This document shows, piece by piece, positions 1 through 64,000 of a stretch of 64,000 nucleotides of DNA; within the stretch, counting starts at the first letter, position 1; each line of letters begins with the position of its first letter. Origin of the DNA: Candidatus Multivoradales bacterium (GTDB taxonomy: Bacteria > Acidobacteriota > Thermoanaerobaculia > Multivoradales > J023); the NCBI GenBank assembly GCA_965248925.1, contig CBDFLE010000006.1:4128001-4192000 (forward strand). Reading direction: 5' to 3'. Under the pieces are notes generated by a model that saw only the letters and a list, made by a program, of their open reading frames with translations, was not told where the DNA came from and did not search any database. The translations under genes were made by a program, and so were the position numbers.

Positions 1-429
1 ACCAGCTGGCAGTATTGCCTTGTCAACGGCTGGCAGGGGTAGAGCTTCGGTGGCGGGACTGCCGCCGAGCCGTTGCCGATCTTCGCGCAGGCGGCGCAGC
101 AAGGCCGGGCAGGTGACCCATTTGAAGTGACCGGTGAGTGAGCGAACCGGCAGCAGCACGAGCCGAGCGTCGCCGACGATCAGGGCGCCAGCGTGGTCGG
201 ATGCGTTGTCGGTGTCAGGACCGAAGATCGACCAGCGCAGGTCTTTGGGCATCTGACGATCTTCGGCGCGGGCGCGGAGCGCTCCTTTGACCGCGCTGCC
301 GTAGACACACGGCCAGTCGGTGTGTGCCTCGCGCTGGATGGGCAAGTCAATAGGTCCGGCGCTGTGGCCGGCGCCGGCGTGGATCGAGGTTTCGGCCAGC
401 AGGCCGAGGATGGCGGTGGGTTGTTTCAC
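1..429 (-). CDS. cmr4: Type III-B CRISPR RAMP Cmr4 (5' part; runs off window edge)
   Basis: Not in the ORF track. Manual translation from GTG at 429 (RBS AAGGAG upstream) gives MKQPTAILGLLAETSIHAGAGHSAGPIDLPIQREAHTDWPCVYGSAVKGALRA, a typical Cmr4 N-terminus. Follows cmr3. Confidence 0.9.
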   Translation of the reverse strand, partial: MKQPTAILGLLAETSIHAGAGHSAGPIDLPIQREAHTDWPCVYGSAVKGALRARAEDRQMPKDLRWSIFGPDTDNASDHAGALIVGDARLVLLPVRSLTGHFKWVTCPALLRRLREDRQRLGGSPATEALPLPAVDKAILPAG

Positions 430-470
430 GATTGCGGACTCCTTGATTGAGTGATCGGATTGGTTGGGGC

Positions 471-1676
471 TCAGTCGGCCCACAAGCCCACGGCTAACAG
501 ACCGCGGCCGAGTTGGGTGTCATAGCCAATCGATGTGCCGTGGAGGATGGCGATGGCTTCGTCGATGGCGCCCTCGTCGACTGTGCATAGCCAGACACTG
601 CCGGCGGGCACCAGGCTGCGGACTGGGTGCGATCGATGATTGGCGAGATCCCAGCCGCCTTCGCGAATGGGTTTGCCGAGGATTGCTGAGTGCAAGGTCA
701 GAGGGACCTGCAGAGCGATGGACTCACCTCGCCGGGGTTCGGCGTCGCAGCGGGTGTTCCAGATCTCGGGATCGAAGCCGGGAGCTGGATTCAGTCCCTC
801 CGGCCGCCAACGGCAGCGACCGAAGTCGGCATGGGTCAGCAGGCACAGTGCCAGCCAGCGTTGACCTGGCTCTGGCCGAGGAGCGTGGGGGAGCTTGGCC
901 GTTTGGTCTCTGACACTCACCATCGCCATTCGGCCTTCGCCGCCGAATCGCACCGGTGATCGCGGTTGGTGGAGTCGGGGGTTAACCTTGTCAGCCCGCA
1001 ACTCGACGTCTATTTCTACTGCCAGCTGGTGGTTAGGTCGCAGGTGGCGAGTCTGATAGAGCAGCCCTTCTTTAACGGTGCGCAGTGCATTCTCACGGGC
1101 GATCCCGAGCCGTGGCTCTTCGGGTACCAGTGGTGCGAGCAGGACGACATCGTCGCTGGCAGGTAGCTCGCCTGCCAGCGTTTGTCGCAGGCCCTGAAGG
1201 GTTAGCCAAGCACGGTCGAGAGGCTTGGCATGGTCTCCAGTAGGTAGTTGCGGCAGGCGAACTCTGCCCAAGTCACACTTCTCTGCTGAACCCAAAGCGA
1301 GACGGACGATTCCCTGCTTGCCCTCGCCGCGTGACATCAGAAAGGCCGGAGCGGGGAAGAGGCGTTCGGTGGTGCCGCTGTCGTTGCGCCGGGTGAGCCA
1401 AGGGCCAGCGAAGTGCAGCGAACCGAGGTCGTCGCCAAAACCTATCCAGCCTTGCAGGCTGCCGCCGGATGGCCCGGCCTGGTCCTTGGCGACGCGGAAG
1501 TCATTCCAATTAACCCCGACGCTCTCGCCCATCAGGAATCGGGTGGCTCCGGCAAGGGTCCGAGCCGGTGGTGGGAAGACGCTGCCGAGCTCTAAGCCGC
1601 CAACGACACCGTGGGGACGGGATTCGCGGAAGAACCAGGTGTCGTGGGCTTCGTAGCGCCAGGTCTCGACGGTCAT
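471..1676 (-). CDS. cmr3: Type III-B CRISPR module-associated protein Cmr3
   Basis: DTWFFRESRP, FPPPARTLAGA, RFGGEGR, GGWDLA...P...VPAGSVW and C-terminal G-rich QLGRG; position after cas10. Confidence 0.9.
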   Translation of the reverse strand: MTVETWRYEAHDTWFFRESRPHGVVGGLELGSVFPPPARTLAGATRFLMGESVGVNWNDFRVAKDQAGPSGGSLQGWIGFGDDLGSLHFAGPWLTRRNDSGTTERLFPAPAFLMSRGEGKQGIVRLALGSAEKCDLGRVRLPQLPTGDHAKPLDRAWLTLQGLRQTLAGELPASDDVVLLAPLVPEEPRLGIARENALRTVKEGLLYQTRHLRPNHQLAVEIDVELRADKVNPRLHQPRSPVRFGGEGRMAMVSVRDQTAKLPHAPRPEPGQRWLALCLLTHADFGRCRWRPEGLNPAPGFDPEIWNTRCDAEPRRGESIALQVPLTLHSAILGKPIREGGWDLANHRSHPVRSLVPAGSVWLCTVDEGAIDEAIAILHGTSIGYDTQLGRGLLAVGLWAD

Positions 1677-3670
1677 GCCTCTACCCCCTTGCGGGCCAGA
1701 AAGCGCACTAGCAGCGCGCCGTCGGCCTGGAGTTGATCGGTGATCTCGAAGGTAACGTCATCCTTTGGTGGGTCATTGTTCACATGCCTGATTTGCGGGC
1801 GGCATTGCCGCAGCAAACGCTCCACGGTCGGCTGTACCTGATCCGTCGTCGGCCTCTTTTCGCCATGGACTCCGGAACTGATGTATTCGGCTGTCATCAG
1901 TTTGAGGGCCTGTTCAGAAGTGAGATGCTCTTGATCCGTGTGGCGTGGATTGAGCAGTGCGAAGAGTTCACGGATGCGATAGAAGAAACGGCTTGAGAAA
2001 ACACTCTCTTCCGGTTGCTTAGGTCTACCAGACTCATTTCCCGAGGGACTCCGTAGTTCGTCTACCAATGCTTCCAGCACCAGCCGTTGATCCTTGCCTT
2101 CGACCGGCTCGTCGAGAGCCGCTTCCCAGGGCATCGCCCAGGCCATGAGCTGACCGCCAGGTGCCCAGACCCGCACTGCCAGAGAATCGCGACCACAGCC
2201 ATCCTTGGCGACGTTGTCCAGCAGGTGGTGGGAGTTGCTCAGCACTCTGCTCAGCGGCACCCGAAAGTGGGCGTATTCGATGGCGCCCGAGAGGGTGGAA
2301 CGTACAGGTTTGCCGACTGCGTCGACCTTGCTGGCGAAGCATGCTTCGTAGTGATCTCGCAGCTTACGAGCGCAGGGCATCGCTTGGTCCAGGGACAACA
2401 TTGCCAGGACATCATCGCCCCCGGCGTAGATCAGAAACCCGCTTTGGGCGTCGACGATTTTCTTGACCTGACCAGTGAACTTCCCCAATGCCTTGCTGAT
2501 GGGTTCTTGCCGGTCGACAATCGACATCTGCTTGCCGAGCGCGTCACCGTCCATTCGCAGGATCGAGTAGTAGGGAGATGGATGGGCGATGTCTTTTGCC
2601 CTGGCTTGATCACGCAGCACTTCGAGGGCTTCGCGGGCGTGTTTCTTGGTCTCCTCAGGAACGTCTTTGAAGAGGTTCGGGTTGAGCAGGGTTTCCTTGA
2701 AGAATAGCGAGCCATCGAGTGAGCGGAAGAAGTGGGCGGGGGCGCCGCTCGTCTTTCCGGCTTGGCGCAGGCACTCGAGATCGATCTTCCATTCGCCGTA
2801 GTTACCGGTGACTTCCCGGGCAGCTAGGGTGAAGGTTTCGACCGCCGAGGGATCAATTTTCTGGCTGACGATCTGTTCGATCCAGGGCACCGCCGCCAAG
2901 TAGGCCACCGATGGGACGGCGGTGGGGAGTTTCCAGCCTCGCAGCATCCAGCCTCCCGGCATTTCAGCCTTGAGGCATTTGAAGTGACGAGCGAACCGCC
3001 GCTTGACAAAGGCCATGGCACAGAGCTGCTCGCCCTCACGAAAGTCGGTGGTGTTGCAGCTCTGCGCGATACTCTTCCAGAACTCCTTGCGGCGGTCGCG
3101 GTCGTCTTTACCTTCGCCCTGGATCCCCGAGAGTTCTTGCCAGCCGTCCATCACCAGGCATTTGGCCCCTGGTTCGTCGGGCGCCAGGTGGTTACGCCAG
3201 TTCTTGCGCCGGTCGATCAGGTCGCTGTGCTGATCATCAGGTGCTACCGCCCAGTAGATCTCCCAGAAACTCTTGACTTGACGATTCCAGATTCTACGAC
3301 TTTCGGATTCCTCACCTAGCGCTGCGAGATCTCTCTTCCAAAGTTCCTCTGCAAGTTGGTGCCAGGCTTCGCGTACAGTTTCCGCGATGCGCTTTGCAAC
3401 GAATCCTTCTTCTATCTTTGCTTTGAATCGATTCGGTACGGACCCTTGGGTAGGTGAGAACTTCGCCTTGTTTCCCTGCGTCAGGCACTTGATGAATTCC
3501 GGGTCTGGGGCGGGGAAGGTGATCCTGCCATCCTGCTGTTGCACAGCTTTCATCGCGACCGCAGATAGAAACGAGAGGATGAATGACCCAGCCCAAAAAT
3601 CGCGAGTCCTTCTGGCTTGCTCGACGAAACTCTGAACTGGTCCGATGGTGAAGTGAAAGTGCTGGCTCAC
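1673..3670 (-). CDS. cas10: Type III-B Cas10/Cmr2 (no N-terminal HD domain; intact GGDD)
   Basis: N-terminus FTIGPVQSFVEQARRTRDFWAGSFILS; YYSILRMDGDALGK; IYAGGDDVLA palm motif. Confidence 0.95.
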   Translation of the reverse strand: MSQHFHFTIGPVQSFVEQARRTRDFWAGSFILSFLSAVAMKAVQQQDGRITFPAPDPEFIKCLTQGNKAKFSPTQGSVPNRFKAKIEEGFVAKRIAETVREAWHQLAEELWKRDLAALGEESESRRIWNRQVKSFWEIYWAVAPDDQHSDLIDRRKNWRNHLAPDEPGAKCLVMDGWQELSGIQGEGKDDRDRRKEFWKSIAQSCNTTDFREGEQLCAMAFVKRRFARHFKCLKAEMPGGWMLRGWKLPTAVPSVAYLAAVPWIEQIVSQKIDPSAVETFTLAAREVTGNYGEWKIDLECLRQAGKTSGAPAHFFRSLDGSLFFKETLLNPNLFKDVPEETKKHAREALEVLRDQARAKDIAHPSPYYSILRMDGDALGKQMSIVDRQEPISKALGKFTGQVKKIVDAQSGFLIYAGGDDVLAMLSLDQAMPCARKLRDHYEACFASKVDAVGKPVRSTLSGAIEYAHFRVPLSRVLSNSHHLLDNVAKDGCGRDSLAVRVWAPGGQLMAWAMPWEAALDEPVEGKDQRLVLEALVDELRSPSGNESGRPKQPEESVFSSRFFYRIRELFALLNPRHTDQEHLTSEQALKLMTAEYISSGVHGEKRPTTDQVQPTVERLLRQCRPQIRHVNNDPPKDDVTFEITDQLQADGALLVRFLARKGVEA

Positions 3671-4857
3671 GGCAGTAGGTCCTTTCGTTCCGAAAAGCGA
3701 TCGAGAAAGTCTGTGATGTGCTTGAAGTTGGGTTGAGGGACTAGGTCGGGAGTCCTTCCAGTGATCGAAATCTTGTCGCCGGATGGTAGAAAGATGGCTG
3801 GTAGAAGGGTGTGAAATGCAGCGTGACTTCCGTTGGGAAACTGATGAATGTGCAGCAAGAGAGGAGAAGCACGGCGAGCGCGCCGTTCGCCTGTGGGCTC
3901 CACTTCTAGCCTTCGTCTCGCTATTGGTATGTGTCCTGGCGAGGAGAAGAAGTAGTTGTGGGGCAAGCCGAATACGATACGGCCGGGTAGCTGCTCGGCA
4001 ACGCCTCCCATCATCGCTTTCTGCATTTCATTGTGATCATCCGGGAAGTTCTGTTCCGCTCTTTGGCCCAGGACCTTGTGGTATGAGTCTTGCGGCCGAC
4101 GAAGTCCCCAACTACGATAGAACATCATTTTTCTTCCGACACCCTCGAGTAGTTGCCAGCCATTCGCCGTTGAGGACTTGGTCGAGCAGTGGACCTTGCT
4201 CATCTTGGAAAAGGCGGTTAGCGGAGGTAGATCGCTGCCGAGGTCGGGCAGATTGTCGTTGAGTTGTAATTTCAGCTCATCAAGGGTTCTCGGAATCTTT
4301 ATCGCAGCTCCTTCTAATGACTCCAGTACGACACTGCCCATTCCATGGCGTGAGCGACTGCCGAGCCCACCCAGCATTCCCCACAGCCATAGGGCTCTTG
4401 AGATGCTGGCGATCGATGCGTCATCTTTATTCCGCAAGCGAATACGGACTGTGAAAGAGGTGTCGGGCTTGAACGCTTTGCGTAGGCAGCGATCTCTGAA
4501 GTGGAACAGGCCCATTCCGAGGAGATACCCTTGGCCGGGTCCCGCGTCAGGCTTGTAGGTTGAGCCTCCTGTTGCGATCGACGTTCTGATCAACATGCGC
4601 TGCCCGCCTTGTTCTTCGCCACCTTCAATCTTGCTAGCCGCTCCAAACAGCCTTGTTTCCCGCTGATGCAGCTCGCACAGCGCCGCGGCTGGGTCCGCAT
4701 GCTCAACACAAACCCGCGGCCACTCCGAAGCCCGCCACCAAAACCGCAACGCTCCACGAATCGAAGGTGGTCGCAAGCTGCTCGGCTTCTGATCAGCGTC
4801 GCCGAGGAACATCGGCGTGGTTATCCGATAAGTCGCTGAGATCTCATGCCCTCTCAT
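3667..4857 (-). CDS. cmr1: Type III-B CRISPR RAMP Cmr1
   Basis: ITTPMFLGDA, SIRGALRFWWRA, GGLGSRSRHGMGS, FGLPHNYFF, RRASPL motifs. Confidence 0.92.
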   Translation of the reverse strand: MRGHEISATYRITTPMFLGDADQKPSSLRPPSIRGALRFWWRASEWPRVCVEHADPAAALCELHQRETRLFGAASKIEGGEEQGGQRMLIRTSIATGGSTYKPDAGPGQGYLLGMGLFHFRDRCLRKAFKPDTSFTVRIRLRNKDDASIASISRALWLWGMLGGLGSRSRHGMGSVVLESLEGAAIKIPRTLDELKLQLNDNLPDLGSDLPPLTAFSKMSKVHCSTKSSTANGWQLLEGVGRKMMFYRSWGLRRPQDSYHKVLGQRAEQNFPDDHNEMQKAMMGGVAEQLPGRIVFGLPHNYFFSSPGHIPIARRRLEVEPTGERRARRASPLLLHIHQFPNGSHAAFHTLLPAIFLPSGDKISITGRTPDLVPQPNFKHITDFLDRFSERKDLLP

Positions 4858-5897
4858 CGCCCCACCTCAACCTGCCCCAACCCAAACGCCGTACTCTTCC
4901 CCACATGCAGCACCTCTGCCGCCCTGAGCATTGGCCACAGCGGCTCGATCTCCCCATCAAGGTCAATCTCGCCAACAAAACCACCCATCGACAGATGGCG
5001 CTGCTGCCGATTGCTCCAGCGTTGCCAGGTTTCCCAACGCAGCCGCTCGGCGACGATCTCTATTTGGTCGGCGAGATCAAGATAGGGGCGGAAGGTCCAG
5101 TCAACCTCGATGCTGGGGCAGTGGAAGTGAGCCAGCTCGAGCTGGCGTCGCAGCATCTTGAAGGCCAAGGTGCGGAAGCTGTGGCAGCGCTCGATAACTT
5201 GGCTGTGGACTTTGAGCCGGCAGGGGGTGAGGAAGCGCAGGGTGATCGGTCCGCTGGGCGCCTTGCTGCTCGGCTGAGTGCTGGCGACTACCGGCTGCCA
5301 GCGGCGCTGGCGGCGTTGGTAGCCGCTTTGCCAGTGGCCGTCTCGGTCTTGCCAGCGCACTTCGTGCAGCTCGAAGGGCCAACGCTGACTACCAAGCCCG
5401 GCTTGGGCCATGCCGTCGATCGCCAACAAGACCTGACCCTGGAGCTCGGTGGCTTGGCCGATCAGCAGCAAGTCGAAGTCGAAGTGCTCGCCGGTGGCGA
5501 AGTCGCGACGCAGGTCTGAGGCTTCGATGACGTAGGGGCGGGGGGCGCTCACGGAGCCGCCGAGCAGCGGCGGCGGCTCGCCTTCGATGCGGTTTTCATA
5601 CATCCGGCTGTAGGCGCAGCCAAGGCGCAGGGCGCAGCTGGGACAGCGGGTGCCGGCGGGCTGGCTGCACACCAGGCGGCGCAGGGCATGGCCCAGGGCG
5701 CCGCGCAGCATGGAGCCTTTTTGGGTGTTGAGCCGCGCCGGCCGCTGGGCTTCGAGGGTGCATCGCAGCCGCAGGTGGGGAATGCTCGGTAGGGTGTAGG
5801 CCCGCGCCCAAGCTCTGGGGGCGTCGGACAGGGGTGGTGTCGAGACCTCAGCGGTCCGGCGGTCCGGGGCGACGGGTTGCAGGGGTTGAAGGCTCAT
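4854..5897 (-). CDS. cas6: CRISPR pre-crRNA processing endoribonuclease Cas6 (DUF2276-type with CxxC cluster)
   Basis: GSMLRGALGHALRRLVC, CPSC...C, PRPYVI, FLTPCRL, C-terminal HVGKSTAFGLG loop; overlaps the cmr1 start. Confidence 0.88.
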   Translation of the reverse strand: MSLQPLQPVAPDRRTAEVSTPPLSDAPRAWARAYTLPSIPHLRLRCTLEAQRPARLNTQKGSMLRGALGHALRRLVCSQPAGTRCPSCALRLGCAYSRMYENRIEGEPPPLLGGSVSAPRPYVIEASDLRRDFATGEHFDFDLLLIGQATELQGQVLLAIDGMAQAGLGSQRWPFELHEVRWQDRDGHWQSGYQRRQRRWQPVVASTQPSSKAPSGPITLRFLTPCRLKVHSQVIERCHSFRTLAFKMLRRQLELAHFHCPSIEVDWTFRPYLDLADQIEIVAERLRWETWQRWSNRQQRHLSMGGFVGEIDLDGEIEPLWPMLRAAEVLHVGKSTAFGLGQVEVGR

Positions 5898-6087
5898 GCG
5901 ATCGGTTTCCTCTCATGCCATGGGTGGCGCCCGGCCCGGCGGCCGGCGCCGGCCCAGGTCGATGGGCGAGCGGCGTCTCTTTTGAGGTAGACCCGATCGA
6001 GGGCGGGAGGGGTGGGGAGAACTTTCGCGATCGAGCTGCGAAGAATCAGGGCGATGTCGAGGCAGAGAAACGCTGAGGGGGGTCGAA

Positions 6088-6693
6088 CTAGTTAAGCAGC
6101 TCTTCGACTTCTTGCCAAAAGGCAGTGAGGCTGAGCTGAAGACCTTCGATCTTGGAGGAGCGGTAGAGGTCGCCCTGGGGAAGGAAGACCACGAAACGGC
6201 CTGGTTCGTTGACCTGGCCCTGGTTGATCAGAAAGTCGATCTGGCGCTCGGCCGGGTCGACGATCCAATACTCTTGCACTCCGCTCTCGGCGTAGAGGCG
6301 TAGCTTCTCACCGCGATCTCGTCGTGCGGTGCTCGGCGAAAGGATCTCGACCAACAACTCGGGTGCCCCTTCTAGCTTCTCACCCAACAGATGCTTGCTC
6401 TCGCCGGTGAGGTAGATCAGATCGGGCTGCACGACCGAATGCTCGGCCATGTGGACATCGAGGGGCGCGGTCAAGGTTAGGCCGCCGTGGGCACGGGCAA
6501 TGCGGTAGAGCTGCCTGGAAAGTACCAGTGCGACGACCTGATGTAGAGGAGATGGGCTCGGGCTCATGAAGATCCTTCCCAAGATCAGCTCGTAACGTTG
6601 CTCGTCCGGCAGCTCTGCGTAGTCCGCGCTACGGTAGGGGCCCAACTCGTCGGGCAGTGAGATCGGAATTTCCTTCAGGACTGCTGCGGCCAT
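6088..6693 (-). CDS. Uma2 family (PD-(D/E)XK) endonuclease
   Basis: RYELILG, PSPSPLHQ, VVQPDL, APELLVEILSPST..RDRGEKLRLYAESGVQEYWIVDP. Confidence 0.9.
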   Translation of the reverse strand: MAAAVLKEIPISLPDELGPYRSADYAELPDEQRYELILGRIFMSPSPSPLHQVVALVLSRQLYRIARAHGGLTLTAPLDVHMAEHSVVQPDLIYLTGESKHLLGEKLEGAPELLVEILSPSTARRDRGEKLRLYAESGVQEYWIVDPAERQIDFLINQGQVNEPGRFVVFLPQGDLYRSSKIEGLQLSLTAFWQEVEELLN

Positions 6694-6872
6694 ACATGGA
6701 GTATACCTGAGCGCCTGGCGGCCCCTGTGCCACGGCTTTCAGGCAGAATTCCCCACCCGCGTCAGGTAAACTCCCCCGCAGCCGCCTTTGCAATCGATCT
6801 CATCTACATCGAGCGCAGTTCCGGAATGCCTGGCCCTGGTCGGCGGGCGTCCGGGTAGGGAGTCTGAAAAAT

Positions 6873-7517
6873 ATGGGAGAGAATCGGCAGCCTCCCGTCG
6901 CCGGCAGGGGGCTCGGCGAGGGGACTCTGATCCGTCAGCTGCAAAAGGGTGGGAAAGCGGCAGAAACCGCCTTTCAGCAGCTCTTCGTGGAGTACTACCC
7001 GCGTCTTTTCGCCTTCTTCCTGCGGCGGGGTCTGGCTCCTGATCTTGCAGATGATCTCATCCAGGAAACCCTGATTCGGGTCTACCAGAAGGTAAGGCTC
7101 TATCAGTTCGATGCTCCGTTCGAGCATTGGCTGTTCACCATCGGGATGAACGTGTGGAGAAAAGACTATCGCGCCAAGGCCGCTCTGAAGCGTAAGTTCG
7201 ACCTTGCTGACTCGCTGGAGCAGATGGAGCAGGCCTTTGTCGAGGAGGGCCGCCGAGGTTCGGCTTTGCCCGCCGATCCGAGGCTTGCTCCTGAGGCCGA
7301 GAGTCTGGCCAGGGAGTTGCGGCGGGTGTTGTTCGAGATCTCTGGCGGCCTTCCACCGCGAATGAGCGAGTGTGTACGCTTGTCGCTTGGGGACAAGACC
7401 CAAAGGGAGATCGCTTGCCTGATGAAGATCAGCGTCTCCACCGTCAAATCGCAGCTCCGGGACGCTCGCCTGCGTCTTCGGCCGGAGCTGGAACGGCTCG
7501 GCTTGACCTGGCCATAG
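6873..7517 (+). CDS. ECF RNA polymerase sigma-70 factor
   Basis: Region 2 (ADDLIQETLIRVY, WLFTIGMN) and region 4 (LPPRMSEC..TQREIA..ISVSTVKSQLRDAR). Confidence 0.9.
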   Translation: MGENRQPPVAGRGLGEGTLIRQLQKGGKAAETAFQQLFVEYYPRLFAFFLRRGLAPDLADDLIQETLIRVYQKVRLYQFDAPFEHWLFTIGMNVWRKDYRAKAALKRKFDLADSLEQMEQAFVEEGRRGSALPADPRLAPEAESLARELRRVLFEISGGLPPRMSECVRLSLGDKTQREIACLMKISVSTVKSQLRDARLRLRPELERLGLTWP

Positions 7518-7539
7518 GACGAAGGCTCAGCGAATCACC

Positions 7540-8298
7540 ATGAATGCCAAGAGAACGATCCGTGAGCAAGCTAGAGTGTTGCGTGCCGAACTCGGTCTCG
7601 CGCCGACTCCCGAGGAGCTGGTGAGCTACTATTTCGGCGAACTCGACGATGCCAACCGGCGGCGGATTCGGGCTTACCTGGCGGTCAGCCCGGAGGCCGC
7701 TGAGACGGTGCTCGACATGGCTCGATTTTCAGAGCTTGAGCCCGACTCAGCGGAGCTGCCGGACCTCGAGGCCAGCTGGCAGCGCTTGCGTCAGCGAGTG
7801 GCGGAGCTACCTTCGACCGAGCCAGTCGAACCGGCATTTGAGGTGGCGTCGATGCCGCAGCAGACGCGACCGCGCTCGTGGCAGCTAGCGGCGATGCTGG
7901 TGCTGGGTCTCGGCCTGGGCTGGCCGCTCACTAGCTGGCTGCGCGGGCCGGCGATCGCTACTCAGCCGGCCGAGGTAAGCCTGAGCGACGTGGTCAGCCG
8001 TGGCGGTGATGAATCGACTCTGGTGGTACCGACCGACGCCGACAGGGTGATAGTGCGGCTTAGTCTCGGCTCGCGCGAGCTTGCCGACTCTTGGCAGTTG
8101 GAGATCTGGCGGCGGCGTGACGCCACGGCCAAACGGGTGCGGCAGCTGTCGATCTCGCGCCAGCCGGGAGGGAGCTTCACCTTCACGTTACCCCCCGATC
8201 TGTTGCCCACGGGCAACTACGAGCTACGCCTGTTCGGCACCTCGGCCGGCGAGCGAACCCGGCGGGCTAGCTACGAGCTGGAGGTCGAGCGGCGATAG
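7540..8298 (+). CDS. Putative membrane-anchored anti-sigma factor (degenerate zf-HC2-like N-terminus)
   Basis: Directly follows the ECF gene; PTPEELVSYYFGELD..RRRIRAYL N-terminus, one TM helix (WQLAAMLVLGLGLGW), beta-rich C-terminus. Confidence 0.6.
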   Translation: MNAKRTIREQARVLRAELGLAPTPEELVSYYFGELDDANRRRIRAYLAVSPEAAETVLDMARFSELEPDSAELPDLEASWQRLRQRVAELPSTEPVEPAFEVASMPQQTRPRSWQLAAMLVLGLGLGWPLTSWLRGPAIATQPAEVSLSDVVSRGGDESTLVVPTDADRVIVRLSLGSRELADSWQLEIWRRRDATAKRVRQLSISRQPGGSFTFTLPPDLLPTGNYELRLFGTSAGERTRRASYELEVERR

Positions 8299-8319
8299 AT
8301 TGGGGCGGCCTCCCCTCGA

Positions 8320-9657
8320 TCAGGGGCGGCTATTTACGGATCCCTGCCTGGTCGCCAAGTCCCGCGCCACAACTTTCGCAACGGCCGCGGCCACTATGCG
8401 ACTCCCCGTTCGATTGAAATGGCAACAGTCGTCGGTGTAGAGCGGCTCTTCGATTTTGGCAAATACCGTGCTGAGATCTGCGAAGCAGACGCCGGCAGCT
8501 TTCAGCGCTTGCCCTGCTTTTCGCAGCATCGGATAGCCAAGCTTGATCGCTTCTTGGTATGGGCTTTCTTGATGAATCGCCACTTTCGCTTCTTCGGCGG
8601 ACAGTGGTTTGCCGCCGAGATCGTATTGATTAGGTTGTAGGAAGTGGCAGTAGGTGATTCCGTTGGCTCGCGATAGGTGGTGCATTTGAAGGGAGCTGCG
8701 CTGCCACACATCGACCAAGGAACTTAGCAAGGCGTCAGTGTTGTCTGCTGTCGTGAACGGCCCCTGGAGGGCGTAGTGCTCGCCGGCGGACGCAGAATCT
8801 CCTATCGCTTGTGCGAGCTCCTTGTCGGTCGTCGCCAGCTGCCGGTCGATGCTGAGCCAGATGACGTTGGATATCGCCAGGGACCGGGGGACTGGCAATT
8901 CAAATCCTCTGGCGATCGCAACCCTTGTCTTACGAAGCGCATCTCGCCGTGAAAGCAAGCGCAGAAACGAACGTGAGGAAAGCCCTTCGACGCGCTGTCG
9001 CCAGGCGCGTGGATAGGGCGGAAAAATACGATGTTGGTAGTTGTCGAACCAGCTTAGCGCCAACTCGTTGAAGCCGTCGAGGTTGACGATGATCTCGATC
9101 TCCTCGCCGAGCGTCAACAGGTAGTTGAGAGTCATCAATGCCTGGGGTTGTTTGTAACCCCCAAGGGCGAGGCTCCTGACACCGATCGAGCCGAGCTCGG
9201 GCCGAGCTGCGCTGAGGATCTCGGATAGGGCATCTCTTCCGTGAAAGGAAAAGAGCATCGCGACCGAGCCGCCAAAGATGCCAAGGCTGGTGTCCTTGTC
9301 TGCGTACGCCGGCTGTTCGCCGGGAAGTCGAAGAAATCCCAGGCGGGTGACTTCGAGCATGCCGTTGTCGCGCCGCTTCTCGCGCTGGTTCGCTCCTGGA
9401 TCGAAGACAAAGCCAAGGTAAGGGTGCAGAACTTCGTTATCGAATCCCCGGATGTCTGACTCGAACTGATAGGCCAGCCTCCCGTCGCCTAGCTCGTCAA
9501 CGAGCTGTCGTCGTAGAGCTGACACTTCGCCGATGGACTGCTCGGGGAAAGCGACTCGGGCAAGCAGGCGCGCGCCCACCTCAATCGCACCGAGTGTGGT
9601 GAGCCCCATGAGACAGTAGAAGACGAACTGTCTTCTGCCGCTGGTCGCCATTCTCAA
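8320..9657 (-). CDS. SGNH/GDSL-hydrolase-like membrane-anchored protein
   Basis: N-terminal TM helix; FGGSVA, GGYKQPQ, LDGFNE and DxxH (DCCHFN) blocks. Confidence 0.6.
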   Translation of the reverse strand: MRMATSGRRQFVFYCLMGLTTLGAIEVGARLLARVAFPEQSIGEVSALRRQLVDELGDGRLAYQFESDIRGFDNEVLHPYLGFVFDPGANQREKRRDNGMLEVTRLGFLRLPGEQPAYADKDTSLGIFGGSVAMLFSFHGRDALSEILSAARPELGSIGVRSLALGGYKQPQALMTLNYLLTLGEEIEIIVNLDGFNELALSWFDNYQHRIFPPYPRAWRQRVEGLSSRSFLRLLSRRDALRKTRVAIARGFELPVPRSLAISNVIWLSIDRQLATTDKELAQAIGDSASAGEHYALQGPFTTADNTDALLSSLVDVWQRSSLQMHHLSRANGITYCHFLQPNQYDLGGKPLSAEEAKVAIHQESPYQEAIKLGYPMLRKAGQALKAAGVCFADLSTVFAKIEEPLYTDDCCHFNRTGSRIVAAAVAKVVARDLATRQGSVNSRP

Positions 9658-9714
9658 CCTCCTGGGCAGTTTCTGGAATTGGGCCGGTCTAGCTGGCCCA
9701 ACTTCGAGAGCATC

Positions 9715-10145
9715 TTAGACCACCCGCCGCAGACGCAGCTCGAAGGTGGCGCCCCGAGGGGTGTCGAGGCAGCGCAGCTCACCGCCTTGGGCACGAGCTA
9801 GGTGGCGCGCCAAGCTGAGGCCGAGGCCGACGCCAGGGGTCTTGCCAGCGGCGTCGTGGGCGGCGCGGTGGAAGGGGCGAAAGATGCGGCGGCGTGCCGC
9901 TGGAGTCAGGCCGGGGCCGCCATCGCTCAATCGCAGAAGCAGGTGTCGCGGTTGGCTGGTGAAGGTCAAGACGAGGGGCGCTGCCCCGTATTTGCAGGCG
10001 TTGTCGACCAGATTGAGCAGGATACGGCTGAGCGTTGCGGGCTCGGCCAGTACCGCGGTTGCGGTGTGAAGGTGCAACCCTTCGATCTTGAGTTCCAGGC
10101 CGGCTTGTGTGGTGCGTTCTTGGAGGGTCGGCAGAATGCCGAGGG
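9715..10145 (-). pseudogene. Orphan C-terminal HATPase_c fragment of a sensor histidine kinase
   Basis: N box (ILLNLVDNACKY), G1 (DGGPG), F (IFRPF), G2 (GVGLGL); no HisKA or sensor domain; the upstream sequence is REP and duplicated DNA. Confidence 0.7.
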
Positions 10146-10184
10146 ATCGGGGTGCCACCCTTCTCGGGGACGGCCGATGAACCT

Positions 10185-10209
10185 GTAGGGGCGACGCATG
10201 CGTCGTCCT
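10185..10209. repeat. GTAG-type REP-like palindrome
   Basis: GTAG-GGGCGACGCATGCGTCGTCCT: GTAG tetranucleotide followed by a near-perfect palindrome. Confidence 0.6.
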
Positions 10210-10336
10210 CTTACATGTTGTCTGCCTAGCCTTCGAGCGCCACATGCCCGGCTTTGCTCAGCTTCCAGAACAGCAGCTGGGCGTCGAGCTTGGGCATCGG
10301 GCATTGTTGCGGGATGGACTTGAGGTCGTAGCGGCC
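10210..10336 (-). repeat. 127-bp direct repeat (left copy) of the 3' end of the DUF4388 gene at 34839-34965
   Basis: Ungapped manual alignment, about 9 mismatches in 127 nt; includes the stop codon. Confidence 0.9.
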
Positions 10337-10345
10337 CGAGCTGAG

Positions 10346-11974
10346 TTACCCGCAACGGTGTAACAGCCGGCAGCCGGCCAGGCTGATGATCAGGATCAGA
10401 AGCAGCCGGCCCCACCGGCCGCTGGCCGGGATCTCGATGACGGGCAAACCCCCCTGGACGACCTCCAGCCGCTGATTGGCGGCCAACGGGCCGATAACTT
10501 CGACCTCACCATCTGGCCAACGGATGGTGAGCTGGTCGATGGCAGTGGCCGCTCCGAGACCAAAGCTCAGGGTCGCCGGATTCTGCGATACGTAGTTGCT
10601 GCCGGCGCGAATCTCGCGTAGCTGGCGATGGCCGCCGGCGCTGAGTTCGACGCGCGCACCGATCGCTTCGCTGTTGCCACCGGCACCGCGCAGCCGCAGA
10701 GCGAGAAATGATCTCTGGTTGCCGCCTTCGTTACGATAGAGCAACGGCGGACCGCCGTGGTTGGCGACTAAGATGTCCAGGTCGCCGTCTTGGTCGTAGT
10801 CGAAGCAGACCACACCGCGGCCCTGGCCGGTATGGTCGAGGCCGAGTTCGGCGGCGCGCTCGGTGAAGGTGCCGTCACCGTCAGCCACGAACAGGCGAGC
10901 CGGGTCGTGGTGGAAATCCACCGCTTGCAAGGCTTGGAAGCCGTTGGTGTGGAACAGATCGAGGTGGCCGTCGTTGTCGAGGTCGGCCAGGCAGGCACCC
11001 CAGCCCCACCAGCCCTGGCTCACCCCGGCCTCCTCGGTAGCGTCTTCGAAGCTGCCGTCGCCGAGGTTTCGGTAGAGGCGGTTACCGGTCGTGCCCCAGT
11101 TGCCTTCGGCTTGTCCATCGGGGTCCCAGATGCTCGAAACAAACCAATCGAGGTCGCCATCGGCGTCGTAGTCGCCGACCGCCGAGCCCATCCCGTTTTC
11201 ATCCGAGATCACCGCCGAGGTGACGATCTCGAAGCTGCCGTCGCGTCGATTGAGGAAGACCTGGCTGGTGCCGAAGTCACCGGCCACTACCAGGTCCGGC
11301 CAGCCGTCATCGTCGAGGTCGGTGAACGTCGGCGTGAAGCTCCAATCGACTTCCTGGTAGGCGGGCGCGATACCGGCGGCAAAGTCGACCGGTGAGAAGG
11401 TGCCGTCGCCATCGTTGCGCCACAGGTGGTTGCGGAAGAACTCCTGCACCCCCCAGCGGCTGACGAACATGTCGAGATCTCCGTCCCGATCATAATCACC
11501 AAAAGCACGGGAGAAGGTGTCACCGCCCGGCAGCTCTTCGAGAAGCTCGAATCCGGCGTCGCCGAGGTTGCGGTAGGTACGGGCCGGCGCGCCGGCGATA
11601 CCGCCGAGCACCAGGTCGAGTCGGCCGTCGCCGTCGAGGTCCGCGAAGGCTGGGCCGACACTGACTCCGCCGCCGTCCGGCAGCGCTACCAGCACCGCCT
11701 CGAAGGTGCCGTCTTGGCGATTGCGGTAGAACAGGTCAGGACCCTTGCCGCCCCGAACCACCCACAGATCCGGCCAGCCATCGCCGTCCAGATCGCCAGC
11801 GGCAACACCACCCGAAACCAGATGAGCCTCGGTCAGCGGTTCGCCGCCAAAGCCGTGCTCGTAGGTCAGCCCGGCAGCGGCGGCAACCTCGGTGAAATGC
11901 CACTCGGCGGCGGCTGGCCGCGGGGCCAGCAGCAGCGCCAGCACCGCGAGGTGCCGCCTCAGGTGCCGGCTCAC
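10346..11974 (-). CDS. CRTAC1/ASPIC-UnbV family FG-GAP repeat protein with IPTL-CTERM-like tail
   Basis: Signal peptide; many DxDxDGxxDL repeats; ASPIC/UnbV block (AIGARVEL..GSNYVSQN..FGLG..IRWPDG); C-terminus IEIPASGRWGRLLLILIISLAGCRLLHR. Confidence 0.88.
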   Translation of the reverse strand: MSRHLRRHLAVLALLLAPRPAAAEWHFTEVAAAAGLTYEHGFGGEPLTEAHLVSGGVAAGDLDGDGWPDLWVVRGGKGPDLFYRNRQDGTFEAVLVALPDGGGVSVGPAFADLDGDGRLDLVLGGIAGAPARTYRNLGDAGFELLEELPGGDTFSRAFGDYDRDGDLDMFVSRWGVQEFFRNHLWRNDGDGTFSPVDFAAGIAPAYQEVDWSFTPTFTDLDDDGWPDLVVAGDFGTSQVFLNRRDGSFEIVTSAVISDENGMGSAVGDYDADGDLDWFVSSIWDPDGQAEGNWGTTGNRLYRNLGDGSFEDATEEAGVSQGWWGWGACLADLDNDGHLDLFHTNGFQALQAVDFHHDPARLFVADGDGTFTERAAELGLDHTGQGRGVVCFDYDQDGDLDILVANHGGPPLLYRNEGGNQRSFLALRLRGAGGNSEAIGARVELSAGGHRQLREIRAGSNYVSQNPATLSFGLGAATAIDQLTIRWPDGEVEVIGPLAANQRLEVVQGGLPVIEIPASGRWGRLLLILIISLAGCRLLHRCG

Positions 11975-13119
11975 TCGCCCGACGAATTGGTCAGCAGGTC
12001 GAACCCTGGACTATTGCGCGGCGTGGTCAGGAATACCGCGGTATCGGCTATTCGCTTCTGAACACAGGCCAGCGAGCGATTGCCGGCCGGACAGCGCGAA
12101 CTCACCAGTTGACGCCAATCGACACAGGCGGTATCGAGCTCCGCGAGCACTTCGGAACCGGCGCCGGCGCTACCGATCTCCGCCACCACGGCCTCGATCA
12201 GCAACCGCGCGGTCGCTACCCGGCAGCTGTCGCCGGACAGGTCGACGTGCCTTTCAGGCGCCGGCTCGTCCGGATGCTGCTCGTAGTGACAGAAGTAACC
12301 GTAGAATCCCGGTGAGCCGGACAGAACCAACAGATCGGCTACCTGCCGGCCAAGGCTGTAGGCTGAGTAGGACAGGTCGAAACCGAGCTCGAGAACCCCG
12401 TTGACGAGCTCGCCGTCCGGCGGTCCGCCACCCAGCTCAGCCGGTCGCAGCATGGCCTCTGACCACATCCGGACACCCTCGGACAGCAGCTTACGATCCT
12501 CGTATCCGAGATTGGAACCGGTCCGCGAGCCGCTGCACAGGCCGTCGCAGATATCGCCGCCCCAAGCGCCGATATGTGGAATGTTGCAGCCCGCACCGGG
12601 CACCCCTTCCGGCTTGACGTCCATCCAAGTGCAAAGGTCTTCGGTGGAGAAACCGCCCGGACCGTAGTCACAGAAGCTACCGCCGGCGCAATCGCTGGAG
12701 AAGTAGCAGGTGCAGCCATCGCGCAGCGGCTCGGTCTCGTCCCAGGCCGCGGTGTCGCCGGATGCGAAGGTATCGCCGAACACACCGACGACGGTGATCG
12801 TTCCGGTCATCCCCGAGCCGCCGTGAATCTCGCACGCATAGGGGTAAACTCCGCCCTTGTGGAACGTGTACGAGTACACCCAGAGGTCGGTCGACGGCGG
12901 TCCGCTGCCAAAGCTGCCGTCGTCCGCCAGAACGTTGTGATTGCCGCCGTCGTTGGTCCAGGTAACCGTGTCGCCGACCTCGATGGTCATCTCGGCCAAG
13001 ACGAAGGACAGGCCGGAGATGTTGACGGTGTACTCGGTGGCGCTCGCCATGGCCGGCAGCGCAAGGGCAACGGCAACCGCACAGAGCTGGAGGAACAGAG
13101 AGTTCTTCGCATCGCGCAT
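11971..13119 (-). CDS. Secreted plastocyanin/azurin-like cupredoxin fused to a Cys-rich domain of unknown function
   Basis: Signal peptide; GDTVTWTN..HNV and YACEIHGGSGMTGTITV type-1 copper ligands; Cys-rich C-terminal half. Confidence 0.8.
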   Translation of the reverse strand: MRDAKNSLFLQLCAVAVALALPAMASATEYTVNISGLSFVLAEMTIEVGDTVTWTNDGGNHNVLADDGSFGSGPPSTDLWVYSYTFHKGGVYPYACEIHGGSGMTGTITVVGVFGDTFASGDTAAWDETEPLRDGCTCYFSSDCAGGSFCDYGPGGFSTEDLCTWMDVKPEGVPGAGCNIPHIGAWGGDICDGLCSGSRTGSNLGYEDRKLLSEGVRMWSEAMLRPAELGGGPPDGELVNGVLELGFDLSYSAYSLGRQVADLLVLSGSPGFYGYFCHYEQHPDEPAPERHVDLSGDSCRVATARLLIEAVVAEIGSAGAGSEVLAELDTACVDWRQLVSSRCPAGNRSLACVQKRIADTAVFLTTPRNSPGFDLLTNSSGE

Positions 13120-13327
13120 CGGTAGTCTCCTAGTCCGGGATTAGCTTGTTAGCTCGCGGGATCGATTGTCAGACTTAGAGGATATGATGCCACTCACGAA
13201 GACGATCTGCAAACTGCCACCGGACGCGCGTGGTTTCTGGTATTAGTTCGCCCAACCGGGAGGTGCGCAGCTCATCGCCAAGCCTGATTGAGCGAGCGGC
13301 GGAGCCTGGGCAAGATATCATGGCCAG

Positions 13328-13465
13328 ATGTCACGCCGGACTCAACAACGCGATGCCATTCGCCAAGCTATCGAGACCACCGACCGGCCCTTGGGCCCGC
13401 AGGAAGTCCTCGATTACGCACCGCGCCAACTGCCCCGTCTGGGCTTGGCGACGGTGTATCGCAAC
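13328..13465 (+). pseudogene. Truncated Fur-family regulator (N-terminal wHTH only)
   Basis: RRTQQRDAIRQAIETTDRPLGPQEVLD..LPRLGLATVYRN; similarity ends abruptly and there is no HHH/CxxC domain. Confidence 0.75.
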
Positions 13466-13586
13466 AGCCGCTGCTTTTTGGGCTGGGGTGGGACGGCCCC
13501 TTCTTGGCATCGCGCCTACCGGCTGTTCGCCAATCTGCTCGCCGGCGGCCGTTAGGCAGGAATTGGGACCTGCGCAGTACAGGGCA

Positions 13587-16500
13587 CTAATGCAGAGCCA
13601 CCTTGATGCGGGGCTCTCCCTGGGCGAGCACAGTCGCCATCCAGGATCGCCCGTCGGGGGACCGCGCCTCGACCGTCCATAGGCCCGGCGGCAGGCCGTC
13701 GATCACCCCGACCCCGGCGCGAATCTTCCAGGCGTCGCGCAAGGCGCCACCCTCGGCCAGAGTCTCGACACGTCGCCCATCGGCGCCGACGACGACCAAG
13801 GCAGCGAGCTGATCCGAGCTTGCCAGATCCTCGACCGAGACTTCTAAGCGAGAGCCGGGAATCAGCTGGACCTCGACCGGAGGTCCCGGCACCGAGGCGG
13901 TGATCGTCGTCAGGCTGGCGCCCGGGGCACCGATCGCCACCTGCCATTCTCCCGCCGGCACGGTGGCCAGTTGGCAACGACCCTGGCTATCGAGAGCGCG
14001 GGATTGTTGCAACACCTGGCCGGTCGTGGCATGGGTCAAACGCGCGCTAAGCCATGCCGGTGGCCCACCCACTGCCCGCACCAAGAGCTGCAAGCCGCGG
14101 GTCGCGGCGAGCTCGATCCGGAGATCTTCGAGCTCCTGTCCGGCGACCACCTCGATCTGGGCGCTGTGCTCGGCAAATCCTTCCTTGTGCACGGTCAGCT
14201 GGTAGTGACCGGCAGGCACCCGCGGAATGAAGAAGGAACCGTCCTCGTGGCTCCCGTGGGTCACCAGGAAAGGAAACTCCCGAGGCCTGGTGACTACTCG
14301 GCGAAGCGCCAGCAAGGCGGCGCTGAGAGGGGTACCGCTCTGACTTTCGACCACCGCTCCGCTCAGACTCCCGGTCTCGAGGTCGATGGTCATCGTGCGG
14401 TCGGCGTCGAGCAGGATCTCCTCGTTGTGCACCAAGCGCTCGTGGCCGTGTCGCAGGCTCAAGAGATAGGCCCCGGGGCGCAGGTCCTCGATCTCGAAAC
14501 GACCGTCTTGGTCGGTCACCACCCGGCGGGCAACCGCCAGCCTGTTGCCTTGCAGGGTCACGTCGACCGCCGCCAGTCCGTCTTCGCCGCGGATCACCTG
14601 GCCATCCAGGTTGAGCCGGCGCTCGAACTCGAGGTCCCGTTCGATGTCCGAGTCGCCGGCACCGAGCAGCAGGCGCGCCTGGGTGTGCCGTGCTCCATCG
14701 CCCCTTGTCGCCCGCAACAGCCAGCGGCCCGGCGCCAGATTCTGCACTTCGAAGTTGCCGTCGAAATCGACGGTCCCCGATTTCGCCCGACCGGCACCAG
14801 TCTCGGCCTCGATTCGCACCCCGCTGAGCTCGGTGGGCTCGAGACCCAAGACCCGGCCATGGACTCGAACACCACGATCAAAGATCAGCTGCAAGGCGCT
14901 GCCGTCGGTATCAGGAACCACGACCGGCGCTTCGAGCCGGGCATCGGCAAGACCGACCAGCTGGCCCTCGAGTTGGTACTCGCCGTCGTCGACCGAGGGA
15001 AAGGAAAACCTGCCCCCAGAGTCGGAGGAGGTCGAGTAGAACCGTCCACCGGAAGCCGGCACGCGCAAGGTGACGTAGGCTCCGGAGAGTAGTCGGCCTG
15101 CTGCATCTACCGCTTCGCCGAGCACCTCCTGCCCTTTTTCGAGGGTGAGCGTCAGGGTGTTCTCGCCTTCCCCTACCTCGATTTCCTGTTGGATTTCCCC
15201 ATAATCAGGATGCTTCGCGATCGCGGTCTGCTCTCCCGTCGGCACGCCGGCGACCCGGTACTGTCCCTGCGCGTCGGCGGAGGTTCCGGCGTCGGCGACC
15301 TGGACATGACTCCGTGGCACCGGCTGTCCATCGCTGTCGATGACCTCGCCGGTAACCACCGCACCGGCAGACAGCTGGTAGTCGACATCCTCGACCACGG
15401 CACCTTCCGCGATCGTTAGCCGGCGCTCCTGCGGAGACACATAGCCCGCGGCTCGGATCCAAATCCTGAGCTCCCCGGCGGGGATTCCGAGCACTTCGTA
15501 GAACCCTTCTGGATCGGTTTCGGTGCCTTCGAGCCGGGGTCCGGATCGCATCGCTCGGCCGCCGGTCGCCGGCAAGGGCTCGGAATGAGCCATCGCCACT
15601 CGCGCGCCAGCTACCGGTTCACCGTCGCCAGAGGTCACCCGGCCGCGAATCGCCGCCGCCGGACGGAGCACGACCTCGATCGCGCTGCCACCGGCGCGCA
15701 CGGCGGTGAAATGCTGGTCGAGATAGCCCTCCTTGGCGACCCGGAGTCGCAACACGCGGTCTCTGCCAAGGTCGTCGAAGCGTAGGGTTCCGTCCTCACC
15801 GGTGAGAGCCTGGCGCAAGAGTTTCTCCCGCCATTCCTCGACCGGGACCAGCAGTTGGACACGGGCACCAGCGACCGGCAGGTTAACCAGGGTCGTGACT
15901 CGAACCGCCACGCTGGCCCCTTGAGGCAACACCAGATCTCCCAGCGCCGTATTCTTGCCCGCGACGATTCGAACTCGCTGCAAACGCACTGGTGCGTAAC
16001 CCGACGAGCGCAGCTCGACCTCGCACAGTCCGGGTGGCAGACCCTCGACCAGCACTTCGCCAGCCGGCGACGACTCGGCCGTCCAAGTGCGGGCGCCGCG
16101 CTCCTCCCGCGACGGCCAGACGCTCACCGCCACCGCCGCGACCGGCGCACCGTCCGAATCCAGAACTCTGCCGGTCAAGGTGGCTAGAGCGGTCAGCCTC
16201 AACCGCGGCTCGCCTGCCGCGCCGACTGTCCACGACAGCGCCGCGGTGCCCAGAGTCCGATGCTCGGCCAGCAGCTCGTAGGTGCGGCCCTCGGCCAGGC
16301 CTTCCAGACTAAAGCGGCCGTCAGCCTCGCTGAGGGTTCGCGCGGCCGCCGAGTCGGTCCGGTAGAAGGTCGTTGCTCGTTCGCTCTCCCGGGCTGACAC
16401 GGCAACTCCCGCGACCTCTCCCCCGGTGGCATCGAGCACCCGGCCGAGCACCGGGCCCGCTGCCGGCAGGCTCAAGCGGGTCGGCTCGCCAGCCGCTGAC

Positions 16501-17606
16501 TTCAAGGGCCAGATCCGGCCGGGAACGAAGCCGCTGGCCTGAGCCTGGACAAAGGTCGGCACGCCGGCGAGGTGGGCGAGCTCGAATCGGCCCTCGCGAT
16601 CGGTCAGCACCCAGCGTCCGGGGTCGACGCCGGCCCACACCAACGCACCAGCTACCGGCGTCTCGCCAGCGATCGCCAAGACCTGCCCGTGGACCGACTG
16701 TCGGTGAGGAATCCTCAGCCGATGCAACCCGCTACCGAGCTGACTGACCGTGATGACCAATGCCGACGACGAGCCGTCGGGCGCCTGCAGCCACAGCGGC
16801 TGTTCTGGTGCCGTGCCAAGGTCAGGCAGCGACACCAAGCCGGCGGCATCGGAGATCGCCAGCGGCTGCTCCCAACCTTCGGCCCAGACGACGACATTCG
16901 GCATCGCCTCGCCCGCTGCCGCGGTGACCGCCAGCCGCTCCCGGCGCTCCGCGGCACGAACTTCGAGGACCGCAGGGTCCTGAGCAGCTGGTAGCTCGTA
17001 GCTTGCCAGAGCTCGATCCGTGAGCTGCAACTCGAGCTCTTCTCCCGGCCGTCGCTGAAGCAGAATCTCTCCCCGCCGATCGGACCGGTAATGCCGCGGG
17101 GCCGGCCTCCAACCAGGCGCCGCGGCCGATTTGACCGAAGAGCGCGCCGCGACCCTGCGACCGCTCACCGGCTCGCCGGCCGAGTCGACCAGCAGGACGG
17201 AGGCAATCTCTGATCTGGAAAGCACCAGCGGCGGCAACTCGACCGATCGGGTCTCGGCGAAAGGCCCCAGCCGCATTGCCAAGAAGCCTGCCGCGGAGAC
17301 CGTGACCGTCAGCAATGTTGGAGTGCCGATCTCGACGGCGAAACGCCCCGCGGAGTCGGTAGCCACTTGCAACCGCTGGTCCATCGCGGCCCCCTCGACG
17401 CCTCGCCGGCCCTGCTCGGCGCTGGTCGGCAAGTCGGCAAGGCTCACCCGCGCCCCGGCCAGCGGACGGCCCAGCCCATCTAGCACCGTCCCAGAGAGGA
17501 TCCAGAGTTGCTTGGCGGCGGCGGCGGGCGGCAGCCCCATCCATGCCAGATAGCCCACCATCAGCAGGGCATTGATCCTTCGCAGTGTTACAGGCCTTCG
17601 AAACAT
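13587..17606 (-). CDS. Large secreted carboxypeptidase-regulatory-like (beta-sandwich) repeat protein
   Basis: Likely start ATG 17606 (MFRRPV.., signal peptide ending AAAAK); about 12 repeats of G.V.D..G.PV.GA.V...TD..GRF. Confidence 0.85.
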   Translation of the reverse strand: MFRRPVTLRRINALLMVGYLAWMGLPPAAAAKQLWILSGTVLDGLGRPLAGARVSLADLPTSAEQGRRGVEGAAMDQRLQVATDSAGRFAVEIGTPTLLTVTVSAAGFLAMRLGPFAETRSVELPPLVLSRSEIASVLLVDSAGEPVSGRRVAARSSVKSAAAPGWRPAPRHYRSDRRGEILLQRRPGEELELQLTDRALASYELPAAQDPAVLEVRAAERRERLAVTAAAGEAMPNVVVWAEGWEQPLAISDAAGLVSLPDLGTAPEQPLWLQAPDGSSSALVITVSQLGSGLHRLRIPHRQSVHGQVLAIAGETPVAGALVWAGVDPGRWVLTDREGRFELAHLAGVPTFVQAQASGFVPGRIWPLKSAAGEPTRLSLPAAGPVLGRVLDATGGEVAGVAVSARESERATTFYRTDSAAARTLSEADGRFSLEGLAEGRTYELLAEHRTLGTAALSWTVGAAGEPRLRLTALATLTGRVLDSDGAPVAAVAVSVWPSREERGARTWTAESSPAGEVLVEGLPPGLCEVELRSSGYAPVRLQRVRIVAGKNTALGDLVLPQGASVAVRVTTLVNLPVAGARVQLLVPVEEWREKLLRQALTGEDGTLRFDDLGRDRVLRLRVAKEGYLDQHFTAVRAGGSAIEVVLRPAAAIRGRVTSGDGEPVAGARVAMAHSEPLPATGGRAMRSGPRLEGTETDPEGFYEVLGIPAGELRIWIRAAGYVSPQERRLTIAEGAVVEDVDYQLSAGAVVTGEVIDSDGQPVPRSHVQVADAGTSADAQGQYRVAGVPTGEQTAIAKHPDYGEIQQEIEVGEGENTLTLTLEKGQEVLGEAVDAAGRLLSGAYVTLRVPASGGRFYSTSSDSGGRFSFPSVDDGEYQLEGQLVGLADARLEAPVVVPDTDGSALQLIFDRGVRVHGRVLGLEPTELSGVRIEAETGAGRAKSGTVDFDGNFEVQNLAPGRWLLRATRGDGARHTQARLLLGAGDSDIERDLEFERRLNLDGQVIRGEDGLAAVDVTLQGNRLAVARRVVTDQDGRFEIEDLRPGAYLLSLRHGHERLVHNEEILLDADRTMTIDLETGSLSGAVVESQSGTPLSAALLALRRVVTRPREFPFLVTHGSHEDGSFFIPRVPAGHYQLTVHKEGFAEHSAQIEVVAGQELEDLRIELAATRGLQLLVRAVGGPPAWLSARLTHATTGQVLQQSRALDSQGRCQLATVPAGEWQVAIGAPGASLTTITASVPGPPVEVQLIPGSRLEVSVEDLASSDQLAALVVVGADGRRVETLAEGGALRDAWKIRAGVGVIDGLPPGLWTVEARSPDGRSWMATVLAQGEPRIKVALH

Positions 17607-17771
17607 GCTCGGTGGCTCCTCTACGCAGGGGTTCGGTAGCCAGCGCCCGGGCCAGCCGGCGGCGGCCGGCACCTGGACGCCAGTCACGGTCTCACGGCAG
17701 CAGGGTCTCACAAGAAACGGCGGTTCCCACTGGGTTGACGGCCTCGGTGTCGGTGGCCGTTCTAGAAAGGA

Positions 17772-17860
17772 GACGCGGAAGGAGTGCCGGACGGGGGACA
17801 AACGAGGGTGGCCGATTTCCGCTAACGACTTTGGCCCACCTGCATCGACTTGCCCGCGTC
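17772..17860. promoter_or_regulatory. Divergent pair of putative ECF promoters
   Basis: Minus strand TGTCCC(17800-17795)-N17-CGCGTC(17777-17772); plus strand TGGCCC(17832)-N17-CGCGTC(17855). Repeated in every tandem unit. Confidence 0.6.
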
Positions 17861-17921
17861 ATCCATACAAGAAACGCGAGTTCTCGTTCCAAGAGGGCTG
17901 CTCAACAACGGAGGCAACGAA

Positions 17922-18434
17922 ATGACACGGAAAAACATCTTGCTACTCGGTCTGCTAACCGCCGCGCTGACGATGCCGGCGACCCCTTCCTGGGGGGCGA
18001 CTTGCTTCGGCTCCAACGCCACGATTCTCGGCACCGGCGGCGCTGACTTGATCTACGGCACCTCCGGGGCCGACGTGATCGATGCCAAAGGTGGCAACGA
18101 CGTGATCGATGCCAAAGGTGGCAACGACAAGATCTGTGGCCGGTCGGGCAACGACAAGATCACCGCCGGGTCGGGCCACGACTCGGTCGAGGGCGGCAAT
18201 GGCAATGACCAGATCGATGGTGACAGCGGCAGGGACGATGTGCGAGGAAACGCCGGGGACGACACTGTTGATGGCGGTATCGGACATGACGACGTTTGGG
18301 GGTACGGCGGCAGGGACTTTGTTCTCGGTGGCGGCGGCACCAACTACGTTCACGGCGGCAACGGCATCGACCGGTCGCTCCTGGGTCAGGGCAGCCAGAC
18401 TTTCGTCTCGGTCGAAGTCCTCGGAAGCCCATAG
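17922..18434 (+). CDS. Small secreted Ca-binding protein with RTX/hemolysin-type GGxGxD repeats, copy 1
   Basis: RBS GGAGG, ATG 17922; signal peptide ending PSWG; TCFG..ATILGT..ICG Cys pair; nonapeptide repeats. Confidence 0.85.
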   Translation: MTRKNILLLGLLTAALTMPATPSWGATCFGSNATILGTGGADLIYGTSGADVIDAKGGNDVIDAKGGNDKICGRSGNDKITAGSGHDSVEGGNGNDQIDGDSGRDDVRGNAGDDTVDGGIGHDDVWGYGGRDFVLGGGGTNYVHGGNGIDRSLLGQGSQTFVSVEVLGSP

Positions 18435-19039
18435 CTCGCCAGAGCTCGATCCGTGAGCTGCAACTCGAGCTCTTCTCCCGGCCGTCGCTGAAGCAGAATC
18501 TCTCCCCGCCGATCGGACCGGTAATGCCGCGGGGCCGGCCTCCAACCAGGCGCCGCGGCCGATTTGACCGAAGAGCGCGCCGCGACCCTGCGACCGCTCA
18601 CCGGCTCGCCGGCCGAGTCGACCAGCAGGACGGAGGCAATCTCTGATCTGGAAAGCACCAGCGGCGGCAACTCGACCGATCGGGTCTCGGCGAAAGGCCC
18701 CAGCCGCATTGCCAAGAAGCCTGCCGCGGAGACCGTGACCGTCAGCAATGTTGGAGTGCCGATCTCGACGGCGAAACGCCCCGCGGAGTCGGTAGCCACT
18801 TGCAACCGCGAGTCCATCGCGGCCCCCTCGACGCCTCGCCGGCCCTGCTCGGCGCTGGTCGGCAAGTCGGCAAGGCTCACCCGCGCCCCGGCCAGCGGAC
18901 GGCCCAGCCCATCTAGCACCGTCCCGGAGAGGATCCAGAGTTGCTTGGCGGCGGCGGCGGGCGGCAGCCCCATCCATGCCAGATAGCCCACTATCAGCAG
19001 GGCATTGATCCTTCGCAGTGTTACAGGCCTTCGAAACAT
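18432..19039 (-). pseudogene. 3'-truncated duplicate of the carboxypeptidase-repeat gene
   Basis: First ~200 codons near-identical to 17606-16999, then runs antisense into Ca-binding copy 1. Confidence 0.85.
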
Positions 19040-19354
19040 GCTCGGTGGCTCCTCTACGCAGGGGTTCGGTAGCCAGCGCCCGGGCCAGCCGGCGGCGGCC
19101 GGCACCTGGACGCCAGTCACGGTCTCACGGCAGCAGGGTCTCACAAGAAACGGCGGTTCCCACTGGGTTGACGGCCTCGGTGTCGGTGGCCGTTCTAGAA
19201 AGGAGACGCGGAAGGAGTGCCGGACGGGGGACAAACGAGGGTGGCCGATTTCCGCTAACGACTTTGGCCCACCTGCATCGACTTGCCCGCGTCATCCATA
19301 CAAGAAACGCGAGCTCTCGTTCCAAGAGGGCTGCTCAACAACGGAGGCAACGAA

Positions 19355-19867
19355 ATGACACGGAAAAACATCTTGCTACTCGGTCTGCTAACCGCCGCGC
19401 TGACGATGCCGGCGACCCCTTCCTGGGGGGCGACTTGCTTCGGCTCCAACGCCACGATTCTCGGCACCGGCGGCGCTGACTTGATCTACGGCACCTCCGG
19501 GGCCGACGTGATCGATGCCAAAGGTGGCAACGACGTGATCGATGCCAAAGGTGGCAACGACAAGATCTGTGGCCGGTCGGGCAACGACAAGATCACCGCC
19601 GGGTCGGGCCACGACTCGGTCGAGGGCGGCAATGGCAATGACCAGATCGATGGTGACAGCGGCAGGGACGATGTGCGAGGAAACGCCGGGGACGACACTG
19701 TTGATGGCGGTATCGGACATGACGACGTTTGGGGGTACGGCGGCAGGGACTTTGTTCTCGGTGGCGCCGGCATCAACTACGTTCACGGCGGCAACGGCAT
19801 CGACCGGTCGCTCCTGGGTCAGGGCAACCAGACTTTCGTCTCGGTCGAAGTCCTCGGAAGCCCATAG
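19355..19867 (+). CDS. Secreted Ca-binding RTX-repeat protein, copy 2
   Basis: Copy 1 + 1433; 3 amino-acid differences near the C-terminus. Confidence 0.85.
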   Translation: MTRKNILLLGLLTAALTMPATPSWGATCFGSNATILGTGGADLIYGTSGADVIDAKGGNDVIDAKGGNDKICGRSGNDKITAGSGHDSVEGGNGNDQIDGDSGRDDVRGNAGDDTVDGGIGHDDVWGYGGRDFVLGGAGINYVHGGNGIDRSLLGQGNQTFVSVEVLGSP

Positions 19868-20472
19868 CTCGCCAGAGCTCGATCCGTGAGCTGCAACTCG
19901 AGCTCTTCTCCCGGCCGTCGCTGAAGCAGAATCTCTCCCCGCCGATCGGACCGGTAATGCCGCGGGGCCGGCCTCCAACCAGGCGCCGCGGCCGATTTGA
20001 CCGAAGAGCGCGCCGCGACCCTGCGACCGCTCACCGGCTCGCCGGCCGAGTCGACCAGCAGGACGGAGGCAATCTCTGATCTGGAAAGCACCAGCGGCGG
20101 CAACTCGACCGATCGGGTCTCGGCGAAAGGCCCCAGCCGCATTGCCAAGAAGCCTGCCGCGGAGACCGTGACCGTCAGCAATGTTGGAGTGCCGATCTCG
20201 ACGGCGAAACGCCCCGCGGAGTCGGTAGCCACTTGCAACCGCGAGTCCATCGCGGCCCCCTCGACGCCTCGCCGGCCCTGCTCGGCGCTGGTCGGCAAGT
20301 CGGCAAGGCTCACCCGCGCCCCGGCCAGCGGACGGCCCAGCCCATCTAGCACCGTCCCAGAGAGGATCCAGAGTTGCTTGGCGGCGGCGGCGGGCGGCAG
20401 CCCCATCCATGCCAGATAGCCCACCATCAGCAGGGCATTGATCCTTCGCAGTGTTACAGGCCTTCGAAACAT
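19865..20472 (-). pseudogene. Second 3'-truncated duplicate of the carboxypeptidase-repeat gene
   Basis: Same as 18432-19039, shifted by 1433. Confidence 0.85.
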
Positions 20473-20745
20473 GCTCGGTGGCTCCTCTACGCAGGGGTTC
20501 GGTAGCCAGCGCCCGGGCCAGCCGGCGGCGGCTGGCACCTGGACGCCAGTCACAGTCTCACGGCAGCAGGGTCTCACAAGAAACGGCTCTAGAAAGGGCA
20601 CGCGGAAGGAGTGACGGACGGGGGACAAAGGAGGGTGCCCGATTTCCGCCAACGATCTTGGCCCACTTCTGGCGAGTTGTCCGCGTCATCCCTCAGGAAA
20701 TCCGAACGCTCTTTCTAGGAGTGGTTCCACAACGGAGGAAACGAG

Positions 20746-21267
20746 ATGACATGGAAAAGCACCCTTCTACTCGGTCTGATAGCCGCCGCGCTGACGATGC
20801 CGGCGACCCCTTCCTGGGGGGCGACTTGCTTCGGCTCCAACGCTACGATTCTCGGCACCGGCGGCGCTGACTTGATCTACGGCACCTCCGGGGCCGACGT
20901 GATCGATGCCGAAGGTGGCAACGACGTGATCGATGCCAAAGCTGGCAACGACAAGATCTGTGGCCGGTCGGGCAACGACAAGATCACCGCCGGGTCGGGC
21001 CACGACTCGGTCGAGGGCGGCAATGGCTATGACCAGATCGCTGGTGGCAGCGGCCGTGACGATGTGCGAGGAAACGCCGGGGACGACACTGTTGATGGCG
21101 GTATCGGACATGACGACGTTTGGGGGTACGGCGGCAACGACTTTGTTCTCGGTGGCGACGGCACCAACCTCGTCCACGGCGGAAACGGCTACGACTATTC
21201 GACGACACTGGGTCCGGGCAACCAGACCTTCGTCTCGATCGAAGTTCTCTTTCCGCGGCCGCTGTAG
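20746..21267 (+). CDS. Secreted Ca-binding RTX-repeat protein, copy 3
   Basis: 173 aa, MTWKSTLLLG signal peptide variant, GGxGxD repeats. Confidence 0.85.
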   Translation: MTWKSTLLLGLIAAALTMPATPSWGATCFGSNATILGTGGADLIYGTSGADVIDAEGGNDVIDAKAGNDKICGRSGNDKITAGSGHDSVEGGNGYDQIAGGSGRDDVRGNAGDDTVDGGIGHDDVWGYGGNDFVLGGDGTNLVHGGNGYDYSTTLGPGNQTFVSIEVLFPRPL

Positions 21268-21308
21268 CGCCCCCGACCGGACTTGACGGCCTTGAGCGCA
21301 GGTTCGCC

Positions 21309-21335
21309 AGAGCTGGCCTTCGACGGGCCAGCTCT
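21309..21335. terminator. Hairpin between convergent Ca-binding and sigma genes (also 22568-22594 and equivalents in the later units)
   Basis: AGAGCTGGCC-ttcgacg-GGCCAGCTCT; variant GGAGCCGGCC-tccgacg-GGCCGGCTCT. Confidence 0.6.
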
Positions 21336-21346
21336 CCGGGGCCGCT

Positions 21347-21847
21347 CTACTGCCCGGGTCCGCCTCCCTCTCGTAGCTGGCGTTGCAGGAAAGCCCGGGC
21401 GCAACGCCATTCCCGCTTAACGGTCCGACCGCTCACCCCCAAGGCCGAAGCGGTCTCCTCGACCGACAGACCAGCGAAGTAGCGCAGCTCGACGACCTTG
21501 CCCGCGCGCCGATCCCGGGCCTCCAGCTCGCACAGGGCGGCGTCGAGTTCCAACCAATCGGTAGGGCTGGCGCTGGCCACGTTTGCGGCCATGATGAGCG
21601 GTAGCACCGGCGCCCCTTCGCCACGTTTGAGGCTGACCTTACGGCGAAAATGATCGACCAGGATGCGGCGCATGATGCGGGCGGCGATGGCAAAGAAATG
21701 CTCTCAATTCTGCCAATCTGAACGCCCCTGCTTGACCAACCGAAGGTAGGCTTCGTTGACCAGCTCGGTGGGCCGCAGGGACGGGTTCGCCGGGTCGCTG
21801 GAGAGTCGTCGAGCGGCAATGGCATGAAGTGCCGGATAGATCATCCG
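21347..21847 (-). pseudogene. 5'-truncated ECF sigma copy 1 with CGA>TGA nonsense (108-aa sigma4-containing ORF 21347-21673 remains)
   Basis: Near-identical to 25124-25624 apart from the missing first ~27 codons, the stop after WQN and a few SNPs. Confidence 0.85.
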
Positions 21848-22004
21848 GCGGAAAGGAGACGCGGAAGGAGTGCCGGACGGGGGACAAAGGAGGGTGCCCG
21901 ATTTCCGCCAACGATCTTGGCCCACTTCTGGCGAGTTGTCCGCGTCATCCCTCAGGAAATCCGAACGCTCTTTCTAGGAGTGGTTCCACAACGGAGGAAA
22001 CGAG

Positions 22005-22526
22005 ATGACATGGAAAAGCACCCTTCTACTCGGTCTGATAGCCGCCGCGCTGACGATGCCGGCGACCCCTTCCTGGGGGGCGACTTGCTTCGGCTCCAAC
22101 GCTACGATTCTCGGCACCGGCGGCGCTGACTTGATCTACGGCACCTCCGGGGCCGACGTGATCGATGCCAAAGGTGGCAACGACGTGATCGATGCCAAAG
22201 GTGGCAACGACAAGATCTGTGGCCGGTCGGGCAACGACAAGATCACCGCCGGGTCGGGCCACGACTCGGTCGAGGGCGGCAATGGCAATGACCAGATCGA
22301 TGGTGACAGCGGCAGGGACGATGTGCGAGGAAACGCCGGGGACGACACTGTTGATGGCGGTATCGGACATGACGACGTTTGGGGGTACGGCGGCAACGAC
22401 TTTGTTCTCGGTGGCGACGGCACCAACCTCGTCCACGGCGGAAACGGCTACGACTATTCGACGACACTGGGTCCGGGCAACCAGACCTTCGTCTCGATCG
22501 AAGTCTTGCTTTCCGCAGCCGTGTAG
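22005..22526 (+). CDS. Secreted Ca-binding RTX-repeat protein, copy 4
   Basis: 173 aa; C-terminus LLSAAV. Confidence 0.85.
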   Translation: MTWKSTLLLGLIAAALTMPATPSWGATCFGSNATILGTGGADLIYGTSGADVIDAKGGNDVIDAKGGNDKICGRSGNDKITAGSGHDSVEGGNGNDQIDGDSGRDDVRGNAGDDTVDGGIGHDDVWGYGGNDFVLGGDGTNLVHGGNGYDYSTTLGPGNQTFVSIEVLLSAAV

Positions 22527-22605
22527 CGCTCCTGGGCGGACCCGACGGCTGCGAGCGTGGGTTCGTTGGAGCCGGCCTCCGACGGGCCGGCTCTCAGGGG
22601 CCGCT

Positions 22606-23106
22606 CTAGGCCCTGGGTCCGCCTCCCTCTCGTAGCTGGCGTTGCAGGAAAGCCCGGGCGCAACGCCATTCCCGCTTAACGGTCCGACCGCTCACCCCCA
22701 AAGCCGAAGCGGTCTCCTCGACCGACAGACCAGCGAAGTAGCGCAGCTCGACGACCTTGCCCGCGCGCCGATCCCGGGCCTCCAGCTCGCACAGGGCGGC
22801 GTCGAGTTCTAACCAATCGGTAGGGCTGGCGCTGGCCACGTTTGCGGCCATGATGAGCGGTAGCACCGGCGCCCCTTCACCACGTTTGAGGCTGACCTTA
22901 CGGCGAAAATGATCGACCAGGATGCGGCGCATGATGCGGGCGGCGATGGCAAAGAAATGCTCTCAATTCTGCCAATCTGAACGCCCCTGCTTGACCAACC
23001 GAAGGTAGGCTTCGTTGACCAGCTCGGTGGGCCGCAGGGACGGGTTCGCCGGGTCGCTGGAGAGTCGTCGAGCGGCAATGGCATGAAGTGCCGGATAGAT
23101 CATCCG
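22606..23106 (-). pseudogene. 5'-truncated ECF sigma copy 2 with nonsense codon
   Basis: As copy 1, shifted by 1259. Confidence 0.85.
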
Positions 23107-23263
23107 GCGGAAAGGAGACGCGGAAGGAGTGCCGGACGGGGGACAAAGGAGGGTGCCCGATTTCCGCCAACGATCTTGGCCCACTTCTGGCGAGTTGTCC
23201 GCGTCATCCCTCAGGAAATCCGAACGCTCTTTCTAGGAGTGGTTCCACAACGGAGGAAACGAG

Positions 23264-23785
23264 ATGACATGGAAAAGCACCCTTCTACTCGGTCTGATAG
23301 CCGCCGCGCTGACGATGCCGGCGACCCCTTCCTGGGGGGCGACTTGCTTCGGCTCCAACGCTACGATTCTCGGCACCGGCGGCGCTGACTTGATCTACGG
23401 CACCTCCGGGGCCGACGTGATCGATGCCAAAGGTGGCAACGACGTGATCGATGCCAAAGGTGGCAACGACAAGATCTGTGGCCGGTCGGGCAACGACAAG
23501 ATCACCGCCGGGTCGGGCCACGACTCGGTCGAGGGCGGCAATGGCAATGACCAGATCGATGGTGACAGCGGCAGGGACGATGTGCGAGGAAACGCCGGGG
23601 ACGACACTGTTGATGGCGGTATCGGACATGACGACGTTTGGGGGTACGGCGGCAACGACTTTGTTCTCGGTGGCGACGGCACCAACCTCGTCCACGGCGG
23701 AAACGGCTACGACTATTCGACGACACTGGGTCCGGGCAACCAGACCTTCGTCTCGATCGAAGTTCTCTTTCCGCGGCCGCTGTAG
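23264..23785 (+). CDS. Secreted Ca-binding RTX-repeat protein, copy 5
   Basis: 173 aa; C-terminus LFPRPL. Confidence 0.85.
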   Translation: MTWKSTLLLGLIAAALTMPATPSWGATCFGSNATILGTGGADLIYGTSGADVIDAKGGNDVIDAKGGNDKICGRSGNDKITAGSGHDSVEGGNGNDQIDGDSGRDDVRGNAGDDTVDGGIGHDDVWGYGGNDFVLGGDGTNLVHGGNGYDYSTTLGPGNQTFVSIEVLFPRPL

Positions 23786-23864
23786 CGCCCCCGACCGGAC
23801 TTGACGGCCTTGAGCGCAGGTTCGCCAGAGCTGGCCTTCGACGGGCCAGCTCTCCGGGGCCGCT

Positions 23865-24365
23865 CTACTGCCCGGGTCCGCCTCCCTCTCGTAGCTGGCG
23901 TTGCAGGAAAGCCCGGGCGCAACGCCATTCCCGCTTAACGGTCCGACCGCTCACCCCCAAAGCCGAAGCGGTCTCCTCGACCGACAGACCAGCGAAGTAG
24001 CGCAGCTCGACGACCTTGCCCGCGCGCCGATCCCGGGCCTCCAGCTCGCACAGGGCGGCGTCGAGTTCCAACCAATCGGTAGGGCTGGCGCTGGCCACGT
24101 TTGCGGCCATGATGAGCGGTAGCACCGGCGCCCCTTCACCACGTTTGAGGCTGACCTTACGGCGAAAATGATCGACCAGGATGCGGCGCATGATGCGGGC
24201 GGCGATGGCAAAGAAATGCTCTCAATTCTGCCAATCTGAACGCCCCTGCTTGACCAACCGAAGGTAGGCTTCGTTGACCAGCTCGGTGGGCCGCAGGGAC
24301 GGGTTCGCCGGGTCGCTGGAGAGTCGTCGAGCGGCAATGGCATGAAGTGCCGGATAGATCATCCG
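23865..24365 (-). pseudogene. 5'-truncated ECF sigma copy 3 with nonsense codon
   Basis: As copy 1, shifted by 2518. Confidence 0.85.
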
Positions 24366-24522
24366 GCGGAAAGGAGACGCGGAAGGAGTGCCGGACGGGG
24401 GACAAAGGAGGGTGCCCGATTTCCGCCAACGATCTTGGCCCACTTCTGGCGAGTTGTCCGCGTCATCCCTCAGGAAATCCGAACGCTCTTTCTAGGAGTG
24501 GTTCCACAACGGAGGAAACGAG

Positions 24523-25044
24523 ATGACATGGAAAAGCACCCTTCTACTCGGTCTGATAGCCGCCGCGCTGACGATGCCGGCGACCCCTTCCTGGGGGGCG
24601 ACTTGCTTCGGCTCCAACGCTACGATTCTCGGCACCGGCGGCGCTGACTTGATCTACGGCACCTCCGGGCCCGACGTGATCGATGCCAAAGGTGGCAACG
24701 ACGTGATCGATGCCAAAGGTGGCAACGACAAGGTCTGTGGCCGGTCGGGCAACGACGTGATCGACGCCGGGTCGGGCCACGACCGGGTCGAGGGCGGCAA
24801 TGGCAATGACCAGATCGATGGTGGCAGCGGCAGTGACAATGTGCGAGGAAACGCCGGGGACGACACTGTTGACGGCGGTATCGGACATGACGACGTTTGG
24901 GGGTACGGCGGCAACGACTTTGTTCTCGGTGGCGACGGCAACAACCTCGTTCACGGCGGCAACGGCTTCGACCAGTCGACGATCCTGGGTCCGGGCATCC
25001 AGACTTTCGTCTCGGTCGAACTCCTCCTTCCGGGGCCGCTGTAG
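24523..25044 (+). CDS. Secreted Ca-binding RTX-repeat protein, copy 6 (most divergent of the B units)
   Basis: 173 aa; C-terminus FDQSTILGPGIQTFVSVELLLPGPL. Confidence 0.85.
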   Translation: MTWKSTLLLGLIAAALTMPATPSWGATCFGSNATILGTGGADLIYGTSGPDVIDAKGGNDVIDAKGGNDKVCGRSGNDVIDAGSGHDRVEGGNGNDQIDGGSGSDNVRGNAGDDTVDGGIGHDDVWGYGGNDFVLGGDGNNLVHGGNGFDQSTILGPGIQTFVSVELLLPGPL

Positions 25045-25123
25045 CGCTCCTGGGCGGACCCGACGGCTGCGAGCGTGGGTTCGTTGGAGCCGGCCTCCGA
25101 CGGGCCGGCTCTCAGGGGCCGCT

Positions 25124-25705
25124 CTAGGCCCTGGGTCCGCCTCCCTCTCGTAGCTGGCGTTGCAGGAAAGCCCGGGCGCAACGCCATTCCCGCTTAACGG
25201 TCCGACCGCTCACCCCCAAAGCCGAAGCGGTCTCCTCGACCGACAGACCAGCGAAGTAGCGCAGCTCGACGACCTTGCCCGCGCGCCGATCCCGGGCCTC
25301 CAGCTCGCACAGGGCGGCGTCGAGTTCTAACCAATCGGTAGGGCTGGCGCTGGCCACGTTTGCGGCCATGATGAGCGGTAGCACCGGCGCCCCTTCACCA
25401 CGTTTGAGGCTGACCTTACGGCGAAAATGATCGACCAGGATGCGGCGCATGATGCGGGCGGCGATGGCAAAGAAATGCTCTCGATTCTGCCAATCTGAAC
25501 GCCCCTGCTTGACCAATCGAAGGTAGGCTTCGTTGACCAGCTCGGTGGGCTGCAGGGACGGGTTCGCCGGGTCGCTGGAGAGTCGTCGAGCGGCAATGGA
25601 ATGAAGTGCCGGATAGATCATCCGCATCAGATCTCGTTCGGCACCCGCGTCTCCCCCTTGCCATTTCTGAAGCAGTGCGGTGATGTCGGCGGAAGGTGTG
25701 CTCAT
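25124..25705 (-). CDS. ECF-type sigma factor, TIGR02999 (Ser/Thr-kinase-associated) family
   Basis: DITALLQKWQGGD, SLQPTELVNEAYLRL, WQNREHFFAIAARIMRRILVD, VVELRYFAGLSVEETA..RTVKREW. Confidence 0.93.
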   Translation of the reverse strand: MSTPSADITALLQKWQGGDAGAERDLMRMIYPALHSIAARRLSSDPANPSLQPTELVNEAYLRLVKQGRSDWQNREHFFAIAARIMRRILVDHFRRKVSLKRGEGAPVLPLIMAANVASASPTDWLELDAALCELEARDRRAGKVVELRYFAGLSVEETASALGVSGRTVKREWRCARAFLQRQLREGGGPRA

Positions 25706-25727
25706 TCGGGATCTCCAAGCGGCTTGC

Positions 25728-28397
25728 TCAACCCTTGCTCATCCATTCTTCGAGATCCGCCGCCAGCGACTCGCGGCCGGTCGTCTGGTAGAGCTCGACC
25801 AGCCAGCGGGCGGCCCTGAAACGAAACCGATTCGACAGCTTACCATCGCGCGACAAGACCTCGTGACAAGGGATGAGCAAATTCTCCGCCTCCTCCACCC
25901 GACCCTGGCGCAAGAAGGCTCCACCAAGGTCAGCCTTGGCAACACAGGCATTGCGCCCGTCGGCGCCGCCGCGAGAGTGACGGCTAAAGATGGCGATGGC
26001 GCCGCGAAGATGATCCTCGGCTTCGCCGGGGCGGGCCAGCTCGATCAGCGTCGCTCCCAACCCGGCCTTGAAGTAGCCCATGCGCAGATTATCCTCCCCG
26101 CCGCCGCTCAGCTGGAGTTCGATGGCGCGGCGAAAATAGCCTTCGGCCTCGGCGAAGCCTTGGTTGGAAAAAAGCACGCCACCGATGTTGTTGACTTTGG
26201 TGGCCAGCTCGGGATTCTCGGAGCCCAACAGACCTTCCTGGATACGCAGAGCGCGCTGATAGTTGGCCAGCGCCCGGACACCGTCTCCCAGATCCCGATA
26301 GAGACTTCCCAAGGTGGTCAGCGCATCGGCCACCATGGGGTGCTCTTCGCCATAGAGTTCTTGGGCCAGCTGGGCCGCCTGCCGGCCCAGCACCAGGCCC
26401 TCCTCGGCACGCCCTTCACGGCCCGCCAGGCGGGCCAGGCGGCGCAGGGCCCGCGCCGCGGTCGGATGCCGTGCCGCATCGAGGGAGTCTAGCAGCGCCA
26501 GGCTCTGGCGAAAAAGCTCCGAGGCCTCGCCGCGGTCGCCTTCGAGCTCCAGGGTTTCCCCCAAGGCCACCAAACCACTGGCGTGCTCCAAGCTCTGGGC
26601 ACCAAAATAGGCGATCGTCTCTTCGACCGCCCGACGATGTAGAACGATGCCGGCCGGACGGTTGCTACGGTCGAACTCGATATCTCCCAACAGCCGGAGG
26701 GTATCGGCGGAGCCGGCGCTCGCGGTGGCGAGAAATCCCCGCAGTGCGACTTGCGCGGTTTCGTGGGCGCCGTCCAGATCGCCCTGTACGTACTGCAAGC
26801 TCGCCAGCTCCTTTTGGGTCAGAGCGAGGCTCTCGCTGGCCGGGCCCAAAGTCTGTTCTTTGAGGATCAGCGCCTCTTCCAACGCTCCACTGGCCTGCGA
26901 AAACAGTCCCAACGCTGCTTGCACCGAGCCGATGGTATGCAGCAGGTCCGCTTTGGCGACCAGATCGTCGTCCAGACTATTGCGGATCGAACGCACGCCG
27001 GCCTCGAGAATCTCCCGAGCGGTGACATTGGCTCCCCGGGTGCGAGCCGGGTCCGCTTGCAGGAAGGCATCTTTGAGCAGGGTGCTGACCCGCTCTGCCC
27101 GGCCTTGTTGCTGACGGGCCAGATCCCGCTCCCGTGCCGCCTCCCGAGCCAGGAACAAGGAGGTGATGGCAAAGGCGAGCACCAGCGCCAGAAACGCCAC
27201 CGAGGCACCCACCGCCAGTAGGTGTCGGCGCATGAATTTGCCGATGCGGTAGCGCCAAGTCGGCGGCCTGGCGGCGATTGGCAGACCTCGACGGCAACGG
27301 TCGAGATCGTCGACCCAACGATCCACCGACCCGTAGCGGGCCGCTGGATCCGACCGCAAGGCCTTGGCCAGAACAATCTCCAGGTCCCCTGCCAGGGCTC
27401 GCCGCAGCCCCTGGACCGTCGTATTTCGGCACTCGGCTGCCGCCGCCAGCTCCGCCGAGGCGCCGCGCCGGCGGCCCGGCAGCCAGCGACCGATCGGCCA
27501 AGAGCCCGGTTCCCCGCGTGTTGCGGTAGCTTGAGAGTCGGACTGCTCCGGCGGTCGTCCACTGAGCAGTTCATCTAGGAGCACCGCCAGCGAGTAGACG
27601 TCCGAAGCCGTCGAGATAGGAGCCCCCGCCCGTTGTTCGGGGCTGGCGTAGCGCGGGGTGAGAAAGGAGTCTCGGGTCTTGGTTTGAGGATCCGCCGTAC
27701 TCCGCAAGAGCTTGGCAATGCCGAAGTCGAGGAGCTTGGGCTCGCCGTCTTCGGTGACCAGGATATTGCCTGGCTTGAGGTCTCGATGGACCACCAATCT
27801 GCGGTGGGCGAAGCTCACCGCAGAGCACACTTTGAAAAACAGCTCGAGGCGTGCCTCGATGGAGAGGCGGCGGCGGTCGCAGGCCGCGGTGATGGCCTCG
27901 CCCTCGACATAATCCATCACCAAGTAGGGCAGGCCGTCAGCCGTCGTACCGCCATCGAGGAGACGCGCGATGTTGGGGTGGTCCAGCATCGCCAGGATCT
28001 GCCGCTCCTGACGAAAACGATCGAGGGCCAGGGCGCTGTCGAGACCCAGAGGCAGGATCTTGATGGCGACTCGCTGGTCGTACTCCTGGTCCGCCCGCTC
28101 GGCCAGGTACACCACTCCCATGCCACCTCGGCCGAGCCGACTTTTCAGCCGGTAAGGACCCAGCTGCCGGTCGATCCAGGATTCGTCTTGCAGCTCCGCG
28201 AGGACGGTCGGGAGCCGCGCGGCATTCTCGGTCGGCGACAGCAACTCCAGGTCGTTGCGGAGCAGGGAATCGACTTCCCTGGCCAGCCAAGGATCTTTCT
28301 CGGCGACCTCCACGAGGCGCTCGGCGCGGCTTTCCTCGTCCGCTTCTGAAAGTTCCAGAAAGAGTTCCTTGGCTCGCTGCCAGCTTTTTTCGACCAT
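25728..28397 (-). CDS. Hanks-type Ser/Thr protein kinase with TM helix and TPR repeats
   Basis: LGRGGMGVVY, VAIK, HRDLKPGN, LLDFGIAK, TPRYASPEQ; TM segment near residue 400; TPR C-terminus. Confidence 0.95.
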   Translation of the reverse strand: MVEKSWQRAKELFLELSEADEESRAERLVEVAEKDPWLAREVDSLLRNDLELLSPTENAARLPTVLAELQDESWIDRQLGPYRLKSRLGRGGMGVVYLAERADQEYDQRVAIKILPLGLDSALALDRFRQERQILAMLDHPNIARLLDGGTTADGLPYLVMDYVEGEAITAACDRRRLSIEARLELFFKVCSAVSFAHRRLVVHRDLKPGNILVTEDGEPKLLDFGIAKLLRSTADPQTKTRDSFLTPRYASPEQRAGAPISTASDVYSLAVLLDELLSGRPPEQSDSQATATRGEPGSWPIGRWLPGRRRGASAELAAAAECRNTTVQGLRRALAGDLEIVLAKALRSDPAARYGSVDRWVDDLDRCRRGLPIAARPPTWRYRIGKFMRRHLLAVGASVAFLALVLAFAITSLFLAREAARERDLARQQQGRAERVSTLLKDAFLQADPARTRGANVTAREILEAGVRSIRNSLDDDLVAKADLLHTIGSVQAALGLFSQASGALEEALILKEQTLGPASESLALTQKELASLQYVQGDLDGAHETAQVALRGFLATASAGSADTLRLLGDIEFDRSNRPAGIVLHRRAVEETIAYFGAQSLEHASGLVALGETLELEGDRGEASELFRQSLALLDSLDAARHPTAARALRRLARLAGREGRAEEGLVLGRQAAQLAQELYGEEHPMVADALTTLGSLYRDLGDGVRALANYQRALRIQEGLLGSENPELATKVNNIGGVLFSNQGFAEAEGYFRRAIELQLSGGGEDNLRMGYFKAGLGATLIELARPGEAEDHLRGAIAIFSRHSRGGADGRNACVAKADLGGAFLRQGRVEEAENLLIPCHEVLSRDGKLSNRFRFRAARWLVELYQTTGRESLAADLEEWMSKG

Positions 28398-28495
28398 CGT
28401 GCGTCACCTTCCAAAATTTCGAATAGTTCTTGAGTTAGTATGAGACAGGGGGTTTCGCCAGCGAATGACGAATGAGGGGCTATTTCTTCTTCTCT

Positions 28496-28524
28496 TGTCC
28501 CATTTCCATGGGTTCTTATGCGTC
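28496..28524 (+). promoter_or_regulatory. Putative ECF promoter
   Basis: TGTCCC-N17-TGCGTC upstream of ATG 28591. Confidence 0.5.
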
Positions 28525-28590
28525 AGTGACTGAGCGAGAGCTGAAACAAGGGGTCGAGAACTGATCATCAAGAGCAAAGGAGAACCAAAC

Positions 28591-29283
28591 ATGTCACGCC
28601 TCCACCATAGAACCCTTTGGCTGGCCGTCCTGATCTGGGCGTTGGCGCCGTCGAACTCTCAATCCGAGAATACCGTGCGACCCTGGGATTGCGATGTCAT
28701 GGGCTCGGATCATTACTTTCTGGACCGCTTCGCGAGCCATGAGGGCACCGTCGGCGTGGTGGAGAAAGACTCCGAGTGCCGGGCCCACTCCCCGGACGGC
28801 TGGGTAGAGATCGATCTTGCCCAACAGCCCGCCCAGGTGGTCGTTGACTTCGATATCGACCTCACGGAGCTGACGATTTCGGACCGCGAGCAGTTGCAGG
28901 TTTTTCAATTCGTCCGCTTGGACGGCAGCCCTATCGCCTCCGTCTGGATCCGCCGCCTGGGTCTTGATGACTGGGTGAATCTACAGTGGAGTGACGACCA
29001 GAGCAACGGCACGCTGCGCTACCTCGCCAAGCTACGCCGAGGTGAGCAACGGCTCAGCGTGACCTGGACCGCGACCCATCCCGAGGTCGTCGGCGGGCTC
29101 AAGCTCAGCTTGGCGGGGCAAGTGATCGCCGAGTTGAGCGGACTGATCATGGAGGACTACAGCACTCCGGTTCGAGCCCTAGTCGGCCTGATCGGCGGAG
29201 ATTCCGGGATCGAGGGCGAGCTCGTCTTCCGGCCGGTAGGCTTCTCCTGGAGGTTCGCACCGGCTTCGAGCCTTGTTCCTTAG
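28591..29283 (+). CDS. Secreted hypothetical protein (beta-rich)
   Basis: RBS AAGGAG, signal peptide, followed by a terminator; no family recognised. Confidence 0.7.
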   Translation: MSRLHHRTLWLAVLIWALAPSNSQSENTVRPWDCDVMGSDHYFLDRFASHEGTVGVVEKDSECRAHSPDGWVEIDLAQQPAQVVVDFDIDLTELTISDREQLQVFQFVRLDGSPIASVWIRRLGLDDWVNLQWSDDQSNGTLRYLAKLRRGEQRLSVTWTATHPEVVGGLKLSLAGQVIAELSGLIMEDYSTPVRALVGLIGGDSGIEGELVFRPVGFSWRFAPASSLVP

Positions 29284-29320
29284 GGTCCTCCTCAATCTGG
29301 CCGCCGCCGGAGCGACCAGC

Positions 29321-29345
29321 AAGGCCCTTCTTCGGAGGGGCCTTT
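29321..29345 (+). terminator. Intrinsic terminator
   Basis: AAGGCCCTTC-TTCG-GAGGGGCCTT-T. Confidence 0.75.
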
Positions 29346-29388
29346 GTCGTATCTGCAGCCTGCCCGAGCGCCTCTCACCCCTCCCTGT

Positions 29389-29416
29389 TGTCACTTCGTG
29401 GCTGCTTTTGCGCGTC
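29389..29416 (+). promoter_or_regulatory. Putative ECF promoter of the Rhs gene
   Basis: TGTCAC-N16-CGCGTC between the terminator and the RBS GGAGG. Confidence 0.4.
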
Positions 29417-29494
29417 AGCTCTTAAGACGACTACCACCGCGGGGTCAGCCGGCAAGCTCGCCGAGCGACGGCGGCGCCGCGAAGAAGGAGGCTA

Positions 29495-32400
29495 TTGATG
29501 AGACTCGGAACAATTCTGCAACTACTGGCGATGATCTGCTGCCTGCTGGCGGCGCCGAGCCATGCCATGCACCCTGCCCACCCCGAGGGCTACTCACCGG
29601 AAAAGATGTATCAGTTGGGCCTGCCGGACCAGGTGGACCTGTTCGGCGGCTCGTTGTCGATACGGATCCCCATCGGCCCACTCACCCTGACCTATGGCTC
29701 CACCATCTGGACTTATGAATACGAATGGGACGAGCAGGCCAACGACCTGCGAATCGTCGTCAAGCCGAACAAGAAGAACACCGGCGGCCTGGGCTGGACT
29801 TTGGGCTGGGGCGAGGTCTACCGCCCCGGCCACTGGTACAACCCGGGCACCCAGTGGGTGTACGTCGATCAAAACGGCGGCCGGCACGTTTTCTACCAAC
29901 AGCTGCACAAGGACGAGGACGACGGCGATGCCGACGTGCTCTACACCCGGGACAGCAGCTACCTGCGACTGCGGCGCTTTCCGATCAATGGCTCCAGCAC
30001 CATCTACAAGGTCTGGATCGAGCACCCGGACGGCTCGACCCGCAGCTTCGTGGCGCCGACCGGACAGGGTGGCACCGCCTTCAACCTCACCGCCGGATGG
30101 AGCGCCTTCGCCGCCGAAGGCGACCCCGACTTCAGCGTCTCCTACGTGCGGGGCACCGGCGCCGACGGCTTGGAGGAGTGGATTCTCACCGACCGCTGGG
30201 GCCGGGTGACGAGGGTTCACTCCACTAACGAGTACACCAACCTGATCAACACCGTGACCTCCGTCGAGCTGCCGCCGGCGATCCAGGGGGGGCCGGCGAT
30301 CGTCTATGGCTTCTCCTATGTCCAGGCTTCCCACAAGCGCAGCTGCAAGGACACCCACTCCTCGACCGCGGCGACGGTCCAGGTTCCCTACCTCGAACGC
30401 ATCGACCTGCCGGACGGCACCTCCTGGAAGATGAAAGAGGGCGGCGCTCTGCTCTACGAGACTCAGTGCACTCCGACCGACGACGCGGCCGGAGTGCTCA
30501 AGGGATTGATCCTGCCCAGCGGCGCCAAGGTGGAGTGGGAATGGCAGCAAGTCAAATTCCCGGCGGTGGCCGGGGAAGAGATACAGCACAACGCCGCCGG
30601 GGTGAAATTTCGCCGGCTCTACGACAAGAACGGCCAGCTGGCGGGAGAGTGGCGTTACAAATTCAACCAGGTGATGAACGCCGGCGGCACGGACCAACAC
30701 GAGATGCGCTCGCATCTGGTGCAGCCCACCGGCGATTGCACCAAGAGCTACTACGACGCTCGATTCAAAATCTCTCCGGCGTTGAAATTGGGTTGGCGCT
30801 ACGGCCTCCCCGGGGCCTCCTCAGACACCCTCGACGTCAACGGGGAGGAGCGCTACATGGCGAAGAAGATCTTCGCCTCCAACAACGGCGACGGCTCGTG
30901 CGCCGGAACGTTGCTGCGCTCGACCTACGTCGACCATCGACGGGACGTACCGCCGACCAACGCCGACAACCCGGGAGATTGGCGAAACCTCAACCGCGGC
31001 CTCTACGCCAGCCACACCATCTACCACGACGATGGCGACCGCTGGACCGACCAAAAGAGCACTTCCTTCGATGGCCTCGGCCACTTTCGCCGGACCAAGA
31101 CCTGGGGCAACTTCTGGGGTGGCTCGAGCAACGAAGAATACCGGCAGACCTTCACCGACTACACCGACGCCATCGGCTTCTACCCGAGTTCGGGCTACGT
31201 GCCGCCGGCCGCTACCGATCCCTGGGTGCTGGGGAAGTGGTCGTACCTGGAGGTGAAAGAGCCGGACTCCCAAGGAGAGTGGCGCAGCCGAATCGAGCAG
31301 GAGGTGGACTCGGCCACCGGGGCGGTGACCTGCAGCCGCGTCCTGAAGTCGGATCTGAGCCGCTCCGCCCAAGACATCCTGGCCCGCTTCGACCGCGATT
31401 CGCTTGGCCAGGTGACCGACGCCAAGATCTACGGCGGCGACTTGCAGCCCATCCCGACCAGCGGCACCTGCGGATTCGTGGTGGCGGGTCCCGAGTACTG
31501 GACCCACCACGAGTACGAGCGGGGAGCGCGGGTGCGAACCGTGCAACGCACCAGCGCAGGAGTCGACGCCCCCTTCTTCTCCTACGACGTGGACTTGGAT
31601 CCGGAGACCGGCAAGGTACTAGTGGCGCGGGATCCTGCCGGGCAGGCGACCACCTACAGCTACGACACCCTCGGCCGATTGATTGGGGCGGCGCCGGCAG
31701 AGGGCGCTCAGGTGAGCTACGTCTACTCTTCTCCCAGCGCCAGCAGCGACGCCAGGGTGGCGACCAAGGTTCGCCTGGGTCTCAGCGTGCTGAGTGATTC
31801 GGAGAAGGTCTACGACGAATTCGGCCGTTTGAGCCTCACCCGCCGCAAGATGCCCGGAGGCTCGTGGTCGAGCCAGGAAACTCAGTACAACGCTCGGGGG
31901 TGGAAGACCTCTGTTTCGGTGCTCGGTGACGACCCCCGCAAAAGGACCCGCTACCTCGCCTTCGACGCCTTCGGCCGGCCGGGGGTGATCCGGCCGCCGC
32001 AAGGAGCGTCCCACGACTTGCTGATCACCTACGAAGGTATCCGCCGAACGACCCGTCAGGTCAAAGTGGCGACCGCCGCCGGCGAGGTCTATCAGCCGGT
32101 GATTCAGGAATCCGACCGCTATGGCCGCCTGCGTACTCTGCTGGAGGCTTCCGGCGCTGGCGGCGTGAGCATTCCCACTTCCTACTTCTACGATGTCGGC
32201 AGCAGGATGACCAGCCTGTCGACGCCTTCGGCCCCCGCCATCGGTCCACCGCAGGGCACTGTCGTGGTGCAAGATCGCCTGTTCAACTACGACAACCGTG
32301 GCTTCCTGTTGTCCGAAACGCACCCCGAGAAGGGCCTTTCGGGGAATGGCGCCGTGCTGTACGAGGATTACGATTCCTCGGGGCTCGCCCACCGGGTGAT

Positions 32401-34531
32401 TGACGGCCCCGATGATCTCACCAAGGAATATGATTTCCTGGGCCGCCTAACCGCCGTCCGGGATCAAAGTCATGGCGGTCGATTGTTGTTGGAAGCGGAG
32501 TTCGACGGAGCGTCCGGGGCGGGTCTCGGGCGACCGTGGAAATCGACTCGCCACAACTGGCTCGACTTGCCCTGGGACGGCCCCGGCGAGGTCGATGCCT
32601 GGGTGCGGCAGACTCTCAGCTTCGAGGGGCCTAACGGTGCGCTGTCTATGACCGAAATGAAGGTCGCCCTCGAAGGGGTCAAGAGCTTCGAAACCCTCTA
32701 TGACTACAACGAGCAGGGGTTGGTCTCGTCCCTGCGTTATCCAGAGTGCGTGGCCGGCACCTGTGCCGGCGCCGGAGCGCCGGCGCGAACCATCGCCGCG
32801 ACCTACGACCAGGGCCTGCTGAAGGAAATACCGGGTTGGACCGGTGGCCCCATGACCTACCATCCGAGCGGTCTTTGGGCCACCATTCCCCACGCCAACG
32901 GAGTCACCGACGAGCTGGTAGCCGACCCCGTTCGCCCTGGCCGGCCGCTACAGCTCAAAGTACTCGCGACGGACGGCACCGAACTCTGGAACAAAGGAGC
33001 CTACAGCTACGACGGCGCTGGCAACGTCGAAGCCATTGGCACGAGCTCCTTCGCGTACGACGAGGTCAGCCGGTTGGTCGAGGCTGCGGTGGAGGGCTAC
33101 GAGCAGCGCTTCACCTACGACACCTTTGCCAATTTGACCTCGTTCCTCACCAAACCACCCCAGGGACCTACTCACCAATTGCAGATTCCCGTCGATCAGG
33201 CGTCCAACCGACTCACCTCGGCGAGCTACGACAGCGCCGGCAATACGACCAATTGGAGCGCCAACCACTACGAGTGGGATGCGCTGGGGAGAATGACGTC
33301 CCTCAACGACCGGTTCTTCTATCTCTATGACAGCGGTGGCGAGCGGGCCGTGGCCATCGACTGGACCGGCACCTTGGACGCTAGGACGATGACTTTCACG
33401 CTCCGAGGTCTGGCGGGCGAGGTGTTGAGCCAGTTCGAAGTCGCCGGGGACGACAGCAGCGCCAATTGGCAACACCGCCGCGATTGGATCTTGGCTGGCG
33501 GACGGCTGCTGGCGACAGCGGATGCCGAAGGCACAGTGGCTCACCTCCACCTCGATCATTTGGGAAGCGTTCGCCTACGCACTGACGAGAACGGCTTCGA
33601 GCTCAGCCGACACGATTACCTACCCTATGGTGAGGAGATCACCCTGCCGGCGGATGGACTGCTCAAATTCACCGGCCACGAGCGCGACGGGGACGCCGGC
33701 CATGACTTCATGCATGCCCGCTACTACACCTGGGACCTGGGGCGTTTTCTCAGCGTCGATCCGGGTCGAGGACAGGCGGGAAGCCCTCACACACTGAATC
33801 TATATTCCTATTCCAAAGGAAACCCGCTTCAATTCGTCGACCCGGACGGCAGGAGCTTCAGGACTTTCTTGATAGAGGTTGGCGCCCTCGGAGGTTCCTT
33901 CTATCTCGGCGGCAAAGTCTTGCTTGCCGAACAAGCTGGTATGGCTGCCGCCGGGGTGGCCGGCGGCGGCGCTGCGGCCTTTGTCGGTGCCGGTATTTCG
34001 GGGTACGCGATCGGAACGGAAATCAATGGCGCTATGACCGCTTTCACCAGTCAGCCCGATTGGGCCCTGAGAACCTCTGGCCTACTGAATCCCGGGTTAG
34101 CCTGGCTATATCGGGCACTGACAGTAGCTGAGAATCCTCTTGAGTGGCAGGCAGGGCATGTGCAGGTCGATGACAAGGGTCGCCTAGTCTTCATCGATGG
34201 TGCCAACCCTCAAACCGAGTGCCCGGCAGGCCGATTTTGTGCGGATATCGAAGTTACTGCGGAGGGGGCTGAAAAGAGCCTTTCGGAGGAAATCGCGGAA
34301 AAGCACGAGGCCACCAAGCACCCAGACTCGTTGCTGCTGCCGACAGAACCCATTGGCGGCCAGGAAGTCTCGGAGTTCTGGATTGAGCTGCTCAACTTTC
34401 TGGACGTGAGCGGCTCGAGATCCTTCGCCAGCACTTACTTGCACGGTGGCCTTCTTCGGATTCAGATGGATGGCGGCTGGGGAGATTTCACCTGCGCGAC
34501 GGATATCACCTGCGATCCTTACGCCAAGTAA
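29495..34531 (+). CDS. RHS/YD-repeat protein with Sec signal peptide, RHS-associated core and 226-aa C-terminal extension
   Basis: YD repeats; HLDHLGSVR, KFTGHERD, MHARYY...GRFLSVDP, NLYSY..GNPLQFVDPDG. Confidence 0.93.
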   Translation: MMRLGTILQLLAMICCLLAAPSHAMHPAHPEGYSPEKMYQLGLPDQVDLFGGSLSIRIPIGPLTLTYGSTIWTYEYEWDEQANDLRIVVKPNKKNTGGLGWTLGWGEVYRPGHWYNPGTQWVYVDQNGGRHVFYQQLHKDEDDGDADVLYTRDSSYLRLRRFPINGSSTIYKVWIEHPDGSTRSFVAPTGQGGTAFNLTAGWSAFAAEGDPDFSVSYVRGTGADGLEEWILTDRWGRVTRVHSTNEYTNLINTVTSVELPPAIQGGPAIVYGFSYVQASHKRSCKDTHSSTAATVQVPYLERIDLPDGTSWKMKEGGALLYETQCTPTDDAAGVLKGLILPSGAKVEWEWQQVKFPAVAGEEIQHNAAGVKFRRLYDKNGQLAGEWRYKFNQVMNAGGTDQHEMRSHLVQPTGDCTKSYYDARFKISPALKLGWRYGLPGASSDTLDVNGEERYMAKKIFASNNGDGSCAGTLLRSTYVDHRRDVPPTNADNPGDWRNLNRGLYASHTIYHDDGDRWTDQKSTSFDGLGHFRRTKTWGNFWGGSSNEEYRQTFTDYTDAIGFYPSSGYVPPAATDPWVLGKWSYLEVKEPDSQGEWRSRIEQEVDSATGAVTCSRVLKSDLSRSAQDILARFDRDSLGQVTDAKIYGGDLQPIPTSGTCGFVVAGPEYWTHHEYERGARVRTVQRTSAGVDAPFFSYDVDLDPETGKVLVARDPAGQATTYSYDTLGRLIGAAPAEGAQVSYVYSSPSASSDARVATKVRLGLSVLSDSEKVYDEFGRLSLTRRKMPGGSWSSQETQYNARGWKTSVSVLGDDPRKRTRYLAFDAFGRPGVIRPPQGASHDLLITYEGIRRTTRQVKVATAAGEVYQPVIQESDRYGRLRTLLEASGAGGVSIPTSYFYDVGSRMTSLSTPSAPAIGPPQGTVVVQDRLFNYDNRGFLLSETHPEKGLSGNGAVLYEDYDSSGLAHRVIDGPDDLTKEYDFLGRLTAVRDQSHGGRLLLEAEFDGASGAGLGRPWKSTRHNWLDLPWDGPGEVDAWVRQTLSFEGPNGALSMTEMKVALEGVKSFETLYDYNEQGLVSSLRYPECVAGTCAGAGAPARTIAATYDQGLLKEIPGWTGGPMTYHPSGLWATIPHANGVTDELVADPVRPGRPLQLKVLATDGTELWNKGAYSYDGAGNVEAIGTSSFAYDEVSRLVEAAVEGYEQRFTYDTFANLTSFLTKPPQGPTHQLQIPVDQASNRLTSASYDSAGNTTNWSANHYEWDALGRMTSLNDRFFYLYDSGGERAVAIDWTGTLDARTMTFTLRGLAGEVLSQFEVAGDDSSANWQHRRDWILAGGRLLATADAEGTVAHLHLDHLGSVRLRTDENGFELSRHDYLPYGEEITLPADGLLKFTGHERDGDAGHDFMHARYYTWDLGRFLSVDPGRGQAGSPHTLNLYSYSKGNPLQFVDPDGRSFRTFLIEVGALGGSFYLGGKVLLAEQAGMAAAGVAGGGAAAFVGAGISGYAIGTEINGAMTAFTSQPDWALRTSGLLNPGLAWLYRALTVAENPLEWQAGHVQVDDKGRLVFIDGANPQTECPAGRFCADIEVTAEGAEKSLSEEIAEKHEATKHPDSLLLPTEPIGGQEVSEFWIELLNFLDVSGSRSFASTYLHGGLLRIQMDGGWGDFTCATDITCDPYAK

Positions 34532-34554
34532 GAAAGGAACGCTATCGACCCACT

Positions 34555-34584
34555 AGGCCCCTTCCGAAGGGGCCTTCTTCTCTT
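34555..34584 (+). terminator. Intrinsic terminator after the Rhs gene
   Basis: AGGCCCCTT-CCG-AAGGGGCCT followed by TCTTCTCTT. Confidence 0.75.
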
Positions 34585-34854
34585 GACCGGCCAGCCATTA
34601 GCCGTCTAGGTTTGGCGACATCTTGACTCTTGAGCCAAGTTTCGCCAAACGAGACATCTTAGCTGGGGAGCGCATCGCGCGACCCACTAGAGCTGTGTCG
34701 CGACAACGCCGCCCGCTTACGAATGCCACCGGAGCGAAAGATGGCCGGCCGGCTCGTCGCAAGCGCCGGGGGATTGGGGTGCGGATTGGGGTGCCACCTT
34801 GGATTGGATTGGGGTGCCACCCATCTCGGGGACGGGCCCTTACTGGTTGTCTGC

Positions 34855-36228
34855 CTAGTCTTTGAGCGCCACATGCCCGGCTTTGTGCAGCTTCCAGAAC
34901 AGTAGCTGGGCGTCGAGCTTGGGCATCGGGCATTGTTGCAGGATGGACTTGATGTCGTAGCGGCCATCGACCCTGGTCAGCATGAAGCCTTCTTCAGGTG
35001 AGATGGGGAGGTTGGCGAGATCGCCGAGGTCGCAGGTCAGTTTGGGCACGGACTTCAAGCCGATTCCAGCTTTTTGCAGCTCTTGGTGTACTCGCTCCTC
35101 GATCATCTTGGCGCGCTGCTCGGTGGTTGGGTTGGCACCCGCCGCCGTGGCAGCTTGCCGCAGGGCGGCGATGGCTTCGTCCAGGTGGCCATTGCCGGTC
35201 AAGGTCTCGGCTCGTTGCAGCAACTCATCGGCGGCGCTGAGCTGCGGCGGCGCGCTGGGAGGTGCCGAGGACGCCAGCGAAGTGCCGTCCGCGGCAGCGA
35301 ATTGCAAGGTCCGGCCGCCACCGACATTGACCGACTCATCGCCAGCTGCCGGGGGTCCCTGCACCACTGCTGGTGGCTGCTGTGCCGGTGGCTGAAGGTA
35401 GACCTGCTGCGGATAGGAGATCGTTGGCGGCGGCGCCACTAACTGCACCAACGGTTGAGTGGCAGTAGGGCGTTGGCTGCCGGGGGTTTGTTCGGCGACG
35501 GGCACCTCGACCCGGACCTCGATCATCCGCGGTCGCACCATCTTCAAGTAGCCTTGGCTGGCGACGTCGGACAAGGTCTGGGAAACTCGGAAGGCGCTGA
35601 GGGCGGCGCCCTCGGCGATTTCTTCGACCGTGCGGTCGTCGTCGATCAGGCCAAGAATTCGGCGGTCGATCTCTTCAGCCTCGAGTTCCCCGAGGTCTTT
35701 GATGATCACCGGCACCGCCATTGACGACGGGATAACCTCGCGAATCCGCGACCACTCGTCGACCCGCCGACTGCCTTCGAGAATTATCCACTGGGCGTCG
35801 AGCTGCATGCTGCGCACTGAATCGTCTTCCGGCAGCTCTTGATCGAGGAAGCGGAACTCGCCCTCGTCCCAGCTGAAGATCTCGTAGATGGTTTCTTCGG
35901 TTTTGAGCTGCAGGTGCTTGTTGAGCTGCTCTTCGTCGAGCAAGCCCATGCCGACCAAGATCTGGCCGAAGAGCTGGTGAGTTTCTTGTTGCTGTTCTAG
36001 GGCCTGATCGACATTCTCACGAGTGATCAGGCCGTGGCCGATCAGGAAGCGGCCGAGGTACTCGGAAGGACTGGTGGAGGCCGACGAGACGATGGAACCC
36101 TGGTCGAAGAAGATCTTTTTTTCAAGGTCGTCTTGCTCGAACACCAAGGTGCCGGTCTTCTGGCCCTGCGACAGCCATTGCAGCAGGTCCGCCAGGACCA
36201 TGGTCTTGAGATTGCCGCTGATACCCAT
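34855..36228 (-). CDS. DUF4388 domain-containing protein
   Basis: Likely start ATG 36228: MGISGNLKTMVLADLLQWLSQGQKTGTL..FSWDEGEFRF. The longer ORF-track start overlaps dcd and is not credible. Confidence 0.85.
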   Translation of the reverse strand: MGISGNLKTMVLADLLQWLSQGQKTGTLVFEQDDLEKKIFFDQGSIVSSASTSPSEYLGRFLIGHGLITRENVDQALEQQQETHQLFGQILVGMGLLDEEQLNKHLQLKTEETIYEIFSWDEGEFRFLDQELPEDDSVRSMQLDAQWIILEGSRRVDEWSRIREVIPSSMAVPVIIKDLGELEAEEIDRRILGLIDDDRTVEEIAEGAALSAFRVSQTLSDVASQGYLKMVRPRMIEVRVEVPVAEQTPGSQRPTATQPLVQLVAPPPTISYPQQVYLQPPAQQPPAVVQGPPAAGDESVNVGGGRTLQFAAADGTSLASSAPPSAPPQLSAADELLQRAETLTGNGHLDEAIAALRQAATAAGANPTTEQRAKMIEERVHQELQKAGIGLKSVPKLTCDLGDLANLPISPEEGFMLTRVDGRYDIKSILQQCPMPKLDAQLLFWKLHKAGHVALKD

Positions 36229-36338
36229 AGGATTGGACAGCGCCCGCGGCGCCGGCCCATGACTATATCCGAATCTGCACCAATCTCTCTGTAGGCTGAA
36301 TCGGTGGTCTTTCTCTGTGCTCGATGAACCGCAGGCGA

Positions 36339-36827
36339 TCAATCGCGGGCCAGGGTGGTGCCGCGCTGCCCCTGGTAATGGCTCGACGAACCAGGATCGC
36401 CATAGGCCACTGTGGGCTCTTCTTCCATGCGCATGAAGATCAGCTGAGCGATGCGCCGCCCGGCTTCTAAGACGAAGGGCACCGGACCGAGGTTTTGCAA
36501 CTCGAGGGTGATGTTGCCTTCGAAGCCGGGGTCGCACCAGCCGGCCAGCGAGTGGTTGATCCACAGCCGGCCGAGGGTCGACTTGAGCTTCAGGTCGCAA
36601 GCTACGTCGCGGGGTATGCGGACGTATTCGAGGGTCGAGGCCAGCACCACTTCACCGGGGAATAACTTGATGTGCGGCGCGGTGGACTCGGCGGGTTCGC
36701 GGGTCGGACAGATCCAATGCTCGCTCACCCGGACATCGTAGCTGGCGGCGTTGACTTGTTCTTCGATGAAGGGCTCGGCGCCGCCGCCCAGGCCCCACTG
36801 ACGGATCCATCTGTCGGATTTGATCAA
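36339..36827 (-). CDS. dcd: dCTP deaminase
   Basis: VNAASYDVR, KSTLGR, AGWCDPGFEGNITLEL, RIAQLIF, YQGQRGTT. Confidence 0.92.
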   Translation of the reverse strand: MIKSDRWIRQWGLGGGAEPFIEEQVNAASYDVRVSEHWICPTREPAESTAPHIKLFPGEVVLASTLEYVRIPRDVACDLKLKSTLGRLWINHSLAGWCDPGFEGNITLELQNLGPVPFVLEAGRRIAQLIFMRMEEEPTVAYGDPGSSSHYQGQRGTTLARD

Positions 36828-36872
36828 TGTCTTGGGCTCCGGGTCGGCGGTTGGCTAGTCAGCGGTGGGTGC

Positions 36873-37853
36873 TCAGCGGAAGTTGACCGGGCTGTTGACG
36901 TCGTCGCGGTGAATGGTGTCGACGAATTGGATCATCCGCCGTTTGAGCGACATCAGCAGGGTGGAGCTGCGGGCGCCGCCGCCGAAGAATCGGACGCCGC
37001 GGATCAGCTCGCCATCGGTGACCCCAGTACAGCTGAAGACGATGTCTTCGCCCGGCGCCAGCTCCTCGGTGGAGTAGATCTTGCTGGTGTCGTTGTAGCC
37101 CAATTCCGCCAATCGTCCCTCTTGATCTTGGTCGAGGGCGACCAGGCGGGCTTGGATTTGGCCACCTAGGCAACGCATGGCGGCGGCGGTCAGCACTCCC
37201 TCGGGAGCGCCGCCGGTCCCCATCACTGCATGGACGCCGGAGCCGCGCACCGCGGCCGAGATACCAGCCGCCATGTCGCCGTCCGAGATCAGCCGAATGC
37301 GGGCACCAGCGGAACGAATGTCAGCGATCAGTTGCCGGTGGCGCTTCCGCTCGAGCACCACCACCGTTAGATCACTGACCTCACGGCCGAAGGCTTGGGC
37401 GATGTTGCGCAGGTTCTCGGCCACCGGGGCGTCGATATGCACTACGTCGCGGGCGGTCGGGCCGACGACGATTTTCTCCATATAAGTATCGGGGGCGTGC
37501 AGCAGGCCGCCGCGCTCGGCCGCCGCCAGCACCGCCACCGCGCCGGGGCCGCCGGTGGAGCAGAGGTTGGTGCCTTCGAGGGGGTCGACCGCGATGTCGA
37601 CTTGCAAGGCCTCTTGCTGGCCCTTGCAGGCGCCGACCTCTTCGCCGATGAAGAGCATTGGCGCCTTGTCGCGTTCGCCCTCGCCGATCACTACCCGGCC
37701 GGCGATGTCCACCGACTCGAGGGTTTGGCGCATCGCCTCGACGGCAACGTGGTCGGAGTGCACGCCATCGCCGTAGCCCATGGTCTGGGCGGCGGCCAAA
37801 GCGGCTTTTTCGGTGACAGCAAGGAAGTCCTGCTCGATTAGTTGGCGGCTCAT
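36873..37853 (-). CDS. glpX: Fructose-1,6-bisphosphatase class II
   Basis: [49 protein letters not shown]. Confidence 0.95.
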
Positions 37854-39073
37854 CCGCTGGTCCTCTGGCTAGCCGCGGGCGCCGGTTGGGCTGTCCGCTG
37901 CGGCGGGTTGAAGGCTTGGATGCCAGTGATGGCGGCACCGATCACCAAACCGTGAATGTCGTGGGTGCCTTCGTAGGTGTAGACCGACTCGATGTTGAGC
38001 ATGTGTCGGATCACCGGATAGTCGTCGACGATGCCGTTGGCGCCGAGGATCTCCCGCGCCAGCTTGGCGCTCTCTCTCGCCACCCAGACGTTGTTGCGCT
38101 TGCCGAGGGAGACGTGCTGATGCTTGAGCCTGCCTTGATCCTTGAGTCGGGCGAGCTGTAGCGCCAGCAGCTGGCCCTTGGAGATCTCGGAGATCATCCA
38201 CACCAGCTTCTCTTGCACCAGCTGATGGCAGGCGATCGGCTGGCCAGCGAACTGGATGCGCTCTTTGGAGTACTCGAGGGCGGTGTGGTAGCAGTCCATG
38301 GCGGCGCCGAGGCCGCCCCAGGCAATGCCGTAGCGGGCCTGGTTGAGGCACATCAGCGCGTTCTTCAAGCCGACCGTCTTGGGCAAAATGCTGTCCCCCG
38401 AGATGCGGCAGTCCTGGAAGCTGAGTTCCGAGGTCACCGAGGCGCGGAGGGAGAACTTGCCGTGCTGGTCGGAGGAAGTGTAGCCAGCGGTGCCTTGTTC
38501 GACCAGGAAGCCGCGTACGCCGTCGTCGGTCTGGGCCCAGACCACGGCAATGTCGGCCAGCGAGCCGTTGGTGATCCACTGCTTGGAACCGTTCAAGATC
38601 CAGTCGTTGCCGTCGCGCTTGGCGTGGGTCAGCATACCGCCGGGATTGGAGCCGAAGTCGGGCTCGGTGAGACCGAAGCAGCCGATCGCTTCGCCACTGG
38701 CCAGGGCCGGGATCCAGCGATCTTTCTGCGCTTGCGAGCCGAAGGCGTAGATCGGATACATGACCAGCGAACTCTGCACCGAGACGAAGCTGCGCAAGCC
38801 TGAATCGCCGCGCTCGAGTTCTTGCATGATCAGCCCGTAGGCCACCCCGCCCAGCCCCGGTAGGCCGTACTCGTCGATCGAGGCGCCGAATAAGTTGAGC
38901 TTGCCCAGTTCCGGCACCAGGTGCATCGGGAAGGTGGCCTCGCGGTGGCACTCTTCGATCAGCGGCATGAACATGTCATCGACGAATTCGCGCACGGTGT
39001 CGCGCACTAGGCGCTCTTCGTCGGTCAGGAGCGCGTCGAACTCCAGGAAGTCGACGCCGTTGAAGCGGTTCAC
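37850..39073 (-). CDS. Acyl-CoA dehydrogenase (glutaryl-CoA dehydrogenase-like)
   Basis: [51 protein letters not shown]. Confidence 0.9.
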
Positions 39074-39374
39074 GGGGTATCCTCCTTCAGCAAGGTGTCA
39101 GCGGGCTTGAAGCGGTAAGCGGCTGGCGTTCTCTGGGTGATGAATGCCCGGCTCCAGCCATGGTGTCCACCTGTTCAGCGGCCGCATCTGACCGCGGGTC
39201 GAACCCTATTGCCGAAACCCTGTATTGCAACCCTACTGTTGGAACTCGATGTTGCCAATTCGATGTCAGAATTCAGCGGAGCGTTGGCAGCGGAGCGCTC
39301 GGAAATGTCGAAATATTGGCCAGCCACGAGTCCGCAGCATAGCACGGTGAAAGCGCCGGTAGTATCATGCCGCC

Positions 39375-39641
39375 ATGAGTAATTTCGCGGGCGGTAGCGC
39401 CTTTTCCATGGCCCAGCAGGTGGCCATGGGAGTACTTTTGGTCACCGAGCGTACCCTCCGCCGCATGCGCCGTCCGGACCTCGACAAGCTGGGCTTCGAG
39501 ATCGATCGGCTGCTACGCGATATCCGTAGCCAACCGGCGTCGCTGGATGACACCTTGGCGATTCAGCAGCGCAACCGCAAGATCCAACGTCTGAACACCA
39601 GTCGCATGATGTTGCAGGCCTTTCGCCTGCACCGCCGTTAG
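39375..39641 (+). CDS. Small helical hypothetical protein
   Basis: 88-aa ORF with coding-like codon usage, first gene of a plus-strand run. Confidence 0.65.
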   Translation: MSNFAGGSAFSMAQQVAMGVLLVTERTLRRMRRPDLDKLGFEIDRLLRDIRSQPASLDDTLAIQQRNRKIQRLNTSRMMLQAFRLHRR

Positions 39642-39657
39642 CTCTCGGAGGCGACGG

Positions 39658-40599
39658 ATGGGGTGGCAAGTCGTGGTGTTGGCGGGGGTAGCGGTGTTTT
39701 CGCCCCCGGCGGGGTCGGCAGAGGATATTCAAGCTCTGGCGCCCGCGATCGACGTCACCAGGATCGGCGGGGCGATGCTGGCTACCCTGCTGGCGGTGTG
39801 GTGGGTGGACCGGCGAATAGCGAGCGGGCGCTTCTTTCCTCCTGGTTTCCACCAGCCGTGGCGGCGGCTGGCAGCGGCGGCGGCCCTCTTCGTGGTTTTT
39901 CTAGTGGGCATTTTTGCTCCGGCGGCGATGTTGGGGCTGGATCTCGGTCTCGATCTGGAAGCACTGCAGGAGCTGAGCAGCTGGGATCTATTCGCCATGG
40001 CCAGACTGCTGACTCTGGCACTGGGGGCTTGGTATTTGCTCGGCTACGTCGGCGTCGGAGTGCGCGGCGCGGCCTGGGGGTGGTTGGGGCAATTCGGCCT
40101 GCGCGCCCGGCGGCCGCAGAGCGAGCTGGTGGTGGGGGTGGTGGCTGGGCTGGGAGCGTGGGCGGCGGCACTGGCCGCCGCGCTCTTGCTGGCCGCCGTG
40201 GTCGGGATCTTTGCCGGCGAGGACTTTCTTCAGGCCCGCGAGTCGCCCGAGGAGATCGTCTGGATGGCGGGGCTGCCGGTGGTGATGCGGATCCTGCTGT
40301 CCCTGTCTGCCGGAATCTTCGAGGAGATCTTCTTTCGTGGCTTCTTGCAGCCGCGTGTTGGCGTTGGGTTGTCCGCCGCCTTTTTCGCCGCCGCTCACCT
40401 GGGCTATGGCGAGCCGATGATGCTCGCTGGGATCATCGTGTTGTCGTTGATTTACGCTGCTTTGGCGCGTTGGCGCGGCAACATCTTGGCGGCGATCACC
40501 GCCCACGTCCTCTTTGATCTAGTGCAGCTCTTGGTGGTGATCCCCGCGGCTCTGGCTGGTCTGGAAGCCAGCGGCGCGGCGGTAGCCGTCTTGCCCTAG
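39658..40599 (+). CDS. CPBP (CAAX/Abi) intramembrane glutamic endopeptidase
   Basis: EEIFFRGFLQ, FAAAH, AHVLFD; multiple TM helices. Confidence 0.88.
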   Translation: MGWQVVVLAGVAVFSPPAGSAEDIQALAPAIDVTRIGGAMLATLLAVWWVDRRIASGRFFPPGFHQPWRRLAAAAALFVVFLVGIFAPAAMLGLDLGLDLEALQELSSWDLFAMARLLTLALGAWYLLGYVGVGVRGAAWGWLGQFGLRARRPQSELVVGVVAGLGAWAAALAAALLLAAVVGIFAGEDFLQARESPEEIVWMAGLPVVMRILLSLSAGIFEEIFFRGFLQPRVGVGLSAAFFAAAHLGYGEPMMLAGIIVLSLIYAALARWRGNILAAITAHVLFDLVQLLVVIPAALAGLEASGAAVAVLP

Positions 40600-40630
40600 G
40601 ACCGTCCACCGATCTGCTACACTGCGTCCG

Positions 40631-41062
40631 ATGCCTCCCGAGAAGCCACAGGTTCGCATCACTATCGATAGTCGATTCGAGCACATCGACCTGATTCAGG
40701 TCGTGTTAGACGATGCCATGGACCGCCTGGGACTCGACGAGGACGCTCGCCATTGGGTGGGGATCGCGGTTCGCGAGGCAGTGGCCAACGCTATCAAGCA
40801 CGGCAATCGGCAAGACCCCGACAAGGAGGTTGATGTTGAGCTGGCGCTGGTCGGCGAGCAGGTCGTGATCCGCATCGAGGATCGCGGCGAAGGGTTCGAT
40901 CCGGAGTTGGTGGACAATCCTGTGGCGCCGGAGAATCTGCTCAAATCCAGTGGCCGAGGCATCTTCTACATGAAGAATTTCATGGATGAGATCGAGTACA
41001 GCTTTCGGCCGGGCGGCGGCACGGTGGTTACCTTGCGCAAATGTCTGGTCCGGCCGGAATGA
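40631..41062 (+). CDS. RsbW-like anti-sigma factor / Ser kinase (HATPase_c_2)
   Basis: EAVANAIKHGN, DRGEGFD, SGRGIFYMKNFMD. Confidence 0.9.
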   Translation: MPPEKPQVRITIDSRFEHIDLIQVVLDDAMDRLGLDEDARHWVGIAVREAVANAIKHGNRQDPDKEVDVELALVGEQVVIRIEDRGEGFDPELVDNPVAPENLLKSSGRGIFYMKNFMDEIEYSFRPGGGTVVTLRKCLVRPE

Positions 41063-41138
41063 GAATGTCCATTGCAGCGGCAACTAAAGCAGCGCGGCGA
41101 TAACCAAGCAGCGGCGGAGATGGAAAGGAGCTGATCGG

Positions 41139-41474
41139 ATGAAGATTTCAGTGAGTCAGAAAGAAGGTGTCACGGTGCTGGCGCCGAAAGGCAAGATCAC
41201 CATTGGCGTCGGCGACGTGGCCCTGCGCGAAGCGGTGTGCCAAGCCCTGGAAGCGGGGGCGCAGAAGATCTTGTTCGACCTCGCCGGAGTTACGACCATG
41301 GACTCCTCGGGCATTGGCGAGTTGGTCAGCGCCTACACCACGGTGACCAACCGAGAGGGCCAGCTCAAATTGGCCAGCTTGCCGAAGAAGGTCACCGACA
41401 TTCTGCAGGTCACCCAGCTGATCACCGTATTCGAGGTCTTCGACACGGTCGATGAAGCGGTCGCGGCGTTCTAG
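41139..41474 (+). CDS. STAS-domain anti-sigma factor antagonist
   Basis: DLAGVTTMDSSGIGELV. Confidence 0.92.
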   Translation: MKISVSQKEGVTVLAPKGKITIGVGDVALREAVCQALEAGAQKILFDLAGVTTMDSSGIGELVSAYTTVTNREGQLKLASLPKKVTDILQVTQLITVFEVFDTVDEAVAAF

Positions 41475-41492
41475 ACGTCGAGGGGCTGAGAC

Positions 41493-41608
41493 CGAGGGGT
41501 TAGAACCCCTCGCTAGTACATGACGTCCCTGTGGGACGGGGAATTGGCGGCCTTCGTCCGCCCCGCTGGGGCGGACGTTGTACAATAGCGAGGGATTTTA
41601 ATCCCTCG
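41493..41608. repeat. Inverted pair of REP-like double-hairpin elements
   Basis: CGAGGGGTTAGAACCCCTCG-CTAG..CGTCCCTGTGGGACG and the inverted CGTCCGCCCCGCTGGGGCGGACG..TAGCGAGGGATTTTAATCCCTCG; related to 59334-59471. Confidence 0.7.
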
Positions 41609-41627
41609 TCTCTTCGCGCCCGTTCTC

Positions 41628-42572
41628 ATGCCCAGGCTGCTGGCCATGTCCACCGATTCCGCTGAGCACCACCCAGTCCCACAACCCAAGCTGCGTTTAT
41701 CACCGCGGTTGATCGAACTTGCTGGCCAAGTGGAGCGCCGCCTGCCGCAGTTGATCCCTCCCGCCGACCATCGGCCCGAGGCTGTGCACGGGGCGATGAG
41801 CTACGCTCTGACCGGCCGCGGCAAGCGGCTGCGACCGGTGCTCACCCTGGTGGTGGCCGAGATCTTTGGCCGACCGAGCCCGGTGATTCTCGATCTGGCC
41901 TGCACCATCGAGATGATTCATGCCTGCTCATTGGTGCTCGACGACCTGCCGATGATGGACGACGCCGAGCTGCGTCGTGGTCGGCCCAGCACCCATCTGG
42001 TGTATGGCCAAGACATCGCCACCTTGGCGGCCTTTGCTTTGCTCAATCGGGTGTTCGAGGTGGTCGCCGAAGGTAGCCATCGGCTGCGGATGAAACGCTA
42101 CGCGCCGGAGGATTTGATTCACCTGCTGACCGACGCCATTGGCAGCCGCGGTCTGATCGGCGGTCAAGCCCTCGATCTGGAGCGCCGCCTGGATCTCGAC
42201 CTCGAGCGGCTGGAGTACATCCACTCGCACAAGACCGGCGCGCTGTTTACCGCCGCCGCTGAGTTGGGGGCGATGGCTGCCGACGCCCGGCGGCGCGAGC
42301 TGGCGGCGGTCACTCGCTATGCCAAGAACCTGGGCCTCTCGTTCCAGATCACCGACGATCTGCTAGACGTCACCGCGAGCAGTAGCGAAACCGGTAAGGA
42401 CAGCAATCAGGATCGAGACAAGATGACCTTCGTCAAGCTGCTCGGCACCGCTGGCGCCAGCGCCTTGGCTAGCGAGTTGATCGATTTCGCGATCGACTCC
42501 TTGGCGCCTCTCGGTCGCCGCGCCGACCCGCTGCGCGAACTCGCCGAGGCGGTAGGCGGACGGAGCGTCTAG
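41628..42572 (+). CDS. ispA: Polyprenyl (FPP/GGPP) synthetase
   Basis: GKRLRP, DDLPMMDDAELRRGRP, HKTGALF, FQITDDLLD. Confidence 0.85.
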   Translation: MPRLLAMSTDSAEHHPVPQPKLRLSPRLIELAGQVERRLPQLIPPADHRPEAVHGAMSYALTGRGKRLRPVLTLVVAEIFGRPSPVILDLACTIEMIHACSLVLDDLPMMDDAELRRGRPSTHLVYGQDIATLAAFALLNRVFEVVAEGSHRLRMKRYAPEDLIHLLTDAIGSRGLIGGQALDLERRLDLDLERLEYIHSHKTGALFTAAAELGAMAADARRRELAAVTRYAKNLGLSFQITDDLLDVTASSSETGKDSNQDRDKMTFVKLLGTAGASALASELIDFAIDSLAPLGRRADPLRELAEAVGGRSV

Positions 42573-44407
42573 TGGGCTCGCAGGACAATCTCGACCAGGT
42601 GCGCTTGGAGCTGCGGCGGATGGGCTACCTCGACCACAGTGTCGAGCGCCTGCTCTTGCAAGATGCCCTCAAGCCGGCCGGCTCGGTGCGTACCTGGCTG
42701 GCCCTGGCGGGTCGTGTGGGTCTGATCGGCGGTGGCTTGGCGGCGTTGTTTTCTACCTTGGTGCTGGCGGCTTGGAATGGTCATCTATCGAGCAGCCCTT
42801 TCGATCTGCTGCCGCTCTTTCTGCATCTGGCACCGCCGATGGTGCTGGGGCTGGCCTTGGTTTTCTTGGGCTTGGCGGCGCTGCTGATCGTTGTGTTGCG
42901 GCTGTCGCATTGGCGCCGGATCGGTACCTTGAGCACGACGGTGGCGGCGCTGGCGGTGGCCACGCTCTCTGCCGCCGGCTTGTGGCAAGGGCAAGATTTG
43001 TGGGGCTCGGCGGCGGCCTGGCAGCTGGGATTGCTGGTGCTGGCGTTGCCAATGGTGGCTTATGGACTGTTTCAAGTCATCCATGGTGGCCTGCTAGCGT
43101 TGTCGGTGCGGATGACCGAGCGGGCTCCGAGCCGGCCCAGTTCGCCCCATGGGTGGATCGCCCTGGTGCTCTTGTTGCTCACTCTGCTGACCCTGCTTCC
43201 GGCGATTTTGGATCTTGGAACAGGCCTGGATCCGCTCCCTTCGAGTTTGCCGATGCTGCCCCTCGAACGAGTCTTGCTGATCGGGGTGGATGGTGTCTTG
43301 CCGGGTGAACTCGACTACCTGTTGGCCAGTGGCGAGCTGCCGGAGATTGAGCGACGGCTGGATCACGGCGGGGTGCTGTTGTCCTATCCCCGGCCCGAGG
43401 GGCCGCCGGCCGCCTTCTGGACCACCGTCGGCACCGGTTTACCGGCAGCCGGGCATGGTTTGGTGTCCTTGGATAGCTTCCGTCCGGCCGGTCTCAGCCG
43501 GCCTCTGTATCGCAGCGGTTGGCTGCGGCCCTGGTGGGCCCTGGTGGCCGAGCCGCTGGGGTTGGCGGAGTATCGCGCGGTGCTGTCGCAGAGCCGTCGT
43601 GGCTGGGCCTTTTGGGAGTTGGCGGCGAGTGGCGAAGCGCCGGCCGTCGTGGTCAATTGGTGGGGGACCTTTCCGGCTGAGCCACTCGCTGGCTTAGTGG
43701 TGGCTCATGGTGCTTATCAGATGCTCGGCGATGCTACCGCTGGCGCGGTCGAGCCGGCAATGGCAGAGGCCGGCCTACGCCAGTTGCGCGACGACCTCGA
43801 GTTGGAGGCTTCCGCGCCACGTCTCGCCGCCGCCCTGCCAGGGCTGCGAGCAGCGTTGCCTAAGTCGTCCTACGCTGAGCTGGTCGCAGCGGCGCTAAAG
43901 CCCGACGAGTTCTATCGCCGGGTCTTCGCCCGGGCTTTGTCTGCGGATCGGCCGCGGGCGGCTGCGCTTTACCTGCCGGCTCTCGACATTGCCGCCACCT
44001 TGACTGGAGCAGATGGGGTCGCACAGGCTGACCTGCTGCGTTGGCAGCTCGAAGCTGTGGATCGCCTGGTCGCCGAGGCTGGCGACATCGGGACGGTGGT
44101 CCTGGTTTTCGATCCTGGTCGCCGCGGTGTCGGTCGCGGTGGTGTCGATCAAGGCCGAGTGCTGCTGTGGCGGCGGGATGGCTGTGCCGCCGAGAATTTG
44201 CCGAGCATCGAACCAGAGGTGATCGCCGCCAGTCTGCTGCGTGCCCTGGGGCTGCCGCAGAGCCGCGAGCTGCCCGAGCCGCCAGCGCTATGCAACTGGC
44301 CCGCCGCCAGCCTGACCCTCGACACCTTCGGTCACCGTCGGGCTACGGATGCGGTGGAGCGGAGCGAGGAGTACCTCGAGAACCTGCGTTCGTTGGGTTA
44401 TTTGTAG
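42572..44407 (+). CDS. Membrane protein with alkaline-phosphatase-superfamily domain
   Basis: N-terminal TM helices; VLLIGVDG, WTTVGTG...HG, VVNWWGTFPAEP, C-terminal LRSLGYL. Confidence 0.75.
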   Translation: MGSQDNLDQVRLELRRMGYLDHSVERLLLQDALKPAGSVRTWLALAGRVGLIGGGLAALFSTLVLAAWNGHLSSSPFDLLPLFLHLAPPMVLGLALVFLGLAALLIVVLRLSHWRRIGTLSTTVAALAVATLSAAGLWQGQDLWGSAAAWQLGLLVLALPMVAYGLFQVIHGGLLALSVRMTERAPSRPSSPHGWIALVLLLLTLLTLLPAILDLGTGLDPLPSSLPMLPLERVLLIGVDGVLPGELDYLLASGELPEIERRLDHGGVLLSYPRPEGPPAAFWTTVGTGLPAAGHGLVSLDSFRPAGLSRPLYRSGWLRPWWALVAEPLGLAEYRAVLSQSRRGWAFWELAASGEAPAVVVNWWGTFPAEPLAGLVVAHGAYQMLGDATAGAVEPAMAEAGLRQLRDDLELEASAPRLAAALPGLRAALPKSSYAELVAAALKPDEFYRRVFARALSADRPRAAALYLPALDIAATLTGADGVAQADLLRWQLEAVDRLVAEAGDIGTVVLVFDPGRRGVGRGGVDQGRVLLWRRDGCAAENLPSIEPEVIAASLLRALGLPQSRELPEPPALCNWPAASLTLDTFGHRRATDAVERSEEYLENLRSLGYL

Positions 44408-44437
44408 AAGCTCCATGGCATGGCCATCGGGGGGTGG

Positions 44438-44860
44438 TTAGACGGTGAGGGGGTTGATGACCTCGACCGGTCCATATTTCTGGCTGCTCGACAAGTCCTC
44501 GGAATAGAGGACTTTGGCTCCGCATTGCTGTGCAGCTTGGACGATGAGCGCATCCCAAAAGGAAATGGCGTAGCGAGCCTCGACGTCGAGCGCTCGGAGT
44601 ATTGAACTTCCATCGTTCACCACCACCTGCCAGGTCAGGTAGTCTCCGATCACTTCTCGTGACTCTGTCAGGGAGATCGGATTTGCTGCTTTACGCCGAA
44701 TATTGACGTAGAGTTCTTGCAACACCTGGGTGCTGATTGCCCCTGTGCGGTCGAGCCAGAGGCGGCCGACGAGCGCGCTGGCCCGGTCGTGTTTCTCCCC
44801 GGAGCCACGATCGTGGGCGTAAACCAGAATGTTGGTGTCGACGAAGAGCTTATCGCTCAT
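44438..44860 (-). CDS. vapC: PIN-domain toxin (VapC)
   Basis: FVDTNILVYA, STQVLQE, SFWDALI, LYSEDL. Confidence 0.9.
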   Translation of the reverse strand: MSDKLFVDTNILVYAHDRGSGEKHDRASALVGRLWLDRTGAISTQVLQELYVNIRRKAANPISLTESREVIGDYLTWQVVVNDGSSILRALDVEARYAISFWDALIVQAAQQCGAKVLYSEDLSSSQKYGPVEVINPLTV

Positions 44861-45086
44861 GAAGTTCGGCGCGTGAGGAAGGACGGGTCCAGTGGAGATC
44901 GAAACCGCGCTCCAGGCGCTGGATCGAGCGTGCCTGTGCCGATTCGTACTGCCAGTCGGCGTGAATCAGCGCCTCGAGGTTCTTGCTCATCATTCGGCTG
45001 ACCGAGGTGCCTCGCCGAGCAGCCAGGATCTTCGCCTCGCGGACGAGATTGGAATCCAGGCTCAGTGTGATGTTGGTCGTTCTCAT
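44850..45086 (-). CDS. RHH/CopG-like antitoxin
   Basis: TNITLSLDSNLVREAKILAARRGTSVSRM; overlaps the PIN gene. Confidence 0.85.
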   Translation of the reverse strand: MRTTNITLSLDSNLVREAKILAARRGTSVSRMMSKNLEALIHADWQYESAQARSIQRLERGFDLHWTRPSSRAELHER

Positions 45087-45236
45087 CTGATGCCTCCACG
45101 CAAAGAGTGTAGCACGGTTTTCGTGGATAGGTTGCTGGCGTCAGGAAGTGGGCTAGCTGGATGATCGAGAGGGATCTCCAGCTCCGTTTGCATGACTTGG
45201 CGACCTGCCGGCGGTGCAAATGGGGCTGAGAGAAGC

Positions 45237-45265
45237 TTGACATGTGAACCACATACAACTAGCGT
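45237..45265 (+). promoter_or_regulatory. Sigma-70 promoter with palindromic operator; probably leaderless
   Basis: TTGACA-N17-TAGCGT; ATGTG-aac-CACAT at 45242-45254; ATG 6 nt after the -10. Confidence 0.65.
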
Positions 45266-45271
45266 TTAGGC

Positions 45272-45502
45272 ATGTCGGTGATGATCCAAATCCGCAATGT
45301 TCCAGACCCACTGCACCGCATTCTCAAAGCTCGTGCCGCCCTCGAAGGCAGGTCGCTCTCTTCCTATTTGCTGGCCGAGATCGAGCGCAGCGCCGAGCGC
45401 CCGACGACGCGCGAGCTGCGCCAGCGCCTACACCAGCGCCAACCGGTGCGTCCTAGCATCCCTCCGGCCAGTATGGTGCGTGCCGAGCGCCAATCGCGAT
45501 GA
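45272..45502 (+). CDS. FitA-like ribbon-helix-helix antitoxin
   Basis: IQIRNVPDPLHRILKARAALEGRSLSSYL; ATGA overlap with the toxin gene. Confidence 0.88.
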   Translation: MSVMIQIRNVPDPLHRILKARAALEGRSLSSYLLAEIERSAERPTTRELRQRLHQRQPVRPSIPPASMVRAERQSR

Positions 45503-45897
45503 TCGTCGTCGACGCTTCGGCCATGCTGGAGGTGCTCCTACTCACTCCAGCCGCCAGCGAGATCGAAGATCGCTGCTTCGCCCCTGGCGAGACTCTTCAC
45601 GCCCCGCATCTCATCGATCTTGAGATCACTCAGGTACTTCGGCGCTACTGCGCCATCGGCGACTTGGCTCCGCTGCGCGCTCAGGAGGCGATGGACGATT
45701 TGGCCTTCTTCGGTCTCAGCCGTTACCCGCACGATGTCTTCTTGCCGCGAATCTGGCAGCTACGACACAATGTAACCGCCTATGACGCGGCTTACCTCGC
45801 CCTCGCCGAAGAGCTAGCCGCACCATTGCTGACTTGCGACCAGCGACTGGCCGCGGCTCCTGGGCACCACGCTGTGGTCGAGGTCTGTGGCAGCTGA
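45499..45897 (+). CDS. vapC: PIN-domain toxin (VapC)
   Basis: MIVVDASA, APHLIDLE, NVTAYDAAYLALAE, LLTCDQRL. Confidence 0.92.
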   Translation: MIVVDASAMLEVLLLTPAASEIEDRCFAPGETLHAPHLIDLEITQVLRRYCAIGDLAPLRAQEAMDDLAFFGLSRYPHDVFLPRIWQLRHNVTAYDAAYLALAEELAAPLLTCDQRLAAAPGHHAVVEVCGS

Positions 45898-46095
45898 GGG
45901 CCGTCTGCCACGAGCGACGGTGCGACTGCCCGAAGGTCGAGGGCTTGTCGTCTGAGGCAAGGCGCTGTTTGCTATGATGCGCCGCGGCGGCGCGATTTGG
46001 ACCCGAGAGTCGCGTTGATCGTCCCTCTGGCTGAATCAACCCCGGACTGTGGGGCGTGCGGTTGGCAGATATTCTCGACGGAGATCCCCCTGATC

Positions 46096-48261
46096 ATGGA
46101 TAGTTCACAGATTCGTACTCGCAACTGGCTCGTCCTGTGTTTTCTGGTCGCCGGGGCGTGGGCCCTGCCGCTGTTGGCGGCGGAGCCGGCACCGGTGGTC
46201 ATCCTGGGCTTTGATGGAGTCGACGCCAAGCTCACCGAGCGGTGGATGGACGAAGGCCAGCTGCCCAACCTGGCCAAATTACGCGACCAAGGCACTTTCA
46301 GCCCGCTGCGCTCGACGGTGCCGTCGCAGACGCCGGTGTCGTGGTCGACTTTCTCGACTGGACTCGATCCGGGCCGGCATTCGATTTTCGATTTCCTCAA
46401 GCGCGATCCCGAGACTTATGTGCCGGGTTTCGCCGCCTTCGATCAGGGTAAGGAGCCGTTCTTGTGGGGCGAGCGCACGCCGCTGATCCTCGGCTTGGGT
46501 TGCGCCGTGGTCTTGTTGCTGCTGGTTTTCGCGCTGCTCAAGCTTTTGCGCCGTTCGACCCGGCTGGCGCTGGCCGCCGCCTTGGTGTTGGCGATCACCG
46601 GGGGGGTGGTTTCTAACGTCGCCGCGGCGCGCTATCTGCCCAAGGAGCAGCCGATCGCGATCAATCGTCAGCAGGGCGACACCTTCTGGGAGGTACTCGG
46701 TGCCGCTGGCAAAAAGGTCAAAGTGGTGCGGGTGCCGGTGACCTTCCCGCCGACTCCCTTTGAGCATGGCGAGCTGCTCACCGGTCTCGGCACCCCGGAT
46801 ATGTCGCTGCGTATTGGCAAGCCGTTCTACTTCACCTCGGAGCTGTTTTTTCAGCCCAAGGGGGGCGGTGATTTTTCGATCGAGGTGGTCGAGCTGATCG
46901 ACAACAGGGGGGAAATACCCACCGAGATCAAGGGGCCGCCGAACGAACTTTTCCCCGACCTGGAACGCTACATCAAGATTCCGATGACTTTGACCGTCGC
47001 CGAGGACCGCTCCAAGTTGTCGATCGAGCTGCCGGACAGCTCCCTCGACCTGCGCCCCGGCGAGTGGAGCGATTGGCAGCACTTTACCTTCCCCTTCAAT
47101 CCACTGGTCAAGCTGTACGGCATTGGTCGTTTCCGTCTGCTGTCGATCGATCCAGAGGTACGGCTTTATCTGTCGCCGATCAACTTCGATCCCGAGAGGC
47201 TGCCGCCCAATCTGCAGATCACCACGCCGAAGAAATTTGTCGACCGGCTGACCTCGCGCTTTGGTCTGTTCAAGACCATGGGCTGGTCGGTCGATACCTG
47301 GTCGATGAACGAAGGCACTCTCGACGAGGCCGCATTCTTAGAAGATATCGACTTCACCGTCGACAAATACCAGGAGATCCTGAACGGCCACCTCGACGAT
47401 GCCGATTGGGACCTGATGGTGCACTACTTCGAGTTCCCCGACCGAGTGCAGCACATGATGTGGCGCTTCTTCGACGAGCAACATCCCCTTTACGACGCCG
47501 AGGAGGCCGCCAAATGGGGGGGGTCGATCCTGGAGTCGTATCAGCGGATGGATGAGATCGTCGGTGAGACCCTCAGCCGGATGCCCGAGAACGCCATGCT
47601 GATGGTGGTCTCGGACCACGGTTTTGCCTCCTTCCGCCGCGGTATGAACTACAACACCTGGCTGGCCAAGAATGGCTACATGACCCTGACTGGCGAGGAT
47701 GCGGACCGCAAGAACCTCGAGGACCTGTTCGACAAAGGCGATTTCTTTGTCAATGTCGACTGGTCCCAGACCCGCGCCTACGCCCTTGGCCTGGGGCAGA
47801 TCTACATCAATCTGAAGGGGCGCGAGGGCCAAGGTGTGGTCGAGCCCGGGGCCGAGTACGAGGCTTTGGTGGTGGAACTCAAGGCCGGGCTAGAAGCGTT
47901 TGTCGATGAGCAGACGGGCGAGCATCCGGTGGCCTATGTGTGGACTCGCGACGAGATCTACGGCCAGTACGATCCGCAGCTGATCCCTGATCTAATCCCC
48001 TCGAACGCGGCCGGCTACCGGGTCGGCTGGCAGGATGCCCTGGGTGGCATCGGCAAGGCGATTGTCGAGGAAAACGAGAGCATCTGGAGCGGCGACCACT
48101 GCTCGGTCTACCCACCGTTGGTCAACGGCATTTTATTCAGCAACTCGCCGTTGGTCGGCGAGGCACCCTACATGGCCGACATCATGCCGACCTTGCTGCA
48201 GCACTTTGGCGTGACCTCGGCGACCGAGTTCGACGGCAGCAGCCTCTTGCCGGGAAGCTAG
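46096..48261 (+). CDS. Type I phosphodiesterase/nucleotide pyrophosphatase (alkaline phosphatase family) protein
   Basis: Likely start ATG 46096 with signal peptide; ILGFDGVD, PSQTPVSWSTFSTG..PGRH, DRVQH, VSDHGF, SGDH. Confidence 0.88.
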   Translation: MDSSQIRTRNWLVLCFLVAGAWALPLLAAEPAPVVILGFDGVDAKLTERWMDEGQLPNLAKLRDQGTFSPLRSTVPSQTPVSWSTFSTGLDPGRHSIFDFLKRDPETYVPGFAAFDQGKEPFLWGERTPLILGLGCAVVLLLLVFALLKLLRRSTRLALAAALVLAITGGVVSNVAAARYLPKEQPIAINRQQGDTFWEVLGAAGKKVKVVRVPVTFPPTPFEHGELLTGLGTPDMSLRIGKPFYFTSELFFQPKGGGDFSIEVVELIDNRGEIPTEIKGPPNELFPDLERYIKIPMTLTVAEDRSKLSIELPDSSLDLRPGEWSDWQHFTFPFNPLVKLYGIGRFRLLSIDPEVRLYLSPINFDPERLPPNLQITTPKKFVDRLTSRFGLFKTMGWSVDTWSMNEGTLDEAAFLEDIDFTVDKYQEILNGHLDDADWDLMVHYFEFPDRVQHMMWRFFDEQHPLYDAEEAAKWGGSILESYQRMDEIVGETLSRMPENAMLMVVSDHGFASFRRGMNYNTWLAKNGYMTLTGEDADRKNLEDLFDKGDFFVNVDWSQTRAYALGLGQIYINLKGREGQGVVEPGAEYEALVVELKAGLEAFVDEQTGEHPVAYVWTRDEIYGQYDPQLIPDLIPSNAAGYRVGWQDALGGIGKAIVEENESIWSGDHCSVYPPLVNGILFSNSPLVGEAPYMADIMPTLLQHFGVTSATEFDGSSLLPGS

Positions 48262-48267
48262 GCCGGG

Positions 48268-49443
48268 TTGCGGCGCCGGGTTGGCAGCGGGTGGGTGGCC
48301 GCCAGCAGAGCGGTGGCGATGCTGCTGGCCCTTCTCTGGGTCACTCAACTGCTGCTCGCCCAGCCGGCTGGCACTGATCACCGCGGTGCTGAGGAAGACG
48401 CCAGTCGTGAGGTCGAACTGGCTCGCTTGCGCCAGGAAATTGCCCGCCTCGACATTCGAGTGCGGGCGATGCGGCAGCGGGAACAAGGTCTCGATTCCAC
48501 CGTCCGGCGGGTGGCCGCCGAACTCGAACTGCAACAACGACAGCTAGAAGAAGCTAGCGCCGCCTTGGCTTTGGTGGCTCAGCGCGCCGCCACCACCCAT
48601 CAGCGAGTGCAGTTGCTCGAGGGCGATGTGCTCTCTCTGCGGGACGATTTGCGCCGCCGTTTGGTGGGCCTCTACAAGCTTGGCCACCAGGGGTATTTGC
48701 GCCTCTTTTTGTCGGTCGGGCCGAGCGAGGATCTCTTGCCGGCGATTCGTCAGCTGCGCTTCATGGCCTTTCGTGATCGCCAAGTGCTCAGTCTTTACAG
48801 CGAGACCCGAGACCGTCTGGCCGCCGAGCGCGAGCGCTTGCGGGCCGAGGTGGCCGAAGCTGAGGGATGGCGGGATCAGGAGCAGCAACGCCGCGATCAG
48901 TTGGCCGATATGCGCCGCCAGCACCAGCGGCTGCTGCGCCGGGTGGAGCGCGAACGCCGACAGTTGGAAGCCGAAAGCAGTGAACTCAACGACCGAGCGC
49001 TGAAGTTAGCGAAGTTCATCGAGGTGCTGGTCAGCGGCAATGGTGCCGCCCTTGCCGGGGCGCCGATCGACGGCTATCGTGGGGTGCTCGACTGGCCGGT
49101 TCGCGGCCAGGTCACTGGCGAGTTCGGCCCGCGGCTCGACCCCCGCTACGGCACCGAAGTGCCGCACAATGGGGTCGAGATCAGTACCGGTTTGGGTTCG
49201 CGGGTGCGGGCGGTATTTCCCGGCCGGGTGGTCTTCGCCGACCGTTTCGAGGGTTATGGACCGATGGTGGTGCTGCACCATCCGGAGCGCGTCTTCACCC
49301 TTTACGCTGGATTGGGCCAAGTGCTGGTGACAAAGGGCGATGTGGTATCATTAGGAGGTATGTTGGGGACTGCCACGGACCGACTTTATTTCGAGATTCG
49401 CAACGAGCAGACCCCCGAGGACCCTCGCCGGTGGTTGCGCTGA
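48268..49443 (+). CDS. EnvC-like murein hydrolase activator (coiled coil + degenerate M23); start uncertain, possibly 48319
   Basis: Signal peptide, long coiled coil, WPVRG..FG..HNGVEI..LYFEIR. Confidence 0.85.
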   Translation: MRRRVGSGWVAASRAVAMLLALLWVTQLLLAQPAGTDHRGAEEDASREVELARLRQEIARLDIRVRAMRQREQGLDSTVRRVAAELELQQRQLEEASAALALVAQRAATTHQRVQLLEGDVLSLRDDLRRRLVGLYKLGHQGYLRLFLSVGPSEDLLPAIRQLRFMAFRDRQVLSLYSETRDRLAAERERLRAEVAEAEGWRDQEQQRRDQLADMRRQHQRLLRRVERERRQLEAESSELNDRALKLAKFIEVLVSGNGAALAGAPIDGYRGVLDWPVRGQVTGEFGPRLDPRYGTEVPHNGVEISTGLGSRVRAVFPGRVVFADRFEGYGPMVVLHHPERVFTLYAGLGQVLVTKGDVVSLGGMLGTATDRLYFEIRNEQTPEDPRRWLR

Positions 49444-49539
49444 CTCCCGCCTGACACCGTTCCTACCGCGAGATTTCTACCATGAGATTTCTGCTGTGAG
49501 GCATTCGTACCCACTCACCGTAAAGCAGGTGGATTGTTG

Positions 49540-50754
49540 ATGATAAGCCGAGGCCGGTTGATTTTCATTGCTTGTTCTCTGCTGACCGTGGTCACCCTGC
49601 TGGGCGGCACACTGTTGGCTTCGACTCCCCGCCATCGGGACGACGGTGCGGATTCGCTCTACAAGTACTTGTCGGTATTCACCGATGTGTTCGGCCTGGT
49701 GCGGCGCTCCTACGTCGACGAGACCGACCCCGAGGAGTTGATGGCGGGTGCTTACGAGGGTGCCACCGAGGCCCTCGGTCCCTTCGCTCTCTATGTTCCT
49801 CAAGGACAGCTCGAACGCTACCTGGCCGGGCGCGAGATCGGTGCCGGTCGCAGTGGTCTGTTGGTGCTCAAGGAACGGGGCATGGCCTATGTCATCAGTG
49901 TGGTCGAGGGCTCGCCGGCCGACACCGCCGGGCTTGAGGCGGGCGATCTGCTGGCCTCGCTCGATGGCCGCTCGACCCGCGATCTGCCCCTGTGGGAGAT
50001 CCATACTCTGCTCTCCGGCGAGATCGGTCGCGAGATCGGGATGGAGCGCATTCGCCTCGGCCAGAGCGAGGAGGTCAGCTTGACCCTGGCGGAGTACCCG
50101 TCGCCTGGAGTCGGCCTGCGAGCCGAGCAGGGAGTCGGGGTTTTGCAGATCCACCGCTTTGACGATTCGACCTTCGCGGATATCGATCTCAGCCTGCAGA
50201 CTCTGTTGGGCGCGGGCGACCAGCTGCCCGAGCTGACCGAGCGCGACCGGTTGCTGATCGATCTGCGCGGAGTTACGGGTGGCGACAGCGCCGTTGCCTA
50301 TCGCGTGGCGAGTCTTTTCGCCACCGGCGAGATCGGTGTCTTGAAGAATCGCCAAGAGACCTTCAAGACTTTCAACGGAGCCTTGCAGGCCCGCTGGCAA
50401 GGCCGCCTGGTGATGCTGACCAACCGCGGTACCCAGGGAGCCGCTGAAGTGTTCGCGGCGGTACTCAAGCAGGCTGCCGGGGCGCTGTTGGTGGGGGATC
50501 GCACTTTTGGCCACAGCGGGCGCTTGAGCTTGCGTCAGCTGTCCAGCGGTGGCCATCTGCAAATTACCGACGCCTTCTTCACCGGCCCCGACTTGGAGCC
50601 GTTGAGTTCCAGCCTGATGCCCGACCATCGGGTGCCGGTGTGGGTCGCTGCCGAGGAGGACGACGAAGACGGTTCGCCGGTCGACCCGGTGCTCGAACGT
50701 GGTCTTGAGGTGCTGCTCGAAGAGGAGCCGGAGGCCGTCGAGCAAGCCGCTTGA
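49540..50754 (+). CDS. S41/CtpA-like PDZ protein, catalytic residues degenerate
   Basis: YVDE, LGPFALY, PDZ (GSPADTAGLEAGD), IDLRG; TQGAAE and TFGH replace SASASE and TFGK. Confidence 0.8.
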   Translation: MISRGRLIFIACSLLTVVTLLGGTLLASTPRHRDDGADSLYKYLSVFTDVFGLVRRSYVDETDPEELMAGAYEGATEALGPFALYVPQGQLERYLAGREIGAGRSGLLVLKERGMAYVISVVEGSPADTAGLEAGDLLASLDGRSTRDLPLWEIHTLLSGEIGREIGMERIRLGQSEEVSLTLAEYPSPGVGLRAEQGVGVLQIHRFDDSTFADIDLSLQTLLGAGDQLPELTERDRLLIDLRGVTGGDSAVAYRVASLFATGEIGVLKNRQETFKTFNGALQARWQGRLVMLTNRGTQGAAEVFAAVLKQAAGALLVGDRTFGHSGRLSLRQLSSGGHLQITDAFFTGPDLEPLSSSLMPDHRVPVWVAAEEDDEDGSPVDPVLERGLEVLLEEEPEAVEQAA

Positions 50755-50788
50755 ACGGCACCTTTCCGGTGCCGGCTGATGTCCGACC

Positions 50789-51781
50789 ATGGCGGCAAAG
50801 AAAAAATCCTCACGGGCGCGAGTTTCGCGTCGTCGGCGGCTGGGGTTTGCCCTCGGCGCGGTGTTGTTGTTCGCCGTTGTGCTCTACTTCGGCGTTGAAC
50901 TGGCGAAGCCGCCTGCCGTTCCGGATCTAACCCAGCTGACCGAGGTCGAGCCCGCAACCGAGAGCCTCGCAGAGGGCCCTGTTCAGTCGTCGGAGCCTGC
51001 TCCTACGGCGGCTGCGGCAGCACCGAGCGGCGCCGCGGCCAAATCCCTAGCGCCGCCATCGCGAAAACCGTTCGAAGTCGTTCGCCAACCCCCTCCGGCA
51101 GCGGCCGAGCGACCGCGAATCGCATTAGTGATCGACGATCTGGGACGCAGCTTGCGCGATGTCGAGGCTCTGGCTGCGTTGGGCATCGAGATCACCTACG
51201 CCGTCTTGCCCTTCGAAACCCGGACCCGTGAAGTGGTGGCGGAGCTGAACGGTCGCGGCGTCGAGTACATCTGTCATATGCCGATGCAACCTCGGGGTGG
51301 GGCCAATCCCGGTCCCGGGGCTCTGACCTTGGCGATGAGTCACGAAGAACTGCGCCAAGCCGCTCGGCAGGCGCTGGCGGCGGTGCCGGGAGCCCGCGGG
51401 GTCAACAACCACATGGGGTCGAGCATTTCCGCCGAGCGCCAGGCGATTTCACAGGTGCTCGCCGTGGTGTCCGAAGCCGGGCTGTATTACCTCGACTCGC
51501 GCACTAGCGCCGACACCCTGGGCTACAGTGTCGCCCGCCAGTTCGGCGTGCCAGCCGGCGAGCGGCAGGTGTTTCTCGACACCGAGCGCGATCCGCGGTT
51601 CATCGAGCAGCAATTCGAACGACTTCTGCGTCTGGCTCGTCAGCGCGGCGGGGTGATCGTCATCGCCCACCCCTACCGCGAAACCCTCGAGATCCTCGCC
51701 CGCGAGATTCCCCGCGCGCGGGCCGCGGGTGTGGACTTTGTGCGGCTCAGTGAGTTGCTCGATAGCGGCGGGGTCAGCTGA
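50789..51781 (+). CDS. Divergent polysaccharide deacetylase (YibQ family)
   Basis: IALVIDDLG, HMPMQP, GVNNHMGS, YLDSRT, VFLD, IAHP. Confidence 0.92.
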   Translation: MAAKKKSSRARVSRRRRLGFALGAVLLFAVVLYFGVELAKPPAVPDLTQLTEVEPATESLAEGPVQSSEPAPTAAAAAPSGAAAKSLAPPSRKPFEVVRQPPPAAAERPRIALVIDDLGRSLRDVEALAALGIEITYAVLPFETRTREVVAELNGRGVEYICHMPMQPRGGANPGPGALTLAMSHEELRQAARQALAAVPGARGVNNHMGSSISAERQAISQVLAVVSEAGLYYLDSRTSADTLGYSVARQFGVPAGERQVFLDTERDPRFIEQQFERLLRLARQRGGVIVIAHPYRETLEILAREIPRARAAGVDFVRLSELLDSGGVS

Positions 51782-52195
51782 GCTGGCGAAAGACCTCCGC
51801 GGGCCGCCGTTGCAGAGCCCGCAGGCTGGCCGCCAGGCCGGTGGTGACCGCTAGCAGGGCGGTGAGCAGGGGTGCCGCGACGAGTTCGCTGAGGGGCCAT
51901 AGCCAGTCGATCTGCATGCCGAAGTGCAACACCGCCCAGCCCAGAGCGGCGCCTCCGAGGGTCTTGTAGAGCGCTCCTTCGGCGCCGCGGTGCAGGGCTC
52001 CGGCGCTGATCGCACTGGCGAGGATGGCCAAGCCGGCGAGCACCGACAGGCCGCCTAGTAGGCGAACCCCCAGGGCCAGTCGGCGGAGAATGGCGGCGAT
52101 CCGTTCGAGTACCTCGCGAATGCGGATCAAGGTGATGTTGGGGAACTCGGCGGCCAGCCGGTCTTGGACCGCCTGATCTGCGGCGGCTGCTCGAT
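51774..52195 (-). pseudogene. C-terminal remnant of a YbbP/FtsX-like ABC permease with internal deletion
   Basis: QDRLAAEFPNITLIRIREVLER...ALYKTLG joined directly to ALGWAVLHF...RRPAEVFRQL; no 5' part. Confidence 0.65.
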
Positions 52196-52226
52196 GCGGT
52201 GGACGAAGAGCCGGTCGCCGCCGAAG

Positions 52227-53033
52227 TCAAGACTGCTGCTCGCGGCTCTTGACTTCTTCCCACAGCCGGTCGAGCTCGGCCAAATCGGTGTCGGACAGTT
52301 CGCGGCCGCTGGTCTCGACCGCCTGCTCGACGGCCTGAAAGCGGCGCCGGAACTTACCGTTGGCTTGGGCGAGGGTGGCTTCGGGGTCGAGTTCGAGATG
52401 GCGCGCCAGATTGGCGAGCGAGAACAGCAGGTCGCCGAGTTCTTCCTGCACCGCTGCCCGGCTGGCGCCATCATCCTGCCGCCGTTCGGCGAGGGCTTGT
52501 TCGAGTTCGCCAAGTTCTTCGTAGACCTTGCCCAACACATCGTCCAGCTGCGGCCAGTCGAATCCGACAGCGGCAGCTTTCTGGGTCATGCGATAGGCGC
52601 CGACTAGCGCCGGCAGGGAGGTGGGCACCCCGGCCAGAGTCGAGCGTCGCCCCTCGATTTGACGCTTGCGTCGCTCCCAGGACCTGGCCACCGCCGCGGC
52701 GTCGGCCAGACGCTCGCCGCCGAAGACGTGCGGGTGGCGGTCGATCATCTTTTGGTGGATACGGTCGATCACTGAGGCGAGATCGAAGTCACCGCCCTCG
52801 GCGCCGAGCTGGGCGACGAAGACGACTTGAAAGAGCAAATCACCCAGCTCGCTGGCCAGCTCGTCGAGGTCGCCGCCATCGATGGCCGCCGCGACCTCGT
52901 GCGCCTCCTCGATCAGATAGGCGCGCAAATCTTCGAGGGTCTGGCGGCGATCCCAAGGGCAGCCGTCGGCAGCCCGCAGCCGGGTTATCAGCTCTACCAG
53001 TTTGGTGATGTCGGCGGTGCTTGCGCTAGCCAT
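52227..53033 (-). CDS. mazG: Nucleoside triphosphate pyrophosphohydrolase MazG
   Basis: GCPWDRRQT, EEAHE, ELGDLLFQ, RHPHVF, GFDW, EELGDLLF. Confidence 0.95.
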   Translation of the reverse strand: MASASTADITKLVELITRLRAADGCPWDRRQTLEDLRAYLIEEAHEVAAAIDGGDLDELASELGDLLFQVVFVAQLGAEGGDFDLASVIDRIHQKMIDRHPHVFGGERLADAAAVARSWERRKRQIEGRRSTLAGVPTSLPALVGAYRMTQKAAAVGFDWPQLDDVLGKVYEELGELEQALAERRQDDGASRAAVQEELGDLLFSLANLARHLELDPEATLAQANGKFRRRFQAVEQAVETSGRELSDTDLAELDRLWEEVKSREQQS

Positions 53034-53262
53034 CTCGGAGACTCTGAAAGCGGTCTGTCGCTGTCGTCGGCCGAGAATTCACTCTGACTCGCTCGCCAAC
53101 CGGTGAAAACCACTTTCTGTTAAGTTTGCGAGTAAGATATCGGGGGATTCGCATCGCTACCAAACCGGAAGCGGATCCACTCTCGGGTTGCGCGGATCAT
53201 CTCTCGCCGGGCAGCGACGCGCAAGGCCAGGGCGGGCATCCGCAGTGCCGATAGACGAAATC

Positions 53263-55011
53263 ATGCAAACAACAACAGCGGCAGCAACCAGGCGGGGGTG
53301 GGTGAACGTGGCGCTGTTCATCGGCCTGGCGGTGATCGGCGCCGCGCCGTCTGCCACCGCGCAGGGTGAGGAAATCGAACTCCTATCACCCACCCGGCAG
53401 AGCTTGCGCCGGGTCCAAAATGCTTGGCAGCGGTGGGTCAAAGCCTATTACGCCAGTGATCGTCACGCTGCCGATGTGGCGATCGAAGAATCGCTGACCA
53501 TCTGCAACTACTTGGGTATGGAGCGCTTACCGGACCTCAGTCTGGCGGCGGGAGTCTACGCGGTGCGCAGTGCCGCGGCGGGTGACCCGGCGATGGCCAA
53601 TTGGGCGCTGTTGGCCGCACGACGGTTCGATCCCCAAAGGCCGGAGACTGAGTTTGCCGCTGCTGAAGTGGCGCGTCATGAAAACCACTTCCTGGATGCT
53701 GCCCTCGGGCTTGGCCGCGGCTACTTTCGGCTGTTGCGGCAACCTTCAAGCCGCCGTCTGTGGTTTAGCAACGGGCTGCTCTTCATCTTGTACGTGCTGC
53801 TGGTCAGTGGTGGGCTGTTTATCGCCCTACAGATGTTCTCCAAGGGCCAAGCTCTGATGGCCGACCTACAGCAGCGTTTTCTACCCGCTGATTGGCCGGT
53901 GGTGGCGTTGTGGCTGGTGCCGATACCCATGTTGCTGTGGCCGCTGGTTTTGCCCAACGGACTGCTGTGGTTGTTGCTCTATTGGAGCCTCTTGCTGTGG
54001 GGCTACCTCTCTTCTAGCGAGCGCTGGGTGTTGTCGGCGGTCTGGCTGCTCGCCGGCTTGATGCCGGTCGTGTTGCCACTGCAACAGCGCATCGTCCAAC
54101 GCCAACTGTCGCCGTCGGTGCGGCTGCTCGATAGCCTCGCCGAAGGCAGCCTCTATGGTGACTTGTTCATCGATCTAGAGGCTCTCAAGACGGTCTTGCC
54201 CGAGAGCCTGGCAGTCGACGAACTTCGGGCCGACCTCTACCGTCGCTTGGGACAGTGGGAGCATGCCAAGGCTCTCTACCAGCGTCTCACGGAGGCGGAG
54301 CCGGACAACGCCTCGGTACTGATCAATCTGGCGGTCTACGCCCATCGCGAACGCGACTTCAGCCAGGCGATCCAGCTCAATCAGGCCGCCACCGAAATCG
54401 ACTCGAGCTTGGCTGAGGGGTTCTACAATCTCAACCAGGCTTATGCTCAGACCTATGAATTCTCGCGTTCCAATCTGTCGTTGGCACAGGCGCGGGCGCT
54501 CGACAGCGATCGGGTGAGTTCATGGATTGAAGACGAGTCGCGGCGCGAGAAACCGGTGCCGGTCGATGGCAGCCTGCAGCGAGCGCCCGAGATTCGCCAG
54601 GCATTGGATAGCTATTGGGATACCCAGAACCCCACCTTTGCTCGGTGGACGGACTGGCGATCTTGGCAGTCGCTGGTGGCTTTCTTGGTGTTGATGGTCG
54701 GCGGTCGTTGGCTGCGCAGGCTGTTGCGAGATGGAGCAGGGCGGCGCTACTCTCGGGCGGCGCCGGCACCGCACGCGGCCTGGCTGCGGGCTCTCTTGCC
54801 AGGGGCGGTTGCGGCTGAAGACGGGCATGGTACGCGGGCGTTTCTCGCCTTGGTGATACCGGTGGTCTGTTTGATGATTCCCTTGCTTCGGCGCATAGGC
54901 TGGCGTTTGCCGCTGGGTTACGAGCCGGCAGGTTGGCTGTTGGTGATTTTTGCCGCGGCGGCGCTGGCGATACTCTGGTTGATCCGTTTGCGCATCGAGC
55001 TGGCGGACTGA
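53263..55011 (+). CDS. TPR-containing multi-pass membrane protein
   Basis: Signal-like N-terminus, TM clusters and TPR-like segment (AKALYQRL..EPDNASVLINLA). Confidence 0.75.
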   Translation: MQTTTAAATRRGWVNVALFIGLAVIGAAPSATAQGEEIELLSPTRQSLRRVQNAWQRWVKAYYASDRHAADVAIEESLTICNYLGMERLPDLSLAAGVYAVRSAAAGDPAMANWALLAARRFDPQRPETEFAAAEVARHENHFLDAALGLGRGYFRLLRQPSSRRLWFSNGLLFILYVLLVSGGLFIALQMFSKGQALMADLQQRFLPADWPVVALWLVPIPMLLWPLVLPNGLLWLLLYWSLLLWGYLSSSERWVLSAVWLLAGLMPVVLPLQQRIVQRQLSPSVRLLDSLAEGSLYGDLFIDLEALKTVLPESLAVDELRADLYRRLGQWEHAKALYQRLTEAEPDNASVLINLAVYAHRERDFSQAIQLNQAATEIDSSLAEGFYNLNQAYAQTYEFSRSNLSLAQARALDSDRVSSWIEDESRREKPVPVDGSLQRAPEIRQALDSYWDTQNPTFARWTDWRSWQSLVAFLVLMVGGRWLRRLLRDGAGRRYSRAAPAPHAAWLRALLPGAVAAEDGHGTRAFLALVIPVVCLMIPLLRRIGWRLPLGYEPAGWLLVIFAAAALAILWLIRLRIELAD

Positions 55012-55027
55012 AGGGCGGTGCTCGACG

Positions 55028-56419
55028 ATGGCGCTCGAAGGTGACCTGCGAAGTTCCTCATTAGGCGACGTGCTGCGGCGGGTGGCCGGGGACCGTGCCA
55101 CCGGCATCCTCACCATCCAGGGTGAAGGCGACATTGTCGCGGTGTCCTTTCTTGGCGGCGAGATCGTCTCAGCCGATGCCTTGAACGAGACCGTCGAAGA
55201 AGGGCTTGGCCAGATTCTCATCGGCGACCTGATGCCGCGAGCCGACTTCGACGCCGCGGCGCGTGAGCACCAGGCCGGTAGTGGTGGCAGTCTGGGTGAC
55301 TTGCTGGTGGGCAAAGGTCTGCTCGATCGAGAGCAGCTACTGCAGGGGATTCGCCAGCAGATCTACGCTCTGCTGCTGCGCGTCCTGCCCTGGCGCCAAG
55401 GTGAGTACAAGTTCTACGGTGGCAACGAGGTTTCGTTCGAGGAGGGCTTCGCCCCGATCTCCATCGAAGAGCTGCTGGTGCGCTTTCGCCGCGACTTGGG
55501 CGGACCCGAGCAAGAAGGGGAGTTGCCAGATCTCGACTCTGTTTATGGCCGAGTGCGGCAGGAGCAAGCGCCGCGAGTCTTGGGCCGTGATGGCGATGGC
55601 AGTGGCGGCGGAGTGTGGATTTCCGAGGACGAGGCGGTGGTCTTGCACAACATCGATGGGCGGCGGCGTGCCCAATCGGTCGGCAAGACGCTGAAATTTG
55701 GCCACTACAAGATGGTCTACAGTCTGCATCGTCTACGCCAGCGGGGCCTAGTTGAAAAGCTGTCCTCGGGGCAGGAGGGTAGCTCTCTGTTGGGCAAGAC
55801 CCTGGACGAGGAGCTAGCGCCTCTGTTGCGCGAGCCTGAGGGGTTTGGGCCCGACGTATTTCGCCCTCCCGATCAGATTCCGGGACCCATCGACCTACAG
55901 TTCGATTTTGGTTCTGAGGAAGCGGATCCTGCCGAGGATCCGGTGGTCGTCGCCGAGCGCTTGGCCGCCGTGACCAGCATGTGGCGTGGCTGGTTGGCGG
56001 GAGTCATGGCGGCCTTGCTGGTGGTGGCGATCCTCGCGTTGCTGCTCGAAAGACCTACCATCCTGCTGTTGCCTTTCCCATGGCAGGCTAGCGATCGAGC
56101 GGCTCATGAACGACAACAGCTGCAGACCCGCTACGCCAAGATCGATCGCGCCGCCAGCACTTTTTTCCTGATGGACGCCTACTTTCCCGACTCGTTGGAC
56201 AGTCTGCGGGGTTTGGGCTTGCTTTGTCGGTCGGATCTGCGCGATACCTCCGGGCGACCACTGCTCTACACCGCTGAAGATGTGGCCTATCGTCTCGAGC
56301 CGCTCAGCCCGGTCGGCGCTCCGTCTCGCCACGGATCAATTACCGACAACCTGCATCTCGACCCGCACTTCTTGCCGGCCACAGTCTCCAGCATTCCCCC
56401 TCTCTTTCTCAAAGACTGA
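55028..56419 (+). CDS. DUF4388 domain membrane protein
   Basis: MALEGDLRSSSLGDVL..ATGILTI..WRQGEYKF; TM helix near the C-terminus. Confidence 0.85.
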   Translation: MALEGDLRSSSLGDVLRRVAGDRATGILTIQGEGDIVAVSFLGGEIVSADALNETVEEGLGQILIGDLMPRADFDAAAREHQAGSGGSLGDLLVGKGLLDREQLLQGIRQQIYALLLRVLPWRQGEYKFYGGNEVSFEEGFAPISIEELLVRFRRDLGGPEQEGELPDLDSVYGRVRQEQAPRVLGRDGDGSGGGVWISEDEAVVLHNIDGRRRAQSVGKTLKFGHYKMVYSLHRLRQRGLVEKLSSGQEGSSLLGKTLDEELAPLLREPEGFGPDVFRPPDQIPGPIDLQFDFGSEEADPAEDPVVVAERLAAVTSMWRGWLAGVMAALLVVAILALLLERPTILLLPFPWQASDRAAHERQQLQTRYAKIDRAASTFFLMDAYFPDSLDSLRGLGLLCRSDLRDTSGRPLLYTAEDVAYRLEPLSPVGAPSRHGSITDNLHLDPHFLPATVSSIPPLFLKD

Positions 56420-56494
56420 GTTGCCGGCCGCGAGCCGAGTTCCGGTGGCGGCTCAGGCGCCGGATCTCAGCGTATTTCTCGGTGCCGGAATAAA

Positions 56495-56561
56495 TATGAG
56501 TCGAGGATTGTCATATATGGTGAGTTCGGTATTGACATCAGCCGACTAAGGTTTGTAGAGT
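56495..56561 (+). promoter_or_regulatory. dnaK promoter with two HAIR-like (HspR) inverted repeats
   Basis: TTGACA(56532)-N18-TAGAGT; TATGAGT-N7-TGTCATA and ATTGACA-N7-ACTAAGG partly match CTTGAGT-N7-ACTCAAG. Confidence 0.55.
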
Positions 56562-56711
56562 TTGCAGGATCTCGCAGGTCGCGGCCCTGTGGCCTATCGG
56601 TCAAGTGGCCCATCGGCCCATCGGTTTCTTGGGTCGCCCGCCCTCAGCCAGACATGCCACCGCGTGAGATCCCCACGGAGCAGCGAATTTCAGCGTTCAA
56701 GGAGACGTTTT

Positions 56712-58616
56712 ATGAGCAAGATCATCGGTATCGACTTGGGTACGACCAACAGTGTCGTAGCGGTCATGGAAGGATCGGAGGGCAAGGTCATTGCCAACTC
56801 AGAGGGCGCCCGTACCACCCCCTCAGTAGTTGCTTTCACTGACAGCGGCGAGCGCCTGGTGGGCCAAGTGGCCAAGCGCCAGTCGGTGACCAATCCTGAG
56901 AACACCGTCTATTCAGTCAAGCGTTTCATGGGTCGTCGTCACGACGAGGTGTCCGAAGAGCTGAAGATGGTGCCTTACAAAGTCGAGAAGGCAGACAACG
57001 GCGATGTCCGAGTGCGGGCCGAGGGCAAGCTGTTCTCGCCGCCAGAGATCTCGGCGATGATCCTGCAGAAGCTCAAACAGGCGGCTGAGGATCATTTAGG
57101 CGAGAAGGTCGAAGAGGCGGTGATCACCGTTCCGGCCTACTTCAACGATGCCCAGCGCCAGGCGACCAAAGATGCCGGCAAGATTGCCGGGCTCAAGGTC
57201 CGCCGGCTGGTTAACGAGCCCACCGCGGCGGCCTTAGCTTATGGCTTGGACAAGAAAACGGATCAGAAGATCGCGGTCTATGACTTTGGTGGTGGCACCT
57301 TCGACATCTCGATTCTCGAGGTCGGCGAAGGGGTGGTTGAGGTCAAGGCGACCAATGGTGACACCCACCTCGGTGGTGACAACGTCGACCAGAAGGTGAT
57401 CGAGTGGCTGCTGGCCGAGTTCAAGAAGGATCAGGGCGTCGACTTGTCGCAGGACCCGATGGCGGTGCAGCGGCTCAAGGAGTCGGCGGAGAAGGCCAAG
57501 ATCGAACTCTCCTCGACCCAGCAAACCGAAATCAACCTGCCTTTCATCACCGCCGACGCTTCCGGCCCCAAGCACCTCAACATCAAGTTGTCGCGCTCCA
57601 AGCTTGAGCAGCTGATCGGTGATCTGGTCGAGCGCTCCTTCGGCCCCTGCCGCCAGGCGCTGAAGGACTCGGGCTTGAAGGCTGCGGAGATTGACGAGGT
57701 GGTGATGGTCGGTGGCCAGACCAGGATGCCGCTGATCCAGCAGAAGGTGCAAGAGTTCTTCGGCAAGGAGTCGCACAAAGGCGTCAACCCGGACGAGGTG
57801 GTGGCGATCGGCGCCGCCATCCAGGGCGGCGTGCTGCGCGGCGATGTCAAAGACGTGCTGCTGCTCGACGTCACCCCCCTATCGCTCGGCATCGAAACCT
57901 TGGGCGGTGTTTTCACTCGCTTGATCGAGCGCAACACCACCATTCCGACGCGCAAGAGCGAGACTTTCTCAACCGCCGCCGACAACCAAACCTCGGTCGA
58001 GGTTCATGTGTTGCAGGGGGAGCGCGAGATGGCCAAAGACAACCGCACCCTGGGGCGTTTCCATCTGGTGGGCATCCCGTCGGCACCGCGGGGCATGCCG
58101 CAGGTCGAAGTCGCCTTCGACATCGACGCCAATGGCATCGTCAACGTCTCGGCCAAAGATCTCGGCACCGGCAAAGAGCAGAACATCACCATCACCGCCT
58201 CAAGTGGTCTTGGTGAAAATGAGATCGAGAAGATGGTGCAGGATGCCGAGGCCAACGCCGGCGACGACAAAGAGCGGCGCAAGAAGGTCGAGGCTCGCAA
58301 CCAGCTCGACAACTTGGTCTACAGCACCGAGAAGAGCGTCGGGGAGAACAAAGAAAAGCTCTCCGCCGAGGACCTGGGCACCCTCGAAGGAGCCCTTGGC
58401 GATGCCAAGAAGGCGCTCGAGGACGGTTCTTTGGAGGCCATGGAGAAAGCCACTCAGGAACTTACCCAAGCCTCGCACAAACTAGCCGAGGCGATGTATC
58501 AGCAGCAGGCACAAGCGGCTGCCGAGGGCGGTGAGGCCGAAGCGGCGGCTGGCGGTGGCGACGACGAGGTCATCGACGCCGAGGTGGTCGACGTCGAGTC
58601 CGAAGAGAAAGACTGA
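56712..58616 (+). CDS. dnaK: Chaperone DnaK
   Basis: [30 protein letters not shown]; RBS AAGGAG. Confidence 0.98.
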
Positions 58617-58627
58617 GGCACCTAGGT

Positions 58628-58664
58628 AGAACTCGGGCGGCGCCGGTCGCCCGAGTTCTTTGTT
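58628..58664 (+). terminator. Intrinsic terminator between dnaK and hspR
   Basis: AGAACTCGGGCGGC-gccg-GTCGCCCGAGTTCT-TTGTT. Confidence 0.75.
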
Positions 58665-58687
58665 AGATCGGAGAAAGGAGGTAGCCC

Positions 58688-59083
58688 ATGGCGACCGGCC
58701 CGAAAAAGGCGAGCGCCCCGAGGAAGCTCCTGATGATCAGCGCGGTCTCCGAGCGCTTCGAGATTCATCCCCAGACTCTGCGCATGTACGAACGCGAAGG
58801 GTTGATCCAACCTCAGCGTTCCAAAGGCAACACCCGGCTCTATGATCCCGAGACCATTCGTCGTCTGGAGATCATCCTCACTCTGACCCGTGAATTGGGC
58901 GTCAACCTGGCCGGAGTCGAAGTCATCTTGCACATGCGCCAGCAGATGAGCGAGCTGCAAGGCGATCTCGATCGTTCCCTGGACCATGCCCAGCGAGAGA
59001 TCGTCGAACGTCGCGAAGGCGGCGTCCGCCGCCGCCACGCCCTGGTGCGATTGCGCAGCGGCCCGCTGGTGCGCCGTGAGTAA
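58688..59083 (+). CDS. hspR: MerR-family heat-shock repressor HspR
   Basis: MISAVSERFEIHPQTLRMYEREGL..RSKGNTRLY..LTRELGVNLAGVE; follows dnaK. Confidence 0.88.
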   Translation: MATGPKKASAPRKLLMISAVSERFEIHPQTLRMYEREGLIQPQRSKGNTRLYDPETIRRLEIILTLTRELGVNLAGVEVILHMRQQMSELQGDLDRSLDHAQREIVERREGGVRRRHALVRLRSGPLVRRE

Positions 59084-59333
59084 GAGCCTGGTCAAGTGCC
59101 TCAGTTTTTTACCCCGGCTGGAGCCTGCCTCTGCCGGAGATTTTCGATTTCTGATGGGCGTTGGCTCGCGGACGCGAGCGGCGGCGTTGGCTCGGTAGGG
59201 GAGAACGAGCGATGAAGGCGAAACTGCTCGAAGACGATCAACAACCCACACCTACTCAGGCGCCTGACGGTGCGAAGAGCCACGGCGCGGCCGAATTCGG
59301 CGCTTCGCGCATCTTCGGGGCGCATAGAATCCC

Positions 59334-59471
59334 CGTCCCGCGAGGGACGTTATCTTCCAGCGAGTGATTTCAATCACTTGCGGGGTACCGCAGCCTGCAG
59401 TCGGCGCATCATGCTGCGTTTCCACGAGGGATTGAAATCCCTCGCTAGGGCGTGACGTCCCTGTCGGGACG
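59334..59471. repeat. Inverted pair of REP-like double-hairpin elements
   Basis: CGTCCCGCGAGGGACG..CAGCGAGTGATTTCAATCACTTG and CGAGGGATTGAAATCCCTCGCTAG..TGACGTCCCTGTCGGGACG. Confidence 0.7.
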
Positions 59472-59608
59472 AAGAGCAATGCGCCTGTTTTTAGGCATTT
59501 GTGTAGCTTCCGAGATGTTGTTGGGGCGGGGGAGTTACCCTCTGAGCTAGAGCGAATGGCTCGGTGACAGGGTGCGGAGGGTCAAAGGTCGAGGGTTTAG
59601 AACCGCGT

Positions 59609-60226
59609 TCAAACCGTGCCGACGCGGGCTTTTTCGATCGCCGCGCGCAAGGTCGACACGTTGCTGACCCCGGGGCGGAAGAAGGCGATCTGGCCTTGGG
59701 GGTCGACGACCATCATCGTCGGCAGGCTGTAGATCTCGTAGCGTTGGGTGATGGTGTCTGCGGGGTCGATCAGCACTGGGTAAGGGAAGGGCCTTTTGGC
59801 GATGTAGCGCCGGACGGTTTCTTCTTTCTCGCCCAGGCTGACGGCGAGGAATTGCACCCCGTGATCGCCAAATTCATCCCGCAGCTCTTCGAGGTACTCG
59901 GCCTGCATGCGGCAAGGCCCGCACCAGGTGGCCCAGAAGTCCACCACCACCACCTGACCTCGAAAATCGGCCGGGCCGAGATCGCCGCCGTCGAGGTTGG
60001 CGGCGCGAAAATCTGCGGAGGCCAGGTCCCCACCAGTGCCGCCGGCAGCGGGTGCCGTGCTAGCGGTTGAAGTCAGGGGTGAACTCAGCCGGATTGATTT
60101 GGCAGCCCAGTTCATTCCCACCACCACCAGCGCGAAGCCAGCGACCGTAAAGAGCAAGAACTTGCCCAGCGAGACCGCGTGGGTCTGCGGGGCGGGTGGC
60201 AGGCTGGTGCTGGAAATCTCGCTCAT
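59609..60226 (-). CDS. TlpA/ResA-family thiol-disulfide oxidoreductase
   Basis: N-terminal TM helix; [10 protein letters not shown]; YSLPT. Confidence 0.92.
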
Positions 60227-60347
60227 CTGGTTACCTATTTGCTGGCTCTGATCGGTTCGGGTTGGTGGCAGGCCAATCTCTCACAGCTACGGTCGTCGCA
60301 CAGCGACGGATTGGCCGCCGAGCCGCCGCTAGTCTTCGTCTTCGACC

Positions 60348-60419
60348 GACCGTCACCGTATGACCGTCACCGTATGACCGTCACCGTATGACCGTCACTG
60401 TATGACCGTCACCGTATGA
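60348..60419. repeat. 14-bp tandem repeat (GACCGTCACCGTAT) x5
   Basis: Five adjacent copies, one mismatch in copy 4; intergenic. Confidence 0.95.
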
Positions 60420-60466
60420 ATTGACAGTATATGAGTCCGCTGGCGGCGAAGAAAGGCTGCGGCTTG

Positions 60467-61873
60467 CTACTCGCCACGGCTATCGGCCGGTTCGGCGGCA
60501 GCTTTGGCGTGGCGCAGCGCGCTGGCGGCGTCGAGGATCTGCTGGGCGGTCGCAGTCTCGATCATCAGCCAGGTCGAGCGCTCGCCGTCGGCCGCCGCGG
60601 CAGCTTCTCCAATGGGCTGCCAGAGGCGTAAGGTCTGCTGATCGAGATCACGACTGACCAGTTCTATCTCGAGGGCGGCGGTGCCCTGTCCGAGCCCGGC
60701 CGCGGTGGCTTGGGCCTGGTCCAGCAAGCGCTCGGCGCGGGCGGCGGTGACGAGGAAGAGGAGGTCGCTCACCAGCGCGTAGTCGAGAGCTTCTTCGCCC
60801 CGGTGCCAGTCGCCATCGCGCAGCTCGAAGGACATCACCCCGGCGCCATCGTGGAGTTTGAAGGCGGTGATCTGATACGACTCCAGAGCGCTCCACACCG
60901 GCGACCGCCAATCCGCGGCCGAACGGGCGAATGAATTGTCGAGTTGGGCGGCGGTCTCGAAGGTGAGGCCGCCGCTGCTCGGGGATTCGGCCAACAGGCG
61001 TCCGTACCGATGGCCGGACGGGGCCAAACTGCCCAGGGTGACGCGCCAGATCTGGCCGTCAGTGGTGGCGACTTCCAGCAGGTCGGCGCTGGAGTCGAAT
61101 CCTAGTTCGAGGGTCGCCGGCAGCCGGTCGAGAAAGCTCTCGGCGCGCAGGCCGACGACCGCGGCCAGGAGCCCGGCGACGGCGTCGCGATCGGCTCGGT
61201 CTTGCAGTGGAGAGTCGAGCCAGAAACGCTCGCCCTGGCGCCTCAAACTCACCCTTTCTCCTGCGTGTTCGAGGGTCAGGTAGTCGATCTCAGACCGTTC
61301 GAGGCCAAGAATCTGTGGGTCCCGCCAATCTCCGCTGGGCCGTTCCAAGTCGACGATCAGCGAGTCGCTGATCTGGTAGATCTCGGGTCGGCCGGTGATC
61401 GCCACCAACAGAGCCTGCGCGGCTGGCACCGCGGGGCCAAATTCGAGGACGGTTTCTTGATCACCGCTCGACACCCGCAGTCGACCTCGCGGCACCTCAA
61501 GTCCGGCGGCACCGCGATCGAGGTTCTCCAGTAGACGCTGGTGGCGCAGTTCCAGCAGCTTGGTGAGCAGGGTCTCGACCTGGCTCGCCGAGGCCCGCGC
61601 GGTGGTCGGCTCAGTCAGCAGCCACTGGCTTTTGGCGGGGCTTGCGGTCGCCGGGTCGGCGGTGTCGGTAGTTGGCCATTGGCGCACCAGCAAGGTCCGC
61701 TGCTGGCCCCATTCGAGGGTCAGCTGATCGATGGTGTCACCCTCCAGGGGCAAGACTCTGGCCTCTAGCTCGCTGCGCTCATCGGTGGAGGGCAAGTCGC
61801 GTTCGAAGATGAGAATGAACACGGCCAACACCAGCACCAGGCTGCCGAGGATCAGCAAAGTTCGCTGTTGCAT
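60467..61873 (-). CDS. DUF4340 domain protein
   Basis: N-terminal TM helix, repeated W.L..P...A..V..LL..L domains; follows the GldG-like gene. Confidence 0.8.
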   Translation of the reverse strand: MQQRTLLILGSLVLVLAVFILIFERDLPSTDERSELEARVLPLEGDTIDQLTLEWGQQRTLLVRQWPTTDTADPATASPAKSQWLLTEPTTARASASQVETLLTKLLELRHQRLLENLDRGAAGLEVPRGRLRVSSGDQETVLEFGPAVPAAQALLVAITGRPEIYQISDSLIVDLERPSGDWRDPQILGLERSEIDYLTLEHAGERVSLRRQGERFWLDSPLQDRADRDAVAGLLAAVVGLRAESFLDRLPATLELGFDSSADLLEVATTDGQIWRVTLGSLAPSGHRYGRLLAESPSSGGLTFETAAQLDNSFARSAADWRSPVWSALESYQITAFKLHDGAGVMSFELRDGDWHRGEEALDYALVSDLLFLVTAARAERLLDQAQATAAGLGQGTAALEIELVSRDLDQQTLRLWQPIGEAAAAADGERSTWLMIETATAQQILDAASALRHAKAAAEPADSRGE

Positions 61874-61892
61874 GCTTTCTCGCTCCCTCGGC

Positions 61893-63446
61893 TCAGCGGC
61901 GGCGCCGCAGGTAGATCATCACTCCCAAGGTTGCCGCCAATAGTGGCATCACCGCCACCACCAAGAAGGCCACCGACCAGATCTCGGAGGGAGTCATCTC
62001 GAAGCGGGTTTGGGTGGGAGTACGGGCTTCGATGGCAAGCAGCTGTTCGCGCTTGGCTAACCAATTGAGCGAGTTCAGCAGCAGAGTGGAGTTGATGCCG
62101 CCGGTGATCTGCGAGTCGGTGGCGAAGTCGATATCGCCGAACACCACCAGACGGGCTTCCGCGGCGGGATCGTCGCTCGACGCCGCGTCGTCTTGGGAAC
62201 TCTCGCCAGCTTGGCTGGCGTCGATCGGATAGGCCACCGCCACGGCCAGAGCTAAGGGTCCGTCGCGATCGACGTTGGCGGTCCGCTCAGCCGGATTGAG
62301 CAGATCGGTCTCGCCCCAAGCGTCGGCGGAGGTCGATAGTAATTCGGTGACCTGCCAGTCGGCGTTGGGGTTGGCGGCGGCCCGTAGCGAGCGCGCCATG
62401 GTGAAGTAGGCCGCCAACTTGGCTGCGGCGAAATCCTCGACGATCGGATGAAAGGCAAAATCGACGCTGTAGAGGAACTCGGGGCCGTAGAGTGGACGGC
62501 TCTGAGTGTTGTCGAGCACTACGTTGGCGTCGATCTCTACTCCCCGTTCGCCGAGCCAGCTGGAGAGGCCGAGATCGGCGAACACTCCAGCATCGTCGAA
62601 CACCGGGTCGAGCAGCATCAGCAGGCGGCCGCCTTGGTCGAGATAGTTCGCTAGCAGGGCCAGTTCCTCGGTTTCGAAGCGGCGGGTCGGAGCGGCCACC
62701 ACCACCAGGTCGGTACCGTTGGGAATGGCCTCGGCGCCGCGGGTGGAGAAGTCTTCGATGTCGAAGTTGTCCTTGCCCAGCAGGTCGGTGGCGACCCGCA
62801 GCGAGCGCCCCCCTTCGCTGGCCCGGTTGGGAGTCAGCTCGCCGTGGCCCACCGTGAACAGCGCTCGCGGCCGACGTTCTTCCACCAGCGCCAGGATCGC
62901 GCTGGTGATCACCTGCTCGCCCTTGAAGGAGGTCAGCTCCGGCCCTTGGCCGAGCTGCATGCCGGAGTAGTCGTACTCGGCCAGGTCGAGTTGGTCGATC
63001 ACCCGCCGATCCTCGCCCTGTTGCAAGACGATGACTTCGGCCCGCTCGATTTGAAATTCCTCCATCAAGCGCTGCGCCTCGAGTCGGTTACGAGCGGCGT
63101 CGACGTCGCGTACTCGGAGGTGTTCAGGCTGCGCCGCTTGATAGCGGGCGAGCAGTTCTTGCACCGCGTCGTAGTGCCGCGAGCCGGGTGATAGCAGTAC
63201 CGCGATGTCGATGTCCTCGGTCACCTGATCGAGCACTTTGAGGCTTTTATCCGACAGAGTGTAGAGCTGGCTCGAAGTCCAGTCGAAGCGTTGGTAGTGA
63301 CGCATCGCCAGATAGTTGAGCATCACCACTAGCACGGTCGCCAGGATCAAGCCGGCGCCCAACGCGGAGTTCTTGGCCAGCTTCATGTTGTCCGGCTTTC
63401 TCTTGTCCGGTCTCTCGTTGTCCGGCTCTTGGTTGTTCTCAGCCAC
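61893..63446 (-). CDS. GldG-family ABC transporter auxiliary component
   Basis: RFDWTSSQLYTLSDKS, GEQVITSAI, FTVGHGE, YLDQGGRLL, RLVVFGD, C-terminal TM + RRRR. Confidence 0.9.
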   Translation of the reverse strand: MAENNQEPDNERPDKRKPDNMKLAKNSALGAGLILATVLVVMLNYLAMRHYQRFDWTSSQLYTLSDKSLKVLDQVTEDIDIAVLLSPGSRHYDAVQELLARYQAAQPEHLRVRDVDAARNRLEAQRLMEEFQIERAEVIVLQQGEDRRVIDQLDLAEYDYSGMQLGQGPELTSFKGEQVITSAILALVEERRPRALFTVGHGELTPNRASEGGRSLRVATDLLGKDNFDIEDFSTRGAEAIPNGTDLVVVAAPTRRFETEELALLANYLDQGGRLLMLLDPVFDDAGVFADLGLSSWLGERGVEIDANVVLDNTQSRPLYGPEFLYSVDFAFHPIVEDFAAAKLAAYFTMARSLRAAANPNADWQVTELLSTSADAWGETDLLNPAERTANVDRDGPLALAVAVAYPIDASQAGESSQDDAASSDDPAAEARLVVFGDIDFATDSQITGGINSTLLLNSLNWLAKREQLLAIEARTPTQTRFEMTPSEIWSVAFLVVAVMPLLAATLGVMIYLRRRR

Positions 63447-63449
63447 CCA

Positions 63450-64000
63450 TCACCTCCACTTCTTGGCCGCCAGAACGCGGCTCGATAGAAACAACAACCA
63501 GGCGGTGACCGAGGTGTAGAACACTAGCCGGCGGCTGTCGATCACCCCCTTGCCGAAGTCGTCCAGATGGCCGATCAGGTCGACGTGTTCGAGCACTCTC
63601 TGGGCGACCTCGCTAGTCGCTAGACCTTGGAGGAAGCTCATCAGCATGATCAGTAGCAGCATCGCCAATGTAAACAGCGCGGCGCTGATCTGGTTGCGGC
63701 TGAAGGTCGATCCCAAGATGCCGAGAGCCATTGCCAGGGCGCCGAGACAGAGCACTCCGAGGTAGCCAGCGGCTACCGGGCCCCAGTCGAGGTCTCCATA
63801 GCGAGCGGTGATCAGCGCGTAGGCCAGGGTGGGTGACCAGAGAAAGGTGTAAAAGGCCATCGCGGCGAAGAACTTGCCCAGCACCACTTGGGTCTCCGAA
63901 ATTGGCGCGGTCATCAACATCTCGAGGGTACCCTGGCGCCGTTCCTCGGCCACCAGACGCATGGTCAGCAAAGGGGTGATGGTGATCAGCACGAACCAGA
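63450..64000 (-). CDS. GldF-like ABC-2 permease (3' part; start beyond the window)
   Basis: PLLTMRLVAEERRQGTLEMLMTAP...VVLGKF, NQISAA, FGKGVID. Confidence 0.9.
   Translation of the reverse strand, partial: WFVLITITPLLTMRLVAEERRQGTLEMLMTAPISETQVVLGKFFAAMAFYTFLWSPTLAYALITARYGDLDWGPVAAGYLGVLCLGALAMALGILGSTFSRNQISAALFTLAMLLLIMLMSFLQGLATSEVAQRVLEHVDLIGHLDDFGKGVIDSRRLVFYTSVTAWLLFLSSRVLAAKKWR

Follow-up and report, generated by a model that had tools for sequence, protein, structure and literature searches.

A putative ECF-type promoter motif shared by secreted-protein genes that flank a kinase–sigma factor pair in an Acidobacteriota bacterium

We explored a 64 kb stretch of DNA from a Candidatus Multivoradales bacterium (hereafter the window) and identified five independent sites of a bipartite motif, T-TG[G/T]CCC-N17-CGCGTC-A in consensus, which precede four unrelated kinds of secreted-protein genes on both sides of a gene pair encoding a Ser/Thr kinase and an extracytoplasmic function (ECF) sigma factor. 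The ECF-promoter form of the motif is supported, and we tentatively read the five sites as ECF-type promoters that place these genes in a small local regulon under the adjacent sigma factor, a reading to which we give not quite even chances. As four unrelated secreted-protein genes carry the same motif, we predict that they are probably switched on together; from proximity alone we infer that this particular sigma factor reads the sites.

ECF sigma factors activated by a kinase abound in Acidobacteriota, Planctomycetota and their relatives. To our knowledge, only two such pairs have been studied, both of them proteobacterial. At this locus, five candidate promoters adjoin a regulator pair, and they could yield the first defined promoter for this branch.

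Motif sites and the genes they precede

The features on which the argument depends are the following, numbered from the first letter of the window.

6873–7517: second ECF gene of the window, with an anti-sigma gene at 7540–8298
13587–17606, minus strand: large secreted repeat protein, 1339 aa, with about 10 CarboxypepD_reg repeats
17772–17800, minus strand: site 1, candidate promoter motif of the large gene, TGTCCC-N17-CGCGTC, 165 nt 5' of the start codon of the large repeat protein
17832–17860, plus strand: site 2, motif of RTX type A, TGGCCC-N17-CGCGTC, 61 nt 5' of ATG 17922; identical copy in the duplicated unit at 19265–19293, plus strand
17922–18434, plus strand: RTX type A gene, 170 aa, PF00353, copy 1; copy 2 at 19355–19867
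20659–20687, plus strand: site 3, motif of RTX type B, TGGCCC-N17-CGCGTC, 58 nt 5' of ATG 20746; copies at 21918–21946, 23177–23205 and 24436–24464, plus strand
20746–21267, plus strand: RTX type B gene, 173 aa, PF00353; intact copies at 22005–22526, 23264–23785 and 24523–25044
25124–25705, minus strand: ECF sigma factor, 193 aa, TIGR02999 / Pfam Sigma70_ECF, region 2.2 LQPTELV
25728–28397, minus strand: Hanks-type Ser/Thr kinase, 889 aa, from domain and homology searches and hydropathy
28496–28524, plus strand: site 4, motif of the secreted protein, TGTCCC-N17-TGCGTC, 66 nt 5' of ATG 28591
28591–29283, plus strand: orphan secreted protein, 230 aa, with a signal peptide and without known family
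29389–29416, plus strand: site 5, motif of the Rhs gene, TGTCAC-N16-CGCGTC, 81 nt 5' of ATG 29498
29498–34531, plus strand: Rhs/YD-repeat protein, 1677 aa, with a signal peptide, PF05593

A preliminary description of this DNA had placed a shared motif upstream of four unrelated genes around the kinase–ECF pair; all its coordinates proved correct, and profile searches bore out the identities it gave to the genes (a TIGR02999-type ECF factor, a TPR kinase and their neighbours). Scanning the whole window with the regular expression TG[GT]C[CA]C-N16/17-[CT]GCGTC returned 13 matches (8 on the plus and 5 on the minus strand), all of which fall in 17772–29416, with zero in the remainder of the 64 kb. 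Five of these sites are independent, most of the 13 matches being copies generated by tandem duplication. All five are non-coding and oriented toward their downstream gene, at 58–81 nt from the start codon in four cases. The first hexamer reads TGTCCC, TGGCCC or TGTCAC, its −35 element thus containing GTC in three sites and GGC in the other two; a T precedes it in 5/5 sites, and an A follows the −10 element in 4/5. The features expected of ECF promoters are present, namely a bipartite −35/−10 arrangement, a 16–17 nt spacer, a CGT(C) core and a gene-directed orientation.

The large gene matches PF13620 (352 bits over 10 stretches in Pfam) and its likely start is ATG 17606, a codon served by a ribosome-binding site (GAGGAG) and opening onto an N terminus that resembles a signal peptide, so that site 1 sits 165 nt upstream rather than adjacent to the gene. 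Such a leader is unusually long. The protein also resembles the Kustd1514 S-layer glycoprotein family, at a score below threshold. The RTX proteins feature calcium-binding nonapeptide GGxGxD repeats (PF00353 at 99 and 81 bits, the former for type A) and, as judged by inspection of the sequence only, an N-terminal Sec-type signal peptide with no C-terminal type I signal. For the orphan secreted protein, the homologue search retrieved itself alone among 1369 candidates, and the predicted structure was unusable (mean pLDDT 33.8); a weak look-alike lead points to polysaccharide-lyase-like/Cip1 clusters (score 0.95, family on 46% of members). The Rhs core domain occupies residues 1375–1452 of the last protein (TIGR03696) and is followed by a C-terminal domain of about 225 aa that matches no family and has no look-alike scoring at least 0.9; no immunity-like open frame of at least 40 aa was found on the same strand directly 3' of the gene. 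Apart from the motif, no similarity links the four genes or their upstream regions to one another. Rfam and tRNA scans of the window gave zero matches.

Tandem amplification of one target gene

Two head-to-tail arrays, whose units are 91–100% identical and whose junctions truncate the flanking genes, account for the multiplicity of the sites.

16990–20591: type A units of 1433 bp (16990–18422, 18423–19855 and a partial third at 19856–20591)
19233, 21886, 23145 and 24404, minus strand: additional copies of site 1, each preceding a gene fragment and no intact gene
20592–25624: type B units of 1259 bp, four copies (20592–21850, 21851–23109, 23110–24368, 24369–25624)
20599–20627, minus strand: decayed copy of site 1 with a −10 element reading CGCGTG, preceding the second large-gene fragment
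21347–21886, minus strand: sigma-gene fragment with a site 1 copy (21886–21858); other copies at 22606–23145 and 23865–24404

Each type A unit combines both motif sites and the RTX gene with 616 nt from the 5' end of the large gene, and the duplication has left two truncated versions of the large protein, N-terminal pieces of 217 aa (19039 to 18386 and 20472 to 19819, minus strand). In each type B unit, the two sites and an RTX type B gene are accompanied by 501 nt from the 3' end of the sigma gene. Because every unit carries both sites, the gene fragments have been fused to the motif, and since the minus-strand copies precede fragments, a motif in front of an open frame can here be a by-product of duplication. 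The sigma fragments start at codon 28, all share S36A, Q52R and a stop at codon 75, and hence contain a 46-codon open frame from Met29. Behind the decayed site 1 copy, the leader has a deletion of about 35 bp.

The six calcium-binding genes counted in the preliminary description are thus the product of a tandem amplification that it had overlooked; its beta-roll genes are genuine (PF00353), and what it took for six targets is one target gene amplified in tandem. As in other tandem amplification arrays, the units here (1433 and 1259 bp) lie head to tail and their junctions truncate flanking genes, the difference being that two unit types carry the same RTX gene. The amplified RTX gene, a presumed target, hints at what the kinase–sigma system is selected for.

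Alternative readings of the sites

The sites could be real ECF promoters read by a different ECF sigma factor, whose gene lies in another part of the genome, their location being coincidental or reflecting a shared island, an explanation that we consider unlikely. TGTC/CGTC promoters serve other ECF groups, so another sigma factor could read these sites: the supplement to PMC7826278 records TGTCACA/CGTC for ECF41, TGTCGAT/CGTC for ECF42, TGTCAC or TGTCCCTTT for ECF250, and TGTC-type −35 elements for ECF37, 103, 131, 250 and 288. For ECF43, the group of the two studied pairs, the supplement gives a one-line prediction, ‘GTC in -35 and CAG in -10’, the only promoter description for this sigma family found in the literature searched. 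Its −10 element differs from ours, although ‘GTC in −35’ belongs to the ECF43 prediction too; among our five sites, CAG directly follows the −10 GTC in two and GTC occurs in the −35 element of three. A scan of the window with a matrix built from the five sites found no motif upstream of the kinase–sigma operon, which would also fit a foreign sigma factor, but phosphorylation-controlled ECFs need not autoregulate; without a site before the operon, control would be post-translational rather than autoregulatory. Against another reader, all sites directly flank the kinase–sigma pair, on both sides, and the window's sole other ECF gene (6873–7517) has no matching site upstream.

Comparison with related loci bears on the same question. 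The preliminary description had suggested looking for enrichment of the motif near TIGR02999 ECF genes of relatives, and the relatives lend the regulon no support: the 1.23 Mb surrounding 80 homologous sigma genes contain the strict motif a single time, versus 7.1 times in shuffles, and matches to the matrix number 27 versus 39–58. A shared-motif search upstream of 78 related sigma genes returned AT-rich words from close relatives and nothing of the GTC/CGTC type, and 0/80 related sigma loci had a homologue of any of the presumed target proteins (RTX, secreted, Rhs or large). The best sigma relatives found are, however, only 39–50% identical, and promoter specificity may therefore differ.

Chance resemblance in GC-rich DNA, multiplied by tandem duplication, seems to us improbable, even though the counts in the window leave room for it. 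With at most one mismatch, TGTCCC-N17-CGCGTC has 13 matches versus a mean of 1.02 (maximum 4) in 100 shuffles, and the N16 form has one (the Rhs site) versus 0.92 expected, that is, about one chance match per spacing; at up to two mismatches, the figures are 15 versus 14.2 expected, the two added sites both lying in coding sequence. Nine of the 13 matches are recent duplicates, and counting independent sites only leaves four versus 1.02 for the N17 form and one versus 0.92 for the N16 form, numbers so modest that the significance of the motif depends on where the sites are located.

Location was addressed with the five upstream regions around the pair, each taken in gene orientation: when these were searched without reference to the motif, the top shared 6+6 word was TGTCCC+CGCGTC, present in 4/5 regions, a level attained by 1/3000 dinucleotide shuffles. 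When the same automated pipeline was run on real DNA, the window gave 4/8 regions with TGTCCC+CGCGTC; four regions were also attained by 2/55 control loci, but with GC-rich low-complexity words and from more regions (18 and 10, against the window's 8). An earlier version of this control, which excluded the window's divergent region because the longest open frames leave just a 48-nt gap there, had 0/55 loci at four regions and 17/55 at three. Over all 41 upstream regions of the window, the agnostic test was not significant, the motif falling outside the 15 best words and shuffles equalling the real data. Exact enumeration of 5-mer pairs over the window was uninformative, being dominated by a 14-bp tandem repeat and by RTX codon repeats.

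Other properties of the sites argue against chance. Their non-coding position, correct orientation and additional T before the −35 element hold throughout, and the five sites score at least 22.5 with the position-weight matrix built from them, versus at most 13.8 for the next-best positions in the window. Moreover, the RTX type A and type B sites are homologous, and the preliminary description rightly saw that their hexamers were kept while the spacer diverged: mismatches amount to 0/12 in the hexamers, 7/17 in the spacer and 18/61 in the 5'UTR (Fisher p 0.012–0.015).

That the shared words are transcription-factor binding sites or another cis-element rather than −35/−10 elements is a little less probable still: the distance of site 1 from its start codon and the variable first hexamer speak for it, but the blocks are neither palindromic nor direct repeats, unlike most operators, they keep a fixed order, a gene-directed orientation and a 16–17 nt spacing, they resemble ECF elements recorded in the supplement to PMC7826278, and a crude scan with an E. 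coli-type consensus found no alternative sigma-70-like promoter in 13000–30000 (1.4 expected). A sigma-54 reading of TGGCCC was also considered and rejected, GC occurring at the proper distance in the type B spacer only and being absent in type A.

The kinase–sigma pair and comparison with known systems

We return to the reading of the sites as promoters of the adjacent sigma factor. This protein scores 203.5 bits with TIGR02999 (cut-off 126.15) and 173.5 bits with PF07638 Sigma70_ECF (cut-off 21.1). In region 2.2, the DAED of canonical ECFs is replaced by QPTE, in which one acidic residue (Glu) is retained, while the consensus of the kinase-activated ECF family in this region is QTTA. The position of Thr54 is occupied by Ser or Thr in 79/80 relatives, with QPTE in 43/80, and Thr54 (LQPTELV) corresponds to the T51 that PMC13147305 describes in the QATE of EcfK. 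The two genes share a strand, with 22 nt between the kinase stop codon and the sigma start downstream of it, and profile searches found no anti-sigma domain in the genes adjoining the pair. The kinase is organized into a conserved N-terminal extension (1–75), a kinase domain (82–290), a membrane helix (~393–417, the single hydrophobic window) and a TPR domain (~430–889, with TPR families at ~606–760) that is taken as extracytoplasmic from hydropathy only; residues 5–367 align with PknS(1–364) (PDB 9EED, E 3.8e-49). By this alignment and layout it is a PknS-like receptor kinase, and the pair is a plausible further case among the known ECF systems activated by a kinase. Of 80 related sigma loci, 69 contain a homologue of the kinase and 47 have it within 600 bp; it lies downstream on the same strand in 37/80, and the order kinase then sigma, as here, was found in 1/80.

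In the mechanism that we propose, the membrane kinase would sense something outside the cytoplasm via its TPR domain and would phosphorylate Thr54 of the sigma factor, perhaps together with Ser/Thr residues of the linker. Phosphorylation would provide the negative charge required for binding core RNA polymerase, and the holoenzyme would initiate a few bases downstream of CGCGTC, driving the large repeat protein, the amplified small beta-roll proteins, the orphan secreted protein and the Sec-dependent Rhs protein. We infer the switching on by phosphorylation from the EcfP/PknT and EcfK/PknS pairs, as described in PMC8999054 and PMC13147305.

A more ambitious combination, which we regard as very doubtful, would have a non-proteobacterial sigma factor of the PknS/EcfK type directly driving, from T-TGKCCC-N17-CGCGTC promoters, a contiguous secreted cassette (an S-layer-like giant, beta-roll proteins, the orphan and a Sec-dependent Rhs toxin), together with a dosage-selected target and feedback by decoy peptides. 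The locus would then record recent selection for the dosage of one target gene, and the three promoter-fused 46-codon minigenes would encode only the region 2.1–2.2 helix with the phospho-acceptor Thr. Should they be expressed, such peptides could occupy the kinase as decoy substrates or compete for the RNA polymerase clamp; if true, this would endow the module with built-in negative feedback.

Compared with ECF41 and ECF42 promoters as given in the supplement to PMC7826278, the sites are the same kind of bipartite element, and the Rhs site reads TGTCAC; those sigma factors, however, bear extensions at the C terminus and lack a kinase, and the window encodes none of them. Counting from TGTCxxx to CGTC ourselves, we obtain a distance that is 1–2 nt longer here than in the ECF41 consensus recorded there. 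For EcfP/PknT of Vibrio parahaemolyticus (ECF43), PMC8999054 describes phosphorylation of a region 2.2 Thr that restores RNA polymerase binding. The sigma factor studied here likewise lacks DAED in region 2.2, has a Thr at the phosphorylated position and no adjacent anti-sigma gene, but its QPTE keeps a Glu whereas the STTA of EcfP has no acidic residue.

The closest parallel is with EcfK/PknS of Xanthomonas citri (ECF43), which, according to PMC13147305, regulates the type VI secretion cluster that contains it. The cytoplasmic part of our kinase aligns end to end with PknS(1–364), including the N-terminal extension of about 80 residues, and is likewise joined to one membrane helix and a TPR domain. 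According to the same paper, EcfK has QATE, to which QPTE is close, with the Thr present and the neighbouring Glu retained. In both systems, the target genes, presumed ones here, adjoin the regulator pair. The two differ in gene order, which here is kinase then sigma, and in their targets: a secretion machine in Xanthomonas, versus presumed targets that are Sec-secreted proteins, known here from sequence alone.

Gene layout and candidate promoters

The locus lies in a window of ~63% G+C and comprises the following features, the tandem units being given as assembled.

13587-17801, minus: longest open frame (1404 aa) of the large gene, encoding a protein with ~10 CarboxypepD_reg repeats; likely start at the ATG at 17606 (minus), giving 1339 aa
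Between the large gene and the kinase-sigma operon, plus: six small genes for calcium-binding repeat (RTX) proteins
From 16990: type A units of 1433 bp, two full and one partial
20592-25624: four type B units of 1259 bp
21347-21886, 22606-23145 and 23865-24404, minus: sigma-gene fragments fused to the motif, starting at codon 28
25124-25705, minus: ECF sigma factor gene, second in the operon, after the kinase gene
25728-28397, minus: Ser/Thr kinase gene, first in the operon
28591-29283, plus: gene whose 230-aa product has a signal peptide and no known family
29498-34531, plus: Rhs gene

The degenerate pattern TG[GT]C[CA]C-N16/17-[CT]GCGTC matches 13 times in 64 kb, always within 17772-29416, and the site coordinates of the preliminary description were all correct on re-reading the sequence. 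Five sites are independent, namely those of the large gene (minus strand), of RTX types A and B, of the secreted-protein gene and of the Rhs gene. They lie 58-81 nt upstream of the start codon (165 nt for the large gene), with a T preceding the first hexamer in all five and an A following the second in four. Neither the presumed target genes, of four kinds, nor their upstream regions resemble one another in sequence, and the secreted 230-aa protein found no relative in the protein collection searched. The Rhs C-terminal domain (33860-34531), beyond the Rhs core, starts with a Gly/Ala-rich hydrophobic stretch and has no family match; no same-strand immunity-like open frame of at least 40 aa directly follows the Rhs gene.

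In the PMC7826278 supplement, ECF41 is given as TGTCACA/CGTC, ECF42 as TGTCGAT/CGTC, ECF250 as TGTCAC or TGTCCCTTT, and ECF43 as "GTC in -35 and CAG in -10". By its form, the motif fits an ECF promoter, and a crude consensus scan found no sigma-70-like promoter in 13000-30000. Another site, GAAC-N17-CGCGTC (13223-13249, minus), is located ~100 nt upstream of a cupredoxin-like gene (11971-13119); this single instance combines the same -10 word with a canonical ECF-like -35, and a different sigma factor may use it.

Elsewhere, the window holds type III-B CRISPR-Cas genes (471-5897, minus; Cmr3, Cas10/Cmr2, a RAMP protein and a Cas6-domain protein), two DUF4388 protein genes (34855-36600, whose product also matches an MshE-related cyclic-di-GMP-binding motif, and 55028-56419), and two PIN-domain genes (44438-45258, which a small upstream gene overlaps as in toxin-antitoxin pairs, and 45499-45897). 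The gap separating two minus-strand genes contains a tandem repeat (60348-60419) with 5.1 copies of the 14-bp unit GACCGTCACCGTAT, 96% identical. The second ECF sigma gene of the window occupies 6873-7517, with an anti-sigma-like gene after it (7540-8298); upstream, CGCGTCAGG stands alone at 6758-6766, the matching -35 being absent.

Chance or signal

With up to one mismatch, TGTCCC-N17-CGCGTC was found 13 times in the window against 1.02 expected, and the N16 form once against 0.92. The raw count of 13 overstates the case because most matches are duplicates; independent N17-form sites number four against ~1 expected. Allowing two mismatches added just two sites, both within coding sequence. 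With a matrix built from the five sites, these score at least 22.5 and the rest of the window at most 13.8, the best outside score being that of a decayed duplicate of one site.

A motif-blind local search over five oriented non-coding stretches flanking the kinase-sigma pair sought the 6+6 word (gap 16-17, up to one mismatch allowed) shared by the largest number of them. The winner was TGTCCC+CGCGTC, present in four of the five regions and missing from that upstream of the kinase; one in 3000 dinucleotide shuffles reached four regions. As a real-DNA control, the same fully automated procedure was applied to the window, its array reduced to a single copy, and to natural sequence flanking homologous sigma genes. 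Four of eight regions in the window shared this word; among 55 control loci, 2 reached four regions, 40 three and 13 two, both loci at four doing so with GC-rich low-complexity words. In an agnostic test of the whole window (41 regions of 400 nt), the motif fell outside the 15 best words, and the best scores were equally good in 40 shuffles; it would not stand out without a prior focus on the neighbors of the sigma factor.

The two RTX promoter types bear out the proposal that the hexamers were kept while the spacer diverged: mismatches between types A and B amount to 0/12 in the hexamers, 7/17 in the spacer and 18/61 in the 5'UTR (Fisher p 0.012-0.015). All tests combined, a chance origin of the motif sites is unlikely.

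A tandem array of RTX genes

The six calcium-binding genes, previously counted as co-induced members of the regulon, are all intact. They are not six separate targets: a single gene has been amplified, in two tandem series that overlap. A type A unit comprises the RTX gene, the two promoter sites and the 5' 616 nt of the large gene. The outcome is two truncated N-terminal pieces of the large protein, 217 aa each (18386-19039 and 19819-20472, minus); each lies behind a motif copy, and its convergent frame reaches into the preceding RTX gene at its 3' end.

In type B, every unit combines the RTX gene and the two promoter sites with the 3'-terminal 501 nt of the sigma gene. The junction falls just downstream of the minus-strand CGCGTC, and three sigma-gene fragments therefore lie directly behind a perfect motif copy, with Met29 thirteen bases after the -10. 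Two substitutions, S36A and Q52R, are common to all three, as is a stop at codon 75, which leaves a 46-codon open frame that spans the region 2.2 helix including the phospho-acceptor Thr. Most simply read, the RTX gene would have been amplified recently, the gene fragments being debris; in the one preceding the first type B unit, the -10 is already lost (CGCGTG), and so is a portion of the leader. A bolder reading, which nothing supports, would have the sigma minigenes expressed and feeding back on the kinase or RNA polymerase.

The kinase-sigma pair and its candidate regulon

The sigma factor scores above the TIGR02999 cut-off (203.5 bits vs 126.15) and also matches Pfam Sigma70_ECF. Its region 2.2 reads QPTE, where canonical ECFs have DAED. 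Among 80 relatives taken from a search of genome contigs (39-50% identical), 79 have Ser or Thr at the position of Thr54 and 43 have QPTE. A kinase homolog occurs in 69 of these 80 loci, at most 600 bp away in 47, and the kinase-first gene order seen here in one.

The kinase features a catalytic domain (residues 82-290), a single hydrophobic helix (~393-417) and TPR repeats beyond it. Its N-terminal extension (residues 1-75, window 28173-28397) is conserved across the 20 sigma-linked kinases aligned and may be a docking part for the sigma factor.

By their position beside it, the sites would be read by the adjacent sigma factor. The motif enrichment anticipated near relatives' TIGR02999 sigma genes did not materialize: shuffles of their 1.23 Mb gave 7.1 strict-motif matches and the real sequence one, and matrix matches numbered 27 against 39-58 in shuffles. 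Homologs of the four target genes were found in 0/80 related loci. Because the link is positional and the relatives give no help, the proposed regulon of the kinase-sigma pair over four kinds of target gene is reasonably inferred rather than shown. The shared motif of the preliminary description is confirmed, and its interpretation has support in part.

The phosphorylation-activated ECF43 proteins are defined by a region 2.2 feature that the present sigma factor also possesses: as given in PMC8999054 and PMC13147305, this region is STTA in EcfP and QATE in EcfK, the Thr being the phosphorylated residue. The resemblance extends to the kinase: PknS(1-364) of Xanthomonas citri (PDB 9EED, an entry named in PMC13147305) matches its whole cytoplasmic part at E 3.8e-49, the ~75-residue extension included, with residues 1-75 aligning with the unmodelled PknS N terminus. 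The system is a new candidate member of the known kinase-activated ECF kind; its candidate promoters form an unusually neat set, and the amplification beside them is curious.

Follow-up and report, generated by a model that had tools for sequence, protein, structure and literature searches.

Tandem gene arrays in bacteria arise by duplication–amplification, in which illegitimate joining is followed by RecA-dependent unequal exchange, as described in the "gene accordion" and innovation–amplification–divergence models. Such duplications are lost fast through homologous recombination unless they are selected. The array described here, at 16990–25624 of the window (the whole 64,000-nt stretch of DNA analysed), shares with known bacterial tandem amplifications its head-to-tail order, illegitimate junctions with little or no homology, apparent expansion via the repeats themselves, truncated passenger neighbours and accumulating variants. 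It differs in that two independent breakpoint sets are nested around one gene. The host is an uncultured soil-type bacterium.

The multiplied gene encodes a small RTX-repeat protein, and its likely partner, the neighbouring gene that we call BIG, is the main new point of this analysis. Our preferred reading, to which we give a probability of about 0.55, is that a real multi-step amplification multiplied the small-subunit gene of a conserved, uncharacterised extracellular module and that the copies were kept by selection for dosage, for variants or for both.

Anatomy and authenticity of the array

The array consists of 2.5 units of 1433 bp followed by four units of 1259 bp. Unit A1 (16990–18422, 1433 bp) comprises the BIG 5′ end, the divergent intergenic region and RTX gene A1; A2 (18423–19855, 1433 bp) is 99.3% identical to it, a figure that holds for the A-units across 2165 bp, and the partial unit A3 (19856–20587, 732 bp) holds a BIG 5′ fragment only. 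The BIG fragments of A2 (18423–19039, minus strand; the first ∼205 BIG codons plus upstream region) and A3 (19856–20472, minus strand) both match Pfam CarboxypepD_reg and are 97–98% identical to BIG residues 1–209. At the joint from A3 to B1, 39 bp are deleted relative to 17722–17760. Units B1 (20592–21850, or 20588–21850 with the 4 nt, TCTA, of original BIG-side context at its left end), B2 (21851–23109) and B3 (23110–24368) are each 1259 bp long, and the terminal unit B4 (24369–25624) runs on into the intact ECF sigma gene. The last ∼167 of the 193 codons of that gene, without its 5′ end, are carried on the minus strand in B1 (21347–21850), B2 (22606–23109; a 108-aa ORF matching PF07638 positions 83–184) and B3 (23865–24368). 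Pairwise identity is 95–98% among B-units and 86–87% overall across the ∼660 bp common to A and B (157 bp upstream plus the RTX gene). The B-unit junction reads CATCCG+GCG/GAAAGGAG, with the slash marking the joint. The A junction sits 12 nt ahead of the RTX stop codon, so that the GSP with which the A copies end, just before the stop, may be either native or junction-made.

An earlier note on this DNA had described two breakpoint sets around one gene, passengers that are all truncated, and no transposase or integrase nearby. The 1433- and 1259-bp units bear out the first point, and the BIG 5′ ends in A-units and ECF sigma 3′ ends in B-units the second; as to the third, no transposase or integrase families were found in 23 ORFs of at least 100 aa (471–11974 and 34855–49443) or in the other ORFs scanned. 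A promoter pair, which the note had placed in every unit, was not recovered, as a sigma-70 consensus scan gave zero sites in 16800–25800.

The tandem array of six RTX genes is real. Junction and depth evidence was taken from Logan contigs of four runs (X1–X4), all from a single sample and possibly the one from which the genome was assembled. The A/A junction is bridged by 185-nt contigs in X1 and X3, the X3 contig bridging that of A2. Contig depth tracked the 31-mer multiplicity of the assembly for 6/6 pieces in X1, 5/6 in X4 and 3/6 in X3. For the six X1 pieces, depth relative to flank was 3.11, 2.04, 1.65, 4.07, 2.27 and 4.46, against multiplicities of 2.74, 1.83, 1.56, 3.50, 2.00 and 4.00, respectively. 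Unit-specific pieces in X1 and X4 lay at ∼2, 3 and 4 times flank depth, as the assembly predicts, and a B4-specific piece lay at 0.99 times. X2 agreed with the assembled copy numbers only when its right-flank depth was taken. Overall, contig depth ratios fitted those numbers in X1 and X4 and only in part in X2 and X3.

With the 1433-bp junction present in run contigs and k-mer depths following copy numbers in two of the four runs, an assembly artefact is unlikely. We see very little chance that the assembler over-expanded a one- or two-copy gene or stacked strain variants in tandem. Such an error would be in keeping with the metagenome-like data set behind the genome (22 million contigs in X1), with the partial fit in X2 and X3, and with the lack, among the contigs and reads listed, of a B/B junction bridge or of any single one spanning the array; it is opposed by the A/A junction in short-read-derived contigs of two runs, by the depth pattern of unit-specific pieces, B4 included, and by the distinct illegitimate sequence at the novel junctions. 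The genome assembly comprises 6 contigs, and the window lies inside one of 5.2 Mb.

The RTX protein and its neighbours

All six RTX ORFs are intact, as the earlier note had read them. On the plus strand, A1 (17922–18434, with GGAGG 8 nt before the ATG) and A2 (19355–19867) encode 170 aa, and B1 (20746–21267), B2 (22005–22526), B3 (23264–23785) and the most divergent copy, B4 (24523–25044), encode 173 aa. HemolysinCabind is the sole Pfam match of each, the GGxGxD nonapeptides matching PF00353 at 3.7e-23. The protein comprises a putative signal peptide and a pure RTX beta-roll with two Cys, its mature part being ∼147 residues. The hydrophobic signal-like segment ends at SWG/A in 6/6 copies, and a hydrophobic N terminus is also found in relatives. 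An AF2 model (mean pLDDT 83.8) showed 15 short strands spaced 9 residues apart, and the best PDB matches to this predicted fold were RTX blocks. No domain besides the beta-roll was found in the protein, the repeat family being the only match, and no effector part (pore-forming, protease or lipase) was seen. Pfam, AF2 and the alignment of copies thus uphold the earlier description of a signal peptide, a Cys pair and GGxGxD repeats without a catalytic domain, and the structure prediction that the note had called for returned a beta-roll. The Gly/Asp scaffold is retained in 6/6 copies, and the C-terminal tails are copy-specific. A Shine–Dalgarno-like motif, GAAAGGAGA (17765–17773, plus strand), lies 157 nt upstream of the RTX start, and its equivalent marks the first base of each B unit (20592, 21851, 23110 and 24369). 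The motif [AG]AAAGGAG[AG] was found 42–207 nt upstream of 9/27 RTX genes, for an expectation of 0.0045 per 235 nt.

BIG (13587–17606, minus strand) encodes a putatively secreted protein of 1339 aa with 7–10 CarboxypepD_reg (transthyretin-like) domains, ∼10 by Pfam (PF13620 at 1.9e-107, 10 stretches). Its likely start is the ATG at 17606, which gives MFRRPVTL... with a hydrophobic N terminus; the BIG and RTX A1 starts are divergent and 315 bp apart. The two array fragments apart, BIG is single-copy in its own genome. It also matches SdrD_B/SpaA-type domains weakly, and its relatives carry only the database name "carboxypeptidase regulatory-like domain-containing protein".

Comparison of the orthologous locus in relatives, suggested in the earlier note, changed the standing of BIG: treated there as a mere source of passengers, it proved to be a conserved neighbour, and none of the 30 loci fetched yielded an Rhs homologue. 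A BIG match (E ≤ 1e-30) lay within 3.5 kb in 23 of the 47 relatives' contigs having any RTX-protein match; the other 24 mostly held weak matches inside long RTX proteins or were short contigs. By tblastn, RTX adjoins BIG in 23/30 fetched loci, and in two more RTX was seen only by HMMER. Starting from BIG, 11 of its 12 best matches in relatives (E ≤ 1e-122) had an adjacent RTX match. RTX–BIG pairs were found in 16/40 relatives' genomes, from four families. The window holds such a pair, a small signal-peptide RTX gene within ∼0.5 kb of a CarboxypepD_reg-repeat gene in the 1200–1450-aa range, although here the two are divergent rather than co-directional. Cys28 is invariant in 28/28 RTX sequences aligned, and the second Cys lies in D..CG; a C-terminal Cys pair, D.C.NGET..NCE, is present in 25/25 relatives' partners aligned and absent from the window's copies. 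This conserved neighbourhood makes BIG the likely partner of the RTX protein, and binding of the two is a candidate interaction suggested by gene neighbourhood only. In one relative (L110), where three RTX paralogues surround one BIG, the same partner gene has been multiplied independently.

On the other side of the array lie an intact ECF sigma factor gene of kinase-associated type (25124–25705, minus strand; PF07638 at 5.7e-51, TIGR02999 at 203.5 bits for a cut-off of 126) and, 22 nt upstream and also on the minus strand, a Hanks-type Ser/Thr kinase gene with TPR repeats (25728–28397; Pkinase at 1.5e-40, TPR_12). The kinase family is expanded in this genome (at least 37 matches). ECF sigma and Ser/Thr kinase genes flank the RTX–BIG pair in 6/30 relatives' loci. 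As the pair is divergent in the window, and the kinase precedes the sigma gene there, unlike in relatives, the local ECF–kinase pair may not be the regulator of the module.

Formation and maintenance of the array

The copies differ in patches. A1 and B3 show one difference in +38 to +391, but 41 in ∼195 bp upstream and ∼47 in ∼143 bp at the 3′ end. B2 and B4 show 33 differences in the 522-bp gene, none in the 79-bp spacer and seven in the ECF sigma part, three of those at the unit boundary. Alpha and beta spacers differ at 18/79 positions. Overall, units diverge by 1–5%, with certain patches reaching about 20–30%. The array is a mosaic: at least two illegitimate duplications underlie it, units and doublets were duplicated later, and gene conversion has left patches. 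From the observed anatomy, we infer the following order of events. An illegitimate tandem duplication with breakpoints 157 nt upstream of RTX and inside the convergent ECF sigma gene would have produced the 1259-bp unit; a second, whose breakpoints fall within BIG and at the stop codon of the RTX gene, would have produced the 1433-bp unit. Further units, among them a 2518-bp doublet (B1B2 resembles B3B4), probably came next by homologous unequal exchange, and gene conversion may finally have carried one central 354-bp tract into 4/6 copies.

The proposed module would pair a small RTX beta-roll protein, exported by the Sec route, with the ∼1340-aa secreted CarboxypepD_reg beta-sandwich protein BIG, in several relatives putatively under or beside a Ser/Thr-kinase-linked ECF sigma factor. 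Outside the cytoplasm, the RTX protein would work together with BIG, for instance as a cap, linker or coat subunit folded with Ca2+. Six putatively promoter-bearing RTX genes in place of one would give more RTX protein relative to single-copy BIG, and at least five predicted protein variants, differing mainly in the signal-peptide N terminus, in the final third of the beta-roll and in the tail that follows it.

The earlier note's gene accordion under repeated selection is a plausible reading. Unit divergence of 1–5% with patches of ∼20–30% argues for long retention. As evidence of selection the differences are ambiguous: they are mostly non-synonymous (14:5 non-synonymous to synonymous codons for A1–B2, 22:3 for A1–B4), and dN/dS of about 1–3 for all informative pairs is what either diversifying selection or a relaxed constraint on redundant copies would give. 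A neutral or transient amplification, in which chance illegitimate duplications and unequal crossing-over left redundant, drifting copies scrambled by gene conversion, is accordingly a possibility that we take seriously, while thinking it rather unlikely. It would account for the dN/dS values and for the retention of useless passenger fragments, and six intact ORFs are unsurprising by chance in genes this short with so few changes (≤25). It accounts less well for how long an array open to collapse by homologous recombination has persisted, for the sole indel in the A-versus-B coding part being in frame (3 nt) where 1- and 2-nt indels occur upstream, for the Gly/Asp scaffold kept in every copy, and for the multiplication of the same partner gene in L110. 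A more specific proposal, which we hold to be quite improbable, is that the six genes serve as a set of cassettes for varying the surface, with the RTX beta-roll as the exposed, exchangeable cap or coat subunit on a fibre or layer that BIG builds. Gene conversion would reshuffle copies that differ in upstream region, beta-roll face and C-terminal tail, and the kinase-linked ECF sigma next to them would turn the system on. In that case, the surface shown to phages, predators or minerals would change, and the locus would represent a new two-component Ca2+-dependent surface structure with built-in variation in Thermoanaerobaculia-like Acidobacteriota.

There is hardly any likelihood that the protein acts as a classical RTX toxin or bacteriocin, or serves the Rhs protein encoded nearby (29495–34531) as decoy or partner, a link that the earlier note had raised. 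It does carry RTX nonapeptide repeats, and NCBIfam models of RTX hemolysins match it below threshold (54.5 bits; cut-off 1000). With RTX beta-roll domains such as Bordetella CyaA block V and the C-terminal domains of serralysin-type proteases and family I.3 lipases it shares the GGxGxD nonapeptides and the predicted parallel beta-roll of 9-residue period, and these are its best structural matches. RTX toxins, however, lack an N-terminal signal peptide and have a C-terminal type I secretion signal, dedicated ABC/MFP exporter genes and a catalytic or pore-forming domain, whereas this protein has a putative N-terminal Sec-type signal and a mature part that is entirely beta-roll, with a conserved N-terminal Cys. 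Its relatives further depart from classical RTX proteins in their C-terminal Cys pair. ABC or HlyD-type exporter families were not found among the ORFs scanned in 471–49443, and the 30 loci fetched from relatives held no Rhs homologue; there the conserved neighbour is BIG, with a kinase-linked ECF sigma in some.

Comparison with known systems

In PMC13147305 and PMC7826278, ECF sigmas co-encoded with Hanks kinases are described as regulated through direct phosphorylation, and the former names two ECF43-type sigmas activated by their co-encoded kinase, EcfP/PknT of Vibrio parahaemolyticus and EcfK/PknS of Xanthomonas citri. As in these pairs, the window's ECF sigma gene lies directly beside a Ser/Thr kinase gene, and no anti-sigma family was seen next to it. 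Its region 2.2 reads QPTE (LQPTELVNEAY), which, compared by eye, resembles QATE of EcfK (PMC13147305) in apparently placing a Thr where other sigmas have the acidic residues of DxxD (the consensus for ECF43-like sigmas being QTTA). The order differs, the kinase preceding the sigma gene here, and it is the 6/30 relatives' loci that link such genes to the RTX–BIG pair.

BIG, as a chain of ∼10 Ig-like/transthyretin-like domains, is built like MSCRAMM-type adhesins and the Kustd1514 S-layer glycoprotein of anammox bacteria. It differs from them in that its match to the Kustd1514 model is weak and far below cut-off (71.9 bits; NCBIfam cut-off 1400) and it showed no anchor, no sortase signal and no sign of an S-layer.

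The array itself stands apart from those obtained by laboratory selection. Such arrays are near-identical and unstable, whereas the units of this one differ by 1–5% and carry conversion mosaics.

Structure and history of the array

Comparison of 15000–28000 with itself resolved two tandem arrays lying side by side. The first has a period of 1433 bp, with units (A units) at 16990–18422 and 18423–19855 and a partial third of 732 bp (A3) at 19856–20587, and is 99.3% identical across 2165 bp. The second has a period of 1259 bp, with units (B units) at 20592–21850, 21851–23109, 23110–24368, and 24369–25624, and shows 96.9% identity at offset 1259 and 98.2% at offset 2518. Only ~660 bp are common to the two unit types. 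Every complete unit (A1, A2, and B1–B4) contains an intact gene for the small RTX protein, of 170 codons in the A type and 173 codons in the B type, and GGAGG stands 7–8 nt ahead of the ATG in all six; the 6 matches to this protein in its own genome (E ≤ 0.001) all lie within the array. The six intact genes form a genuine nested tandem array, and the earlier note had correctly described both the number of intact copies and the two breakpoint sets, seen here as two periods with distinct junctions.

The left neighbor, BIG (13587–17606, minus strand), encodes a large secreted protein of 1339 amino acids with ten CarboxypepD_reg stretches by Pfam. Each A unit carries the first ~205 codons of BIG together with its upstream region, and these fragments (BIG′) are 97–98% identical to BIG residues 1–209. 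To the right lies an ECF sigma gene (25124–25705, minus strand), preceded by a gene for a Ser/Thr kinase with TPR repeats (25728–28397, minus strand), both assigned by Pfam. The right ends of the B units fall within the sigma gene, so that B1–B3 hold 5′-truncated sigma copies (ecf′), and the ecf′ ORF of 108 amino acids in B2 matches PF07638 positions 83–184. The reading of all passengers as truncated, with the 5′ part of BIG in the A units and a 5′-truncated sigma gene in B1–B3, was therefore upheld; likewise, no transposase or integrase family was found by Pfam among the ORFs scanned on both sides of the array, as had been proposed. The passenger frames are still open (BIG′ at 18423–19039 and 19856–20472; ecf′ at 21347–21850, 22606–23109, and 23865–24368; all minus strand). 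Each BIG′ fragment retains BIG's signal peptide and first domain together with all of its upstream region, and the ecf′ fragments contain 108-amino acid ORFs spanning sigma region 4; were the fragments expressed, a free N-terminal BIG domain and a sigma-4 peptide, respectively, could result. At the left end of the window, 471–5897 (minus strand) holds a type III-B CRISPR–Cas effector gene set, comprising Cmr3 (471–1676), Cas10/Cmr2 (1673–3670), a RAMP protein (3667–4857), and a Cas6-like protein (4854–5897), all on the minus strand.

The junction between B units reads ...GATCATCCG followed by GCG and, past the breakpoint, GAAAGGAG..., and joins two parents without evident homology. The junction between A units lies 12 nt ahead of the RTX gene stop codon. 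The first 15 nt past it (18423–18437 and 19856–19870) have 4 mismatches to the parental BIG sequence at 16990–17004, compared with 4 in the remaining 717 nt. Error-prone joining may account for this cluster, or it may be a patch left over from the original 3′ end of the RTX gene; the last residues of the A copies, GSP, are either native or junction-made. Partial A3 joins B1 directly with a 39-bp deletion, and because B1 alone retains TCTA, 4 nt of BIG-side context, B1 must once have adjoined BIG.

The units differ from one another in patches. A1 and B3 have a single difference in gene positions +38 to +391, versus 41 in the preceding ~195 bp and ~47 in the last ~143 bp. Four copies (A1, A2, B2, and B3) share an identical central gene tract, with B1 and B4 each carrying a version found in no other copy. 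Outside the gene, B1 is like B3 and B2 is like B4, so the spacer comes in two types, with 18 differences over 79 positions. Even so, B2 and B4 have 33 differences within the gene, with none in the spacer and 7 in the ecf′ part. This pattern requires at least two illegitimate duplications, later duplications of units and of doublets by homologous exchange, and several gene conversions, events whose order we infer. Natural tandem amplifications old enough to have diverged rarely come to light whole, since assembly from short reads collapses them. In the present array both types of junction survive, along with a doublet duplication and plainly visible conversion tracts, so that it documents well, in a natural setting, the growth and homogenization of an array. 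The process itself, tandem amplification, is known, and this is a well-preserved case of it.

Copy number in public runs

The possibility that the array is an assembly artefact was weighed using Logan contigs of four public runs (X1–X4) from one sample and one study, the contigs being all that was used of these runs. Between 76 and 80% of the sampled words of 16500–26000 were present in them, and the runs may be the source of the assembly and so not independent of it. Contigs of 185 nt cross the junction between A units in X1 (19716–19900) and X3 (18283–18467); among the contigs listed from X1–X4, none spans the array and none crosses a junction between B units. Contig depth relative to single-copy flank depth was then compared with mean 31-mer multiplicity in the assembled genome, as a consistency check only, contig depth being a flat mean that gives no copy number. 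The paired values (depth ratio/multiplicity) were 3.11/2.74, 2.04/1.83, 1.65/1.56, 4.07/3.50, 2.27/2.00, and 4.46/4.00 in X1 and 1.24/1.83, 3.94/3.50, 4.41/4.61, 1.96/2.00, 4.07/3.92, and 0.99/1.00 in X4. For X3, with unequal flank depths (12.2 and 5.2), three contigs of the A part agreed with multiplicity (2.90/2.67, 1.96/1.83, and 1.80/1.56), and three of the B part fell below it (3.79/4.70, 1.99/3.50, and 2.58/3.92). For X2, no contig agreed against the left flank (5.62), and all five agreed against the right flank (2.0). The depth comparison suggested in the earlier note, made here on contigs only, was thus favorable in X1 and most of X4, for the A part only in X3, and against the right flank only in X2. 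An artefact is unlikely, and some heterogeneity in the population is possible.

The RTX protein and its proposed conserved partner

The RTX product matches only the RTX nonapeptide family in Pfam. In all six copies the N-terminus is basic and then hydrophobic as far as PSWG/ATC, a segment judged by eye to be a signal peptide. An AF2 model based on a 24-sequence alignment (mean pLDDT 83.8, pTM 0.71) contains 15 three-residue strands at 9-residue spacing from residue 43 to residue 169, and the protein is accordingly modeled as a continuous beta-roll, in agreement with the earlier description of a repeat protein with no catalytic domain. The best PDB matches by Foldseek were RTX blocks of adenylate cyclase toxin and RTX domains of lipases and proteases, with low TM-scores (0.26–0.43). 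Assignment as an RTX toxin in the family sense was rejected, given the N-terminal signal, the lack of an effector part, and the lack of exporter genes nearby (none by Pfam among the ORFs scanned near the array). No close homologue was found among 5.8 billion proteins, the best being 43–55% identical over partial length.

Conservation of the locus was examined in 40 relatives' genomes from 12 families, the nearest of them of the same family and none of the same genus. RTX matches (E ≤ 0.001) occurred on 47 contigs, and on 23 of these a BIG match (E ≤ 1e-30) lay within 3.5 kb; the 24 without BIG were mostly weak matches in open frames of 577–1640 amino acids, or short contigs. Thirty of the relatives' loci were searched by tblastn with four window proteins. 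RTX directly adjoined BIG in 23 of the 30, usually upstream on the same strand with 180–520 nt between matches; L121 and L122 had BIG by tblastn and RTX as an HMMER match only, and BIG was absent from five (L111, L112, L127, L128, and L129). Starting instead from the best 12 BIG matches in relatives (E ≤ 1e-122), an RTX match adjoined 11, and the twelfth, without one, begins 497 nt from the end of its contig. Of the 40 genomes, 16 contain the pair, and these come from 4 of the 12 families. In its own genome BIG is single-copy, and locus L110 (G014:C174 1–15000) has three diverged RTX paralogues around a single BIG, one before it and two after (1113–1598, 6076–6615, and 6756–7217), with a different N-terminal Cys pattern, CLCLIGCN. 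The relatives' RTX partners are 31–44% identical to the window protein. An N-terminal Cys is present in 28 of 28 aligned sequences, and the Cys in D..CG is usually present too; a C-terminal Cys pair of the type D.C.NGET..NCE occurs in 25 of 25 relatives and is absent from the window copies.

A partnership with the Rhs gene (29495–34531) had been suggested, and this found no support, no Rhs homologue standing beside the pair in the 30 loci; nor did homologues of the other window neighbors tested. Downstream of BIG, 10346–13119 (minus strand) holds genes for a cupredoxin-domain protein (11971–13119) and an FG-GAP/ASPIC-UnbV protein (10346–11974), neither of which adjoins the pair in the relatives' loci; the sole FG-GAP match there is in L111, which lacks BIG. 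The database relatives of BIG that carry a name all come from Thermoanaerobaculia or unclassified Acidobacteriota MAGs and are called only "carboxypeptidase regulatory-like domain-containing protein," and an Atlas search with BIG gave generic CarboxypepD_reg clusters only. BIG matches the NCBIfam model for the anammox S-layer glycoprotein at 71.9 bits, far below its cut-off of 1400. Literature searches for the pair returned nothing relevant, and within the literature searched the pair is undescribed. Its conservation extends over at least four families of an uncultured order of acidobacteria, and we regard it as an uncharacterized, putative surface module of a small, predicted Sec-exported beta-roll and a giant CarboxypepD_reg-repeat protein.

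The small RTX protein would act with BIG outside the cytoplasm, and the array may have been retained since more RTX protein, or more kinds of it, is useful. The main rival is that the amplification is neutral and drifting. Changes between copies are mostly non-synonymous, in counts that are small and distorted by conversion: 3 non-synonymous and 0 synonymous for A1–A2, 5 and 1 for B1–B2, 14 and 5 for A1–B2 (dN/dS 1.08), 14 and 4 for B2–B4 (dN/dS 1.18), and 22 and 3 for A1–B4 (dN/dS 3.2). Such values exclude strong purifying selection and fit relaxed constraint as well as diversifying selection. On the reading that the array was retained for its product, amplification singles out the small RTX protein: it would be the quantity or diversity of this component that counts, which gives a starting point for experiments. 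The finding is of interest as a record of array dynamics and as a pointer to a conserved, uncharacterized, putative surface module.

Upstream regions and candidate regulators

A sigma-70 promoter scan of the array gave no sites, and the promoter pair placed in every unit by the earlier reading was not recovered. Terminator-like hairpins were weak only and lay inside gene ends, and an Rfam scan of 16500–26000 (E ≤ 0.1) gave no matches. A purine-rich Shine–Dalgarno-like motif, [AG]AAAGGAG[AG], occurs 42–207 nt upstream of 9 of 27 RTX genes, the expectation being 0.0045 per 235 nt (background, 16 occurrences in 835 kb, both strands). In the window it lies at 17765–17773 and at the first bases of the B units (20592, 21851, 23110, and 24369), and in relatives it was found in L102, L104, L110, L117, L119, L122, and L125. 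An upstream ORF following the motif was considered and rejected: its length would be 13 codons in the A type and 36 in the B type, and relatives do not keep it.

In six of the 30 loci (L106, L113, L117, L119, L122, and L130), the pair is flanked by matches to the ECF sigma factor and kinase; the sigma gene comes first there, and the kinase gene comes first in the window. A putatively kinase-controlled ECF sigma factor sometimes accompanies the pair. The kinase–TPR family is greatly expanded in this genome and several relatives (37 of 37 scored candidates at E ≤ 1e-60), and as an orthology anchor the kinase was useless, since each genome gave at least 37 matches to paralogues and the best match was 43%. 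The window sigma factor matches TIGR02999 above cut-off, and its region 2.2 reads QPTE. PMC13147305 and PMC7826278 give the co-occurring Hanks-type kinase as the hallmark of group ECF43, and according to them phosphorylation of a Thr in region 2.2 activates such sigma factors. The window sigma factor is a candidate for this group: its gene likewise adjoins a kinase gene, and its QPTE, judged by eye, may correspond to the Thr-bearing motif.
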